Of a stretch of DNA of 64,000 nucleotides, positions 1-64,000 are shown piece by piece. Both the position numbers and the translations under genes were made by a program. The notes under the pieces are model-generated. The model was not told the DNA's origin. It made no database searches and worked only from the letters and a program-made list of their open reading frames with translations. Source of the DNA: Blastocladiella emersonii ATCC 22665. Lineage: Eukaryota > Fungi > Blastocladiomycota. Numbering within the stretch: the first letter of the stretch is position 1; each line of letters begins with the position of its first letter. The DNA lies in contig JANHCV010000002.1 in assembly GCA_025594325.1 (NCBI GenBank), positions 2,777,634-2,841,633 of the forward strand. The letters run 5' to 3'.

Positions 1-99
1 ATCGGCGGACGCCGTCGTTTCAATGAACCACTCATACCCGCATCACCGATTCCGAAACGTCGCCCTTAAGCATCGTGTCGACGGCGGCCTAGCCGCGTG

Positions 100-270
100 G
101 CCGCCTGCAGCGCGCCGATACCCTCGGACCAAGCCGAGAGACGCGTCACCTTGATCATGTCGCCATCCACAACGGAATCCTTGGAGATGAAGGCCGTGGC
201 GATCACCACGCCCGCCTTCTTGACCAGCGGGTCGAGCACGATGCACGGCCGGCTTGTATCGCCGGATAAA
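100..270 (-). pseudogene. Short unidentified coding-like relic (PCIVLDPLVKKAGVVIATAFISKDSVVDGDMIKV)
   Basis: Strong GC3-biased codon usage over about 55 codons on the minus strand, with a candidate small intron (GTAGCG..CTGAC..TAG) at 283-325. No intact frame and no family recognised. Confidence 0.25.
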
Positions 271-2847
271 GATGAAGGCGAGGCTATCGGTCAGTTTTGC
301 GACGTGAGTGCAGGACAGCGCGCTACCTTGAGGGAGTAGTCGGGAGGTGAGCACGCGGGCATGCAGAAGGAGATCCTGGAACGCTGGCGTGTAATGGGAG
401 CCCATGGAAGCTCGCGTCGCGTGGACATGGAGTTGAGAGTCGCGTACCGTCCATGATCCTGGCTCCCGTGTGCAGCATGTGCGCGCGGCAAATGAAAACC
501 GCATTCGTGAGGGAGAGACGCGGCTACATGGCTGCGAGGACGTACAAGCCCGCGCGTCGCGGCCGGCGGCGTAGAAGACGCGGTAGAGCAGGATCTGGGA
601 GGGTGTCCATGCGTCGCGGTACGGTTAGGCGATCATGGTAAACATGTAATTCGAGGGCGAGGAGGTTGGGACGGCATGGGCAGCATCGAGAACATTGCCG
701 TGGCCGTGCCGAAGGTCAAGGAAGCACAATTTTCAACGCACTCCACGGAGTGGCCGATGCCGTGGTCGCGGGCGAAAGTGCGCGAGCGCTGGCGAACCTG
801 GATAGCGTCCGGGGCCGGGCACTCGAGCAGTGCAAGCAAGGCAGGGCTGCTCGAGCGGCCCTCAGCGCAGAGCCGTGACCCGCTGCTGGTCCGTTCGTGC
901 GGTACAAGAGGCATCAGTGACCGCGAAGGAGCGAGCTGCTCGGCAAAGTGGACGTGTTCGCGTGGCTTGATGCGAAAGCGACAGCTCGTCGAGGGGAGGA
1001 GGTTTTCGGGACGATATATAAAGTAGCATGGGACGTGACGCCTGCCACCGTGGCAAGATTCCAAAGGGTTGGAGAGGGCGAAAGGGCGCAAGGACTCGGC
1101 GGCGCGGGCAAGAGTAGGGTTCGGACAGCGAGCGGGAAAGGGGCAAGATAGAAGGTCGCCGACTTGGGGGAGCGAGTTTCGCGGGGAAGCGGTTGTGAGC
1201 GAGCGACCCGCACGTAGGTAAGCCGTTGGCGAAAGCGCATGTAGCGAGATGAAGCGAGTCGACAGCGAGAGGGCCGACCCGCCGCTCGCCAAGACCGAAA
1301 AGCAGCACCGGGCTGGCCAGACTGCGTGGGGCGGTTGCCGGAGCGCGCGGATGAGATGAGAGGGGGCCCGGCGAAAACGTCGGGCGCGGTTCGAACAGCG
1401 AGAGGAGCGTGAGCAGCGCGGGTGGCCGGTCCGCGGCCGACCACGTAGCGCGCAGTCTGCGGGCCGGTCGTTGCGTGTGAGTTCCATAGCGGGTCGATAC
1501 ATCCAGATTGTCGCTGAGAGCCGTCGGCAGCGCGGGGCGACGGGGGAACAAGTCGAGCCCGGCTCGGCGAAATGAACGCACGGGCTCGGCCAGCCCACGT
1601 GAAGCAGCTGTCGCAGAACTCGGACGCGTCGGCGTGGCGCGTCGCGTAGGTCACGCACGAGGCCCGCCGCGAGAAGTGTGCCGCCGACGGGTCGACGCTC
1701 GATTGCGATCGGATTCCCATGCCGCAAACGTGAATGAAGTCGCCGCGGCGCCGCACCACGGGCAACACGACGTAAAACTGCAATGGAAAGTTCTCGCGGC
1801 ATGACGGTGAGCCGCCGCGCCGTGGCGCTCCCGGGGATGACGAAGACGTTGCCGCAAGTGTCGGTCGGCGTGCTGGAGTGCGAGGAGAGTACGTCGGCGG
1901 TCGGACGGGCGACGGTCAGCGGGTGCGGGCGGTGATCAAATGGAGCGAGCGAGCGTGAGACCCGACGGGCGCCAGGCGGGCGGCGGCGCGCGCGACGCGG
2001 TTTCACACGCCGAGACATCACGCATGCGATCACCCGGCGTTTGGAACTAAGCCCGCCCACACGACCGAGGCATCGCCGCCCGCTCGGTGCATCGCTGTCG
2101 GCGCGTCGGCGGTAGCGGCGGGCGCCGCGTCAGCCCCACGGTTGCGCCGCGCGACCACCGACCCAGCCCGGCCGCGCGCACCCGGCGTCGCCCGCGGGCG
2201 TCGTTGCATCGGGTTTCCATCCGTGTTCATCGACTCTGCCGCCCGCCGCGCGCGCATTGCAGCGTGTGTCGGGGGGAAAGCGGGCGGGAATACGAGAGCG
2301 GGGCGAGCCGTGGCGCAGCGCGCGCTGCCTGCCCGCGAGCGACCGACCAGCGCCCCCGTGACCGCCGCGCACTTCCGCCTCCACCTCCCCTTCTCACCCT
2401 CGTCTCGGAACCAGACCCGCGCGCCCGCCCCGCCCGACCTGCCACCTCTCGGCCGCGCGGGCGCTCAGCCGCCGCCGCCGTCACTCCTGTCGGCGCGTGC
2501 GTGTCTCGCGCCCGCCGTGTCTCGCACGCGCCGCGACGCGTCGACCACTGTCTCCCCCTCGGCCCCAGGCCCGGCGCTGCACATCGAATATGCGCGCCGT
2601 CTAGCACGGTGCAACCGCCGCCCGCCGCCCGCGGGCCGGCTGCCCCGCTGCCCCCGCTGCCCCCGCTGCCCCTGCTGCCCCGCTGCCCGCACCCCCTCCG
2701 CCCGAGATCGCCGCGCTGCGCTGCCCCCTCGACGCTTTCCTCAAACCAAAAACCCGTGCGATCCGTTGCATACGAACCATCGAATCATCTGAATCGCGCA
2801 CCCAATCCCCGTCCGACTGCGCACCCTCCGCGCCGTCAACCCCCACC

Positions 2848-5800
2848 ATGTGGTCCCGCAGCGACCCGATCCGCCAGATGCTGGCGATCGCGCTCGCCAT
2901 GGGCGCATTCATGGTGCTCGCCGTCGGCTCGGCCCTCGGCCTGCCCATCGCGGCCGCCATGTCCGCCGTGAGCGCTGCCGCCTCGGCCCCGACGTCCCCC
3001 GCCCGCCACTCGGCTGCCGCCCCCGTCTCGGTTTCCTTCTATTCGTCCGCGAACGCGTCGGCGCTCGTCTCGTCCAACTCGTCGTCCACGCTCGGCATGT
3101 GCCGCATCGCGGACAGGCCCTCGCTCGGCTCGTACACGTCCCACCCGCTCGGCTCGTACACGCCGCACGCCTCGGCGTGGCCGTGGACGTGGATCTCGGA
3201 CCTCGCCGTCGTCATGCCCGAGACCCGGAACGAGAACACGCTCTGGCTCGTCGTCAAGGCGCGCGCGCTCTACCACGAGTACGCGCCGTCGGCGGCCGTC
3301 GCCCTCAACGCGACCGCTCCCGGCGAGGTCGACGACGCCAAGTCGACCGGCCCCGTCGACCACCTGCCCGAGGTCGCCGCCGACGTCACCGAGCTGGCCG
3401 AGCAGACCAAGTCCGAGACCGAGATTGAGATCCCCGTCATCGACCAGGCCGTGACCAACGACACGACCGACGTGGTCGTCGCCACCGCAGCCGCCGCCGA
3501 GGCGTCCTCGCCCGCGGCCGTGCAGCCGCACGAGCAGCTCGACCAGCAGCAGCCCGACCAGCAGCAGCCCGACCAGCAGCTGAAACCGGCGGTCCTGACC
3601 ACCTCGGACCTGCCCCGCAAACTCGACTCCGTGTCCACGCTCGACGCGGCGCGCGTCGCGCAGTTCATGGACATGGTCGCCGCCATTCCGCACGGCGCGT
3701 GCGTCGGCCGCGAGTTCTCGCTCACGGGCATGGCCATCGCGGCCGTCATCAACCCGGTCCAGACCGAGCCCGAGCCTGAGCCCGTCATTGTCATCCAGCG
3801 CGTCCCGTCGCGCGCGTACATCGGCGGCCAATCGACCGTCAACGGTAACGCCGACGACATCTCGTTCCTCACGGTGCCGCCCCCGCCGCCCATGGGAGCC
3901 GCGCGCGACCTCGCCAAGCTGGCCATGATGCGGGCCCCCGAGGCCACCTCGGCACCCGGCTCGCCGTACGAGGACGGCGACCGTCCCGTCGACATTGCCA
4001 CCTCCAGCAACAGCGACGACTCGATGGCCGCGCCGCCGACGGCGCAGAAAAAGGAGCAGGAGCAGGAGCACCAGCAGCCGCCCGTCCTGTCGCTCGCCGC
4101 CGACCTCGTTGACTTCGTCGACCTCACCCAGATCGGCCACCTCCTCGAGCCCATCCACTCGGTCTTGTGCGCCCTGATCGCCCACGTCGCTCCGGCACGG
4201 CTTTCGGTCCCGCCCACCTTCCTCGGGATCGTTGGGATCATGGCGCTCGCCGTCGGATCCGTCGCCAAGCGCGCCGGCTGCAGCCTGCTGCCGCCCGTCA
4301 TGCGCTCCGCCGCCGCCGCCCGCCTCGTCGCCGCCGGCCGTACGATCGCCGAGACGCGTTTCTGCAAGCGGTACGCTTTCTGGTCTCCCGGATTCGGGGG
4401 AACCCGTTGCTGACTCTTGGATCTCTATAGCATTCTGGCCGCGCTGTTTATCATCCCCGGCTCGGTCATCACGATCCTCGCCGCCATGGTCGTTTGCCCT
4501 GCTCAGCTCGCGTACCTCGCGGGCAAGCGCGTCGTCGCCTCCATGTTCTCGCGCCTGATCGCCGGCAAGTACGCCGCGACCTCGCTGATGCACTTGGTTT
4601 GCTCATCGGCGCGCGAGACGCGCGCCCGCGTGGCCCTCACGGTCGTGTCCGCGAGCCCCCGCATCCACATGGCCGTCGACATCATTGCCCCGCTCGTCTA
4701 CCTCGGGTGCGGCACGCTCGCCGCCGAGCACCTGTCGCCCGTCGACCAGCTGTCCGTTTACGTGGCCATCCTCGAGCTGATCTCCGTTTACCACGTCGCG
4801 ACCGAGGACCGCGTCCAGCCCGCCGTGTCGGTGCCGGAGCTGGAGCTGGTGCCCGAGATGGAGGAGGCCAAGATGCAGGCGTCGGAGATGCAGGCGTCCA
4901 TGAAGAAGAAGAAGGCGTACGAGAAGAAGAAGGCGCGCAAGGCGCGCAACGCGCTCAAGGCCCGCGAGGCCCGCGAGGCGCTCAAGGCGTCCGCCGAGAC
5001 CAAGTCGTCGTCCATCCTCGCCGATGCCATCCAGGAGCAGCAGCCCGAGGCCACCCCCGACGCCGTCGACATCCAGCAGCAGCAGCAGCAGCAGCAGCCC
5101 GAGGCCACGCCCGACGCCGTCAACATCCAGCAGCAGCAGCAGCAGCAGCAGCCCGAGGCCACGCCCGACGCCGTCAACATCCAGCAGCAGCAGCAGCAGC
5201 AGCCCGAGGCCACGCCCGCCGCCGTCAAGATCCAGCAGCAAGTCGAGCAGCCCGAGGCCGACGTGACCGACGCCGCCGACTCGCAGTCCGAGACCCAGGT
5301 CCAGGCCGTGCTCTCCAAGGAGAAGCTGCAGGTGGCGGACGCTGCCGTGCCCGGCAAGCACCGCGTGCCGTACACCAAGTGCGAAATGCGCGAGTACACT
5401 CGCACGATCCGCCAGGCGTACCAGCTGCCCAAGTTCCCCTTCGCCGGCCGCAATGCCAGCGCGCTGGTAGGCGCGTACAAAGTGGTCCAAAAGGCCGGGA
5501 CCCACCACCTGTATCCTTTGGTCCCGCCGCCGCCCGCCGTTGTGCCGCCGCCCGACACGCGCCTGCGCATGGACCACGCGTCCAAGGATCTCGAGTTCGT
5601 CGCGCGGCTCATGTCCGAGGAGCTCACGCTGTTCCGCGACAGCATCCCGAACTGCGATGAGCGCGCCATCTACGTGCCTGTACCCAAGCCGCAGCAGCAG
5701 CAGCAGCAGCAGCCCACGACGGTCGGCGCGTCGAGCAACCCGGTGGCCGCCTCCAAGACCCCGGACTGGACCACGATGATGGACGACGACGACGACGACG

Positions 5801-6309
5801 CCGAGTCCTCGGAGCTGGTGCAAGACGCGGCGCCCTATGCGGCCGCGCCCGAGTCGACGCCCGAGTCGACGCTCGACTGCGAGCCCGTCACGCTGAACGA
5901 GTACCCGACGCTCATGACGCTCGACACGGGCAACCCCGAGCCCCTCATCATCGCGTCGCGCCGCTTCTTGCCGTGGATGACCATGTCCGCGTTCGGCATG
6001 GTCAACATCTCGCGACGCAACACGGACGTGGCCAACTCGATCTTCGCGCGCAAGGCCAACGCGTACGGCGACAAGATTCCCACGCCATGGAAGTCGTTCG
6101 ATGAGTTCGGGGTGCGCAAGTTCCCGAGCTCCACCCTGTGGGACGACGCGCTGCCCGAGGACCGCGACGACCGCGAGGACGAGGAGGAGGAGATCACGAT
6201 TCCCGAGGAGGACCTCGAGGGGCCGTTCTGCTTCAAGACGAGCAAGCGCGACCGGCGCAACATGCGCAAGTTCCGCGAGTCCAACCCGGAATACGTGTAC
6301 CAGTGGTAG
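2848..6309 (+). CDS. Large low-complexity orphan protein (~1133 aa) with hydrophobic segments and polyQ modules; one 60-nt intron at 4371-4430
   Basis: ORFs 2848-4413 and 4417-6309 are in the same frame. They are joined by an intron GTACGC(4371)...GCTGAC...TATAG(4430) that removes the TGA. Codon usage is strongly GC3-biased. There is an N-terminal hydrophobic segment and no recognised domain. Confidence 0.75.
5035..5250 (+). repeat. Coding tandem repeat: QPEATP(D/A)AVxI(Q)n, about 4 copies of ~57-60 bp
   Basis: Repeated cagcccgaggccac(c/g)cccgacgccgtc(g/a)acatc(cag)n visible in the sequence. Confidence 0.9.
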
Positions 6310-7003
6310 TCGGTCCTTGGTCCTCGGACCATCCTCATCATCTTCACCTCTTCATCCTCGTCTTTGCCTCCCTCCTCTCGTCTGTTTGGACTTTTTGCGT
6401 GTGTGTCGTCGTCGCGTACTCGACTCTCTTTGATCGTGTGCTCGACTCGCCATCGCGACCCTTTCCTGTTCTCGTACGTTGCCCGCTCTTGACTGCCGCG
6501 TCCCGAGGCCCCCAAGGCTCACTCACTTTTGCTCGCCGGCCGTGTAGTAAAACGACAAAATCCTCCCGATATCCTCTCTGGTGTCGGCCAAAAAACACGC
6601 ACCCGTAAACCCCGAAAGTACAAAAAAAAAAGGAGACGTTCAACTAGGCGCTCGAGCGCGCCTCATCTACGGCCCGTGGATACGCGTGTACACGCGCATC
6701 CGCCGCCGTCACGGCCCCCTCGCGCTGTGTGGCCTCGCTCTCGCGGCCGCGCTGTTCGCGGTCTAGGCCGAAGGTCAAGGTCCCACAGACGGCGGGCGGC
6801 TCCGGCCAGCTCCGCACGGCTCGACCTCCCCGGCGGCAGCGGCCATGACCACGCGCAAGCTCGTCGTCGTTTCGGCGGCTCGACGTCCGGTTCCGGTTCC
6901 GGCACCGCGCGCGCGTGGTCCTGCGCGATCGCGCGCACTCGTCGCCCATCGCACGCCACCAGCGCTGGCGCAGATCGGCCCGCTCACCCGCTCATCATCG
7001 ACG

Positions 7004-7097
7004 GCGCCGCTGCTACGGCCATGGCGCCCAGCGCCGCTGCTACGGCCATGGCGCCCAGCGCCGCTGCTACGGCCATGGCGCCCAGCGCCGCTACGGC
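7004..7097. repeat. 27-bp minisatellite, ~3.4 copies (gcgccgctgctacggccatggcgccca)
   Basis: Direct inspection. Confidence 0.9.
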
Positions 7098-8638
7098 GCC
7101 GACCACGACGGCGGCGGCCTACGACGATTACCACCTGCTCGCTGCCTCGGCAGCGTCGGCCCTTACCCGCTACACGAACGACTCGCGCGTCATCACCGCC
7201 ATCATCGGACGCACGCCAAGATTGCCTCGTCCTGATCGAGTCGTCGTCGCAGCACCCTGCACCGAGCGCATCTCGCGCACACACACGCGCGCGCTCGCCG
7301 TCCTGCCCGCTCGTACGGCGACGCGCCGGCCGACCAGCCGGCCAACCTCACGTCCACGACCCACTGGTACGGACGGCATCGGTGCATTGCCCCACTCGCT
7401 CCCGCGGCCTCGACCCCCGTACATCCGTACTTTTGTGGGGTCGGGCGAGAGCGGCGGACCCGTGGACGCCGCCAAAGCTCTCGGAGTGGCCCCGAACGTC
7501 ATACGTTCATCTGCACCAATGCCGATCCAGTGGGAAGGTTGTCGTCGATCTCGCGCGCGTCATTCAGCCCCGAGCATGCCGTCGACTTTGTCGATCCTCG
7601 CCGCCACGCCCAACTACGGCGGCACGCTCGCGCTCGCGCTCTCGGCCAGGTCAACTGACAGCCGCGACCACGAGGGATCGTCTCGCAGCTCATGTGCCGC
7701 ATCGACGGCCCCCGCGCCACGCGTACGCCGGGTTCGCGCACCGCCGGTACTACCAGTACCAGCCCCTCGAGTCGCGACCCGCGCCACACCACACCAAGAT
7801 CCAGCACGCGCCCGGCGCCCGTCCATCGAGCTCCATGGTCCCGCGCGCTGGCGTCTTCATCACCACCACTGTCGTACCTTTGACCGACATTCCCGTCGTT
7901 GTCATCTGCCGGTTGCGCCCCTTTGTGCGTTCCCGATCTCGTTCAGTTCTTTGATTTTGCTCGTTCACGGTCTCGGTACGGATCTCGGGCTGCTGCTCAC
8001 CTTGATGGACACGACCACGACCACGGCCAACTGACTCGGTTCGTCGTCTTGCCCGTGTAGAGTGCATTCCGTGCCTCGAATGCCCATGTGTTCTTCTTTG
8101 GAATTTTGGCTCGACTGCGGCCGCACCCAGCTCCTGTACGTCGTCGTACTACGGCAGCCGGGCTGATCCGCCAGCGTCGCGGCGCGCTTTCGCGTCGTCT
8201 CATGCACTTCGGGACCACGCGCTTGCGCCACGACCAACCATTGCTTTCGGTCAACCTCCTGCTCAGCCTGACCCGGGCGAGCCCCCGCGCCGACTCGCAG
8301 CCCAGTACCGCCGCGAGTCCGGCGCTTCTCGCCAACACGACCCAAGGCCGGGATCACTCTCGTCCACGCTTCATTGACAAGGACGGCATCGGCCCACAGC
8401 GCTCGCACCGCTCTACTACTTACTACTTCTCGATCGCCCCGCATGCTCACTTCCGCGGGACCTGATGACGATCGCGAGGCGCAGCAGCCGTGGACGCTGA
8501 CTGCCCCTCGGAGCGCGAGCACCGCCCAGATCCAGCACCTGTGCCCGATGCCAAGCCAATGGGGAGTACTTCTTCCTGCTTTGTCGTGTATCCGCGCGCT
8601 TTTCTCAAGGCGCCGGCATCTGCTTCTTCACGTTTTCG

Positions 8639-8676
8639 TTCACGTACACGTACACGTACACGTACACGTACACGTT
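8639..8676. repeat. (CACGTA)n hexamer microsatellite
   Basis: Five to six perfect copies. Confidence 0.9.
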
Positions 8677-11600
8677 CATGTCGATTGCGACCGCGGGTGT
8701 CTCGCGACTCGTAGACCCGCCCATTGGTACGGCTCGCTGACTTGATGCGTCGATGGCCGCAGCTGACCAACCGACCTCGCTTCCATGACTGTAGTTCTTT
8801 CTTTGCTGAGTGCGTCATTGACGTACTCCAGTTCTCGCTCGCTCGCTCGGCGAGACCCGCGCCCAGTATATGCGCGCACACTACGACGACGGCCATGGCC
8901 ACGGTCGCGTCTTTCTCAAGACCCGTCGTCCTGCAGCCACGACGACGACGACGACGACGACCTGTCGCCTCGCGGCCATGACCATCCACAACCTCGCCAC
9001 CGCCACCGCGACCTTGCTCGCGACCTCGTCACCTGGTCCCTCGGCCAGTCGCAGTACCAGGAGCAGCTCGCGCGGCTCTCGTCCATCAAGATTCTCGCGT
9101 CGACGTCACACAGCATTACGTCACGCTCGAGATAGATCACTTCCTTCCCGCCCGCTGCAGCTGTACTCGTGCACTTCTTCTCGAGTCAGCCGGCCCACGC
9201 GGTGCGCTACCGTCGGCCTGCGAGCACGGCCTTCCTGCTCGCCGCTCCGACCGTCAAGTCAAGTCCAGTCAAGTCAAGCTGGACTCGATTGCGATTTCCA
9301 GCACCTCGAGCGCGCGCGTACACGCACGCACACACACACGTCCGGGTCCGACGGTTTCCGAGCGAGGCCACGCCCATGTCAATGGATGGCGAGAGGTGGG
9401 AAACGGCGTCGTCGGCCATGCTTGTGCTCCCAAGCCAGCACGCGACACCTGTTTCCTTCCCGCACCTCTCCGCCGTCCTGGCCTCGCACGGCTTCTCGTC
9501 TCTGCTCCTCATGACCCGCCTGTCCGCCCGCGCGCGCGCGCTGGCGTGCCCGACCAGCAGATCCGCGTGGACTGAGCGAGCCGTGCGCGCGACGCACTCG
9601 ATCACTCGCGTCGCCGCCCTCGACCGCTCGCTCGGCCCCGATCCTCACGCAGCAGCTCGACCGACAACTCGCTCCAGTTATCGAGCTCGAGTTCGTCCAG
9701 CAGCTGTACGCGGTTCAGCTCGTCACGATTAGCTACGACGCCTCCGAGATCCGCGCCCGTCGTGCCCCCGCCTCGAGCCCGCCGCGCCGCGCAACCCAAG
9801 CTCCTACCGCGCGGCGCCTGCGGGTTCCATCGCCACCACCACCGCGGCGACTACGGCGACGACGACGACGATGATGACAGGCAATCCCCGACGAGCACGA
9901 CCCCAACATGCTCGTTCGCGCGTGTTCGCCTGCTCGCTCTCGTCGCCCGGCACGACACCGGTATCCTCGGCCGTCTTTTGATTCCCGAGCAGCAGCACCC
10001 CCGCGTCCACTCAGGACCCCCCGCGCGTCCGCCGCCACCGCGGCTGCCAGACTGCAGCCGCGGGTCCATCGGCCGCCGGCGCGCCCGCGGGTACTGCTCC
10101 TCGCTGGCTTCCACCGACCATCCCGACCCTTTCAGCCCGCCATCTGCGCGCGCGCGACCCTGCAGTCGACTGACGCCGCCGCCGCCGCCCTCGTGCTCCG
10201 ACCGCGGCAGCGCGCTGCTCGGCTCGGTCCGCGCCCAAGGTAGGCGTGGCTGATAAACCTACTACGACTACTCGATTTCTTCCGGCCTCGACCGCTGAGT
10301 CGTGTGCCGAGGACGAAGACGGAGGTGCCCTGCACGCCCATAAGGTCCGTCACGCTGTGTCTCGCTTCGCCACCCGCGGAACGAGTCGTGCACCGCTGCG
10401 TTTCGCTTCGCCATGTCTCTGCGTAGCGATTCGTCGGCCTCCCCGCGGCACATCCTGGTCGGCGCGCGCACCGGGTCGGGTCGCGCGCTGTGTACCGCCA
10501 TTGTGCTGCGGGCTCTGCGGCCCCCCTTTGCAGGCGGGGGCCCAACCCAGCTGCCGCGCATCACGTACGTTTCTCGCATCGCTTGACGGTCTCAGTCTCT
10601 CTCTCGCGTGTGTGTACTGATACTGACAGACCTCGTTCGCGTACTCTCCATCGTGTAGTCAGTGCGCGGCTCCTGGCCCGTACGGCTCGTTTTCGCGGCT
10701 CCGAGAGCCTCGAGCCGGGCGGATGCCTCGCGTCCACCACTTCAAGTCAGTTTGCGGGCGGTCTGCGCGCATCGCCACCGGTCGGGATGCGCGCTGCGAT
10801 CGCCGCTGACAGGCGGGATGATGATGATGATCAACACATTGTAGTAGCCGTTCGGTATCGTTCACTTCGGCGCACGCATGCGACCCCGTTCCACGTTCCA
10901 CCGTGCTGGGGGTACGCCGTCGCCGTCGACAGGTCCTCTGCGCAGAATCCGGCCACTCAGCTGAGTGTGCCAGGGCCGGCGTAGAGCCGCCTTTCACCCT
11001 GCGTGATTGGCCGCCTACGAACCGAGACCCGCGGAGAACCGGTTCGACCGGCTGGGGAGTCGGGCAGACGCAGTCCGCGGATCGCACTGTCCCGATCGTC
11101 ACCAGGAGACACCGTTTCTGCTGCAGCTGCGCAGCCGGTGTCTCGCGGCCTCGGCCCGCGTCCCCGTGAGCCCGTCGGCCGTGATCGGGTTGATGCCGCC
11201 CGAGTACTTCAGGCGCAGCGACCAAGCTCTCGACATGTACGTCTCTTTCTCGCCTCGTCGTCGCGCGACGAATCCATGGGCTGACTTGCTCGTTTTCCGA
11301 CGTGCGTGTAGGCTCGGTCGGGGTCGCCAGCAGCAGCAGCAGCAGCAGCAGCAACCAGCATCCGGTTTCGACCTCAGCTACTCGCGCGCGGTTCGTCAGC
11401 CTGGTCCCGATCCCGCGCCTCGATTCCGGTACAGCCCACCAGGTCCTTTGGCGCAACGTACGCTCCTCTTCGTTCCTCGTCGCCTCGACCATTGTACTGA
11501 CTGATCGGCTCGCTCCGACGTGTAGATGTGCGCCATCATCACGATCAACTTACCGCCGTCCAGCTCCGCGTCGCCAAAGTCGCGCATCACGCTGTTCGGC

Positions 11601-12398
11601 ATCATCGGCTCGACTCGATTCGTCAAGACGTTCCAGGAGACCTAGAGCACCTCCCGGAACCGGCCGGCCGACCGTCCGCTCGGCGTCCTTCAACCAAGGC
11701 CGATTCACCGACACCTCGACTCGCTGCCGCCCTTCGATCCAGCCGTCCGTCCCTCCACGACGCCGAGTCGAGTCAAGTCAAGCAGGGCATGCCGCAACTA
11801 CTCCTACGCCCGGTCGCAACTTCACCGCCGAGTTCACGGCAGGAAGCGCGCGTACCGGCGGCCCAGCTCATTCCCGCGCGGGAGCACGCGCGGAGTGGTC
11901 GTTGCTCATGTCGGTCGAGCCTGTGTCAGTAGTCATTTGTATTTGTATATATTCAGTTTCGATTATCACCAAAGTATTGTCGATGAGCGAGTTTGTGGTC
12001 GCGGTGTCTCCAACACGTGTCGAGGTCGCGTCGCGCCACTCACGTTCACCTGAAACGATACCGTCGTGACGACCGTTCTGAGTCCCGCTGCTCTGTATCA
12101 CCGCCGGGCCACATCGTACGAGCTCTTTGAAGAAGGGAAGCGAGAGTGGACTAAAACGCATGTGCCATGACACAGCGATTACTCCTACTCTCTTTAACCC
12201 GTACGCCGTCGCATCAAGGGCTTCAACGTCGCACGTGCCGGCTCGCTACCCAACGTTCCGCTGGCTTCGTCTTTAAACTTCACTAAGTCGTTCATGTGCG
12301 CCTCTACTCATCAAATAGCTGAGAGTCAACGTCATGCCATTAAAGAATTGGCGACCGGTAGCGTTAGGAACTGCTCCCCTCCGTGCTGGGCTTTCAAC

Positions 12399-12500
12399 CC
12401 CGCCCATCCCCCACCCCTCCCCCACCCCCACCCCACCCACCCCTCCCCAACTCAACCTCAACTTCCCCAACTCAACCTCAACTCAACCTCAACTCAACTG
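12399..12500. repeat. C-rich tract (G-run rich on the minus strand) followed by (CAACT/CAACCT)n
   Basis: Multiple C4-C6 runs followed by imperfect pentamer/hexamer repeats. Confidence 0.8.
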
Positions 12501-13179
12501 GCACCTCGATGATATTTTCCGCTTCCGCGTGTTGAACCTCTGCGATGTGATCAGAGGAGCGAGGAGCGTCACCATGGCCATGGTCATGACCATGGTCATG
12601 AGTGATTTGACCCGTCAGCGACTATGGATCTCGCCGATCTCTATTGCAGCCCACGCGCGCGTGCACGCTGATCCATAGGACCACGAAGCTGGACGCGTTT
12701 GGCTGCTCGCCGCGACCGACGCGGCCGCCGCTCCGCGGCGACTTTTCTTCCGTTGACCGCCGCCTTCACTGCATGAGTGAGCTACGTCGAGGCGCGCGCG
12801 ACATCGAACCTGACACGAAGATCATCCCGCCGAGGGCCCAGATTACATCTCGGCGCGTCTCGAGCTGAGTCGCCAGCGCATGCGTCTCAAGCTCAGCCTG
12901 CGCCTCGTGCGGCCGCTGACCCATCAAGTTCCGAGCTGAGCAACATGTTGAAGCTATTCATTCAACCCGCTATGAGATCGCCGTCCGACTTTGAGCACCG
13001 CCGCCGTTTCTTCCGCGCCCCGCATAAACGTGAAGAGCGACGCGAGTTCGACCTGTGTGCGGTGTTCACGGAAAAGTAAGCGTTGAGGGATCGCCATGTA
13101 GAATGCGTGGAACTCGTGTGCGTGAGAAGCACGATGATCTACCTTGGCCGTGGTCGCCGCCGCCTTGCCAGCGTTGAGC

Positions 13180-13420
13180 GGGTGCATGTAGTAGGCAACT
13201 TTCCTCACCAAGAGCATGACGTTGAGCAAATACACGTTGTTGGTCGCGTCGCCGCTCCCCGCGCCATCGGTCGCACCGACATGCGTACAAACTGGCGCGC
13301 GTCGAGACCAAGGCAGTGCGCGAGCTGGTTGGTGCCCTTGATCATGGTACACAGGCGGGTCACGGGAGGGAGAACCACTGGCTGTAGTACCGCTCGACGT
13401 CAAAGGTGAGCGACGGGTTG
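13180..13420 (-). pseudogene. POL1: Relic of the DNA polymerase alpha catalytic subunit C-terminal region
   Basis: Minus-strand pieces LTFDVERYYSQWFSLP / VTRLCTMIKGTNQLAHCLGLDARQF / YLLNVMLLVRKVAYY resemble Pol alpha motifs IDxxYYLxQQIxPxVxRxxxPIxGTxxxRLAxCLGLD and the zinc-finger-region LxxRKxIxxYY. Frameshifts and internal deletions are present. Confidence 0.65.
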
Positions 13421-13919
13421 CGCGGGGTGGCAGACGCGCTAGGCGGTTGCCGACGACGCGGCGGCGCTCAAACCCGTTGAAGGTGGAGCGGCGGGAGGAT
13501 CGACGGCCACTCGCCCGTGGTCTCGGCCGTCGCGGGCACGAGCGTAATGTCGCAGTCCTCAGCAGCACCGTTTACGCCTCGCTTGGCATCACCTAACCGT
13601 CAGGGCTCGTTGCGACATTTCCCCTCGCCTCGCTCAGTGTGAAGACGGCGTCGTGACGAGGTTCAGCGACTTTTATTTGGTCACAGAGATGCCATTGCTG
13701 CATGTTAACATGGTGGAAGCTTCATGGGTGTTTTCATGAGATGAGGAGCGAGCAAAGGGCAAAAAAGGGGTGGCTTATGTAGGTGCTTGCCGGTCAGGTG
13801 ACGCGTCGCTATGTGACGGCCGCGCTCTAGGTCACGTGGGCTGCATTTTTTCGGGGAGACCACTGGGGTTGAGCCCAGCACAACTGAGTTGGTTTGGTAG
13901 CCGGCCGGGCTCTCGCGCG

Positions 13920-14281
13920 TCAAAGGTACAAGTCGGTCTTGCCGACGCCGCTGCCAAGCCTTCGCACGCGTTCCGCCACCATGATGAGCACCTCCTCGCG
14001 TTTGGGCGTGGGCACGCCGACCTCGAAGCCCCACCGCACCACGGTCCCGTTGATGAACGCAAGCTTGTCGGGGCCGCACCGTTGCGCACCTCGGCTGCCG
14101 CGGTCGCGGAGTTGATGCTCCCGTTGACAGCGAGCTTGGTGAGCAGCAGGTTCTGCGTGGACGCCGCCGCGCCCTCGGTCCCACCCGGTTTCGCCGTGGT
14201 GTTGGGAAGGTCGCCAAGCACGTTGAGGAGGGCGACAGCACGCGGGGTCAGCGGATTTGAGGAAGCGTGCCCAAAAGCCAC
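13920..14281 (-). pseudogene. Relic of the ketopantoate reductase (PanE/ApbA) C-terminal domain
   Basis: KLAVNGSINSATA matches KLxxNxxxNxxTA, and GPDKLAFINGTVVRWGFEVGVPTP matches GRxxExxxINGxVVRxAxxxGVPTP. The two motifs are in different frames and about 60 aa too close together. Confidence 0.6.
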
Positions 14282-14499
14282 ACGCCGCTACTGGCGTGGG
14301 CAGTGTGTCGCCACGCACTCGCAGTCAACGACGAGGTGTCGCGGAAGCAGCCGTGTGTCGTGGACCCGAGCAGGATCGAGAGCTCGCCGGAGCCCAGGTG
14401 ACCAACACTCGGCCTTAGCCTTCGCCTCGACGCCTTGATGTTCGCGCCTTCCCCAGCCGTTTCCTCGGCACCTCGATCACGCACTCGGCTGTCGCGTGA

Positions 14500-15264
14500 C
14501 TACGCTGACTTGGCTCCGAGGAAAGTAAACATTGGCTTGCCACGCCTCGATTGCGAGTAAGAGCGCTCAACAAGGTGGCGTGCGCTCAATCGGAGTGGGA
14601 CCGGAGTGGCCACCAAGGCACGATTTCCATGAATGGGTGCGGACGCATGCTTGATCGGAGAATGATTAAGCGAGTCAGGGGAAGTTGTTGCAATCGGGTC
14701 CGTAGACTGTGGTGGTTGTGAATGAAGAAGCAAGCCAAGGTTGCTCGGGATGGGGCCAGTGGTAAACCCAACTGCCGATGGACTCAGAGTGGGCCAATCT
14801 GCCTTGTCCGGAGGGGCAGGTTCAGAGCAACCGCCTTCTGCAGGTGGAGAACTGACTGGGCGAGCCGGCAACATGGACTCGGAAAGATTTGGCCGCAAAA
14901 TGGCGCCTGAAGACTTGAGGTGGGACGGCATTTCAAGGGCTCGGCGTGATCTGAGTTCGCGGGGCGTGCCCAGACGTGTCCTCTTCACGTCGCGGTCAAG
15001 ATGGCCATTGTCAAGCGAGCGTTTGGCACGGGCTGGGGCCGTTTCCGGGAATGGGAGCGTAGCCGGGAGCGGTTCGCCCCCTTGCTGTCTCATCCGCAGG
15101 GTTCGAAGGGCCCCTCGGCAGTCTGCAGCGGGGCCAGCGTGATACACAACGTTCACGGCGGACTCTGCGCTCCCGCACAGCTTGCAGCGAAACTTTGGCT
15201 TCGCCTCTGTGACTTGAAAAGCAGTGCAGGCGCTGCATCGCACGGCAAGGTGCAGTTGAGGCAT
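14500..15264 (-). CDS. MRNIP: MRN-complex-interacting protein (MRNIP/UPF0544)-like: N-terminal CxxC..CxxC zinc domain with a disordered tail
   Basis: VRCSACTAFQV...FRCKLCG...GPAADCRGAL matches the MRNIP N-terminal pattern RCxxCxxFQxxQ...WxCKxCG...GxGADCRxxV. Divergent from UTP11. Confidence 0.7.
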   Translation of the reverse strand: MPQLHLAVRCSACTAFQVTEAKPKFRCKLCGSAESAVNVVYHAGPAADCRGALRTLRMRQQGGEPLPATLPFPETAPARAKRSLDNGHLDRDVKRTRLGTPRELRSRRALEMPSHLKSSGAILRPNLSESMLPARPVSSPPAEGGCSEPAPPDKADWPTLSPSAVGFTTGPIPSNLGLLLHSQPPQSTDPIATTSPDSLNHSPIKHASAPIHGNRALVATPVPLRLSARHLVERSYSQSRRGKPMFTFLGAKSA

Positions 15265-15570
15265 TGTCGAGTGAAAATGACGTTATTCCATTCGTTGCGT
15301 TTGGGTGTATAGTTCTTGAGGAGGGGAGAGGGGAACGACGGGTGAGTCAATCAGCACACAAGGGAGTGAGCGCTGGAGCGCACAGCGCTTCGCCCATCGC
15401 GACGGGTCGCGTGATCGAGTGTGACCTGAACGCACTTCTCGCGCGCTGTGGCGCTCGCCGCGCCGCGCCATCTCGACCGGACCTGTATCGAACAACCATG
15501 CCACTGTTGAGGACCGCCATACGACCGATCCTAGTTTCTGCAACGCATCGAGCAACTACATCCATCCATC

Positions 15571-16477
15571 ATGTCGAGCAGCCTGCGCAAAGTCGCCCCG
15601 CGGCGCACCCATCGTGAGCGTGCCCAGCCCGCCGCTCGCGCGAAGCTCGGCTTGCTGGAAAAGCACAAGGACTACGTTCTTCGTGCGCGCAACTTCCACA
15701 GCAAGGAGAAGCGGATCCTGTCCATGCAGAAGAAGGCGCGGCTCCGCAACCCCGATGAGTTCTACCACGCCATGGAAAAGTCCAAGACCAAGGACGGCGT
15801 TCACATTGTGGAGCGCAACGAGAAGTTTTCGGCGGACTTCTTGAAGCTCCTCAAGACCCAGGACAAGGGTTACGTGGCCAACCAGCGGAATGTTAACGTC
15901 AAGGTGCGGGAGCTCGTGCTATGGCGGTTGTCCGACCGCACGCTAACTCAACCCTCTGCTCCCGTAGAAAATCGAGAAGTTGCAATCCGAGCTCCATCTG
16001 CTGGGCGCCTCGGAGATGCTTCCCAGCCGTCCGGCTGACGATGGCGAAACGTCTGGTGACGACGGCGAGGACTCGGACCCGATTTCGTCCATCCCAATGG
16101 TGTCTCGCGCAACTCACACCATCTTTGTCGATACCGAGGAGGATGCTACCAGCTTCGACCCCTCGGTGCACTTCGACACGCCCGAGCAGTTCCTCGCTCG
16201 CCGCTTCAATCGCCCCACCAAGGAGATGCTCGCCACGGCGGCCCTCCCCAACGTCGCGCGCGACCTCAATCCGGCGGTCATCAAGAATGCGGAGCGTGAG
16301 CGCGCCGCAAAGTACGCGGAACTTGCCTCCCGAATCGCCCGCGACAAGAAGCTACGTGAGGCGGAGCTGGAGATGGAGACGCAGAAGGCGCTCATGGGCA
16401 AGGGTCGGCGGAAAAAGGTGGGAGTTGACGCGCGCGGGCTCTCCGTGTACAAGTGGAAGCCCGAGCGCAAGACCTAG
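15571..16477 (+). CDS. UTP11: U3 snoRNP / SSU processome protein Utp11; intron 15904-15967
   Basis: MSSSLRK..RRTHRERAQP..R.KLGLLEKHKDYVLRARNFH, RNPDEFY and the C-terminal YKWKPERK. Canonical intron GTGCGG..GCTAAC..TAG. Confidence 0.95.
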
Positions 16478-16661
16478 TCTGCTCGGGTCCGCGCAATACA
16501 CGTCTTTTATGAACAAACCCGCATCTTCGTGCGAGGGTTCCTTCCTCCTCTGGCAGGAACAAACGTTGGTGACCACGTACGACAGGGACCACGCAGTAGA
16601 TTACGATAGAAATTCATTCACCCTTACAGCCCATGGTCCATCATACGAGGGAACGCAAACC

Positions 16662-17744
16662 CTAGGCCTTGGCCACCTCCTCCGATGGAGGCGTGTGCTT
16701 CTTGAGGAGCTCATCAATCTCAGCCGCACCCAAGATGGAGAACACAATGTCGTCGCCCTCCTTCCGGAGAAATGCGATTTCGACTAGATGCGCGAGGAGG
16801 GGAAGATGGACGGCGTGGGACATGTGTCAGTCACGAGTAAGGCAGGCGGCCAGTGTGGGCGGGATGGTCCAGGGTGAGATCTGAGGAGATAAGCAGGATG
16901 ATGCGTACGCTTCTCCGAGGACAGGGCGTTGGCCTCGACCGTCTTGGCCAGGACCTTGACCGCAAGCGCCGTGATGCCCTCGAGCGTGAGCACGGCCTCG
17001 CACCCCTCCTCGCCCTCCTCCTTGTACTCGGACTTGAGCATGCTGGTTGCGGCCCCGTTGTTGGCGCCGATGCACGTGGCCTTCCACCCGCTGTAGTTGC
17101 CCGAGGGGTCCGAGTGGTACAGCTGGAAGCCAAAGTGGTCGTCGTAGCCAGCGTAGAGGAACGAGACGCCAAACGGACGAAGACCACCGTACTGCGTGTA
17201 GCCCTGCTTGAGGTCGCACAGGCGCTGCACGAGCTGCTCCGGCGGCATGTCCTGGTTGTACGTGAAGAGGTGCCGCTGCGCCGTCTGCCGCGCGTAGTTG
17301 ATGAGGTTGTTGGCGTCCGAGGCGATACCGGCCACCGCACAGAGCATCTTGCTGCAAAGGGGCAGGAGAGGGGGACGCGTCGGTCAGCAACAATGACTGC
17401 ATGGCGGGGGAGAGCCATGAGCACGTACTCGTGGACGATGTAGATCTTCTCGGTCGACGAGCCCGCCTCGAGGAGCTTGGACGTGACCTTCTTCTCGGCC
17501 GCGAGAATGATGCCCTCGGGGCAGGTGATCCCGATGCACGTTCCGGCATGCGAAATGGCCTCCATGGCGTACTCGACCTGGTACAGGCGGCCTGCAGCAA
17601 GGGGGCTCCGTCAGCGCGGAGCAAGCGAGCGGGTGCACGAGCGGGCCGAGGCTGGACCTGTCCTCGCGTCGGCCCGCATGGCCAGGAGGATGGGGTACCC
17701 TCGGGCGAGAAGATGGTGGTGCGCGAATCGTAGCGGCGCGCCAT
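16662..17744 (-). CDS. PRE9: 20S proteasome subunit alpha-3; 3 introns
   Basis: [16 protein letters not shown]|[37 protein letters not shown] and [15 protein letters not shown]. Last exon EIAFLRKEG...AKA*. Confidence 0.97.
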
Positions 17745-18025
17745 GGTGGAATCAGGGGACTGGTGGTGGTGCTGGTGCTGGTGCGGTCAGTCGGGTGCTC
17801 CGAGCGGATCCGTAAGCTGCGTGGTTCGTCGCGTCGACGGCAAGGGGGGAGGACGGGCGCGGTGCGGTGCAGACGGCGCTCGTTCGCCCCGGCGCGCAGC
17901 GTCAGCGTGATGACGCTCGCGGCCTGCGGTCACGTGCGCGTGAGCCCGCCGTGCCGAAAGGGCGCCACCGCTCTCGGCGACCGCTCCTGCCCGCACGAAT
18001 CTCCTGGGACAAACCATTCCTCGCC

Positions 18026-20410
18026 ATGAAACAACATGCAGTTGCTTTGATGGGGGAGCCGGACACCGCCACCATCGCGGATCTCGCGCGCGTTCGCGAC
18101 CGCCTGAACAGCAACGTCTGGTCGCTCGACCTTGTCGCGCGCGAGGCCCTCGCCCTCCAAACTGAGCTTAGGTCCTTGGATAGCTCGGTATGTGCCCGCT
18201 GCCCGGCATTTCTGTGTCTCTCGGGGCCTGACTAACACCATTTTCGTCTCCCAGGCACCGGCTCGCTCCGAACGACGGACAGCCCTACGTGTTGACGCCG
18301 TCGAGTCTTGCCACAGCGCACTCTCTAGCGTGGAACGCATTGCTTCTCGTGTTGCTTCTATCGAAGCGTCCACACGCACGTCAGCCGACAGCACTGCCCC
18401 TACTTGTGCGAGTCTCTCCAACGTCGTGGGCCGCCTTCGCGAAATTGAGGCTGTCAAAAACTACTACTCGGTTGCCGCTTCGTACCTCAATCTCGAGTAC
18501 GCGATGCACGCAGAATCGCATGCCGCCCACGGCCGAGGTTCTCACACAATGCCGACCGACCGACCTACTGTAGGTGCGCTGCTCCATCGCTTGGATCACT
18601 CAAAGCGCTTCAGGAGCTGGAGAAGTGCGCGATCCGTTCTGGCTCTGCGAATGTGCTTAACGTCGCTGTCGTTGAGGCTGTCAAGGCACAGCAGACCTCG
18701 CTGCTTGCTGGGAAAGCGAACCAGCTCGCCAGCCTCCTTTCGGAAAGCGGATGGCCTACCGCTAATCTTCATGATGTCCCGGAGTTTTCGAGCATCCAGT
18801 CTCTGATAGACGAGGTTTCTCAAATGTACGCTCCCCGCTATCCAGCTCCGCGCTCTTCTTAACCGACTCTCGGCCAAACTTACCGCGCTGTAGTTCAATT
18901 TCTGAAGCCGTTGCGAGCCTGGTTGCGCCCATTTCGCAGCGCTTCGAATATCACTTCTCGGGCGCTCGTCCGACGAACCAGCTTGATCGCCCAGAGTGGG
19001 CCGTTGGCTACCTGCAGAAAATCATGGTCATGCAGGTTCGGGCCGTGTCCTCGCTTGCAGGCGGAGCAATTACGCCACTGTGGGTCAAGGAGATCACCGC
19101 CCTGCTCGGCACTAAGCTTCTGCGTGACTGGCCCTCCCTTGTTGATACGGCTAATCTCGTCGTGGCCGCTCGTACTTGGAGCGCAATTGCATCCTTTGAA
19201 GGCGATATACTCGTCCTGTACGGTACTCAATGCGACAACCACGGCTGGGATGGCCCTACTTCGTTGGCTTCTCGTCAGGTCCTGCTAAATGGCATGGCTC
19301 GCATGCTTGAACAAGTAGTCAATCGGTTGATTGCTGACGCAAACGCTTGGGAGTGGGAACACACCGATGACGCTGATATCGACGACTCTCGCCGCACTCG
19401 CCTGATCCAACGATTGGAGCCATACTGGAGCCTTGTGGCGGGTATGTTCGCTAATCAGTCTACGCGTCTGCCTTTCCTGATCATCACACTCACACAGAAT
19501 CGCGTCTCGTGCCTAATAGCGCTCCCGGCTAAGCTTACCAAAGACTTTGCGCAGGGTTTCGTCGAACATGTTCTTGCACAGGGTCTGGACCATGCTTCCC
19601 GCCAGCTTGAACGTGTATTCGAGAACGCCAGCCCCCTGCATCAGCTTCGCATCGCCTCCAGCATGTATCACTTGGGTTTGCAGCTCCAAGTTTGGCTGCC
19701 CGACCTTCCCGTACGTGACTAGATCTTGCTTGACGAGCGGCCGCGCGATCGACCTACTAATTCTGCCACGCACTTCATTCTAGACCGAAGCCACGCTGCT
19801 TGATGATGCAGCCAATTCCATTGACAAGGCTCTTTGTTCATTCCTCAATAGCCTTGCCGTCCGTACCACCGACGCGTCGGTAAGCGTTTGGCTTGATCTC
19901 GCAGCTGAACGCGGCGATCCTGCGCGACGTTTCGCTAGTCGACTCGCGAGTCAGCTCCACACCGCTCAAAACAACCTTCCTACTTCCGTGTTCCGGCGCC
20001 TCTTCCACCGACTCCAAGTTCGCCTTGACACTGTCCTGCCATCGACCATTCTCGCGCAGCGCGTGCCTGGCGGGCTTGCCCCCGCGCTCCTCAGCACTAG
20101 TATCCGCGCTGCAACCACGGCATTGTCATCCACACTCGCACAGTTTTCACCACACTGCGAGACCATCGTTGCACTCCCTCGATGCGACCAGCTCCAAGTC
20201 TTAATCGGCTTGTCGCGCGAGCAGCGTAACATACTCGCCTCCACCCTTCGTGAGGCGACTCAAGAGTCTGGCTGGGCAATCGCGAGCAGCAATCCTAGTA
20301 CGTGGCCCGCCCATGCAGCAGAATGGCGTGTTCCTAATCTTGCGCTCAGCGAGGTCCAAGCCGCCATTGAGCGGCTTGCCATGGAATCAGACGATCCAGT
20401 CGACGGATAA
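18026..20410 (+). CDS. TIP20: TIP20/RINT-1 family tethering (Dsl1/NRZ complex) subunit; multi-exon
   Basis: RFEYHFSGARPTNQLDRPEW (~18945-19000) is the RINT1/TIP20 signature. It has a coiled-coil N-terminus and several GT..AG introns; exact exon boundaries are not all resolved. Confidence 0.85.
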
Positions 20411-20450
20411 CAGAGTAATGTATATTCAAATTTGGTTTACAACCGTTTCG

Positions 20451-21827
20451 CTAGAGTCGCGACTTGATGTTGCCCACAGCGAGGATGCGGCGCATGGCTG
20501 TATCAAAGTCCTTGACGCCATGGAGCTTGGGGCTCGAGTTGGACGCGGCGGCAGCTCCCGCCTTGGAGGCGCCGGCCTGCGCCTTGACCATCTCCAAAAC
20601 CTTGCAAGCGATGCCCCACGAGCTTTGGTAACCGCCGCCGCCGATGCCGTAGGCGTGCACAACAAGGTACGCAGGTCGGAAGGTGGCTGACGCGGTGTCC
20701 GCTGGGCTGTGCCACTCGGCCTCGAGGCGTAAACCTCCCTTGCGGGTCGGGCGCAGACCAACTCGGTGTGCAACGACGAGTTTCTCAAGATCCTGGCCGG
20801 GAAAGTCTTGCAGTTGCGGGCACAAGCGCACCGCGTTCTTGAGAATGCGACTGGCCGTGGCCGGGTCCGGGGTCATGGACGTGGCGCCCTCCTCCCACGA
20901 TCCCCCGAGCACGACGTTTCCATCATCGCGGGGGATGACATAGTCAAAGGTGCCGTCGCGCCCTTCGCGGGTGATGGTGTACTTGACGTTGGGGGCCTTG
21001 AGAATGGCGATCTGGCCACGCGTCGGGAAGCACAACGGATCGGCCACCCCGCCAAGCGTAGCTGCACCGTGGCCAGAGCAGTTGATGACGATGGAGCGCG
21101 CCTGCTTGCCGGAAGTCAAGGCGTGGGCCTCGTCAATGTGCGCGATTTGCCTGACGATGGTTTTGCCGCCCAGGCGGCGGAACAGGCGCGTTAACCAAGC
21201 AAGCGTCTTGGGCGAGTTGATCGTGACTACGCGGGGATGATGAACTCGTTGTGGTGAGCGAGCGAAGACCAAGAAGCGGCGCCATCGTACGTACACGAGC
21301 CGTAAGAAAACCCAAATCGACAGCCCGCTGGCAGGTCGTCCTTGCGCAAAATTGCAAACTGTGGTGCAAGCGCATCATCAGCTTCATGCCGCGAACGCGC
21401 GGGCGTGGATCAAAGTACCTGGTCCACGTCGTCCTTGAACCACGGCAGCTCCTCGTCCTCGTGCGTGTACACGTCGAAAGACGGCATGGGAACAATGCCG
21501 GACTCGGAGACTTTGACCAGCCGCTTGAAGGCATGGAGAGAGATCCGGTCAATGTCTATGACGCCCGATTGCGCGGTTAGAACCGTCCGGTTTGACGGTT
21601 CAAGTTGACGGACCGATCATTCGCTTGTCGTCGGCGCGGGCAAACGAGCGCCAGTGGGCGCCAGCCTTGGGAGAGGCAAACGTCGGCGAGTCCTCGGGAT
21701 AGTCATCGGGGAAGTGGGCGGCAACCACCGTGACGGGAAAACCTGCGGCCTGAAGCACCACGGCGGTGGTGAGGCCGACAACGCCCGCGCCCACGACGCA
21801 GACCGCGGGAGAAGTTGAGCGTGGCAT
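20451..21827 (-). CDS. DAO1: D-amino-acid oxidase (FAD-dependent), peroxisomal; 3 introns
   Basis: VVGAGVVGLTTA Rossmann motif, ASPKAGAHW, RGQ, YVIPR, VGLRP.R and HAYGIGGGGYQSSWG. C-terminal PTS1 SRL*. Exons splice in frame. Confidence 0.93.
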
Positions 21828-21917
21828 GAGTGATTCTTTGCAATAAGAGTCGGGTCAAGTGCGTCCAGCTGGGGAGGGGGCAAGCGATGAGCGAGCGGCT
21901 CAGGGACCGCGCCGTGG

Positions 21918-21965
21918 GCGAGCGCCCTGGCGAGCGCCCTGGCGAGCGCCCTGGCGAGCGCCCAG
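21918..21965. repeat. 12-bp tandem repeat (ggcgagcgccct), ~4 copies
   Basis: Direct inspection. Confidence 0.85.
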
Positions 21966-22079
21966 CCGCGCGACGCGAACTCAAACCGCCTCGCGCCGCC
22001 GACGCGGGCTCCGGAAATTCCCGACGTCCCGCACGGCTCCACCTTGCACTCCAGAGCCGCTCCCCGACTCGGCCGCGTC

Positions 22080-23500
22080 TTTCGGCGAGGTCAAGAAGCT
22101 CGCGTAGGTGCTGTTCAACGACCAGGTCAACGCCGACACGGGCGAGGGCTTCACGCGCGAGCCGGAGCGTGTCAAGGATCCTGGCCGGGAACCTCGGCGA
22201 GCTGTTTGCTGAGAAGGAGGCCCCGCTGCCGCTCGCCTCGGCCCCTCCCGTCTGGGAGGAGATCTACGCGCCGCTTGACCACGTCCCCGACGACGCGTAC
22301 GACAACCTCATGAAGCCGCCGTCGTTTGACGAGTTCCACGCCGCGCTCTCGGCGTCTGGCCCGACCAAGGCGCCGGGGCCGTCGGGCGTTCAGACCAAGC
22401 TGTGGCTCGATTCGGGTCCCGAGGTGCTCGACGCGCTCCACCGCGTCGTGTGCGCCATGTTCGCGCACCGCGTCGTGCCCGACGGGTGGAAGACGAGCAT
22501 GGTCGTCACGATTCCGTAACGACAACCCGTTCGCGGGCGACCTCTCGACGATGCGCCCGATCACGCTGCTCGAGGTGACGCAGAAGGCCATGACGCGCGT
22601 CCTCTTCAACCGCATCACCGCCATCTTCGTCCGCCACAACGTGCTGAGGGGGGCGTGCGACAGCGTCCTCTCGGGCACGAGCACGGACGGAATCATCACC
22701 GCGGTCAGCGCCGTCCAGACGTGGGCCAACGCCAAGGACGACGCGCGCGAGGCGTTCCTGTTTCTGGAAGATAAGTCCAAGGCGTACAATTCCATCGGAT
22801 TCGAGGTCGTGCGGCGCGCGCTCCGACGGGTCAAGCTGCCCGAGCAGTTCATCGAGTTCTACGTCGACGGGATCCTGTCCTCGCGCGAGGTCTCGCTGCT
22901 CACCAGCTTCGACGTGACCAAGACGGTCCCAGTCGGCCGTGGTCTCCCTCAGGGCGGCGTCGAGTGCCCGCTCCTCTGGAACCTCGTCTACGACCCGCTC
23001 CTGTGCGCCCCCAAGAAGTGGACCGCCGGGCTCGAGATGTCCGTCGAGCTCCCCGCGGTGCACCCTCGCTCCGCCGCCGCAGTCGCCGCACCGCCGCCGC
23101 CGCCGCCGCCGCCCGTCTCGATGCGCGTGCACGCCTTCGCGTACGTCGACGACCTAACGCTCGTGGCGCCGTCGCTCGAGGCGCTCGGCGAGGGCGCGGC
23201 GATCGTGTCCGAGTTCAACGCGCTCAACGGGCTGCGCGCCGACCCGAGCAAGAGCCTCGTGCTCCGCGCGGCTCGCCCGCCTGCGCAGCAGCGGCCCCTG
23301 CGCTTTTCCGTGGGCGGCGAGGAGGTCCGTGTCCTCGGACCCAAGGAGCCCGCACGCATTCTCGGTGCGTGGTTCAGCGGCGACGGAAGCAACGCGCCCA
23401 CGCTCGAGACGGTCACTCGCGAAGCGCTCCTCGCGCTCGCGACCATGGCGCCCCGCCGCCTCACGGCCCGAGCCATCGTCTACGCCATCACATGGCCACC
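22080..23500 (+). mobile_element. Degenerate non-LTR retrotransposon RT fragment (5'- and 3'-truncated)
   Basis: KAPGPSG, MRPITLLE, EDKSKAYNSI, GLPQGGVECPLLWNLVYDPLL and FAYVDD. Stops/frameshifts at ~22105, ~22175 and ~22517. The frame degenerates at ~23500 with no RNase H. Confidence 0.9.
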
Positions 23501-26118
23501 ATCCCACGTGATATATTGTTAGGACATCCTCCGTTTCGAGCACCTACCCCCGGGAAGGCCAACATTTTCCGTGAGCCTAACGCTTCCATTGAGTTCGAGC
23601 CCTTGGCGGCAGGGCAACCTCGTCGCCAAAAAAAGCAGGCGACCTGCTGACGAGAGATGTCCGAGATCACCAAGCAGCGCCTTGTACAGTATGCAGCGTA
23701 CAGCGTATGTTCAAGCTCCTACAGCCCGCGCACCGATCTATCAACCTTGTCAGGGCCGACCAAGAGCAGATTCGCGTCAACGCGTTGGACTTGGTGGACG
23801 GCGTTGCCGCCTCGACTGACCTGCCGCCTCGACTGACCTGCCGCCGCATAATATTTGCCGCAACTCGAAGCAATTGGGTATTGTTCCACCTGTCCCGTAG
23901 GACAAGTGGCCGTCGGACTCGCTTCGCACGCGCGCCGAGGCCAAGGTCTGGGTCAGCGAGAGATCTGTCGTTATCAGGCACAGCGTCACAGTAGGGCCTG
24001 GTTGTCGCCGCCGTCATTCATCTTGCGGCTGCAGAGCGGAATCGGCTGCTTGGCCTTGATGCATTTGCTAAACCATGCATCACGCGTCGTGCGTCCAAGA
24101 TCACCTCGCGTCCGATGCCGAGGTCAGCACGTATAGAACCTCGGCCGTGCGCCGGACCGTGTCGGACATAACCGTCGCGATTCTCCCAAACTGGATCGAC
24201 TCCAACGCCGTGTAGGTTCGCAAAGTCCTCGTACTTGAGTTTCACGTCGCCGCTGGTGCCGAGCGTAACGCGGCAAAGCCAAAGCTAGTATGGCTTCGGC
24301 TGCGTCGCGCTGCCATCAAGGTTCGGGCACAGGATCGGCGACTGGCGAAGTAAGTATGACCAGCAAATTCTTGAAAAAGGCAATACAACTGTAACGTCGG
24401 CCTCGGGATCAAACATGGCATCAGAGCCCGCTTCGCCTGAAGCTCAGGCTCCACGAGTGGTCCGGGCGCCCCAAACCGGGTAGTGCAAACCCGCCATTTG
24501 CTTGGCCGGTGGACCACTAACATAGTTGGAGCGCAATTGACAGCAGGCGTTGCCTACTCGTTCTCATCAGCACCAGGGTGGCCCTTGGACTTGTGCGCGT
24601 CGTGATAGGGACGGAAGTGGCGGGAAGATCCATGGCCGCGCTCCTGAGCGGTGACAGGCTGAGCAACAATGGCAGGAAGGCCGAAGAGATGCGGTCCAGC
24701 TTGACGGTTAACGTGATCGAGATGATGATGGTCTCAATGAGGGAGACGCTGGAGGCGTTTGGAGCGTCATCGTAGCCGACACCCTCTGAAAGAAGCCAAG
24801 GGGTCGAGTGCTGCGCGTCAAGCAAACTCTCTCAGCTAAGCTGTGTGCGCAGCCGCAAGGAACTGCGTTGGGACCCGTGCGTTGTCCTCACTCTCAGAAT
24901 CCGAGACCACACGACCAAATTCGCGGCAAACCGGGTAGTAAGCGGCCGATGTTGATCGCAAGCCAATGAGCGAGAGCTCCTCGGCCGGCCTGGCAAAGAG
25001 AGCCGCGTAAGTGCTGCAAACTCAAAACGGTGCTGGTCATCAGCACGGAATATCTCGCAGTCCGTTGTGGTGCACCCGTCCGCGGCACGTATCTCAGCGA
25101 GCGACGCGAGATCAGCAGCGGGGCGATGGTCAAGGGCATGGACTTCATCGGCCAGATCGGGCGGTGTTGGCGAAGCGGCGCGCTGCTACTTGGTCAACGA
25201 GCCCGAGGAGCCGAGTTAACGGCAGTCCAGGAAACGGCACTCGCGATTCACGCGCGGGGCAATGGGTCCTGTTCTGCTCCGGTGTCAGCTTGGGCGCGCG
25301 ATCTTGACCGTATGGAAGCGTTGGCGCGAGTGCGAGTGCGAGTGCGAGTGCGTTGCAAGGTCGGCGCAGTCGAAAGGTAAAATGGGTGCCGTCAGCATAG
25401 GATTAGCGGGAAGAAGCTTGCACAGAGTCGAGCAGGCGGTCGTGCGAGTGGGTGCGAGGCGGGTGCCACGAGAAGCTCCCTCGGTGCCGTGCGCGGCCGA
25501 ACGAGACTTGGCCGAGGGGCGCGCTAGTCCTGGCGAGCGCGCGCTTGACGGGCATGGCGGGAATAATGGACTCCAAGTCGCGCTGGGCGGACTGGTCGGG
25601 CGGCGCAAGTGGCCGGGCGAGGACGCGTCGAGAGCGAAGCCGAGAGGCGGTCGAGCCACCAGCGCGGTCGCGCAACACGGGCGGGTGCGGCCGAGGCGAT
25701 GTCTGCAGGGCGCCACTACGGGCCGCGGCGTTGGGGTCGCCGGGGTCAGACTTCTCCTTTCGCGACGGTATGACGCGTTAAGGCGGTGGCGCTCGGCATG
25801 ACGACGGTCAGGATTGGATTAGCTTGCAGCGACTAGAGTGGGCGATTGATTCGTCGGCAACGTGGAGGAAGCAAGTCGGCAGCGCTGGCGGGCGGAGCGC
25901 TTCGAGTCGCGGACCAAAGGGTGAACGCGCGGGCGGATCGCGCTCCACGTGTGGCACTCTCGTGGACCTGCCAAACGCGTCGAGCGGCGCAACGCGTCTT
26001 CACTGCACCACTCTTCCCCACTCTCATGGTATGATGGACGAAAACTTTGTAGATTGAACGTCAAACAAGATGAGAACCAGGAAAAGAAAAAGGGAAAGGG
26101 CCTTGGGAACACCTCACC

Positions 26119-26931
26119 TCACAGGCCGAGGTCCTTGGTGACCTGGCGGACGCAAATCGGATGGAGCCCGTCGCGGACCTGGGCGAACGTGGCCAGGGCG
26201 AGGTCGCGGCCACCCTCGGCCGCGCTGAGGAGGCGGAACAGCGGGCGGACGTACTTCATGCGGCCAACCTCAGAGAGGAACTGGGCAACCTCCGGGTAGA
26301 TGGCCGTGTAGTTGGCGCCTATGGACGTGTCGCGCGCAATGGTGAGTGTCGCGCTCCTGACAGATTCCCGAGAGTGAGCGCGGAGGTACGTACGCAGCGC
26401 GATCATGTGCCAGCGGAAGCGAATCTCGCAGTTGCGGGACGCCGAGAGCGAGTACAGCTCGTCGAGCTTGGCGAGGTGCGAGTGCGGGAGGTTCTCCTTC
26501 AGGTCCAGGGTCTCGAGGAACACAACTAGATCAGGGGAGAGAGCGGGTTAGGTTAGCCTTGCTGGGGATGCTGCGGGGCGACCAAGTCCAGTCAGACGGA
26601 CCAGTCTGCATGGCAGAGAACGAGGAAATGTCCGTGGCCGAGAAATCCTTGGACAGGTCGGCAACATCGACGTTGCGCGACGCGTCCCAGCGGTCCGCAA
26701 GGTCGATGCAGACGCGCGCGAGGGAATCGTCGTACTGGTTCTCCACAATGGGCATGCCGGGCTTGTGCAGCCAGGCGTTCCAGTCGACCTGCTTGAGCAG
26801 CTCCGTCTTTTCCTCGCCAAAGTAGTGTTCGTAGAAGTCAAACAGGAACTTGGTGAAGTCGTCCGTGTTGATGGACCGACCAGCAACGTTCTTGCGTGTG
26901 AAGGCGGCAAACGACTCGGCGCCAAGGTGGT
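26119..26931 (-). pseudogene. LTA4H: C-terminal three exons of leukotriene A4 hydrolase / M1 aminopeptidase; catalytic N-terminal part absent
   Basis: VDWNAWLHKPGMP, NCEIRFRW, FLSEVGRMKYVRPLF and HPI...V.KDLGL*. Two introns and an upstream splice acceptor are retained. No GAMEN/HEXXH exons are present; the CSC1 stop lies about 140 bp upstream. Confidence 0.8.
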
Positions 26932-27068
26932 CTGGGCGCAATCAGCATGGGCAACCGAAGCGGGCACAGAATAATTTATCGAAATATATATGACATGGCC
27001 GGCGACCTGTTTTGCAGAAAAAAAAAACGAGAAGCGGACTGACAAGGCAGCGTATTATTCTTCAGGTC

Positions 27069-30000
27069 CTAGGGCAGGTCACCGTTACGAGGAATCGGCT
27101 CGTTGGTCACGGCCTCAAAAACAGAATTCGACTTAATTTCCGCGTGGGTGGCAACTCCGTGAGCCATGCCGCTCCGATGATCCACAGTAATGCTAGAAAC
27201 AGAGCGCGTGCCAGGGGTGCGAGGGCGACGGAACAAGGTTGGCAACGGAGTGCCAGGTAGCCAAAGAACTGGCAGTTCGCCATGCAGAAGAGCATTATCG
27301 TAACCAATATTTGCCGGCAGCCGATCGATGCCAACAATATTCTGAGCCAGACCGTCCACGTCATCGTTTTCCTCCGTCACCGTGTCCCCTCGCCAGTCGC
27401 GCCAAACGTCAAGCGGAACGTTGGATACGCGGCGCTCCATTGCGCGAATCCATACCCACGCAAGCATATTCAGGGCGAGTAAGGGCAGCAGGGCGACGGA
27501 CCAGTAAAACTTGCGGAGGGAGCTCAGCCCAAGCATGAGCAGGAGGAAGATGGTGAGGGCGTACTGGCCCATGCGCACAAATTCGATAAATATGCGACCG
27601 CTTGTGTTGGGGGCGCGAACCTGATAAACGAGCCGATAGCGCCACACACACCATGCGCAGCAGGCATAAACCAAAGTGAGCGGTAGAATGAGAGGGCAGA
27701 CCAGCGAGTACACCTGCCCAATGACAATCATAAGCACGGAGGGTGCAAATTCGTAAGACTGCCACTGGGGGCGCTTGCTTGCCAACAGCTGTTCGCGCGG
27801 GGTAGATGGCTTGGAGATGAAGCCTTCCACGAAGACACGGCCAAGTTGAAGGAGCAGGTTCGGGAGCAAAACGAAGGTGTTGAGGAGGAGCAAGTTGAAA
27901 AAGAACGGTGAAAGCTTCGGCAATGACTGCGCGAGGAGAACCGGGATTCGGGAGGGTTGGTCGAGCATCTCCTCGAGTGCCTTGAAGATCGTCTACAGGC
28001 AGCGGGAGTGGATTCGGTGAGCGAGGACTGAGCGCACAGACGGTTGCTTCAAGGCGTCAATCGGAAGCAATTGCTGTTTGGACCGTACCCCCGCAATGCT
28101 GAAAACAAGGAGGACGTTGAACAAGTTGAAGTAGTAAAATGTCGTGAAAGCAAACAAATTCGTCTCTGAGGCAGACTTGAACCCCCGAATCCGCCCAAGA
28201 GCAAGCAAAATGGTCGGAAGGAGGCCCATAAACGATGTGACGGCAAGAGTTGGCAGGACGCCTGAGACCAAGCCCATGAGGGTCGGTGAAGTCTCTAAGC
28301 GGTCAATCAACCACGGCCAGACCTTGTGAAGCTCCTCAACTGAGAGCAACGAACTTATGGCACCGACGGGAACTGCCCAGAAGAAAATGAGAAAAAAGAT
28401 GGCCACGCCAACTAAGACAAAGCGGACCCATGCCATCCTGGGCGAAATGTTTAAGTGAGAGTGCAGGATGTCATTAGGCGGAGGCGCGCGGGCGATCCGG
28501 AGCTCTGTAAGGGAGGCATGGACGAGTGCCTGGGTCGCGATCGTCTCCGATACAGGGTGCGAAAACATGACATAGGCCGTGCAGACCGGCGTGCTGTTTT
28601 GGTCAAAATGGCGACGAAGAGCGTGGACTCTCGCGTCGGCAGCAAGGAAACGGCTGTGTGCGTGGGCGAGGCGCTGCTCTGGCGAAAGCTTGCTCGTCAT
28701 CGCCCAGCACCGAATCGAGTGGACGATGGCGGCCAGTCGCGAAGGAGCGCTACGCTCAAGCGAGGGTGTTTCTACGCGAAGGTCACGGGTCGACGGCTCG
28801 TTACTGCGTTCGGCAAGGTGAGAGGTAGAGGTCCCGGCAATCGCGTCCAAACTTGGGCCCACGTTCGAATCGTCAATGTTGATGAGAGACGCCGAGTCTG
28901 GCATGGACGTGCGGGAAACGGCAGTGACAATGTCCATTGCGTTCGGGACTTGAATCGAGAGGCGTTCTACCTCGAGAAGCCAGTGCCAGCGACGAGCAAG
29001 CGCCCACTCCACAGCCCAAGAGTGTCGGAGGATCACGACCTTCTCCACAGCGCCAATGGAAAGACCCTCGAGGTACGATCTGAGGTCAACTTCTGTCATC
29101 CCAGCGGGCAGCCCTTCGACCAAGACGGTTCGAGCGGACGGACCCGTCACTAGCATGTAGCGCGAACGAATTGCCAAGGCGCGGGAATACGCCCGGTGGA
29201 GAAAGTAGTAGAAGCCGAGCACTAGGGCCCACGCGGCAAAGACGTGAGCGAAGAGCGCGTTCGATCCAACTGGGATATTGTCAATCGTGTACAGTTCCGT
29301 GCGCGCGGAGACGAGAGTTGAGTTGGATGTACCGCTGGCCGGTCCAGCGGATGCAGTCGGCTTCGGGTCAGACTCTGCGTCCTCCGAGTGCGCGTAGATG
29401 ACGTGGAACGGCAGTACGATGGAAAACGCGACGAGCGTGGCGTAGATGAGATAGGAAATGACCATCTCAAGGGCGCAGAAAATCTGTTCGATCAAGGCGC
29501 AAGTCAAAAGATCGCTCCGATACACGCAGGACATCACGTACCAATGCTCCGTCTGCGCCACATTCTTGCAGGATGTCGTCTGTCGTCAAATTACAGATCG
29601 CGCGGGCCCACGCAAACCAGCCCCTTTCGTCAAGTCGTCTAGACGCCGAGAGTTTGCGTGTTACGGGAAGGTGAGCGGTGGGTAGTCCACTGACTGTCCT
29701 AGCGCACGAAACGCACTTGCGCAGGTCGTCTGTCGGGTAGTAGATGCGTTCAAGCGGCCTGAACCGATGGATAGCCGAGAACGCAAATATGATGATCGTG
29801 GCGGCCAAACTCACAAAAATGAGCTGCGTGATCACATCTGGGGTGATGGGGCATGTAAGTAGCGGACAGAGGGACGGACAAGGCAATCTCCGAACCCTGC
29901 GGCTTTTCAGCCGACGACTCTGGGTCGCCTGGGACTGCCATTGCGACGATCAAGGTCCCTGATTGTGGTTGCACCAAGTTTGGCGACGTTCTGGTAGCGG

Positions 30001-30091
30001 TGGTGCTGTTGATGTTGGGCAACGGGGAGAGGCTGTTTCGAGTGCCTGCTTGAGCACACAGAGCGGAGGTGGTTGACTCCACTTCGGGCAT
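27069..30091 (-). CDS. CSC1/OSCA/TMEM63 (RSN1/PHM7-like) calcium-permeable mechanosensitive channel; multi-exon
   Basis: ELYTIDNI, TVLVEGLP, APPPNDILHSHL, FFWAVPVGAISSL, YSLVCPLILP and multiple TM helices in the RSN1_TM / PHM7_cyt / RSN1_7TM arrangement. Confidence 0.92.
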
Positions 30092-30189
30092 CTGGCTACC
30101 CGTAGTCCACTTGTGTGACAGAAGAGTATTTTGTAAACATGAATGTATTGGTCGCTGGAATAGAGGTCGCGGCTACAAGATCAAACAGC

Positions 30190-31558
30190 TTACTGTTGGC
30201 GGTGGCGCCAGAAATAGAAGGCAGCTGCCGCTCCGGCCGAGGCGAGCGCGAGGACAACGAGGAGCGAGGAACTGGGATCTGCTGCACTGCGACGGGATCG
30301 GCGCATTCTCCGCTTCTTGGTCTTGGAGCCGCCTGACGTGGCGCGTGCCTTGTCCGTGGCCTGTTGGTCGGTGGATGATGATGAGTCTGGCGCAGACGAC
30401 TCCACGAAAACTTGCTCCGTCTTGACGCCAGCGGCTAGCTTCGCAGCTGCAGCTGCTAGTCCAGTAGGGAAGGCGAGTCGGCCCGAGGGGTCAAGCTCGA
30501 GTGCCTTCGACATGACCGAGTAAGCTGCAACGAGATCCCGCTCAACGCCCTGCCCGTGTAGGAACATAACGCCGATGTTGAACAGAGCAGATGCGTGGCC
30601 AAGCGCTCCGCTCTTGGACCACCGTTCATGGGCGTCGCCATAATGACCGTTCTCGAACTGCAGAAGGCCGGACTCGAACATGCTGTTGGCGACAAGCGCT
30701 CGCAGCTTGGCCGAGCCTCCCAACTGCGAAACGGCAAGGGGGGCGCCGGGAGCAAGTGGGGCTGTGGGCAAAGGAAGGCCTGAAGTCGAGGCAGGGGATC
30801 CGGAGCTCGCTGGAGAGCCTACGCGATCAAGCTCACCAGCAGCGAGCGACGACGCACGATCGAACAGGGCAAGGGCGACGGGGGCATCCTTGGCTACGCC
30901 ATGACCCGTCTGGTACGCCGTTGCCAGGACAAAGCAAGCTTCGGCGACATGCTCAACGTTGTAGTCGTCGACTGCCGTGTGAGCCGCTTTCTGGTGCCAG
31001 AAGACCGAGGTCTGAAGGTTCCGGGCGACAGGAATAGCCGTCGAAGTCTCGTTCCCAACTTCATAAAACGCTGCGACCTTGAGCATGCACGGGACGTGTT
31101 CACGCTTTGCACCTCGCTCATAAAGATCGAGCGCTCGAGGGGGGTCGTAAGACTCGAGAAACGACGCTAGATAGTAGACTGTTTGTTGATCGTCAGTGTG
31201 GGTGGGGGTTCCTTGTTAAGGTGTTCACAGCGAATGAGTACCCACAGGAAGTTGGATCAGTCTCGAGGCCAGGGTCCTCAGCCTCCGCGACCACAACGGG
31301 CCAGTCAATGGCGGTTTCCTTCTCGAGATGAATGGTTACGACGCGGCGGCCGTCAGCGGACGTCTCGATCTGCCAAAGCGATTCGTGGTGGTTGATCTTT
31401 GCGAACAGCTTGCCAGCCACGAATACTCGGTCCCCAAGGGCGGCCCGGAGGGTGTCGGGGCGGATGTGGACCGCTGGGCGAGCCGAAGCCGGTGCATCCC
31501 GCGGCAGCGCAAAGCTTACGGCGACCTGGTCGTGCGTTTGCGTGTAGTTGTAATACAT
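30190..31558 (-). CDS. CS (p23/NudC-like) domain + SEL1-like repeats + C-terminal TM anchor protein
   Basis: YNYTQTHDQVAVSFALP...GKLFAKINHHESLWQIE...IHLEK..WP is a CS domain. ACFVLATAYQTGHGVAKD and ALFNIGVMFLHGQGVERD are SEL1 repeats. The C-terminus is the hydrophobic tail LLVVLALASAGAAAAFYFW. At least one intron. Confidence 0.82.
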
Positions 31559-31953
31559 GAGAGTGGCTTCAAGGTGCGGGGAACAGAGGACTTCTGGCCT
31601 TCGCAAATATCGCCGGCGCATGAGTCGGCGGTGGCGAGTTGATCGCCAAAGGGTTGACAGAAGTGACACCCCCGGGCACTGACTGAGTTTTGGTCACTCG
31701 GCGTCACTCTCGCTCATCGCTGAGCCCGCGAGCCGCCGCCTGCCTCACGTCTCCGCCGTCCTGCCTCCCACACCACATTGCCGACAGCCTCAACCGGTCC
31801 CTGCAACGCGCCCTGGAGGGTTGCCCGAAGAAGCCTGCCCTGCCTGCCCGCACAAACAAGGCCGTTTTGAGCTTTCAAGGGAACATTGGTGCGCCAGCTC
31901 CTTCACGCCCCGCGCACCCCTCCACCCCACTGCACCAGGGTCTGCTTCTAACG

Positions 31954-31995
31954 ATGACGATGATGTTGCTGATGTATAATTTACCGTACATGTGA
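31954..31995 (+). promoter_or_regulatory. uORF1 of the bZIP gene (MTMMLLMYNLPYM*)
   Basis: ATG at 31954 to TGA at 31995, with five Met codons, in frame with the main ORF. A GCN4/cpcA-type leader is expected to carry uORFs. Confidence 0.55.
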
Positions 31996-32020
31996 CGCGG
32001 TGTGTGCGCGTCTCCCCACA

Positions 32021-32068
32021 ATGGTCGTTCTTGGCACCGAAGCCAGGTTACTAGCCCTTGCGATTTAG
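32021..32068 (+). promoter_or_regulatory. uORF2 of the bZIP gene (MVVLGTEARLLALAI*)
   Basis: ATG at 32021 to TAG at 32068, ending 2 nt before the probable main ATG at 32071. Confidence 0.55.
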
Positions 32069-32070
32069 TT

Positions 32071-33924
32071 ATGGCGCACGCTCCGCAACCATACGAGGAC
32101 TTTAACCTCTTTGGCGACGAGGCAGCTGGGGCGTCCACTACTGTGGACTTTGCCGCCTCCTCGTCCGCTTCGACAGTCACCGCTGGAACGGGAACGGGAA
32201 CCCGTAGTCAGCAGCAGTTCGTCGCTACTGGGAACCAACAAGTGCAACAGCTTCATGATGGTCAGCCGCACTTCTTCCAGCAACATCAGCAACCGCTCCA
32301 GCCCCAACCGCATCAGCAACATCAGCGGCCGCATATGAACCATCAGCTCCCGTCCAATCCTGCTTACCAACAACAGCTCCACATGCCCCCTCCCATGGCG
32401 GGTCATGTTCAGCCTGCACCGCTCCCGAATCCTTTCGCCCAGCCTTCGACCGGTGCAGCCATCAACATCCCTGTTGGCCCGATGTCCAACCTGCTTCCAG
32501 AGTGGCGGCCGACGTCGCTCCTGTCCCCTTCGTTCACCCCTGCTACTGTCTTTGACTCGCCCGATCTTGGTTACGATGCTTCCGCTCTCTTTTCACCTGC
32601 ACTCCTTGATGCTTCCCAATCGCCCTACATGGCTGATGCTGCATCCCCCCTGTTAGAGGATGCAGCCGCGAGCTTCGTTTCTGCGATGCCTGGCGCTGCC
32701 TCCCAATTTTTCCCCGATATGCAAGCTGTTGTCTCGTCTGGGCTGGGCGGCTCACAGACCGACAATCGGTTTTTGAAGCAGATCCCGCAAGATTCATTGC
32801 AGGCGCAAGCCGCGGGGTCGCTCCAATGGATGACACCTTCGAACCCTGCTCACCACTCATTCGGCCCTTCGGGACCAGTAGCATGCACTGCACCCTCGCC
32901 CTATGCAGTCTCGAACGGCCCTAGCCGCATGGTTGCCCCGCCGTCGTCCGCTCAATCACAAGGTGTCGCTGCCATGGCCGTGTTGGCGGCGGCGGCAGCC
33001 AACGCGTCTCCCTACATGGCGATGCAGTCTTCGTTCCCGCAGCATCATGCAGCGAACTCGGCAACGGGCGTCGATAAGCAACAACCATCGACGCGGACGC
33101 AGTCCTCTCAGCAGCACAACTTGATCCGAGGGGCAGCGCTTGACTCTCAACACCAGCCATCACTTGCGCAACCTAATCCGACTCTTCACGGCACTTCGAG
33201 CCACCTTCTTACGGTGGGGCGAGGGGATGCAGCAAATCCTGCGGAGTACGCGTCCGCGTCCGCATCCGCATCTGCCTCAACGGCGAGTCTCTCTCCGTCC
33301 GTTCCTTTTGCAGCCCACCGCGGACCTGGAAACTTGTTAGCCGACGCAGGTGCTTCGCTTGGCGCTGCTAAACCAGCCACGGCTTCCACCGCTCCTTCCT
33401 TGGCGCGATCCCGAAAGCGCCCCGCCCAGGCGGCTGCCCACGGGCCGCCCACCCATTCGCCTGATGTGGATGCGAACAATGGCAGCACCGGTGGCCACCA
33501 GTCTGCGGGAGAGCACGGCGAGTCGCCCATGAATGTTGACTCCCATGAACTTGATCCGGTCGCCCGCAAGCGCGCCAAAAACACGGACGCTGCTCGACGC
33601 TCGCGACTCAAGAAGATGCAGCGACTTGAGACGCTAGAGGAACGAGTCCAAATTCTCGAAGCCGAGAACAAGCGCCTTACCCTTGAAGTTGCGGTGTGCG
33701 ATAACGACCGCAAAAACTGGGAGATTAAGGAATCGGAGCTCAAGGCGCGAATTGCCTACCTTGAGGACAAACTCTTTGCAGGAATGGCAACTGCGACTGC
33801 GAGCGCACTCCGTCAGCAGACCCCAATCGACCCTAGAGCAGCAGCAGCATCAGGTCGCCCTCCGGTCCGGGACGGGACCTCGAATTCGAATGGTTTGCCC
33901 GGATCGCAGTCAAGAGGCCCATAA
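32071..33924 (+). CDS. GCN4: GCN4/CpcA-type bZIP transcription factor (intronless)
   Basis: DPVARKRAKNTDAARRSRLKKMQRLETLEERVQILEAENKRL matches the Gcn4/CpcA basic region KRARNTEAARRSRARK plus a leucine zipper. The N-terminus is Q/S/P-rich, and upstream uORFs are present. Confidence 0.8.
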   Translation: MAHAPQPYEDFNLFGDEAAGASTTVDFAASSSASTVTAGTGTGTRSQQQFVATGNQQVQQLHDGQPHFFQQHQQPLQPQPHQQHQRPHMNHQLPSNPAYQQQLHMPPPMAGHVQPAPLPNPFAQPSTGAAINIPVGPMSNLLPEWRPTSLLSPSFTPATVFDSPDLGYDASALFSPALLDASQSPYMADAASPLLEDAAASFVSAMPGAASQFFPDMQAVVSSGLGGSQTDNRFLKQIPQDSLQAQAAGSLQWMTPSNPAHHSFGPSGPVACTAPSPYAVSNGPSRMVAPPSSAQSQGVAAMAVLAAAAANASPYMAMQSSFPQHHAANSATGVDKQQPSTRTQSSQQHNLIRGAALDSQHQPSLAQPNPTLHGTSSHLLTVGRGDAANPAEYASASASASASTASLSPSVPFAAHRGPGNLLADAGASLGAAKPATASTAPSLARSRKRPAQAAAHGPPTHSPDVDANNGSTGGHQSAGEHGESPMNVDSHELDPVARKRAKNTDAARRSRLKKMQRLETLEERVQILEAENKRLTLEVAVCDNDRKNWEIKESELKARIAYLEDKLFAGMATATASALRQQTPIDPRAAAASGRPPVRDGTSNSNGLPGSQSRGP

Positions 33925-34069
33925 CGCTTCCCCGGAATAATATGACTACGACCACGTGGTAATCGTTTACTAAATCCTCCAGCCTTCACCCTCAGAACTT
34001 GAATTTTATCCATCAAAGCATTGAGGGCGAGCGCTCAACGGTGGGTGCGTTGCGCGTTAAAGACAAAGT

Positions 34070-37000
34070 CAGTGCTGAAGCGATTTCGTTGGCGGGAAAG
34101 CGCGCCCCTGGCCCATCTGGCATCACGTATCGTTTCCTGCGCGAGTCGGGCCCGCGCGCGCGTGCCGACCTGCTGAGGCTCTTCAACGACATCCTCCGCA
34201 CGGGCGTCGCTCCCGCTCAGTGGCGCGAGGGCTCCATCTACGTGATCCCGAAGACCGACGCGGGGTACACACCGCTGCGGCGATGCGGCCCATCACGCTC
34301 ATGGAGACCGCATCGAAACTGTTTATGAAGATCCTCGTGTCGCGCGTGATGCCCGTCCTCGTTGAGCACGACGTGCTGCGCGGCGCAAAGTACTCTGTTC
34401 TGCCCGGGACAGATACGGCCGTCCCGATCCAGCTCCTCTCGTCTGCCATTGACCATGCCCGCGACTCGGACAAGGCCATGTACGTGTACTTTGAGGACAA
34501 GAGCAAGGCGTTCGACACGGTCCCGCACTCGATCTTGCGGCTGGCCCTGCGCCGCATCCGTCTGCCTGAGCCGTTCGTTGAGTTGTACTGCACGCAGTTC
34601 CTTGAGGGTCGCACATCGCGTGTGATCACCGCGCATGGGCTCACCGAACCGATCCCGTGTCTCCGCGGCGTGCCCCAGGGCGCCGTTGAGTCCCCGCTAA
34701 TGTGGTCCTGTCTCTACGATCCCCTCCTTTGTAACGATATTTCGAAAGGCGCAGATGACGCTTTCCCTCTCCTCCCGTATGCAGGTCGCGGTTCCTTCAA
34801 GTCCGCGCACACTCGGCCTGGTTACACCCCGCCGAGACGCGACCTGCTTGCTTCAGGCCTATCTCGGCGACCCTCATGCCCATCCACAGTGGGGCCCGTG
34901 TGCAGCCTTTCGCACCCGCGAGAGTTACCCACTCAGTGTTGACGACCAAGTTGCCCCACCCATCAACATCCGCGAGGCCTTCACCGCAGGTCTTCGCGTG
35001 ACACAAGTCCCGGCTCAGGCGGGCCCGCTCGACCTCGATCCTGCACTGGTGCCTGTCTACACGGACGGCTCCATGGTGCCAGCTGCGGACGGGGTCGGGT
35101 CGTCCCGCCTTGGAGCGGGCGTGTGGTTCCCGACGCTTGGTGTCCGTCTGTCAGCGCGCGTCTCGCCTGGCGTAGCTTCTTCTACGCGAGCCGAGGCGTG
35201 GGCGATCGCGCTTGCGGTCGCCGCGGCACCACAGCGCTCGCGGATCCACATCTACTCTGACTCCCAGGCTGCCATTGCATCGGCCATCCGCGTCCTATCG
35301 TTCCTTTCCTCCTCCTCGTCTGATTCTGGCTTTCCTTCTTCCCTCAGTTCTACTGACGCATGGTCGTTTGCAGTGGCAGCCGCGCGTGCCCGCCGCGTGA
35401 CCTTCACAATCTCCTGGGTCCGCGGGCACGCCGGCGTTGAGGGGAACGAGATCGCTGACGGGCTCGCCGCTGACGGGATCAATCTGGCCCAAGAGCTCGT
35501 CCTCGCTCCCCCCTTCGCCAAACAGATCCGGTTAGATGTTCAGCATGCGCTGTATTTTGATGACGTCCCCGTTCCCACATCCTCCACTGCACTCCTCAAG
35601 ATCCTGTCCACTGCACGCTGCGATGCGACTATCCGCTCCAAGTCCGCCCTCCTCTCCTTCCTCCACACCTCCCCTGACCCCGATGAGCACCCTGACATGC
35701 TTGCGACCTCACTGGCCATTGGCTCCGGCTCCCGCCCGATCGATAAGCGCACCTCCTGCGCTGCGAACCGCGACATCGTCTATCGCGTTCGCCACCTCCT
35801 TGGGATCACACCCACTCGCTCACTACTGCACGCCCGCCATCCTACTCTAGTCACTTCACCGGTGTGTCCTAGGTGCCAAGTAGCCATTGACGACGGAAGC
35901 CACTGGATGATCTGCACCCGTAACGCCGCGGCCGTGTCCGCCGCGCTGGGCTCTGCCCAAAAGTCCATTGAGCGGTATTCTCGCCGCGCCGCTGCCTCTG
36001 TTGCCGCCGCCGCCGCCGCTACTGCTGCGGCCGCATCCACTGCACGAGCACCGAATGCGCCCACTCCACCTCCACCTCCACCTGCACCACCACCGCCTCT
36101 CTCTCCTGTCCAAGGCGAGGACCTCAGCACGCCCGGCTACGCCATGGTCGGCGAGTCCATTGCTGGCGCAACTGACGCCCTCCACAACTTTGGCACTCGA
36201 CTCGCAGCGTCCATCTGGCGCGACCCCGACGCCCTCTCCCGCCTCGCCGGCTGCGTTCTTCGCGTGCGCGACGTATCGTTCGGCTCGCGGGCCCTCCAAC
36301 TCGACCGCGCCCTCACCCGGCCCGTCCTCGCGGCCATCACCTCCGTGGCCTCGCGCTCCCTCTGGCGACTCGGCTGGCTCCCCCATGCCGCTGGGTGCGC
36401 CGAGGTCGACCCCCTGAACTTTTCCGACGCTCCGCCCCGCGAGGCGAGCGCACGCATTCGACGTCCATTTGGCCAACACGGGGCCACCCTCAAGTTCATC
36501 AACAAACACCACTACTGCGCGCGGTGCTTGCACTCGATGCACTCCCACGCCCCCAACCCCTCTGGGCGTGAAGAAGACCCGCCCGTGTGCCCGCCCACCA
36601 CTGCGGCCCAGGCGGCTCTTGCTGCAGATCCCTCCGCCCGTCTTTGGCTGCTCGGCTCCCCAAGGCACATCCTGAAGTGACAAGTCCGAAGGAACCGCGT
36701 GGTCGTCGCTGAATCATGCCCATCGGTGCATGGGTTGACACAAAAGAAAAGAAAAGAAACGAAAAGAAGAGAAAAGACAAAACAGAAGAAGAAAAAGAAA
36801 AACTGACATTCCTCTCGGGCCACGGCCAAAGCCACAATACTGCTACTGGCTTTCCGGCGTGCCCTCGCTCTCTCGCTGGCCAGCCCAGCATGTCGCCCTG
36901 CTCGGTCTCGATTATTGTTCATTCGCTCCCTCTCTCGCTACTGCTCGTTTGACGCTACTGGTCTGCTTTGCTCCGTCCGTTTGTCCTATCTTTCCTCCCT

Positions 37001-37156
37001 CCCCCACTTCTTCCCCTTTGCTCCTCGACGTGCGTGGTCCAGGCCTTGCTGCATTGCAGCTCTGCCAGAAAAGGCCGGCGCCTGTCGTAAAGTGGATACT
37101 CTGCTTGCAGGTTACAACCGCTGTTAAAGAATAAATCAAAGATTCCACAAGAAAAA
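34070..37156 (+). mobile_element. 5'-truncated, internally deleted non-LTR retrotransposon: RT(partial)-RNase H-CCHC, 3' UTR, AATAAA, short A tail
   Basis: RAPGPSGITY, MRPITLME, EDKSKAFDTV and GVPQGAVESPLMWSCLYDPLL. RNase H motifs VYTDGS, SSTRAEAWAI, IYSDSQAAI and WVRGHAGVEGNEIADGLA. CPRC..D..HWMIC. ORF stop at 36680, AATAAA at ~37130, tail ...caagaaaaa at 37156. Frameshift at ~34280. RT motifs downstream of YDPLL are missing. Confidence 0.92.
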
Positions 37157-37928
37157 GTTTGAGTACCTTGACAATTATGTACGAGGCTGGTTTACTATCT
37201 TTCCGTTGTCAAATATTTAGTTGGGTCGATACTGTGATTTATGGGTCCCTGGCTAGCTGGACAAGCGTGTAGTCAAAGATTTGAATATGGTTTTGTTCGA
37301 CTACCATGACAATTGTCTACGTGGCTGGTTTGGTACGGCCCTATCATCGGTCAATTCATTGCGTGCATATTGTGATTCGTGGAGGGTCCGATTGGGCCGG
37401 ACATCCCCCTCTCTGCTGTCCAGACTACGTTCCATGAAATACATGATCCATTGCGTGAGCAACGTTCCTAGCTTGCCCGCCCGCATGCGCGCTACGTCCG
37501 CCCACCCACCCACCCACCTAGGCCAGACAGGAAGGAAAGGGGACCCCAAGAGCCCCACGACACCACTTTAGCTCCACTACCACCCGCCAAGGCGCACGCA
37601 GCGACACCCGCAGCCATGCCATGGCGTTGGTGGGTGGATGGTGGCCAGCCAATCCTCATCACGCACGACACGTATGAAGGTCTGCCTGCATCCACCCATC
37701 CATTCATTCAACACACCCTCCCTCACGCACCCCTTCACTCGTGCTGTTTGACAGCCAGCTAGCCAGGTCCTGCTGCTGCTACCTATCTACCCTGCCCGCC
37801 TCCCACGCCCGCCGCGTCCTGAGCCAGGCAGGGCTGTGCTGCGATTAATGGCCGCGGCCAGTCCACGGTATTGGTACCCATGCAGTACGTTCCATGGCCG
37901 CCCGGCCACCCTAGCTTGGTGCTTGTGT

Positions 37929-38006
37929 GTCACTTGGTCACCTTGGTCACCGTGGTCACCTTGGTCACCTTGGTCACTTGGTCACCTTGGTCACTTGGTC
38001 ACTTGG
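37929..38006. repeat. (TTGGTCAC[C])n 8/9-bp microsatellite, present in every 3328-bp unit
   Basis: About 9 copies by direct inspection. Confidence 0.9.
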
Positions 38007-38600
38007 CGCTTGTGATGGAGGTCTAATCCAGGCACGCACGGACACAGGCACGCACGGACACAGGCCCGCACGCCCACACGCTCTCCTGCCAGGAGCATGT
38101 GGTGTGTGGGTCATTCACCATTCAGTTTGTCGTCCCTAGCACTCCTTGGCCCCAGCACTGTCTCCTTCCTGCAGCAGGAGCCCTGCCGCCTCAGCCCTCC
38201 GCAGCCAGCCCTCTGCAGCCCTGTGAAGCAGTACGGCTGCTACGCTGTTTCCAAGGTACGGTGGCCAGGGCGACGCAGGTGCTGTGGTGTTGCTTGCCAC
38301 TTGGCTGGCAACAGGGGCTGGCGCACCCATCAATCAATCAGCGGCACCGGGAGGGCAGGCAGGCGCACCCGTTGGAGCGAGTAGCAAGCCTGGATGATAA
38401 ATCATTGTTGAGTTGAGGACGCCTTGCATGCCTGCCGTTCATGCGAGTGTGTGTGACACCAGGGTGGCCGTTTGCGCCGTGTGCGCACCGCGGGGTGCGT
38501 CGGGCGCTGTGTGCTGTGCGCGCTGCACGGTGCGCGGTGTACGTCCGTCAGCGGGTGAGTGGTTTCACGCGGATAGACAGAGGAGCTGCTCGGAACCCTC

Positions 38601-39254
38601 TTTATTTTGGAACCAATGCATTTATTCCTTAACTGCGGTTGTGAACTGCAACCAGAATATCCACTGTGCAACGGGCAGCAGCCTTTTTGTGGGCAAGCCG
38701 CAGTACGACAAGCCCGGACCGTGCACGTCGAGGAGCATAGGGGGAAGAATTGTGGGAGGAGAGGGGAGTACGAGAGAGATGGGCGAACGAGGCGAAGAGA
38801 GAGCGAGCTCGAGCAGCGAGCTAAGAGAGCGAACGAAGAGCAGTAAAGAGAGACCGAGCAGAGAGACACGCTGGCGTGACCAGCTAGAGCGCGAGGACAT
38901 GCCAATGGACCAGTGGCAGTGCTGTGGTATTGGGCATGGCCTGTGAGGTTCGTCAGATGTTTTTCCATCTTTTTGTGCGGACGTTCTTCTTGTTGCGTTT
39001 CTCTTTATTTTGTTTTTCTCCTTCTTTTTCTTTTTCTTTTGTGCGTCAGCGCCATTCAGTGGCGGATCATGCGTTTCATCGTGGTCAGAACGAGAGAAAG
39101 TGGATGGGTCAGTACCGCGCGCAAACACCTGGTGCCACTGGACTTGCGTCGACTGCGCCGATCCTTGGTCTAGTCACATCACCGAATGTGCCTTGGGGAA
39201 CCGAGCAACCAAAGTCGGACGGAGGGATCTGCAACAAGAGCCGCTTGGGCCGCG
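38601..39254 (-). mobile_element. 654-bp 5'-truncated LINE copy (end of ORF + 3' UTR + A-rich tail) with a 16-bp TSD; repeated in every unit
   Basis: The reverse complement aligns with 36603-37156 (AAQAALVADPSVRLWLLGSPRHIR* versus AAQAALAADPSARLWLLGSPRHILK*; shared acaaccgc.gttaa.gaataaat). It is flanked by the direct repeat GCTGCTCGGAACCCTC at 38585-38600 and 39255-39270. Confidence 0.92.
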
Positions 39255-39545
39255 GCTGCTCGGAACCCTCCTTGGCCCATCATCATGCAGGACTTGGAGT
39301 GGACAGCAGAGCCGGCAGCCAGGAGGAGACTGGTCGTGTATTGACTAACAAAGTCGTCCCAGACTACCTACGAGATAGATAATATCTACTGGGTGGGCGC
39401 TGTCAGTCAGGCTGTCAGTGTGGCAGGCTGCCAGGCTGCCAGGGCTCATCATTCATTCGTTTGTTGGCTGGGACGGCAACCAGAGAGCGCGGGCCCCCAA
39501 TGACTTGCGAGGCGGTGTGGGTGTTCGGATAGCAGGTAGGCAAGG

Positions 39546-39620
39546 TGGCAGGTTGACAGGTTGGCAGGTTGGCAGGCTGGCAGGCTGGCAGGCTGGCAGG
39601 TTGGCAGGCTGGCAGGTTGG
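39546..39620. repeat. (GGCAGGYT)n 8-bp microsatellite, present in every unit
   Basis: About 9 copies by direct inspection. Confidence 0.9.
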
Positions 39621-39713
39621 CTGTTTACTTAGTTGATTGGACCGTGCACTTTGACGACGGGCTCCATTATTAGGGGATCGAAGAGTTGGCTAGTGGAGTG
39701 TGCACAAAGCGGT

Positions 39714-40720
39714 AGATTTGAATATCTGGCGCTTTGGTTCCTCGCCCACCTGGACGTGAGGGTATGCGAAGATTTGGCTGAGTATGGTTATGTTTGAGTA
39801 CCATGACAATTATCAGCGTGGCGGGTTTGATACATCCCGATCGTCAGTCAGGTGTTTTCTTGGTTCAATACTGTGATTTATAGGCCCTTGCCCACCTGGA
39901 CATGGGGCACTCGAAGATTTGACTATGGTTTTGTTTGAGTACCATGACAATTATCTACGTGCCTGGTTTACGATATTTCTTTGGTCAGATATTGCGTTGC
40001 TGTGATACTGTGATTTATGGGTCCCTGGCTAGCTGGACAAGCGGGAAGTGAAAGATTTGAATATGGTTTTGTTTGAGTATCAAGACAATTACCTACGCGG
40101 TCGGTTATATAAACTCATGTGGTCAGATATTTCGTTGGTATGATACTGTGATTTATGGGTGTCCAACCTGCTGGACATGTGGGAAGTCGAAGATTTGAGT
40201 ATGGTTTTGTTTGAGTACCATGACAGTTGCCAGAGTGGCTGGTTTACTATACTTCTATGGTCAGATATACTGTTGCTTTGACGTTACGATTTATGGGTCC
40301 TCAACCAGCTGGACATGCAGGAAAGCAAAGATTTGAATATGGTTTTGATTGAGTACCATGACAATTATCCGCGTGGCTGTTTTACCATATTTCTGTCGTC
40401 AGATACTTTGTTGGTTCGATACTGTGATTTATGGGTCCCTGGCCAGCTGGACATGCGGGAAGTCAAGGTTTTGAATATGGTTTTGTTTGAGTACCATGAC
40501 AATTATGTACGAGGCTGGTTTACTATCTTTCCGTTGTCAAATATTTAGTTGGGTCGATACTGTGATTTATGGGTCCCTGGCTAGCTGGACAAGCGTGTAG
40601 TCAAAGATTTGAATATGGTTTTGTTCGACTACCATGACAATTGTCTACGTGGCTGGTTTGGTACGGCCCTATCATCGGTCAATTCATTGCGTGCATATTG
40701 TGATTCGTGGAGGGTCCGAT
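39714..40720. repeat. Nested array of ~7 diverged AT-rich 138-bp monomers, present in every unit
   Basis: The motif (g/a)aagatttgaatatggttttgtttgagtaccatgacaatt recurs at 39768, 39913, 40051, 40189, 40327, 40465 and 40603 (exact 138-bp spacing for the last six), plus a truncated copy at ~39714. Confidence 0.95.
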
Positions 40721-43700
40721 TGGGCCGGACATCCCCCTCTCTGCTGTCCAGACTACGTTCCATGAAATACATGATCCATTGCGTGAGCAACGTTCCTAGC
40801 TTGCCCGCCCGCATGCGCGCTACGTCCGCCCACCCACCCACCCACCTAGGCCAGACAGGAAGGAAAGGGGACCCCAAGAGCCCCACGACACCACTTTAGC
40901 TCCACTACCACCCGCCAAGGCGCACGCAGCGACACCCGCAGCCATGCCATGGCGTTGGTGGGTGGATGGTGGCCAGCCAATCCTCATCACGCACGACACG
41001 TATGAAGGTCTGCCTGCATCCACCCATCCATTCATTCAACACACCCTCCCTCACGCACCCCTTCACTCGTGCTGTTTGACAGCCAGCTAGCCAGGTCCTG
41101 CTGCTGCTACCTATCTACCCTGCCCGCCTCCCACGCCCGCCGCGTCCTGAGCCAGGCAGGGCTGTGCTGCGATTAATGGCCGCGGCCAGTCCACGGTAGT
41201 GGTACCCATGCAGTACGTTCCATGGCCGCCCGGCCACCCTAGCTTGGTGCTTGTGTGTCACTTGGTCACCTTGGTCACCGTGGTCACCTTGGTCACCTTG
41301 GTCACTTGGTCACCTTGGTCACTTGGTCACTTGGCGCTTGTGATGGAGGTCTAATCCAGGCACGCACGGACACAGGCACGCACGGACACAGGCCCGCACG
41401 CCCACACGCTCTCCTGCCAGGAGCATGTGGTGTGTGGGTCATTCACCATTCAGTTTGTCGTCCCTAGCACTCCTTGGCCCCAGCACTGTCTCCTTCCTGC
41501 AGCAGGAGCCCTGCCGCCTCAGCCCTCCGCAGCCAGCCCTCTGCAGCCCTGTGAAGCAGTACGGCTGCTACGCTGTTTCCAAGGTACGGTGGCCAGGGCG
41601 ACGCAGGTGCTGTGGTGTTGCTTGCCACTTGGCTGGCAACAGGGGCTGGCGCACCCATCAATCAATCAACGGCACCGGGAGGGCAGGCAGGCGCACCCGT
41701 TGGAGCGAGTAGCAAGCCTGGATGATAAATCATTGTTGAGTTGAGGACGCCTTGCATGCCTGCCGTTCATGCGAGTGTGTGTGACACCAGGGTGGCCGTT
41801 TGCGCCGTGTGCGCACCGCGGGGTGCGTCGGGCGCTGTGTGCTGTGCGCGCTGCACGGTGCGCGGTGTACGTCCGTCAGCGGGTGAGTGGTTTCACGCGG
41901 ATAGACAGAGGAGCTGCTCGGAACCCTCTTTATTTTGGAACCAATGCATTTATTCCTTAACTGCGGTTGTGAACTGCAACCAGAATATCCACTGTGCAAC
42001 GGGCAGCAGCCTTTTTGTGGGCAAGCCGCAGTACGACAAGCCCGGACCGTGCACGTCGAGGAGCATAGGGGGAAGAATTGTGGGAGGAGAGGGGAGTACG
42101 AGAGAGATGGGCGAACGAGGCGAAGAGAGAGCGAGCTCGAGCAGCGAGCTAAGAGAGCGAACGAAGAGCAGTAAAGAGAGACCGAGCAGAGAGACACGCT
42201 GGCGTGACCAGCTAGAGCGCGAGGACATGCCAATGGACCAGTGGCAGTGCTGTGGTATTGGGCATGGCCTGTGAGGTTCGTCAGATGTTTTTCCATCTTT
42301 TTGTGCGGACGTTCTTCTTGTTGCGTTTCTCTTTATTTTGTTTTTCTCCTTCTTTTTCTTTTTCTTTTGTGCGTCAGCGCCATTCAGTGGCGGATCATGC
42401 GTTTCATCGTGGTCAGAACGAGAGAAAGTGGATGGGTCAGTACCGCGCGCAAACACCTGGTGCCACTGGACTTGCGTCGACTGCGCCGATCCTTGGTCTA
42501 GTCACATCACCGAATGTGCCTTGGGGAACCGAGCAACCAAAGTCGGACGGAGGGATCTGCAACAAGAGCCGCTTGGGCCGCGGCTGCTCGGAACCCTCCT
42601 TGGCCCATCATCATGCAGGACTTGGAGTGGACAGCAGAGCCGGCAGCCAGGAGGAGACTGGTCGTGTATTGACTAACAAAGTCGTCCCAGACTACCTACG
42701 AGATAGATAATATCTACTGGGTGGGCGCTGTCAGTCAGGCTGTCAGTGTGGCAGGCTGCCAGGCTGCCAGGGCTCATCATTCATTCGTTTGTTGGCTGGG
42801 ACGGCAACCAGAGAGCGCGGGCCCCCAATGACTTGCGAGGCGGTGTGGGTGTTCGGATAGCAGGTAGGCAAGGTGGCAGGTTGACAGGTTGGCAGGTTGG
42901 CAGGCTGGCAGGCTGGCAGGCTGGCAGGTTGGCAGGCTGGCAGGTTGGCTGTTTACTTAGTTGATTGGACCGTGCACTTTGACGACGGGCTCCATTATTA
43001 GGGGATCGAAGAGTTGGCTAGTGGAGTGTGCACAAAGCGGTAGATTTGAATATCTGGCGCTTTGGTTCCTCGCCCACCTGGACGTGAGGGTATGCGAAGA
43101 TTTGGCTGAGTATGGTTATGTTTGAGTACCATGACAATTATCAGCGTGGCGGGTTTGATACGTCCCGATCGTCAGTCAGGTGTTTTCTTGGTTCAATACT
43201 GTGATTTATAGGCCCTTGCCCACCTGGACATGGGGCACTCGAAGATTTGACTATGGTTTTGTTTGAGTACCATGACAATTATCTACGTGCCTGGTTTACG
43301 ATATTTCTTTGGTCAGATATTGCGTTGCTGTGATACTGTGATTTATGGGTCCCTGGCTAGCTGGACAAGCGGGAAGTGAAAGATTTGAATATGGTTTTGT
43401 TTGAGTATCAAGACAATTACCTACGCGGTCGGTATTATATAAACTCATGTGGTCAGATATTTCGTTGGTATGATACTGTGATTTATGGGTGTCCAACCTG
43501 CTGGACATGTGGGAAGTCGAAGATTTGAGTATGGTTTTGTTTGAGTACCATGACAGTTGCCAGAGTGGCTGGTTTACTATACTTCTATGGTCAGATATAC
43601 TGTTGCTTTGACGTTACGATTTATGGGTCCTCAACCAGCTGGACATGCAGGAAAGCAAAGATTTGAATATGGTTTTGATTGAGTACCATGACAATTATCC

Positions 43701-46700
43701 GCGTGGCTGTTTTACCATATTTCTGTCGTCAGATACTTTGTTGGTTCGATACTGTGATTTATGGGTCCCTGGCCAGCTGGACATGCGGGAAGTCAAGGTT
43801 TTGAATATGGTTTTGTTTGAGTACCATGACAATTATGTACGAGGCTGGTTTACTATCTTTCCGTTGTCAAATATTTAGTTGGGTCGATACTGTGATTTAT
43901 GGGTCCCTGGCTAGCTGGACAAGCGTGTAGTCAAAGATTTGAATATGGTTTTGTTCGACTACCATGACAATTGTCTACGTGGCTGGTTTGGTACGGCCCT
44001 ATCATCGGTCAATTCATTGCGTGCATATTGTGATTCGTGGAGGGTCCGATTGGGCCGGACATCCCCCTCTCTGCTGTCCAGACTACGTTCCATGAAATAC
44101 ATGATCCATTGCGTGAGCAACGTTCCTAGCTTGCCCGCCCGCATGCGCGCTACGTCCGCCCACCCACCCACCCACCTAGGCCAGACAGGAAGGAAAGGGG
44201 ACCCCAAGAGCCCCACGACACCACTTTAGCTCCACTACCACCCGCCAAGGCGCACGCAGCGACACCCGCAGCCATGCCATGGCGTTGGTGGGTGGATGGT
44301 GGCCAGCCAATCCTCATCACGCACGACACGTATGAAGGTCTGCCTGCATCCACCCATCCATTCATTCAACACACCCTCCCTCACGCACCCCTTCACTCGT
44401 GCTGTTTGACAGCCAGCTAGCCAGGTCCTGCTGCTGCTACCTATCTACCCTGCCCGCCTCCCACGCCCGCCGCGTCCTGAGCCAGGCAGGGCTGTGCTGC
44501 GATTAATGGCCGCGGCCAGTCCACGGTATTGGTACCCATGCAGTACGTTCCATGGCCGCCCGGCCACCCTAGCTTGGTGCTTGTGTGTCACTTGGTCACC
44601 TTGGTCACCGTGGTCACCTTGGTCACCTTGGTCACTTGGTCACCTTGGTCACTTGGTCACTTGGCGCTTGTGATGGAGGTCTAATCCAGGCACGCACGGA
44701 CACAGGCACGCACGGACACAGGCCCGCACGCCCACACGCTCTCCTGCCAGGAGCATGTGGTGTGTGGGTCATTCACCATTCAGTTTGTCGTCCCTAGCAC
44801 TCCTTGGCCCCAGCACTGTCTCCTTCCTGCAGCAGGAGCCCTGCCGCCTCAGCCCTCCGCAGCCAGCCCTCTGCAGCCCTGTGAAGCAGTACGGCTGCTA
44901 CGCTGTTTCCAAGGTACGGTGGCCAGGGCGACGCAGGTGCTGTGGTGTTGCTTGCCACTTGGCTGGCAACAGGGGCTGGCGCACCCATCAATCAATCAGC
45001 GGCACCGGGAGGGCAGGCAGGCGCACCCGTTGGAGCGAGTAGCAAGCCTGGATGATAAATCATTGTTGAGTTGAGGACGCCTTGCATGCCTGCCGTTCAT
45101 GCGAGTGTGTGTGACACCAGGGTGGCCGTTTGCGCCGTGTGCGCACCGCGGGGTGCGTCGGGCGCTGTGTGCTGTGCGCGCTGCACGGTGCGCGGTGTAC
45201 GTCCGTCAGCGGGTAAGTGGTTTCACGCGGATAGACCGAGGAGCTGCTCGGAACCCTCTTTATTTTGGAACCAATGCATTTATTCCTTAACTGCGGTTGT
45301 GAACTGCAACCAGAATATCCACTGTGCAACGGGCAGCAGCCTTTTTGTGGGCAAGCCGCAGTACGACAAGCCCGGACCGTGCACGTCGAGGAGCATAGGG
45401 GGAAGAATTGTGGGAGGAGAGGGGAGTACGAGAGAGATGGGCGAACGAGGCGAAGAGAGAGCGAGCTCGAGCAGCGAGCTAAGAGAGCGAACGAAGAGCA
45501 GTAAAGAGAGACCGAGCAGAGAGACACGCTGGCGTGACCAGCTAGAGCGCGAGGACATGCCAATGGACCAGTGGCAGTGCTGTGGTATTGGGCATGGCCT
45601 GTGAGGTTCGTCAGATGTTTTTCCATCTTTTTGTGCGGACGTTCTTCTTGTTGCGTTTCTCTTTATTTTGTTTTTCTCCTTCTTTTTCTTTTTCTTTTGT
45701 GCGTCAGCGCCATTCAGTGGCGGATCATGCGTTTCATCGTGGTCAGAACGAGAGAAAGTGGATGGGTCAGTACCGCGCGCAAACACCTGGTGCCACTGGA
45801 CTTGCGTCGACTGCGCCGATCCTTGGTCTAGTCACATCACCGAATGTGCCTTGGGGAACCGAGCAACCAAAGTCGGACGGAGGGATCTGCAACAAGAGCC
45901 GCTTGGGCCGCGGCTGCTCGGAACCCTCCTTGGCCCATCATCATGCAGGACTTGGAGTGGACAGCAGAGCCGGCAGCCAGGAGGAGACTGGTCGTGTATT
46001 GACTAACAAAGTCGTCCCAGACTACCTACGAGATAGATAATATCTACTGGGTGGGCGCTGTCAGTCAGGCTGTCAGTGTGGCAGGCTGCCAGGCTGCCAG
46101 GGCTCATCATTCATTCGTTTGTTGGCTGGGACGGCAACCAGAGAGCGCGGGCCCCCAATGACTTGCGAGGCGGTGTGGGTGTTCGGATAGCAGGTAGGCA
46201 AGGTGGCAGGTTGACAGGTTGGCAGGTTGGCAGGCTGGCAGGCTGGCAGGCTGGCAGGTTGGCAGGCTGGCAGGTTGGCTGTTTACTTAGTTGATTGGAC
46301 CGTGCACTTTGACGACGGGCTCCATTATTAGGGGATCGAAGAGTTGGCTAGTGGAGTGTGCACAAAGCGGTAGATTTGAATATCTGGCGCTTTGGTTCCT
46401 CGCCCACCTGGACGTGAGGGTATGCGAAGATTTGGCTGAGTATGGTTATGTTTGAGTACCATGACAATTATCAGCGTGGCGGGTTTGATACGTCCCGATC
46501 GTCAGTCAGGTGTTTTCTTGGTTCAATACTGTGATTTATAGGCCCTTGCCCACCTGGACATGGGGCACTCGAAGATTTGACTATGGTTTTGTTTGAGTAC
46601 CATGACAATTATCTACGTGCCTGGTTTACGATATTTCTTTGGTCAGATATTGCGTTGCTGTGATACTGTGATTTATGGGTCCCTGGCTAGCTGGACAAGC

Positions 46701-49700
46701 GGGAAGTGAAAGATTTGAATATGGTTTTGTTTGAGTATCAAGACAATTACCTACGCGGTCGGTTATATATACTCATGTGGTCAGATATTTCGTTGGTATG
46801 ATACTGTGATTTATGGGTGTCCAACCTGCTGGACATGTGGGAAGTCGAAGATTTGAGTATGGTTTTGTTTGAGTACCATGACAGTTGCCAGAGTGGCTGG
46901 TTTACTATACTTCTATGGTCAGATATACTGTTGCTTTGACGTTACGATTTATGGGTCCTCAACCAGCTGGACATGCAGGAAAGCAAAGATTTGAATATGG
47001 TTTTGATTGAGTACCATGACAATTATCCGCGTGGCTGTTTTACCATATTTCTGTCGTCAGATACTTTGTTGGTTCGATACTGTGATTTATGGGTCCCTGG
47101 CCAGCTGGACATGCGGGAAGTCAAGGTTTTGAATATGGTTTTGTTTGAGTACCATGACAATTATGTACGAGGCTGGTTTACTATCTTTCCGTTGTCAAAT
47201 ATTTAGTTGGGTCGATACTGTGATTTATGGGTCCCTGGCTAGCTGGACAAGCGTGTAGTCAAAGATTTGAATATGGTTTTGTTCGACTACCATGACAATT
47301 GTCTACGTGGCTGGTTTGGTACGGCCCTATCATCGGTCAATTCATTGCGTGCGTATTGTGATTCGTGGAGGGTCCGATTGGGCCGGACATCCCCCTCTCT
47401 GCTGTCCAGACTACGTTCCATGAAATACATGATCCATTGCGTGAGCAACGTTCCTAGCTTGCCCGCCCGCATGCGCGCTACGTCCGCCCACCCACCCACC
47501 CACCTAGGCCAGACAGGAAGGAAAGGGGACCCCAAGAGCCCCACGACACCACTTTAGCTCCACTACCACCCGCCAAGGCGCACGCAGCGACACCCGCAGC
47601 CATGCCATGGCGTTGGTGGGTGGATGGTGGCCAGCCAATCCTCATCACGCACGACACGTATGAAGGTCTGCCTGCATCCACCCATCCATTCATTCAACAC
47701 ACCCTCCCTCACGCACCCCTTCACTCGTGCTGTTTGACAGCCAGCTAGCCAGGTCCTGCTGCTGCTACCTATCTACCCTGCCCGCCTCCCACGCCCGCCG
47801 CGTCCTGAGCCAGGCAGGGCTGTGCTGCGATTAATGGCCGCGGCCAGTCCACGGTATTGGTACCCATGCAGTACGTTCCATGGCCGCCCGGCCACCCTAG
47901 CTTGGTGCTTGTGTGTCACTTGGTCACCTTGGTCACCGTGGTCACCTTGGTCACCTTGGTCACTTGGTCACCTTGGTCACTTGGTCACTTGGCGCTTGTG
48001 ATGGAGGTCTAATCCAGGCACGCACGGACACAGGCACGCACGGACACAGGCCCGCACGCCCACACGCTCTCCTGCCAGGAGCATGTGGTGTGTGGGTCAT
48101 TCACCATTCAGTTTGTCGTCCCTAGCACTCCTTGGCCCCAGCACTGTCTCCTTCCTGCAGCAGGAGCCCTGCCGCCTCAGCCCTCCGCAGCCAGCCCTCT
48201 GCAGCCCTGTGAAGCAGTACGGCTGCTACGCTGTTTCCAAGGTACGGTGGCCAGGGCGACGCAGGTGCTGTGGTGTTGCTTGCCACTTGGCTGGCAACAG
48301 GGGCTGGCGCACCCATCAATCAATCAACGGCACCGGGAGGGCAGGCAGGCGCACCCGTTGGAGCGAGTAGCAAGCCTGGATGATAAATCATTGTTGAGTT
48401 GAGGACGCCTTGCATGCCTGCCGTTCATGCGAGTGTGTGTGACACCAGGGTGGCCGTTTGCGCCGTGTGCGCACCGCGGGGTGCGTCGGGCGCTGTGTGC
48501 TGTGCGCGCTGCACGGTGCGCGGTGTACGTCCGTCAGCGGGTAAGTGGTTTCACGCGGATAGACCGAGGAGCTGCTCGGAACCCTCTTTATTTTGGAACC
48601 AATGCATTTATTCCTTAACTGCGGTTGTGAACTGCAACCAGAATATCCACTGTGCAACGGGCAGCAGCCTTTTTGTGGGCAAGCCGCAGTACGACAAGCC
48701 CGGACCGTGCACGTCGAGGAGCATAGGGGGAAGAATTGTGGGAGGAGAGGGGAGTACGAGAGAGATGGGCGAACGAGGCGAAGAGAGAGCGAGCTCGAGC
48801 AGCGAGCTAAGAGAGCGAACGAAGAGCAGTAAAGAGAGACCGAGCAGAGAGACACGCTGGCGTGACCAGCTAGAGCGCGAGGACATGCCAATGGACCAGT
48901 GGCAGTGCTGTGGTATTGGGCATGGCCTGTGAGGTTCGTCAGATGTTTTTCCATCTTTTTGTGCGGACGTTCTTCTTGTTGCGTTTCTCTTTATTTTGTT
49001 TTTCTCCTTCTTTTTCTTTTTCTTTTGTGCGTCAGCGCCATTCAGTGGCGGATCATGCGTTTCATCGTGGTCAGAACGAGAGAAAGTGGATGGGTCAGTA
49101 CCGCGCGCAAACACCTGGTGCCACTGGACTTGCGTCGACTGCGCCGATCCTTGGTCTAGTCACATCACCGAATGTGCCTTGGGGAACCGAGCAACCAAAG
49201 TCGGACGGAGGGATCTGCAACAAGAGCCGCTTGGGCCGCGGCTGCTCGGAACCCTCCTTGGCCCATCATCATGCAGGACTTGGAGTGGACAGCAGAGCCG
49301 GCAGCCAGGAGGAGACTGGTCGTGTATTGACTAACAAAGTCGTCCCAGACTACCTACGAGATAGATAATATCTACTGGGTGGGCGCTGTCAGTCAGGCTG
49401 TCAGTGTGGCAGGCTGCCAGGCTGCCAGGGCTCATCATTCATTCGTTTGTTGGCTGGGACGGCAACCAGAGAGCGCGGGCCCCCAATGACTTGCGAGGCG
49501 GTGTGGGTGTTCGGATAGCAGGTAGGCAAGGTGGCAGGTTGACAGGTTGGCAGGTTGGCAGGCTGGCAGGCTGGCAGGCTGGCAGGTTGGCAGGCTGGCA
49601 GGTTGGCTGTTTACTTAGTTGATTGGACCGTGCACTTTGACGACGGGCTCCATTATTAGGGGATCGAAGAGTTGGCTAGTGGAGTGTGCACAAAGCGGTA

Positions 49701-52700
49701 GATTTGAATATCTGGCGCTTTGGTTCCTCGCCCACCTGGACGTGAGGGTATGCGAAGATTTGGCTGAGTATGGTTATGTTTGAGTACCATGACAATTATC
49801 AGCGTGGCGGGTTTGATACGTCCCGATCGTCAGTCAGGTGTTTTCTTGGTTCAATACTGTGATTTATAGGCCCTTGCCCACCTGGACATGGGGCACTCGA
49901 AGATTTGACTATGGTTTTGTTTGAGTACCATGACAATTATCTACGTGCCTGGTTTACGATATTTCTTTGGTCAGATATTGCGTTGCTGTGATACTGTGAT
50001 TTATGGGTCCCTGGCTAGCTGGACAAGCGGGAAGTGAAAGATTTGAATATGGTTTTGTTTGAGTATCAAGACAATTACCTACGCGGTCGGTTATATATAC
50101 TCATGTGGTCAGATATTTCGTTGGTATGATACTGTGATTTATGGGTGTCCAACCTGCTGGACATGTGGGAAGTCGAAGATTTGAGTATGGTTTTGTTTGA
50201 GTACCATGACAGTTGCCAGAGTGGCTGGTTTACTATACTTCTATGGTCAGATATACTGTTGCTTTGACGTTACGATTTATGGGTCCTCAACCAGCTGGAC
50301 ATGCAGGAAAGCAAAGATTTGAATATGGTTTTGATTGAGTACCATGACAATTATCCGCGTGGCTGTTTTACCATATTTCTGTCGTCAGATACTTTGTTGG
50401 TTCGATACTGTGATTTATGGGTCCCTGGCCAGCTGGACATGCGGGAAGTCAAGGTTTTGAATATGGTTTTGTTTGAGTACCATGACAATTATGTACGAGG
50501 CTGGTTTACTATCTTTCCGTTGTCAAATATTTAGTTGGGTCGATACTGTGATTTATGGGTCCCTGGCTAGCTGGACAAGCGTGTAGTCAAAGATTTGAAT
50601 ATGGTTTTGTTCGACTACCATGACAATTGTCTACGTGGCTGGTTTGGTACGGCCCTATCATCGGTCAATTCATTGCGTGCGTATTGTGATTCGTGGAGGG
50701 TCCGATTGGGCCGGACATCCCCCTCTCTGCTGTCCAGACTACGTTCCATGAAATACATGATCCATTGCGTGAGCAACGTTCCTAGCTTGCCCGCCCGCAT
50801 GCGCGCTACGTCCGCCCACCCACCCACCCACCTAGGCCAGACAGGAAGGAAAGGGGACCCCAAGAGCCCCACGACACCACTTTAGCTCCACTACCACCCG
50901 CCAAGGCGCACGCAGCGACACCCGCAGCCATGCCATGGCGTTGGTGGGTGGATGGTGGCCAGCCAATCCTCATCACGCACGACACGTATGAAGGTCTGCC
51001 TGCATCCACCCATCCATTCATTCAACACACCCTCCCTCACGCACCCCTTCACTCGTGCTGTTTGACAGCCAGCTAGCCAGGTCCTGCTGCTGCTACCTAT
51101 CTACCCTGCCCGCCTCCCACGCCCGCCGCGTCCTGAGCCAGGCAGGGCTGTGCTGCGATTAATGGCCGCGGCCAGTCCACGGTATTGGTACCCATGCAGT
51201 ACGTTCCATGGCCGCCCGGCCACCCTAGCTTGGTGCTTGTGTGTCACTTGGTCACCTTGGTCACCGTGGTCACCTTGGTCACCTTGGTCACTTGGTCACC
51301 TTGGTCACTTGGTCACTTGGCGCTTGTGATGGAGGTCTAATCCAGGCACGCACGGACACAGGCACGCACGGACACAGGCCCGCACGCCCACACGCTCTCC
51401 TGCCAGGAGCATGTGGTGTGTGGGTCATTCACCATTCAGTTTGTCGTCCCTAGCACTCCTTGGCCCCAGCACTGTCTCCTTCCTGCAGCAGGAGCCCTGC
51501 CGCCTCAGCCCTCCGCAGCCAGCCCTCTGCAGCCCTGTGAAGCAGTACGGCTGCTACGCTGTTTCCAAGGTACGGTGGCCAGGGCGACGCAGGTGCTGTG
51601 GTGTTGCTTGCCACTTGGCTGGCAACAGGGGCTGGCGCACCCATCAATCAATCAACGGCACCGGGAGGGCAGGCAGGCGCACCCGTTGGAGCGAGTAGCA
51701 AGCCTGGATGATAAATCATTGTTGAGTTGAGGACGCCTTGCATGCCTGCCGTTCATGCGAGTGTGTGTGACACCAGGGTGGCCGTTTGCGCCGTGTGCGC
51801 ACCGCGGGGTGCGTCGGGCGCTGTGTGCTGTGCGCGCTGCACGGTGCGCGGTGTACGTCCGTCAGCGGGTAAGTGGTTTCACGCGGATAGACCGAGGAGC
51901 TGCTCGGAACCCTCTTTATTTTGGAACCAATGCATTTATTCCTTAACTGCGGTTGTGAACTGCAACCAGAATATCCACTGTGCAACGGGCAGCAGCCTTT
52001 TTGTGGGCAAGCCGCAGTACGACAAGCCCGGACCGTGCACGTCGAGGAGCATAGGGGGAAGAATTGTGGGAGGAGAGGGGAGTACGAGAGAGATGGGCGA
52101 ACGAGGCGAAGAGAGAGCGAGCTCGAGCAGCGAGCTAAGAGAGCGAACGAAGAGCAGTAAAGAGAGACCGAGCAGAGAGACACGCTGGCGTGACCAGCTA
52201 GAGCGCGAGGACATGCCAATGGACCAGTGGCAGTGCTGTGGTATTGGGCATGGCCTGTGAGGTTCGTCAGATGTTTTTCCATCTTTTTGTGCGGACGTTC
52301 TTCTTGTTGCGTTTCTCTTTATTTTGTTTTTCTCCTTCTTTTTCTTTTTCTTTTGTGCGTCAGCGCCATTCAGTGGCGGATCATGCGTTTCATCGTGGTC
52401 AGAACGAGAGAAAGTGGATGGGTCAGTACCGCGCGCAAACACCTGGTGCCACTGGACTTGCGTCGACTGCGCCGATCCTTGGTCTAGTCACATCACCGAA
52501 TGTGCCTTGGGGAACCGAGCAACCAAAGTCGGACGGAGGGATCTGCAACAAGAGCCGCTTGGGCCGCGGCTGCTCGGAACCCTCCTTGGCCCATCATCAT
52601 GCAGGACTTGGAGTGGACAGCAGAGCCGGCAGCCAGGAGGAGACTGGTCGTGTATTGACTAACAAAGTCGTCCCAGACTACCTACGAGATAGATAATATC

Positions 52701-55700
52701 TACTGGGTGGGCGCTGTCAGTCAGGCTGTCAGTGTGGCAGGCTGCCAGGCTGCCAGGGCTCATCATTCATTCGTTTGTTGGCTGGGACGGCAACCAGAGA
52801 GCGCGGGCCCCCAATGACTTGCGAGGCGGTGTGGGTGTTCGGATAGCAGGTAGGCAAGGTGGCAGGTTGACAGGTTGGCAGGTTGGCAGGCTGGCAGGCT
52901 GGCAGGCTGGCAGGTTGGCAGGCTGGCAGGTTGGCTGTTTACTTAGTTGATTGGACCGTGCACTTTGACGACGGGCTCCATTATTAGGGGATCGAAGAGT
53001 TGGCTAGTGGAGTGTGCACAAAGCGGTAGATTTGAATATCTGGCGCTTTGGTTCCTCGCCCACCTGGACGTGAGGGTATGCGAAGATTTGGCTGAGTATG
53101 GTTATGTTTGAGTACCATGACAATTATCAGCGTGGCGGGTTTGATACATCCCGATCGTCAGTCAGGTGTTTTCTTGGTTCAATACTGTGATTTATAGGCC
53201 CTTGCCCACCTGGACATGGGGCACTCGAAGATTTGACTATGGTTTTGTTTGAGTACCATGACAATTATCTACGTGCCTGGTTTACGATATTTCTTTGGTC
53301 AGATATTGCGTTGCTGTGATACTGTGATTTATGGGTCCCTGGCTAGCTGGACAAGCGGGAAGTGAAAGATTTGAATATGGTTTTGTTTGAGTATCAAGAC
53401 AATTACCTACGCGGTCGGTTATATATACTCATGTGGTCAGATATTTCGTTGGTTTGATACTGTGATTTATGGGTGTCCAACCTGCTGGACATGTGGGAAG
53501 TCGAAGATTTGAGTATGGTTTTGTTTGAGTACCATGACAGTTGCCAGAGTGGCTGGTTTACTATACTTCTATGGTCAGATATACTGTTGCTTTGACGTTA
53601 CGATTTATGGGTCCTCAACCAGCTGGACATGCAGGAAAGCAAAGATTTGAATATGGTTTTGATTGAGTACCATGACAATTATCCGCGTGGCTGTTTTACC
53701 ATATTTCTGTCGTCAGATACTTTGTTGGTTCGATACTGTGATTTATGGGTCCCTGGCCAGCTGGACATGCGGGAAGTCAAGGTTTTGAATATGGTTTTGT
53801 TTGAGTACCATGACAATTATGTACGAGGCTGGTTTACTATCTTTCCGTTGTCAAATATTTAGTTGGGTCGATACTGTGATTTATGGGTCCCTGGCTAGCT
53901 GGACAAGCGTGTAGTCAAAGATTTGAATATGGTTTTGTTCGACTACCATGACAATTGTCTACGTGGCTGGTTTGGTACGGCCCTATCATCGGTCAATTCA
54001 TTGCGTGCGTATTGTGATTCGTGGAGGGTCCGATTGGGCCGGACATCCCCCTCTCTGCTGTCCAGACTACGTTCCATGAAATACATGATCCATTGCGTGA
54101 GCAACGTTCCTAGCTTGCCCGCCCGCATGCGCGCTACGTCCGCCCACCCACCCACCCACCTAGGCCAGACAGGAAGGAAAGGGGACCCCAAGAGCCCCAC
54201 GACACCACTTTAGCTCCACTACCACCCGCCAAGGCGCACGCAGCGACACCCGCAGCCATGCCATGGCGTTGGTGGGTGGATGGTGGCCAGCCAATCCTCA
54301 TCACGCACGACACGTATGAAGGTCTGCCTGCATCCACCCATCCATTCATTCAACACACCCTCCCTCACGCACCCCTTCACTCGTGCTGTTTGACAGCCAG
54401 CTAGCCAGGTCCTGCTGCTGCTACCTATCTACCCTGCCCGCCTCCCACGCCCGCCGCGTCCTGAGCCAGGCAGGGCTGTGCTGCGATTAATGGCCGCGGC
54501 CAGTCCACGGTATTGGTACCCATGCAGTACGTTCCATGGCCGCCCGGCCACCCTAGCTTGGTGCTTGTGTGTCACTTGGTCACCTTGGTCACCGTGGTCA
54601 CCTTGGTCACCTTGGTCACTTGGTCACCTTGGTCACTTGGTCACTTGGCGCTTGTGATGGAGGTCTAATCCAGGCACGCACGGACACAGGCACGCACGGA
54701 CACAGGCCCGCACGCCCACACGCTCTCCTGCCAGGAGCATGTGGTGTGTGGGTCATTCACCATTCAGTTTGTCGTCCCTAGCACTCCTTGGCCCCAGCAC
54801 TGTCTCCTTCCTGCAGCAGGAGCCCTGCCGCCTCAGCCCTCCGCAGCCAGCCCTCTGCAGCCCTGTGAAGCAGTACGGCTGCTACGCTGTTTCCAAGGTA
54901 CGGTGGCCAGGGCGACGCAGGTGCTGTGGTGTTGCTTGCCACTTGGCTGGCAACAGGGGCTGGCGCACCCATCAATCAATCAACGGCACCGGGAGGGCAG
55001 GCAGGCGCACCCGTTGGAGCGAGTAGCAAGCCTGGATGATAAATCATTGTTGAGTTGAGGACGCCTTGCATGCCTGCCGTTCATGCGAGTGTGTGTGACA
55101 CCAGGGTGGCCGTTTGCGCCGTGTGCGCACCGCGGGGTGCGTCGGGCGCTGTGTGCTGTGCGCGCTGCACGGTGCGCGGTGTACGTCCGTCAGCGGGTAA
55201 GTGGTTTCACGCGGATAGACCGGGGAGCTGCTCGGAACCCTCTTTATTTTGGAACCAATGCATTTATTCCTTAACTGCGGTTGTGAACTGCAACCAGAAT
55301 ATCCACTGTGCAACGGGCAGCAGCCTTTTTGTGGGCAAGCCGCAGTACGACAAGCCCGGACCGTGCACGTCGAGGAGCATAGGGGGAAGAATTGTGGGAG
55401 GAGAGGGGAGTACGAGAGAGATGGGCGAACGAGGCGAAGAGAGAGCGAGCTCGAGCAGCGAGCTAAGAGAGCGAACGAAGAGCAGTAAAGAGAGACCGAG
55501 CAGAGAGACACGCTGGCGTGACCAGCTAGAGCGCGAGGACATGCCAATGGACCAGTGGCAGTGCTGTGGTATTGGGCATGGCCTGTGAGGTTCGTCAGAT
55601 GTTTTTCCATCTTTTTGTGCGGACGTTCTTCTTTTTGCGTTTCTCTTTATTTTGTTTTTCTCCTTCTTTTTCTTTTTCTTTTGTGCGTCAGCGCCATTCA

Positions 55701-58700
55701 GTGGCGGATCATGCGTTTCATCGTGGTCAGAACGAGAGAAAGTGGATGGGTCAGTACCGCGCGCAAACACCTGGTGCCACTGGACTTGCGTCGACTGCGC
55801 CGATCCTTGGTCTAGTCACATCACCGAATGTGCCTTGGGGAACCGAGCAACCAAAGTCGGACGGAGGGATCTGCAACAAGAGCCGCTTGGGCCGCGGCTG
55901 CTCGGAACCCTCCTTGGCCCATCATCATGCAGGACTTGGAGTGGACAGCAGAGCCGGCAGCCAGGAGGAGACTGGTCGTGTATTGACTAACAAAGTCGTC
56001 CCAGACTACCTACGAGATAGATAATATCTACTGGGTGGGCGCTGTCAGTCAGGCTGTCAGTGTGGCAGGCTGCCAGGCTGCCAGGGCTCATCATTCATTC
56101 GTTTGTTGGCTGGGACGGCAACCAGAGAGCGCGGGCCCCCAATGACTTGCGAGGCGGTGTGGGTGTTCGGATAGCAGGTAGGCAAGGTGGCAGGTTGACA
56201 GGTTGGCAGGTTGGCAGGCTGGCAGGCTGGCAGGCTGGCAGGTTGGCAGGCTGGCAGGTTGGCTGTTTACTTAGTTGATTGGACCGTGCACTTTGACGAC
56301 GGGCTCCATTATTAGGGGATCGAAGAGTTGGCTAGTGGAGTGTGCACAAAGCGGTAGATTTGAATATCTGGCGCTTTGGTTCCTTGCCCACCTGGACGTG
56401 AGGGTATGCGAAGATTTGGCTGAGTATGGTTATGTTTGAGTACCATGACAATTATCAGCGTGGCGGGTTTGATACATCCCGATCGTCAGTCAGGTGTTTT
56501 CTTGGTTCAATACTGTGATTTATAGGCCCTTGCCCACCTGGACATGGGGCACTCGAAGATTTGACTATGGTTTTGTTTGAGTACCATGACAATTATCTAC
56601 GTGCCTGGTTTACGATATTTCTTTGGTCAGATATTGCGTTGCTGTGATACTGTGATTTATGGGTCCCTGGCTAGCTGGACAAGCGGGAAGTGAAAGATTT
56701 GAATATGGTTTTGTTTGAGTATCAAGACAATTACCTACGCGGTCGGTTATATATACTCATGTGGTCAGATATTTCGTTGGTTTGATACTGTGATTTATGG
56801 GTGTCCAACCTGCTGGACATGTGGGAAGTCGAAGATTTGAGTATGGTTTTGTTTGAGTACCATGACAGTTGCCAGAGTGGCTGGTTTACTATACTTCTAT
56901 GGTCAGATATACTGTTGCTTTGACGTTACGATTTATGGGTCCTCAACCAGCTGGACATGCAGGAAAGCAAAGATTTGAATATGGTTTTGATTGAGTACCA
57001 TGACAATTATCCGCGTGGCTGTTTTACCATATTTCTGTCGTCAGATACTTTGTTGGTTCGATACTGTGATTTATGGGTCCCTGGCCAGCTGGACATGCGG
57101 GAAGTCAAGGTTTTGAATATGGTTTTGTTTGAGTACCATGACAATTATGTACGAGGCTGGTTTACTATCTTTCCGTTGTCAAATATTTAGTTGGGTCGAT
57201 ACTGTGATTTATGGGTCCCTGGCTAGCTGGACAAGCGTGTAGTCAAAGATTTGAATATGGTTTTGTTCGACTACCATGACAATTGTCTACGTGGCTGGTT
57301 TGGTACGGCCCTATCATCGGTCAATTCATTGCGTGCGTATTGTGATTCGTGGAGGGTCCGATTGGGCCGGACATCCCCCTCTCTGCTGTCCAGACTACGT
57401 TCCATGAAATACATGATCCATTGCGTGAGCAACGTTCCTAGCTTGCCCGCCCGCATGCGCGCTACGTCCGCCCACCCACCCACCCACCTAGGCCAGACAG
57501 GAAGGAAAGGGGACCCCAAGAGCCCCACGACACCACTTTAGCTCCACTACCACCCGCCAAGGCGCACGCAGCGACACCCGCAGCCATGCCATGGCGTTGG
57601 TGGGTGGATGGTGGCCAGCCAATCCTCATCACGCACGACACGTATGAAGGTCTGCCTGCATCCACCCATCCATTCATTCAACACACCCTCCCTCACGCAC
57701 CCCTTCACTCGTGCTGTTTGACAGCCAGCTAGCCAGGTCCTGCTGCTGCTACCTATCTACCCTGCCCGCCTCCCACGCCCGCCGCGTCCTGAGCCAGGCA
57801 GGGCTGTGCTGCGATTAATGGCCGCGGCCAGTCCACGGTATTGGTACCCATGCAGTACGTTCCATGGCCGCCCGGCCACCCTAGCTTGGTGCTTGTGTGT
57901 CACTTGGTCACCTTGGTCACCGTGGTCACCTTGGTCACCTTGGTCACTTGGTCACCTTGGTCACTTGGTCACTTGGCGCTTGTGATGGAGGTCTAATCCA
58001 GGCACGCACGGACACAGGCACGCACGGACACAGGCCCGCACGCCCACACGCTCTCCTGCCAGGAGCATGTGGTGTGTGGGTCATTCACCATTCAGTTTGT
58101 CGTCCCTAGCACTCCTTGGCCCCAGCACTGTCTCCTTCCTGCAGCAGGAGCCCTGCCGCCTCAGCCCTCCGCAGCCAGCCCTCTGCAGCCCTGTGAAGCA
58201 GTACGGCTGCTACGCTGTTTCCAAGGTACGGTGGCCAGGGCGACGCAGGTGCTGTGGTGTTGCTTGCCACTTGGCTGGCAACAGGGGCTGGCGCACCCAT
58301 CAATCAATCAACGGCACCGGGAGGGCAGGCAGGCGCACCCGTTGGAGCGAGTAGCAAGCCTGGATGATAAATCATTGTTGAGTTGAGGACGCCTTGCATG
58401 CCTGCCGTTCATGCGAGTGTGTGTGACACCAGGGTGGCCGTTTGCGCCGTGTGCGCACCGCGGGGTGCGTCGGGCGCTGTGTGCTGTGCGCGCTGCACGG
58501 TGCGCGGTGTACGTCCGTCAGCGGGTAAGTGGTTTCACGCGGATAGACCGGGGAGCTGCTCGGAACCCTCTTTATTTTGGAACCAATGCATTTATTCCTT
58601 AACTGCGGTTGTGAACTGCAACCAGAATATCCACTGTGCAACGGGCAGCAGCCTTTTTGTGGGCAAGCCGCAGTACGACAAGCCCGGACCGTGCACGTCG

Positions 58701-61700
58701 AGGAGCATAGGGGGAAGAATTGTGGGAGGAGAGGGGAGTACGAGAGAGATGGGCGAACGAGGCGAAGAGAGAGCGAGCTCGAGCAGCGAGCTAAGAGAGC
58801 GAACGAAGAGCAGTAAAGAGAGACCGAGCAGAGAGACACGCTGGCGTGACCAGCTAGAGCGCGAGGACATGCCAATGGACCAGTGGCAGTGCTGTGGTAT
58901 TGGGCATGGCCTGTGAGGTTCGTCAGATGTTTTTCCATCTTTTTGTGCGGACGTTCTTCTTTTTGCGTTTCTCTTTATTTTGTTTTTCTCCTTCTTTTTC
59001 TTTTTCTTTTGTGCGTCAGCGCCATTCAGTGGCGGATCATGCGTTTCATCGTGGTCAGAACGAGAGAAAGTGGATGGGTCAGTACCGCGCGCAAACACCT
59101 GGTGCCACTGGACTTGCGTCGACTGCGCCGATCCTTGGTCTAGTCACATCACCGAATGTGCCTTGGGGAACCGAGCAACCAAAGTCGGACGGAGGGATCT
59201 GCAACAAGAGCCGCTTGGGCCGCGGCTGCTCGGAACCCTCCTTGGCCCATCATCATGCAGGACTTGGAGTGGACAGCAGAGCCGGCAGCCAGGAGGAGAC
59301 TGGTCGTGTATTGACTAACAAAGTCGTCCCAGACTACCTACGAGATAGATAATATCTACTGGGTGGGCGCTGTCAGTCAGGCTGTCAGTGTGGCAGGCTG
59401 CCAGGCTGCCAGGGCTCATCATTCATTCGTTTGTTGGCTGGGACGGCAACCAGAGAGCGCGGGCCCCCAATGACTTGCGAGGCGGTGTGGGTGTTCGGAT
59501 AGCAGGTAGGCAAGGTGGCAGGTTGACAGGTTGGCAGGTTGGCAGGCTGGCAGGCTGGCAGGCTGGCAGGTTGGCAGGCTGGCAGGTTGGCTGTTTACTT
59601 AGTTGATTGGACCGTGCACTTTGACGACGGGCTCCATTATTAGGGGATCGAAGAGTTGGCTAGTGGAGTGTGCACAAAGCGGTAGATTTGAATATCTGGC
59701 GCTTTGGTTCCTCGCCCACCTGGACGTGAGGGTATGCGAAGATTTGGCTGAGTATGGTTATGTTTGAGTACCATGACAATTATCAGCGTGGCGGGTTTGA
59801 TACATCCCGATCGTCAGTCAGGTGTTTTCTTGGTTCAATACTGTGATTTATAGGCCCTTGCCCACCTGGACATGGGGCACTCGAAGATTTGACTATGGTT
59901 TTGTTTGAGTACCATGACAATTATCTACGTGCCTGGTTTACGATATTTCTTTGGTCAGATATTGCGTTGCTGTGATACTGTGATTTATGGGTCCCTGGCT
60001 AGCTGGACAAGCGGGAAGTGAAAGATTTGAATATGGTTTTGTTTGAGTATCAAGACAATTACCTACGCGGTCGGTTATATATACTCATGTGGTCAGATAT
60101 TTCGTTGGTATGATACTGTGATTTATGGGTGTCCAACCTGCTGGACATGTGGGAAGTCGAAGATTTGAGTATGGTTTTGTTTGAGTACCATGACAGTTGC
60201 CAGAGTGGCTGGTTTACTATACTTCTATGGTCAGATATACTGTTGCTTTGACGTTACGATTTATGGGTCCTCAACCAGCTGGACATGCAGGAAAGCAAAG
60301 ATTTGAATATGGTTTTGATTGAGTACCATGACAATTATCCGCGTGGCTGTTTTACCATATTTCTGTCGTCAGATACTTTGTTGGTTCGATACTGTGATTT
60401 ATGGGTCCCTGGCCAGCTGGACATGCGGGAAGTCAAGGTTTTGAATATGGTTTTGTTTGAGTACCATGACAATTATGTACGAGGCTGGTTTACTATCTTT
60501 CCGTTGTCAAATATTTAGTTGGGTCGATACTGTGATTTATGGGTCCCTGGCTAGCTGGACAAGCGTGTAGTCAAAGATTTGAATATGGTTTTGTTCGACT
60601 ACCATGACAATTGTCTACGTGGCTGGTTTGGTACGGCCCTATCATCGGTCAATTCATTGCGTGCGTATTGTGATTCGTGGAGGGTCCGATTGGGCCGGAC
60701 ATCCCCCTCTCTGCTGTCCAGACTACGTTCCATGAAATACATGATCCATTGCGTGAGCAACGTTCCTAGCTTGCCCGCCCGCATGCGCGCTACGTCCGCC
60801 CACCCACCCACCCACCTAGGCCAGACAGGAAGGAAAGGGGACCCCAAGAGCCCCACGACACCACTTTAGCTCCACTACCACCCGCCAAGGCGCACGCAGC
60901 GACACCCGCAGCCATGCCATGGCGTTGGTGGGTGGATGGTGGCCAGCCAATCCTCATCACGCACGACACGTATGAAGGTCTGCCTGCATCCACCCATCCA
61001 TTCATTCAACACACCCTCCCTCACGCACCCCTTCACTCGTGCTGTTTGACAGCCAGCTAGCCAGGTCCTGCTGCTGCTACCTATCTACCCTGCCCGCCTC
61101 CCACGCCCGCCGCGTCCTGAGCCAGGCAGGGCTGTGCTGCGATTAATGGCCGCGGCCAGTCCACGGTATTGGTACCCATGCAGTACGTTCCATGGCCGCC
61201 CGGCCACCCTAGCTTGGTGCTTGTGTGTCACTTGGTCACCTTGGTCACCGTGGTCACCTTGGTCACCTTGGTCACTTGGTCACCTTGGTCACTTGGTCAC
61301 TTGGCGCTTGTGATGGAGGTCTAATCCAGGCACGCACGGACACAGGCACGCACGGACACAGGCCCGCACGCCCACACGCTCTCCTGCCAGGAGCATGTGG
61401 TGTGTGGGTCATTCACCATTCAGTTTGTCGTCCCTAGCACTCCTTGGCCCCAGCACTGTCTCCTTCCTGCAGCAGGAGCCCTGCCGCCTCAGCCCTCCGC
61501 AGCCAGCCCTCTGCAGCCCTGTGAAGCAGTACGGCTGCTACGCTGTTTCCAAGGTACGGTGGCCAGGGCGACGCAGGTGCTGTGGTGTTGCTTGCCACTT
61601 GGCTGGCAACAGGGGCTGGCGCACCCATCAATCAATCAACGGCACCGGGAGGGCAGGCAGGCGCACCCGTTGGAGCGAGTAGCAAGCCTGGATGATAAAT

Positions 61701-64000
61701 CATTGTTGAGTTGAGGACGCCTTGCATGCCTGCCGTTCATGCGAGTGTGTGTGACACCAGGGTGGCCGTTTGCGCCGTGTGCGCACCGCGGGGTGCGTCG
61801 GGCGCTGTGTGCTGTGCGCGCTGCACGGTGCGCGGTGTACGTCCGTCAGCGGGTGAAGTGGTTTCACGCGGATAGACCAGAGGGGAGCTGCTCGGAACCC
61901 TCTTTATTTTGGAACCAATGCATTTATTCCTTAACTGCGGTTGTGAACTGCAACCAGAATATCCACTGTGCAACGGGCAGCAGCCTTTTTGTGGGCAAGC
62001 CGCAGTACGACAAGCCCGGACCGTGCACGTCGAGGAGCATAGGGGGAAGAATTGTGGGAGGAGAGGGGAGTACGAGAGAGATGGGCGAACGAGGCGAAGA
62101 GAGAGCGAGCTCGAGCAGCGAGCTAAGAGAGCGAACGAAGAGCAGTAAAGAGAGACCGAGCAGAGAGACACGCTGGCGTGACCAGCTAGAGCGCGAGGAC
62201 ATGCCAATGGACCAGTGGCAGTGCTGTGGTATTGGGCATGGCCTGTGAGGTTCGTCAGATGTTTTTCCATCTTTTTGTGCGGACGTTCTTCTTGTTTTTG
62301 CGTTTCTCTTTATTTTGTTTTTCTCCTTCTTTTTCTTTTTCTTTTGTGCGTCAGCGCCATTCAGTGGCGGATCATGCGTTTCATCGTGGTCAGAACGAGA
62401 GAAAGTGGATGGGTCAGTACCGCGCGCAAACACCTGGTGCCACTGGACTTGCGTCGACTGCGCCGATCCTTGGTCTAGTCACATCACCGAATGTGCCTTG
62501 GGGAACCGAGCAACCAAAGTCGGACGGAGGGATCTGCAACAAGAGCCGCTTGGGCCGCGGCTGCTCGGAACCCTCCTTGGCCCATCATCATGCAGGACTT
62601 GGAGTGGACAGCAGAGCCGGCAGCCAGGAGGAGACTGGTCGTGTATTGACTAACAAAGTCGTCCCAGACTACCTACGAGATAGATAATATCTACTGGGTG
62701 GGCGCTGTCAGTCAGGCTGTCAGTGTGGCAGGCTGCCAGGCTGCCAGGGCTCATCATTCATTCGTTTGTTGGCTGGGACGGCAACCAGAGAGCGCGGGCC
62801 CCCAATGACTTGCGAGGCGGTGTGGGTGTTCGGATAGCAGGTAGGCAAGGTGGCAGGTTGACAGGTTGGCAGGTTGGCAGGCTGGCAGGCTGGCAGGCTG
62901 GCAGGTTGGCAGGCTGGCAGGTTGGCTGTTTACTTAGTTGATTGGACCGTGCACTTTGACGACGGGCTCCATTATTAGGGGATCGAAGAGTTGGCTAGTG
63001 GAGTGTGCACAAAGCGGTAGATTTGAATATCTGGCGCTTTGGTTCCTCGCCCACCTGGACGTGAGGGTATGCGAAGATTTGGCTGAGTATGGTTATGTTT
63101 GAGTACCATGACAATTATCAGCGTGGCGGGTTTGATACATCCCGATCGTCAGTCAGGTGTTTTCTTGGTTCAATACTGTGATTTATAGGCCCTTGCCCAC
63201 CTGGACATGGGGCACTCGAAGATTTGACTATGGTTTTGTTTGAGTACCATGACAATTATCTACGTGCCTGGTTTACGATATTTCTTTGGTCAGATATTGC
63301 GTTGCTGTGATACTGTGATTTATGGGTCCCTGGCTAGCTGGACAAGCGGGAAGTGAAAGATTTGAATATGGTTTTGTTTGAGTATCAAGACAATTACCTA
63401 CGCGGTCGGTTATATATACTCATGTGGTCAGATATTTCGTTGGTATGATACTGTGATTTATGGGTGTCCAACCTGCTGGACATGTGGGAAGTCGAAGATT
63501 TGAGTATGGTTTTGTTTGAGTACCATGACAGTTGCCAGAGTGGCTGGTTTACTATACTTCTATGGTCAGATATACTGTTGCTTTGACGTTACGATTTATG
63601 GGTCCTCAACCAGCTGGACATGCAGGAAAGCAAAGATTTGAATATGGTTTTGATTGAGTACCATGACAATTATCCGCGTGGCTGTTTTACCATATTTCTG
63701 TCGTCAGATACTTTGTTGGTTCGATACTGTGATTTATGGGTCCCTGGCCAGCTGGACATGCGGGAAGTCAAGGTTTTGAATATGGTTTTGTTTGAGTACC
63801 ATGACAATTATGTACGAGGCTGGTTTACTATCTTTCCGTTGTCAAATATTTAGTTGGGTCGATACTGTGATTTATGGGTCCCTGGCTAGCTGGACAAGCG
63901 TGTAGTCAAAGATTTGAATATGGTTTTGTTCGACTACCATGACAATTGTCTACGTGGCTGGTTTGGTACGGCCCTATCATCGGTCAATTCATTGCGTGCG

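What the first reader, a model, noticed from the sequence alone, without database searches (positions are those of the whole stretch)
37157..64000. Composite 3328-bp macrosatellite abutting a gene-dense arm: possible centromeric/subtelomeric heterochromatin boundary
Seen: at least 8 near-identical units begin about 3.2 kb after a housekeeping-type bZIP gene, with no rRNA, histone or snRNA gene recognised in the unit. Each unit is a frozen composite of old satellite monomers, microsatellites and a TE insertion that was later amplified as a block. Established: kb-scale higher-order repeats built from TE-containing units typify centromeres and subtelomeres in plants and animals. Inference: such arrays are little described in early-diverging fungi, so this may be a structural chromosome domain.
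Basis: partly seen in the sequence, partly recalled or inferred. Interest (0 to 1): 0.8.

Follow-up and report, generated by a model that had tools for sequence, protein, structure and literature searches.

The report
High-copy LINE-tagged macrosatellite array edge
A water fungus (probably Blastocladiella emersonii) carries a gene-free 3.3-kb repeat, present roughly a thousand times or more in its DNA and under-represented in the assembly; here the repeat meets ordinary genes through a broken jumping gene, and whether it marks a chromosome end or a centromere is still open.

Summary
From 37157 to the window end lie 7 complete and 2 partial head-to-tail units of 3328 bp, 99.6-100% identical. 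Each unit is a 2658-bp base repeat plus a 654-bp antisense LINE 3' end with a perfect 16-bp target duplication. The base repeat holds six old 138-bp monomers (63-86% alike), several microsatellites and unique DNA. No known RNA family (even at E<=1), tRNA, Pfam domain or long reading frame lies in the unit.

It is not an assembly duplication. Summed word depth in contigs of three public DNA runs is about 1,800-9,000 times that of the single-copy flank (rough). The LINE-free form is also abundant, so the assembly under-represents the repeat.

The array starts abruptly, mid-monomer, at the 3' end of a 5'-truncated LINE relic without target duplication, 3.2 kb past a bZIP gene. CpG is depleted in the unit (0.75 against 1.20 in the flank).

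"Centromere or subtelomere" could not be decided. No telomere repeat is in the window. An unchecked scan note puts a telomere-capped array of 2857-bp units 2.76 Mb upstream on the same piece. I lean to a subtelomere-type block (0.35) over a centromere (0.3).

The scan has met this repeat family before on other pieces of this genome (s1-265236 and others).

The parts
37157..64000 (.). Tandem array of 3328-bp units: partial unit 37157-38341, full units starting at 38342, 41670, 45000, 48328, 51656, 54984 and 58312, partial unit 61640-64000. It runs off the window.
34146..37156 (+). Boundary LINE relic. It is 5'-truncated, with an RT fragment (34220-34942), a frame break, an RNase H reading frame (34755-36680) and a 3' UTR with an A-rich end at 37156. 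It has no target-site duplication. Its left flank is single-copy DNA and its right flank is the array, entered mid-monomer.
   Evidence: single-copy contigs of three runs all stop at 34145
45259..45912 (-). Antisense LINE 3' fragment (654 bp: the last ~80 nt of the reading frame plus the 3' UTR) in a representative unit. The same fragment sits at the same place in every unit, for example 38601-39254.
   Evidence: (83% and 71% identity to 36603-37154)
45243..45258 (.). Left copy of the perfect 16-bp target-site duplication GCTGCTCGGAACCCTC. The right copy is at 45913-45928. The pair occurs in all 8 units.
   Evidence: the empty-site joint that skips 670 bp with 16 shared letters is seen in reads
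46190..46279 (+). G-rich 8/16-bp microsatellite (GCAGGTTG / GCAGGCTG)n
46393..47317 (+). Nested sub-array of 138-bp monomers: six full monomers 63-86% alike, with decayed edge monomers. It is 43% GC.
47915..47992 (+). 9-bp microsatellite (GTCACCTTG)n, followed by (CAGGCACGCACGGACA)n at 48015-48058
32071..33924 (+). bZIP gene, the last single-copy gene before the array
   Evidence: single-copy depth

Best explanation
This is one edge of a very high-copy, non-coding macrosatellite. Shown: a 2658-bp base repeat was hit once by a LINE, which left a 654-bp 3' fragment and a 16-bp target duplication. The base repeat consists of six old 138-bp monomers, microsatellites and unique DNA. The tagged 3328-bp unit was then multiplied as a block. 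Neighbouring units share their few variants, as expected from growth and homogenisation by unequal sister-chromatid exchange or gene conversion in steps of one or two units. Inferred: the array is silent, methylation-prone chromatin that serves as a structural block, not a gene cluster. Its edge was made by a second LINE event. Most likely a LINE insertion joined its 5' end to a different broken end (an insertion-linked deletion); alternatively two LINE copies recombined. Either would explain the missing target duplication and the undecayed array edge. My committed guess for its chromosomal role is a subtelomere-type array on the distal side of this arm, ordered genes - TE - array - (telomere). 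This order matches the Sultan arrays of Chlamydomonas.
For: Array, unit anatomy and target duplication. No RNA family, tRNA, Pfam domain or open frame over 129 codons in the base unit. Summed word depth is 8.8/40.9/130 in the flank against about 22,000/376,000/230,000 in the array, in three runs. The LINE-tagged part reaches 20-40% of that, and the empty-site joint is present. CpG o/e is 0.75 in the unit (0.47-0.76 outside the LINE fragment) against 1.20 in the flank, with a TpG/CpA excess. The boundary LINE lacks a target duplication. For the subtelomere guess: an unchecked scan note reports a telomere-capped array of 2857-bp units at the start of this same piece, 2.76 Mb upstream. That unit size falls within this family's reported range of 2.56-3.33 kb. 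The genome paper needed the assembly graph to link telomeres to ten contigs. Chlamydomonas subtelomeres have the order telomere - array - spacer - TEs - genes.
Against: No telomere repeat or degenerate telomere run is in the window, and the array runs off the window. It is not known whether the 2857-bp telomere-capped array belongs to this family. About 1,800 or more copies (some 5 Mb) is large for subtelomeres and typical of centromeric satellites, as are nucleosome-sized monomers. The depth figures are sums over contigs, and the tool itself warns that they are not copy numbers. CpG depletion could partly reflect microsatellite composition and the coding bias of the flank. No RNA data were available, so silence is assumed.
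Confidence: 0.35

Rival explanations
1. Centromeric or pericentromeric satellite. The arrays, one per chromosome with chromosome-specific unit lengths, would be the sites of kinetochore assembly. The HiFi assembly would break there, giving arm-sized contigs with a telomere at one end and the array at the other.
For: The copy number is very high, of order 10^3 units, about 0.4-0.5 Mb per chromosome if there are about 10 chromosomes. Diverged 138-bp monomers are frozen inside near-identical larger units. LINEs have invaded the array repeatedly. The assembly has ten contigs with a telomere at only one end. The array lies at least 2.76 Mb from the telomere-capped end of its piece, in an assembly with an N50 of 2.02 Mb. 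Other pieces carry family members with different unit lengths, and LINEs at array edges (unchecked). Mucor centromeres are flanked by Grem-LINE1 elements.
Against: There is no TE-rich or decayed pericentric transition. A homogeneous array stands 3.2 kb from an ordinary gene. The monomers have no excess dyad symmetry, and they make up only about a third of the base unit. No satellite centromere turned up in my paper searches on fungi, which were narrow. No positional or chromatin evidence is available.
Confidence: 0.3
2. An interstitial 'selfish' satellite block with no positional role. The repeat would spread and contract by unequal exchange and be scattered at several arbitrary loci, tolerated as heterochromatin.
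For: The edge is abrupt and made by a rearrangement, next to normal genes. Reads show many length variants (joints skipping 75-185 bp, or replacing 90 bp, at depths of 9,000-12,000 in run X3). No functional motif was found.
Against: A multi-megabase amount of one family in a genome of about 35-50 Mb usually sits at centromeres or chromosome ends. Scan notes place arrays at window-filling scale on several pieces.
Confidence: 0.25
3. A tandem array of an unrecognised transcription unit, either a lineage-specific non-coding RNA or a spliced orphan gene, amplified for dosage.
For: The architecture resembles an rDNA spacer (sub-repeats, microsatellites and GC-rich unique parts). This genome holds other amplified RNA-gene arrays according to scan notes. 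No RNA run could be examined.
Against: There is no Rfam hit even at E<=1, no tRNA (37) and no Pfam hit. The longest stop-free stretch in the base unit is 129 codons. All frames of the 138-bp sub-array carry 7-17 stops. The unit tolerates a 654-bp LINE insertion in 20-40% of copies, and other indel variants.
Confidence: 0.08
4. Assembly artefact: one or two real copies over-expanded by the assembler.
For: The units are near-identical and the array runs to the window end.
Against: Word depth in the array is thousands of times that of the single-copy flank in three runs of the sample. Structured variants are shared by neighbouring units. The error runs the other way, because the assembly holds too few copies.
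Confidence: 0.02

Closest known systems
Sultan subtelomeric arrays of Chlamydomonas reinhardtii (Chaux-Jukic et al. 2021, PMC8287924)
   Same: Species-specific, non-coding, heterochromatic tandem arrays. They are homogenised within an array and differ between chromosome ends. The order is array - G-rich microsatellite/TEs - genes.
   Different: Telomere adjacency is not shown here. Here the G-rich microsatellite lies inside every unit. By my recollection Sultan units are shorter (under 1 kb) and arrays hold tens of copies; here the unit is 2.66-3.33 kb with about 10^3 copies in total.
Higher-order-repeat centromeric satellites (primate alpha satellite, plant CentO/pAL1-type)
   Same: Diverged, nucleosome-sized monomers are frozen in a larger unit that is near-identical between copies. 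Arrays reach hundreds of kb. Retroelements invade them.
   Different: Monomers make up only about 0.9 kb of the 2.66-kb base unit, and the rest is unique DNA and microsatellites. No CENP-A data, binding box or dyad symmetry was found.
Human D4Z4 macrosatellite (3.3-kb unit, 4q35/10q26 subtelomeres; from my own knowledge)
   Same: A 3.3-kb composite unit built from older repeat types, arrayed head to tail near a chromosome end, heterochromatic.
   Different: D4Z4 carries the DUX4 reading frame and is CpG-rich. This unit has no reading frame and is CpG-poor relative to its genome.
Mucor circinelloides centromeres flanked by Grem-LINE1 (bioRxiv 10.1101/706580)
   Same: An early-diverging fungus in which LINEs mark the borders of a specialised chromosome domain.
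   Different: As I recall that work, Mucor centromeres are short and mosaic, without a satellite. Here there is a multi-megabase satellite and no kinetochore evidence.
TE-tagged or TE-derived satellites (review PMC9659126); L1-insertion-associated deletions in mammals (from my own knowledge)
   Same: A single TE insertion is co-amplified with its host repeat. A LINE joins two unrelated sequences without a target duplication.
   Different: None in kind; only the organism and the repeat family are new.

Membership tests
Macrosatellite / satellite DNA | Head-to-tail tandem units of at least 1 kb with high identity | tested here: met
   period 3328 bp, 99.6-100% identity
Macrosatellite / satellite DNA | High copy number in the organism's DNA, not only in the assembly | tested here: met
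   summed word depth about 1,800-9,000 times the single-copy flank in three runs of one sample (rough, order of magnitude only)
Macrosatellite / satellite DNA | No gene in the unit | tested here: met
   An unknown RNA cannot be excluded.
Higher-order repeat (HOR) satellite | Monomers diverged within a unit but near-identical between units | tested here: met
   (63-86% identity within a unit) against (over 99.6% between units)
Higher-order repeat (HOR) satellite | Unit composed wholly of monomers of one family | tested here: not met
   monomers fill only unit positions ~1394-2318, and the rest is unique DNA, microsatellites and a LINE fragment
Centromeric satellite | Bound by CENP-A or the kinetochore; one array per chromosome | not testable with these tools
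   No ChIP, Hi-C or whole-contig view was available.
Centromeric satellite | Dyad symmetry or non-B DNA, or a protein-binding box, in the monomers | tested here: not met
   DNA folding z-scores from -0.1 to +1.2 against shuffles; no notable inverted repeat
Subtelomeric repeat array | Array adjoins the telomere repeat (AAACCT/AGGTTT in this species) | tested here: inconclusive
   none in the window, but the array runs off its end. One search is an unchecked note of a telomere-capped 2857-bp array at the other end of the piece.
rDNA or other tandem RNA-gene array (5S, snRNA, tRNA, spliced leader) | A recognisable RNA gene in each unit | tested here: not met
Non-LTR retrotransposon insertion by target-primed reverse transcription (the fragment inside each unit) | 3' end of the element present, 5' truncation, flanking target-site duplication, empty site exists | tested here: met
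   empty-site joint and loose ends
Non-LTR retrotransposon insertion by target-primed reverse transcription (the boundary LINE 34146-37156) | Flanking target-site duplication | tested here: not met
   the flanks are unrelated, so the junction needs a rearrangement

The most novel reading that the evidence does not exclude
The 138-bp-monomer macrosatellite family could be the centromere DNA of Blastocladiella. It would then be the first satellite, higher-order-repeat type centromere in the fungal kingdom, with chromosome-specific unit variants and LINE-marked borders. That would place animal- and plant-style centromeres near the base of the fungi.
Probability: 0.3. Interest if true: 0.85.

Novelty: new member of a known kind. 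Interest (0 to 1): 0.5.

Why it matters
Fungal genomes are usually thought to be poor in satellite DNA. Nothing on chromosome architecture in Blastocladiomycota turned up in my searches, and the genome paper for this species mentions neither satellites nor centromeres. A single non-coding repeat family that may account for several megabases would explain two things about the HiFi assembly: why it stops at 21 contigs, and why only 12 of 42 contig ends carry telomeres. The estimate rests on about 1,800 copies in the run that looks like the HiFi data. In that run the single-copy depth is 130, against a reported mean of about 190. The family also gives a concrete probe for locating centromeres or subtelomeres in a zoosporic fungus. 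The LINE tag and the LINE-made edge give datable markers for how such arrays grow and move.

Tried and rejected
- **Known RNA genes.** Rfam at gathering score over the whole window, Rfam at E<=1 on 1.3 units, and ARAGORN all found nothing.
- **Protein coding.** Every unit reading frame of at least 80 aa was scanned against Pfam and none had a real hit. The 138-bp monomers are not an open 46-codon repeat, since every frame holds 7-17 stops.
- **Origin of the unit from neighbouring DNA.** blastn and tblastx against 1-37156 find only the LINE tail.
- **Telomere-like runs.** None, even with 2 mismatches in 12.
- **Dyad symmetry or hairpins.** None in the monomers and no large inverted repeat in the unit.
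- **Relatives elsewhere.** Two conserved monomer cores scanned against the metagenome contigs gave 0 hits.
- **Locating the window in its contig.**
  - Three exact-product look-ups failed.
  - The big protein word search with the bZIP protein gave nothing at E<=1e-10.
  - The paper's supplements are not held.
  - The findings search by sequence was blank, which means nothing.
- **RNA evidence.** No RNA run holds the stretch.
- **Literature.** Searches for Blastocladiella satellite DNA, gamma-particle DNA and Blastocladiomycota centromeres gave nothing.
Full report
**1. The observation**

Tandem Repeats Finder finds the same 881-bp sub-array of 138-bp monomers eight times, spaced 3328 bp apart with single spacings of 3330 and 3335. 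BLAST of one unit (45000-48327) against the window gives full-length head-to-tail matches starting at 38342, 41670, 45000, 48328, 51656, 54984 and 58312. A partial first unit lies at 37157-38341 (unit positions 2144-3328) and a partial last unit at 61640-64000, which runs off the window. All are 99.6-100% identical.

An alignment of the units has only about 16 variable columns, and neighbours share their variants. U1 resembles U2, U3 is identical to U4, U5 resembles U6, and U6 to U8 share a change. This is the pattern of a real array that grows by local duplication, not of assembler noise.

**2. Anatomy of the unit**

- Every unit holds two perfect copies of a 16-bp word (GCTGCTCGGAACCCTC), 670 bp apart.
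- Between the two copies lie 654 bp that match, in reverse orientation, a LINE that sits just left of the array. The match covers the last ~80 nt of its reading frame (83% identity) and its 3' UTR (71% identity).
- The unit is therefore a 2658-bp base repeat plus one 5'-truncated LINE insertion with its target-site duplication.
- The base repeat contains:
  - unique GC-rich DNA;
  - a G-rich 8/16-bp microsatellite;
  - six full 138-bp monomers that are only 63-86% alike, with decayed monomers at both edges, 43% GC;
  - a (CCCA)n run, a 9-bp microsatellite and a 16-bp microsatellite.

**3. What the unit does not contain**

- No Rfam family at gathering score in the whole window, and none at E<=1 in 1.3 units.
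- No tRNA.
- No Pfam domain in any reading frame of at least 80 aa.
- The longest stop-free stretch in the circularised base unit is 129 codons.
- Every frame of the 138-bp sub-array has 7-17 stops, so the idea of a decayed 46-aa protein repeat finds no support.
- There is no large inverted repeat, and the monomers fold no better than shuffled sequence.

**4. Copy number in public reads**

Only contigs of four DNA runs of one sample were available, and no RNA run. The single-copy flank (33501-34145) lies on one long contig per run, with word depths of 8.8, 40.9 and 130.3. In all three runs that contig stops at 34145, exactly where the LINE begins.

| Region | Depth relative to the flank |
|---|---|
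| LINE body | about 6-11 times |
| Array outside the monomers, run X3 | about 1,800 times |
| Array outside the monomers, run X1 | about 2,500 times |
| Array outside the monomers, run X2 | about 9,000 times |

The bins inside the LINE fragment reach only 20-40% of their neighbours' depth.

Contigs that skip exactly 670 bp with 16 shared letters show that the LINE-free unit is also abundant, as do loose ends that carry the sequence upstream of the left duplication. Further joints reveal length variants of the unit. They also reveal a second insertion of the same LINE subfamily at the place corresponding to 37387.

The tool warns that summed contig depth is not a copy number, and run X2 may be skewed by GC bias, so I take only the order of magnitude. 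There are about 10^3 units or more, several megabases in all, of which roughly a quarter to a third carry the LINE tag. If anything the assembly holds too few copies.

This fits the genome paper. It reports 247 contigs purged to 21, and a mean coverage of about 190x (8,400x divided by 44), against a single-copy depth of 130 in the run that looks like the HiFi data. Identifying that run as the HiFi data is my inference.

**5. The boundary**

The 3.2 kb between the bZIP gene (frame ends at 33924) and the array is a LINE relic at 34146-37156. It has an RT fragment, a frame break, an RNase H frame, a 3' UTR and an A-rich end.

Its last base abuts the array in the middle of the sixth 138-bp monomer. 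Its truncated 5' end abuts unique DNA, and the two flanks share no duplication. The partial first unit differs from the inner units at only 3 of 1185 positions, so there is no decayed transition zone.

A plain insertion cannot give this picture. The simplest readings are a LINE insertion into the array whose 5' end was joined to another broken end (an insertion-linked deletion), or recombination between two LINE copies. This is inference. The reads shown do not include a contig spanning 37156/37157, so the junction rests on the assembly alone.

A second, related LINE relic (42% identical in RT) lies at about 21.8-23.6 kb. Scan notes report LINEs at array edges on two other pieces (unchecked).

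**6. Composition**

| Region | CpG observed/expected | TpG+CpA observed/expected |
|---|---|---|
| Left flank | 1.20 | 1.05 |
| Boundary LINE | 1.09 | 1.12 |
| LINE fragment inside the unit | 1.00 | 1.13 |
| Whole unit | 0.75 | 1.33 |
| Unit, most non-LINE parts | 0.47-0.76 | 1.25-1.78 |

This fits long-term cytosine methylation of the old repeat and a younger LINE tag. The microsatellites and the coding bias of the flank also contribute, so it is suggestive only.

**7. Organism and place**

Other agents of the scan name the genome Blastocladiella emersonii. The scan's 21 pieces and 538 windows of 64 kb match the published 21 contigs and 34.27 Mb. I did not verify the species independently.

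The paper reports the telomere motif AAACCT at both ends of one contig and, through the assembly graph, at one end of ten more. It mentions no satellite or centromere.

An unchecked first-reader note places a telomere-capped array of 2857-bp units at the first 18.7 kb of this same piece, 2,758,853 letters before this window. The array here is therefore at least 2.76 Mb from that end, in an assembly with an N50 of 2.02 Mb. The window's start is not on any round grid. Under the usual tiling schemes that would put it at, or within about 0.3 Mb of, the contig's other end. This is a guess about the scan's layout, not a result.

**8. Centromere, subtelomere or neither**

For a subtelomere:
- A similar-sized array is capped by a telomere at the other end of the piece. 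Whether it is the same family is unknown.
- The order genes - TE - array matches Chlamydomonas subtelomeres.
- The transition to genes is abrupt.
- The genome authors had difficulty linking telomeres to contigs.

For a centromere:
- The amount is multi-megabase.
- Nucleosome-sized monomers are frozen in larger units.
- Unit lengths differ between pieces (2.56, 2.65, 2.79, 3.12 and 3.33 kb according to the notes).
- LINEs have invaded repeatedly.
- Ten contigs have a telomere at only one end.

Nothing in the window decides between them. There is no telomere repeat, no dyad symmetry, and no chromatin or position data. My odds are:
- subtelomere-type: 0.35
- centromeric: 0.30
- positionless interstitial block: 0.25
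- unknown transcription unit: 0.08
- artefact: 0.02

**9. Novelty**

Composite macrosatellites, TE-tagged satellites and LINE-made junctions are known kinds in animals, plants and algae. This repeat family appears undescribed. Two monomer cores have no match in the metagenome contigs, and literature searches found nothing on satellites or centromeres in Blastocladiomycota.

The scan has already met the family on other pieces. One follow-up (s1-265236) reached the same reading of a LINE-tagged 2.65-kb repeat. This window adds four things:
- an array edge;
- the read-based abundance;
- the CpG contrast;
- the distance to a telomere-capped end.

Noticed in passing
window 37381-37388 (reads only): Contigs of three runs join the array at about 37387 to the antisense 3' end of the same LINE subfamily (as at 38601), through a short T-rich filler. 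This is a second, independent LINE insertion in other copies of the satellite. Its depth in run X1 is about 30-65 times the single-copy flank.
   Followed up: partly
window 37388-37479, 37584-37770, 37861-37946 (reads only): High-depth contigs (9,000-12,000 in run X3) skip or replace 75-185 bp of the unit. These are length variants of the family that are not present in this window's array, and may be the source of the other unit lengths noted elsewhere in the genome.
   Followed up: no
window 21830-23650: A second LINE relic whose RT is 42% identical in protein to the boundary LINE and has no DNA-level similarity to it. That makes two LINE relics within 17 kb of the array edge.
   Followed up: partly
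window 32071-33924: The 617-aa bZIP protein is long and low in complexity outside its C-terminal bZIP domain. It found no relative at E<=1e-10 in the 5.8-billion-protein word search, and its exact product is not on record. The proteome of this organism seems to be absent from those collections.
   Followed up: partly
window 27069-29561 (- strand): An RSN1/OSCA-type calcium-dependent channel gene is split into two adjacent reading frames (27993-29561 and 27069-27968). This is probably an intron or a frame break.
   Followed up: no
window 2000-6500: A very GC-rich stretch (68-73%) has long overlapping reading frames on both strands (for example 2836-4593 on the - strand and 2848-4413 on the + strand). 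Most are likely composition artefacts around one real gene.
   Followed up: no
window 33501-34145 against the whole run: The single-copy word depth is 130 in the deepest run, against the published mean coverage of about 190x. This suggests that a quarter or more of the read mass comes from sequence that the 34.27-Mb assembly collapses or purged (satellite, rDNA, tRNA arrays, mtDNA).
   Followed up: no

What the first reader, a model, noticed from the sequence alone, without database searches (positions are those of the whole stretch)
38585..39270. Every array unit carries an antisense LINE 3' end with a perfect 16-bp TSD
Seen: GCTGCTCGGAACCCTC flanks a 654-bp 5'-truncated copy whose A-rich tail (TTTATTTT on +) abuts the left repeat. 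This is the hallmark of target-primed reverse transcription and shows the insertion predates array amplification. Inference: at least 8 identical copies of the family's 3' end (the part needed for RT recognition) embedded in a tandem array could act as a small-RNA source or 'TE trap' against this LINE family, analogous to piRNA clusters. Alternatively they are passive cargo.
Basis: partly seen in the sequence, partly recalled or inferred. Interest (0 to 1): 0.75.

Follow-up and report, generated by a model that had tools for sequence, protein, structure and literature searches.

The report
LINE scar copied through satellite array
One broken-off tail of a jumping gene (a LINE) landed once in a 2.66-kb non-coding repeat of a water fungus and was then copied into every repeat of that chromosome's array; this is a known kind of event, and nothing yet shows that the copies silence the LINE.

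Summary
All 8 units in the window carry a 654-bp, 5'-truncated, antisense LINE 3' end (last 24 codons, 3' UTR, short A-rich tail) between perfect 16-bp repeats. Sixteen more such units lie on contig C10, the other half of the same array.

The duplication is a true target-site duplication. The uninterrupted site occurs 179 times in sister arrays on other contigs (C17, C2, C4, C5).

The C17 array carries an independent 1250-bp copy of the same LINE subfamily, with a 17-bp duplication at another site, and that site is empty in all 8 window units.

So the repeat family predates the insertion. The insertion predates the last homogenisation of this one chromosome-internal array.

61 of the 65 genomic copies of this subfamily's 3' terminus sit in these two arrays. 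LINE copies also cap the array edges.

The small-RNA or 'TE trap' idea remains untested:
- Four Argonaute genes exist.
- No two-domain Dicer and no RdRP were detected.
- Only one TE family is present.
- No strong inverted repeat exists.

Passive hitch-hiking is the best reading.

The scan had already found this on other windows of this genome (s1-076348, s1-265236, s1-292498).

The parts
38585..38600 (+). Left copy of the 16-bp target-site duplication in unit 1. The same 16-mer starts at 41913, 45243, 48571, 51899, 55227, 58555 and 61887.
   Evidence: A single copy with continuous flanks is present in the empty units of other arrays.
38601..39254 (-). 654-bp 5'-truncated LINE 3' end of the B-type subfamily. 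A-rich tail 38601-38608; 3' UTR about 38609-39178; last 24 codons plus stop of the LINE ORF 39179-39253.
   Evidence: It is 96.3-96.5% identical to the C17 and C20 copies.
39255..39270 (+). Right copy of the 16-bp target-site duplication in unit 1. The same 16-mer starts at 42583, 45913, 49241, 52569, 55897, 59225 and 62560.
41913..62575 (-). Span holding the seven further TSD-flanked copies of the same insert: 41913-42598, 45243-45928, 48571-49256, 51899-52584, 55227-55912, 58555-59240 and 61887-62575.
   Evidence: Across all 24 copies only 8 of 689 alignment columns vary.
37158..64000 (+). Non-coding macrosatellite array: a 2658-bp basic unit plus the 670-bp insert gives 3328 bp. It includes 6.4 monomers of 138 bp per unit. 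It runs off the contig end.
   Evidence: No Pfam domain, no Rfam family and no tRNA.
33999..37157 (+). 5'-truncated A-type LINE (RT, RNase H, CCHC) capping the left array edge. Its tail abuts a 138-bp monomer. It has a 1050-bp internal deletion at 34838/34839 relative to the C10 copy.
37371..37387 (+). Single copy of the 17-mer TGTGATTCGTGGAGGGT, the empty site of the independent LINE insertion fixed in the C17 array. It also starts at 40699, 44029, 47357, 50685, 54013, 57341 and 60669.

Best explanation
A LINE encoding an AP-type endonuclease, a reverse transcriptase and an RNase H nicked one unit of a pre-existing 2.66-kb non-coding macrosatellite. It primed reverse transcription at its A-rich tail, stopped 654 nt in (5' truncation), and left a 16-bp target-site duplication.

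Unequal exchange or gene conversion inside the array then carried that unit variant to fixation in the whole array of this chromosome, which spans the C11 end and C10. The fragment is most probably passive cargo: a time-stamp of array turnover with no function of its own.

Its one demonstrable consequence is that it offers homology for exchange with other LINE copies, as seen at the C10 edge.

Shown: the insertion, the TSD, the empty sites, fixation in every unit, a parallel independent event on C17, and the association of the LINE with the arrays. Inferred: the spreading mechanism and the neutrality.
For: TSD and insert are present in 8 of 8 window units, in 16 complete C10 units and in 1 edge unit.

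Empty sites occur 179 times in sister arrays: C17 exact, C2, C4 and C5 with 1 mismatch. The alignment shows the flanks are contiguous there.

The reciprocal case holds. All 36 C17 units carry the B-type 3' terminus at one-unit spacing, and the 1250-bp copy with its perfect 17-bp TSD was read in the fetched units. That site is single-copy in all 8 window units.

Two long copies with the same 3' terminus carry an AP-type endonuclease (PF03372) and an RNase H region in long open frames; the RT domain was confirmed on other copies of the family.

Insert spacing is always one unit, so no unit escaped. Copies differ at only 8 of 689 columns and all 48 TSD copies are perfect. Unit ORFs have no Pfam domain.

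The array is chromosome-internal. Telomere repeats lie at C11:30-95, 2.8 Mb away, and genes follow the array on C10.
Against: Neutrality is not demonstrated. A LINE-bearing variant reached complete fixation in two arrays independently. Both inserts have the same orientation relative to the unit. 61 of 65 genomic copies of this 3' terminus are array copies. Four intact-looking Argonaute genes exist. No RNA data could be consulted.
Confidence: 0.75

Rival explanations
1. Small-RNA source or 'TE trap': the array is transcribed, and the 25 or more (plus 36 on C17) embedded LINE 3' ends yield RNAs complementary to LINE mRNA. These feed Argonaute and silence the few long copies, analogous to piRNA clusters or to the RNAi-silenced pericentric Grem-LINE1 elements of Mucor.
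For: Four Piwi-domain genes score 298-308 bits in open frames of 759-1111 aa. 94% of this subfamily's 3' termini sit in arrays and only four lie outside. Both intra-unit inserts share one orientation. In Mucor, pericentric LINEs are silenced by Dicer-dependent small RNAs (10.1101/706580).
Against: No transcription or small-RNA data are available. Only one single-domain RNase III gene was found, with no Dicer dimerisation domain and no RdRP, although the control genomes were silent for the last two. Each array holds one event from one TE family, not an accumulation of diverse TEs. The only inverted partner is the A-type LINE upstream, with arms of 50-115 nt at 73-91% complementarity. Fixation is what array homogenisation does to any variant that is not lost.
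Confidence: 0.12
2. Array-homing LINE: the family preferentially nicks or is retained in the satellite arrays, which are candidate centromeres. The intra-unit copies are by-products of that targeting, and LINE sequence may contribute to array-edge formation or chromatin.
For: LINE copies sit at the array edges on C11, C10, C17, C20 and C4, with the tail pointing into the array at all five. C5 probably has one too, and C2 holds fragments. Two of six independent B-type loci are inside array units and a third is at the C20 edge. The C10 edge copy is a mosaic that continues the terminal insert into a longer LINE.
Against: The two TSDs and their flanks share no clear nick-site motif. The centromere identity of the arrays is untested. 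Retention bias in gene-poor DNA could mimic targeting. This reading is compatible with passive cargo for the fragment itself.
Confidence: 0.1
3. Pseudo-TSD: the 16-bp repeat is not a target-site duplication. It would be the by-product of a tandem duplication whose breakpoints fell 16 bp from the tail of the long LINE now at the C10 edge and 654 nt into that LINE.
For: The C10 edge unit has the same 16-mer and tail junction but continues into a LINE about 3.9 kb long with no second 16-mer.
Against: The breakpoint would have to fall by chance within a TSD-sized distance, about 14 of 2658 positions or 0.5%. The independent C17 event has a 17-bp TSD of the same size class. The edge LINE is itself a mosaic, switching from A-type to B-type 918 nt from its end, which points to secondary exchange.
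Confidence: 0.02

Closest known systems
5'-truncated LINE insertions made by target-primed reverse transcription (L1-type hallmarks; from general knowledge)
   Same: A 3' end with an A-rich tail at one junction, 5' truncation, a 16-17-bp TSD, and autonomous relatives with an AP-type endonuclease and RT.
   Different: The short tail (8-13 nt) contains non-A bases. The nick sites are GC-rich and unlike the L1 TTTT/AA site. The element carries RNase H. Its clade was not determined.
Composite satellites and macrosatellites that amplified an embedded transposon fragment (from general knowledge; not checked in a paper here)
   Same: One insertion with its junctions is copied in every unit, and homogenisation is chromosome-specific.
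   Different: The host is a blastocladiomycete fungus. Two sister arrays each fixed an independent insertion of the same LINE subfamily and serve as each other's empty site.
Grem-LINE1 of Mucor circinelloides (10.1101/706580)
   Same: A low-copy LINE family found almost only in gene-free (peri)centromere-type regions and at non-telomeric scaffold ends of an early-diverging fungus. In Mucor it is silenced by RNAi.
   Different: Grem-LINE1 has zinc fingers, AP endonuclease, RT and zf-RVT but no RNase H. Mucor pericentromeres are not tandem satellites. In Mucor, small RNAs and kinetochore binding are measured; here neither is.
Animal piRNA clusters, trap model (from general knowledge)
   Same: A TE fragment sits in a heterochromatin-like repeat locus and could give complementary RNA.
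   Different: There is one family and one event per array, not many TE families. No PIWI pathway is known in fungi. There is no evidence of transcription.

Membership tests
LINE insertion by target-primed reverse transcription | Sequence is the 3' end of a non-LTR retrotransposon (ORF end plus 3' UTR) | tested here: met
   83% and 71% identity to the RT/RNase H LINE in the window. 96-100% identity to other copies, with the ORF end conserved.
LINE insertion by target-primed reverse transcription | A-rich tail at the 3' junction | tested here: met
   The tail is AAAATAAA, preceded by AATAAA 26 nt upstream. The C17 copy ends in A10GAA.
LINE insertion by target-primed reverse transcription | Target-site duplication, proven by an uninterrupted empty site | tested here: met
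   Perfect 16-mers flank all 24 copies. There are 179 empty sites with continuous flanks.
LINE insertion by target-primed reverse transcription | Autonomous family members with endonuclease and reverse transcriptase | tested here: met
   RVT_1 and RNase_H domains. Exo_endo_phos lies next to RNase H regions in long open frames at C11:2228172-2233397 and C21:503976-509147, which carry the same 3' terminus.
Small-RNA-generating TE trap (piRNA-cluster-like or siRNA locus) | Locus is transcribed and yields small RNAs | not testable with these tools
   No RNA-seq or small-RNA data can be reached. The genome paper does not mention transposons or centromeres.
Small-RNA-generating TE trap (piRNA-cluster-like or siRNA locus) | Silencing machinery is present | tested here: inconclusive
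   Four Piwi-domain genes. One single-domain RNase III gene only. Dicer_dimer and RdRP were not found, but the controls were silent.
Small-RNA-generating TE trap (piRNA-cluster-like or siRNA locus) | Accumulation of fragments from many insertions or TE families | tested here: not met
   One event per array. The C2/C5 and C4 arrays have none. The rest of the unit has no protein-domain hit.
Centromere-associated LINE (Grem-LINE1-like) | Copies confined to centromeric regions | tested here: inconclusive
   61 of 65 B-type 3' termini are in arrays, and edges are capped by LINEs. The centromere identity of the arrays is unproven.
Centromere-associated LINE (Grem-LINE1-like) | Same element family or domain set as Grem-LINE1 | tested here: not met
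   RNase H is present here. The Grem-LINE1 domain list has none.

The most novel reading that the evidence does not exclude
The chromosome-internal satellite arrays of this fungus are homing and retention sites for one LINE family. The 61 array-borne 3' ends, transcribed with the array, would guide Argonautes against the few long copies. This would be a fungal, satellite-based counterpart of a piRNA-cluster trap, working without a canonical Dicer or RdRP.
Probability: 0.1. Interest if true: 0.7.

Novelty: new member of a known kind. Interest (0 to 1): 0.38.

Why it matters
The insert is a clean molecular time-stamp. The repeat family is older than the insertion, yet every unit of one chromosome's array carries it with flawless TSDs. 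A sister array fixed a different insertion of the same LINE. Together they show fast, chromosome-specific turnover of arrays that other sessions of this scan propose as satellite-type centromeres, a type those sessions found unreported in the fungal centromere papers they searched.

The result also gives simple PCR or long-read markers (filled versus empty sites) for dating that turnover across isolates. It defines exactly which 654 nt to inspect in small-RNA data to settle the silencing idea.

Tried and rejected
- Rfam and tRNA scans of the unit found nothing.
- Pfam on all unit ORFs found nothing above threshold.
- I searched for a shared endonuclease nick motif between the two TSD sites and found none convincing.
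- A 9-nt identity (GCTGCTCGG) between the TSD and a LINE segment near the ORF end has a chance expectation of about 0.04, so I do not treat it as meaningful.
- A 3'-terminal RNA structure was tested. RNAalifold on four sequences from two subfamilies gives only 3 compensatory pairs and a covariation term of -0.44, too weak to claim an RT-recognition fold.
- LINE clade assignment failed. The PDB search gave only weak hits to an RT-like protein (8gh6, E = 2.6e-5). The Atlas gave generic RNase_H/zf-RVT clusters.
- A simple-recombinant reading of the C10 edge LINE was rejected. B-type sequence extends 264 nt beyond the truncation point, so the history is more complex.
The two long copies and the C7 copy were therefore not read.
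- The large protein searches were not used. The family scans settled the protein identity.

Full report
**1. Observation**

The 16-mer GCTGCTCGGAACCCTC occurs 16 times in the window. All copies are on the + strand and lie in pairs 670-673 bp apart, with about 0.01 matches expected by chance. The pairs recur every 3328-3332 bp. They lie in a tandem array that starts at 37158 and runs to the window end.

Between the first pair lie exactly 654 bp (38601-39254), and TTTATTTT abuts the left repeat. The eight copies are 99.6-100% identical.

The insert is reverse-complementary to the 3' end of a 5'-truncated LINE on the + strand at 33999-37157. That LINE has RVT_1 and RNase_H domains and a CCHC motif. 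Read in LINE sense, the insert holds:
- the last 24 codons of the ORF and its stop;
- about 570 nt of 3' UTR with a purine-rich tract;
- AATAAA 26 nt from the end;
- the tail AAAATAAA.

LINE homology begins 1-2 nt after the right 16-mer and ends at the left one.

**2. The TSD is real: empty sites**

The window is G000:C11:2777634-2841633 and its end is the contig end. I searched the whole genome for ten bases of left flank, one 16-mer and ten bases of right flank. This gave 179 matches, against 0 for the reversed control pattern:
- 36 exact matches on C17, period about 4.1 kb;
- matches with one mismatch on C2 (period 3124), C4 (period 2766) and C5 (periods 3124 and 3148);
- 79 further matches not listed.

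Alignment of fetched units shows the flanks are contiguous there and the 654 bp plus one 16-mer are missing. No empty site exists in the window or in the C10 array.

A rival reading holds that the 16-bp repeat comes from a tandem-duplication breakpoint. That would need the breakpoint to fall by chance about 16 bp from the LINE tail, roughly 0.5% of unit positions. I reject it.

**3. Extent of the filled variant**

The same filled unit occurs on C10:156583-213278 in the opposite orientation. It runs to that contig's end (C10 is 213,278 bp). C11 and C10 are therefore best read as the two halves of one array, with at least 83 kb assembled.

There are 8 + 16 complete TSD-flanked copies and one edge copy. 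Successive copies are always one unit apart (3305-3362 bp), so no unit lacks the insert. Across the 24 copies only 8 of 689 alignment columns vary, and all 48 TSD copies are perfect. Unit-length sub-variants (3362, 3328, 3311 bp) occur in blocks, as local unequal exchange would produce.

**4. A reciprocal, independent event**

Every C17 unit is empty at the 16-mer site. At another place in the unit it carries a 1250-bp copy of the same LINE subfamily. I call this subfamily B-type; the C17 copy is 96.3% identical to the C11 insert. It has the same orientation relative to the unit, ends in A10GAA, and is flanked by a perfect 17-bp duplication, TGTGATTCGTGGAGGGT. The 5' junction is present in 30 of 30 fetched C17 units.

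All eight window units have that 17-mer once, with continuous flanks. C2/C5 units have a diverged empty version, and the site was not found in the fetched C4 units (L063).

The non-LINE parts of the C11 and C17 units are 92-95% identical. The order of events is therefore:
- the repeat family and its chromosome-specific arrays came first;
- two separate LINE insertions followed;
- each variant then swept through its own array.

**5. The LINE family and its link to the arrays**

A protein search of the genome with the RNase H/C-terminal ORF finds about 20-25 loci outside array units. LINE copies lie at the array edges on C11 (window), C10, C17, C20 and C4, and in all five the tail points into the array. 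C5 probably has one as well, and C2 holds fragments.

Two long copies combine an AP-type endonuclease hit with the RNase H region in open frames of 1666-2479 aa, each with one in-frame TGA in the region tested:
- C11:2228172-2233397;
- C21:503976-509147.

Both end in the B-type 3' terminus.

A census of that 29-nt terminus, allowing up to 3 mismatches, gives 65 copies: 17 on C10, 8 in the C11 array, 36 on C17, and only four elsewhere. So 94% of this subfamily's 3' ends stem from two insertion events multiplied by the arrays.

**6. The C10 edge**

The last unit on C10 has the left 16-mer and the same tail. The LINE then continues 5'-ward for about 3.9 kb into gene DNA, with a protein kinase ORF just upstream and no second 16-mer. 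Measured from its 3' end, this LINE is a mosaic:
- 99-100% identical to the window's A-type LINE from -2317 to -918;
- then 98-99% B-type;
- 100% identical to the insert over the last about 600 nt.

I infer exchange or gene conversion between the terminal insert and longer LINE copies. The exact history is unresolved, because B-type sequence extends 264 nt beyond the truncation point. This is the one demonstrable effect of the inserts: they are substrates for ectopic exchange.

**7. Context**

- The unit has no Rfam family, tRNA or Pfam-bearing ORF.
- Perfect telomere runs (AAACCT, at least 10 repeats) lie at C11:30-95 and C2:223-546. These are the contig ends opposite the arrays.
- Genes follow the array on C10, so the array is chromosome-internal.
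- The published B. emersonii ATCC 22665 assembly has 21 contigs and the same telomere motif, and its paper never mentions transposons or centromeres.
- Earlier notes of this scan name the organism and propose the arrays as satellite-type centromeres. I tested only the contig count, the telomere motif and the internal position.

**8. The silencing hypothesis**

For:
- four Piwi-domain genes at 298-308 bits in open frames;
- the dominance of array-borne 3' ends;
- the same orientation of both inserts;
- the precedent of RNAi-silenced pericentric Grem-LINE1 in Mucor.

Against, or missing:
- no RNA data;
- only one single-domain RNase III gene;
- no Dicer dimerisation domain and no RdRP, although the control genomes were silent for both, so absence is not proven;
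- one TE family and one event per array;
- the only inverted partner of the insert is the A-type LINE upstream, with arms of 50-115 nt at 73-91% complementarity;
- complete fixation is the normal fate of any array variant that is not lost.

I put the trap idea at about 0.12 and passive hitch-hiking at about 0.75.

**9. Comparison and verdict**

The feature meets every tested criterion of a TPRT insertion. It belongs to the known class of transposon fragments amplified inside satellites. It resembles Grem-LINE1 in genomic habit but is not a member of that family, because it has RNase H.

It is a new member of a known kind. The scan had already reported the same event on other windows (s1-076348, s1-265236) and the C17 event with an unidentified source (s1-292498).
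- the reciprocal empty-site proof;
- the identification of the C17 insert as the same LINE subfamily;
- the 61-of-65 census;
- the mosaic edge copy;
- the RNAi gene inventory.

Noticed in passing
window 34838-34839: The window's edge LINE lacks 1050 bp of RT-region sequence that is present in the C10 edge copy (L066:5771-6821). This is an internal deletion.
   Followed up: partly
window 34838-36240 versus L066:6921-8320: The two LINEs that cap the opposite edges of the same array lie in inverted orientation. They are 99-100% identical over about 1.4 kb but differ completely in their last 918 nt. This suggests gene conversion across the array.
   Followed up: partly
window 33924-33999: The edge LINE begins only 75 bp after the stop codon of a GCN4-like bZIP gene (32002-33924, +). 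The gene's 3' UTR or read-through transcripts could run into the LINE and the array.
   Followed up: no
window 39196-39210 and 39255-39270: The TSD shares 9 consecutive bases (GCTGCTCGG; about 12 of 14 overall) with a segment of the LINE's sense strand near its ORF end, as seen in the C17 and C20 copies. In the insert this gives a short imperfect inverted repeat. The chance expectation is about 0.04.
   Followed up: partly
G000 genome-wide (C17:1404132, C17:1586553, C11:2504843, C20:476549; C1:2959691-2960185): There are four Argonaute (Piwi-domain) genes but only one single-domain RNase III gene, with no RdRP or Dicer dimerisation domain detectable by six-frame HMM search. The RNAi gene set is unusual if this holds.
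   Followed up: partly
L065:7180-9480 and L026:3356-3649 (C20 array edge): A B-type LINE is flanked 5' by 138-bp monomers and 3' by the interior of an A-type LINE. The A-type tail abuts 138-bp monomers in inverted orientation. It is a nested or rearranged pile-up without simple TSDs.
   Followed up: partly
G000:C11:2228172-2233397 and G000:C21:503976-509147: Both long endonuclease/RNase H copies show one in-frame TGA within the region homologous to the RNase H/C-terminal ORF. Whether it lies at the same position in both could not be checked.
   Followed up: no
G000:C10:157205-210652: Unit-length variants occur in runs, by insert spacing: 3320, then 3362 x7, 3320, 3362, 3311, 3328, 3311 x4. This is a footprint of local unequal exchange.
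   Followed up: no
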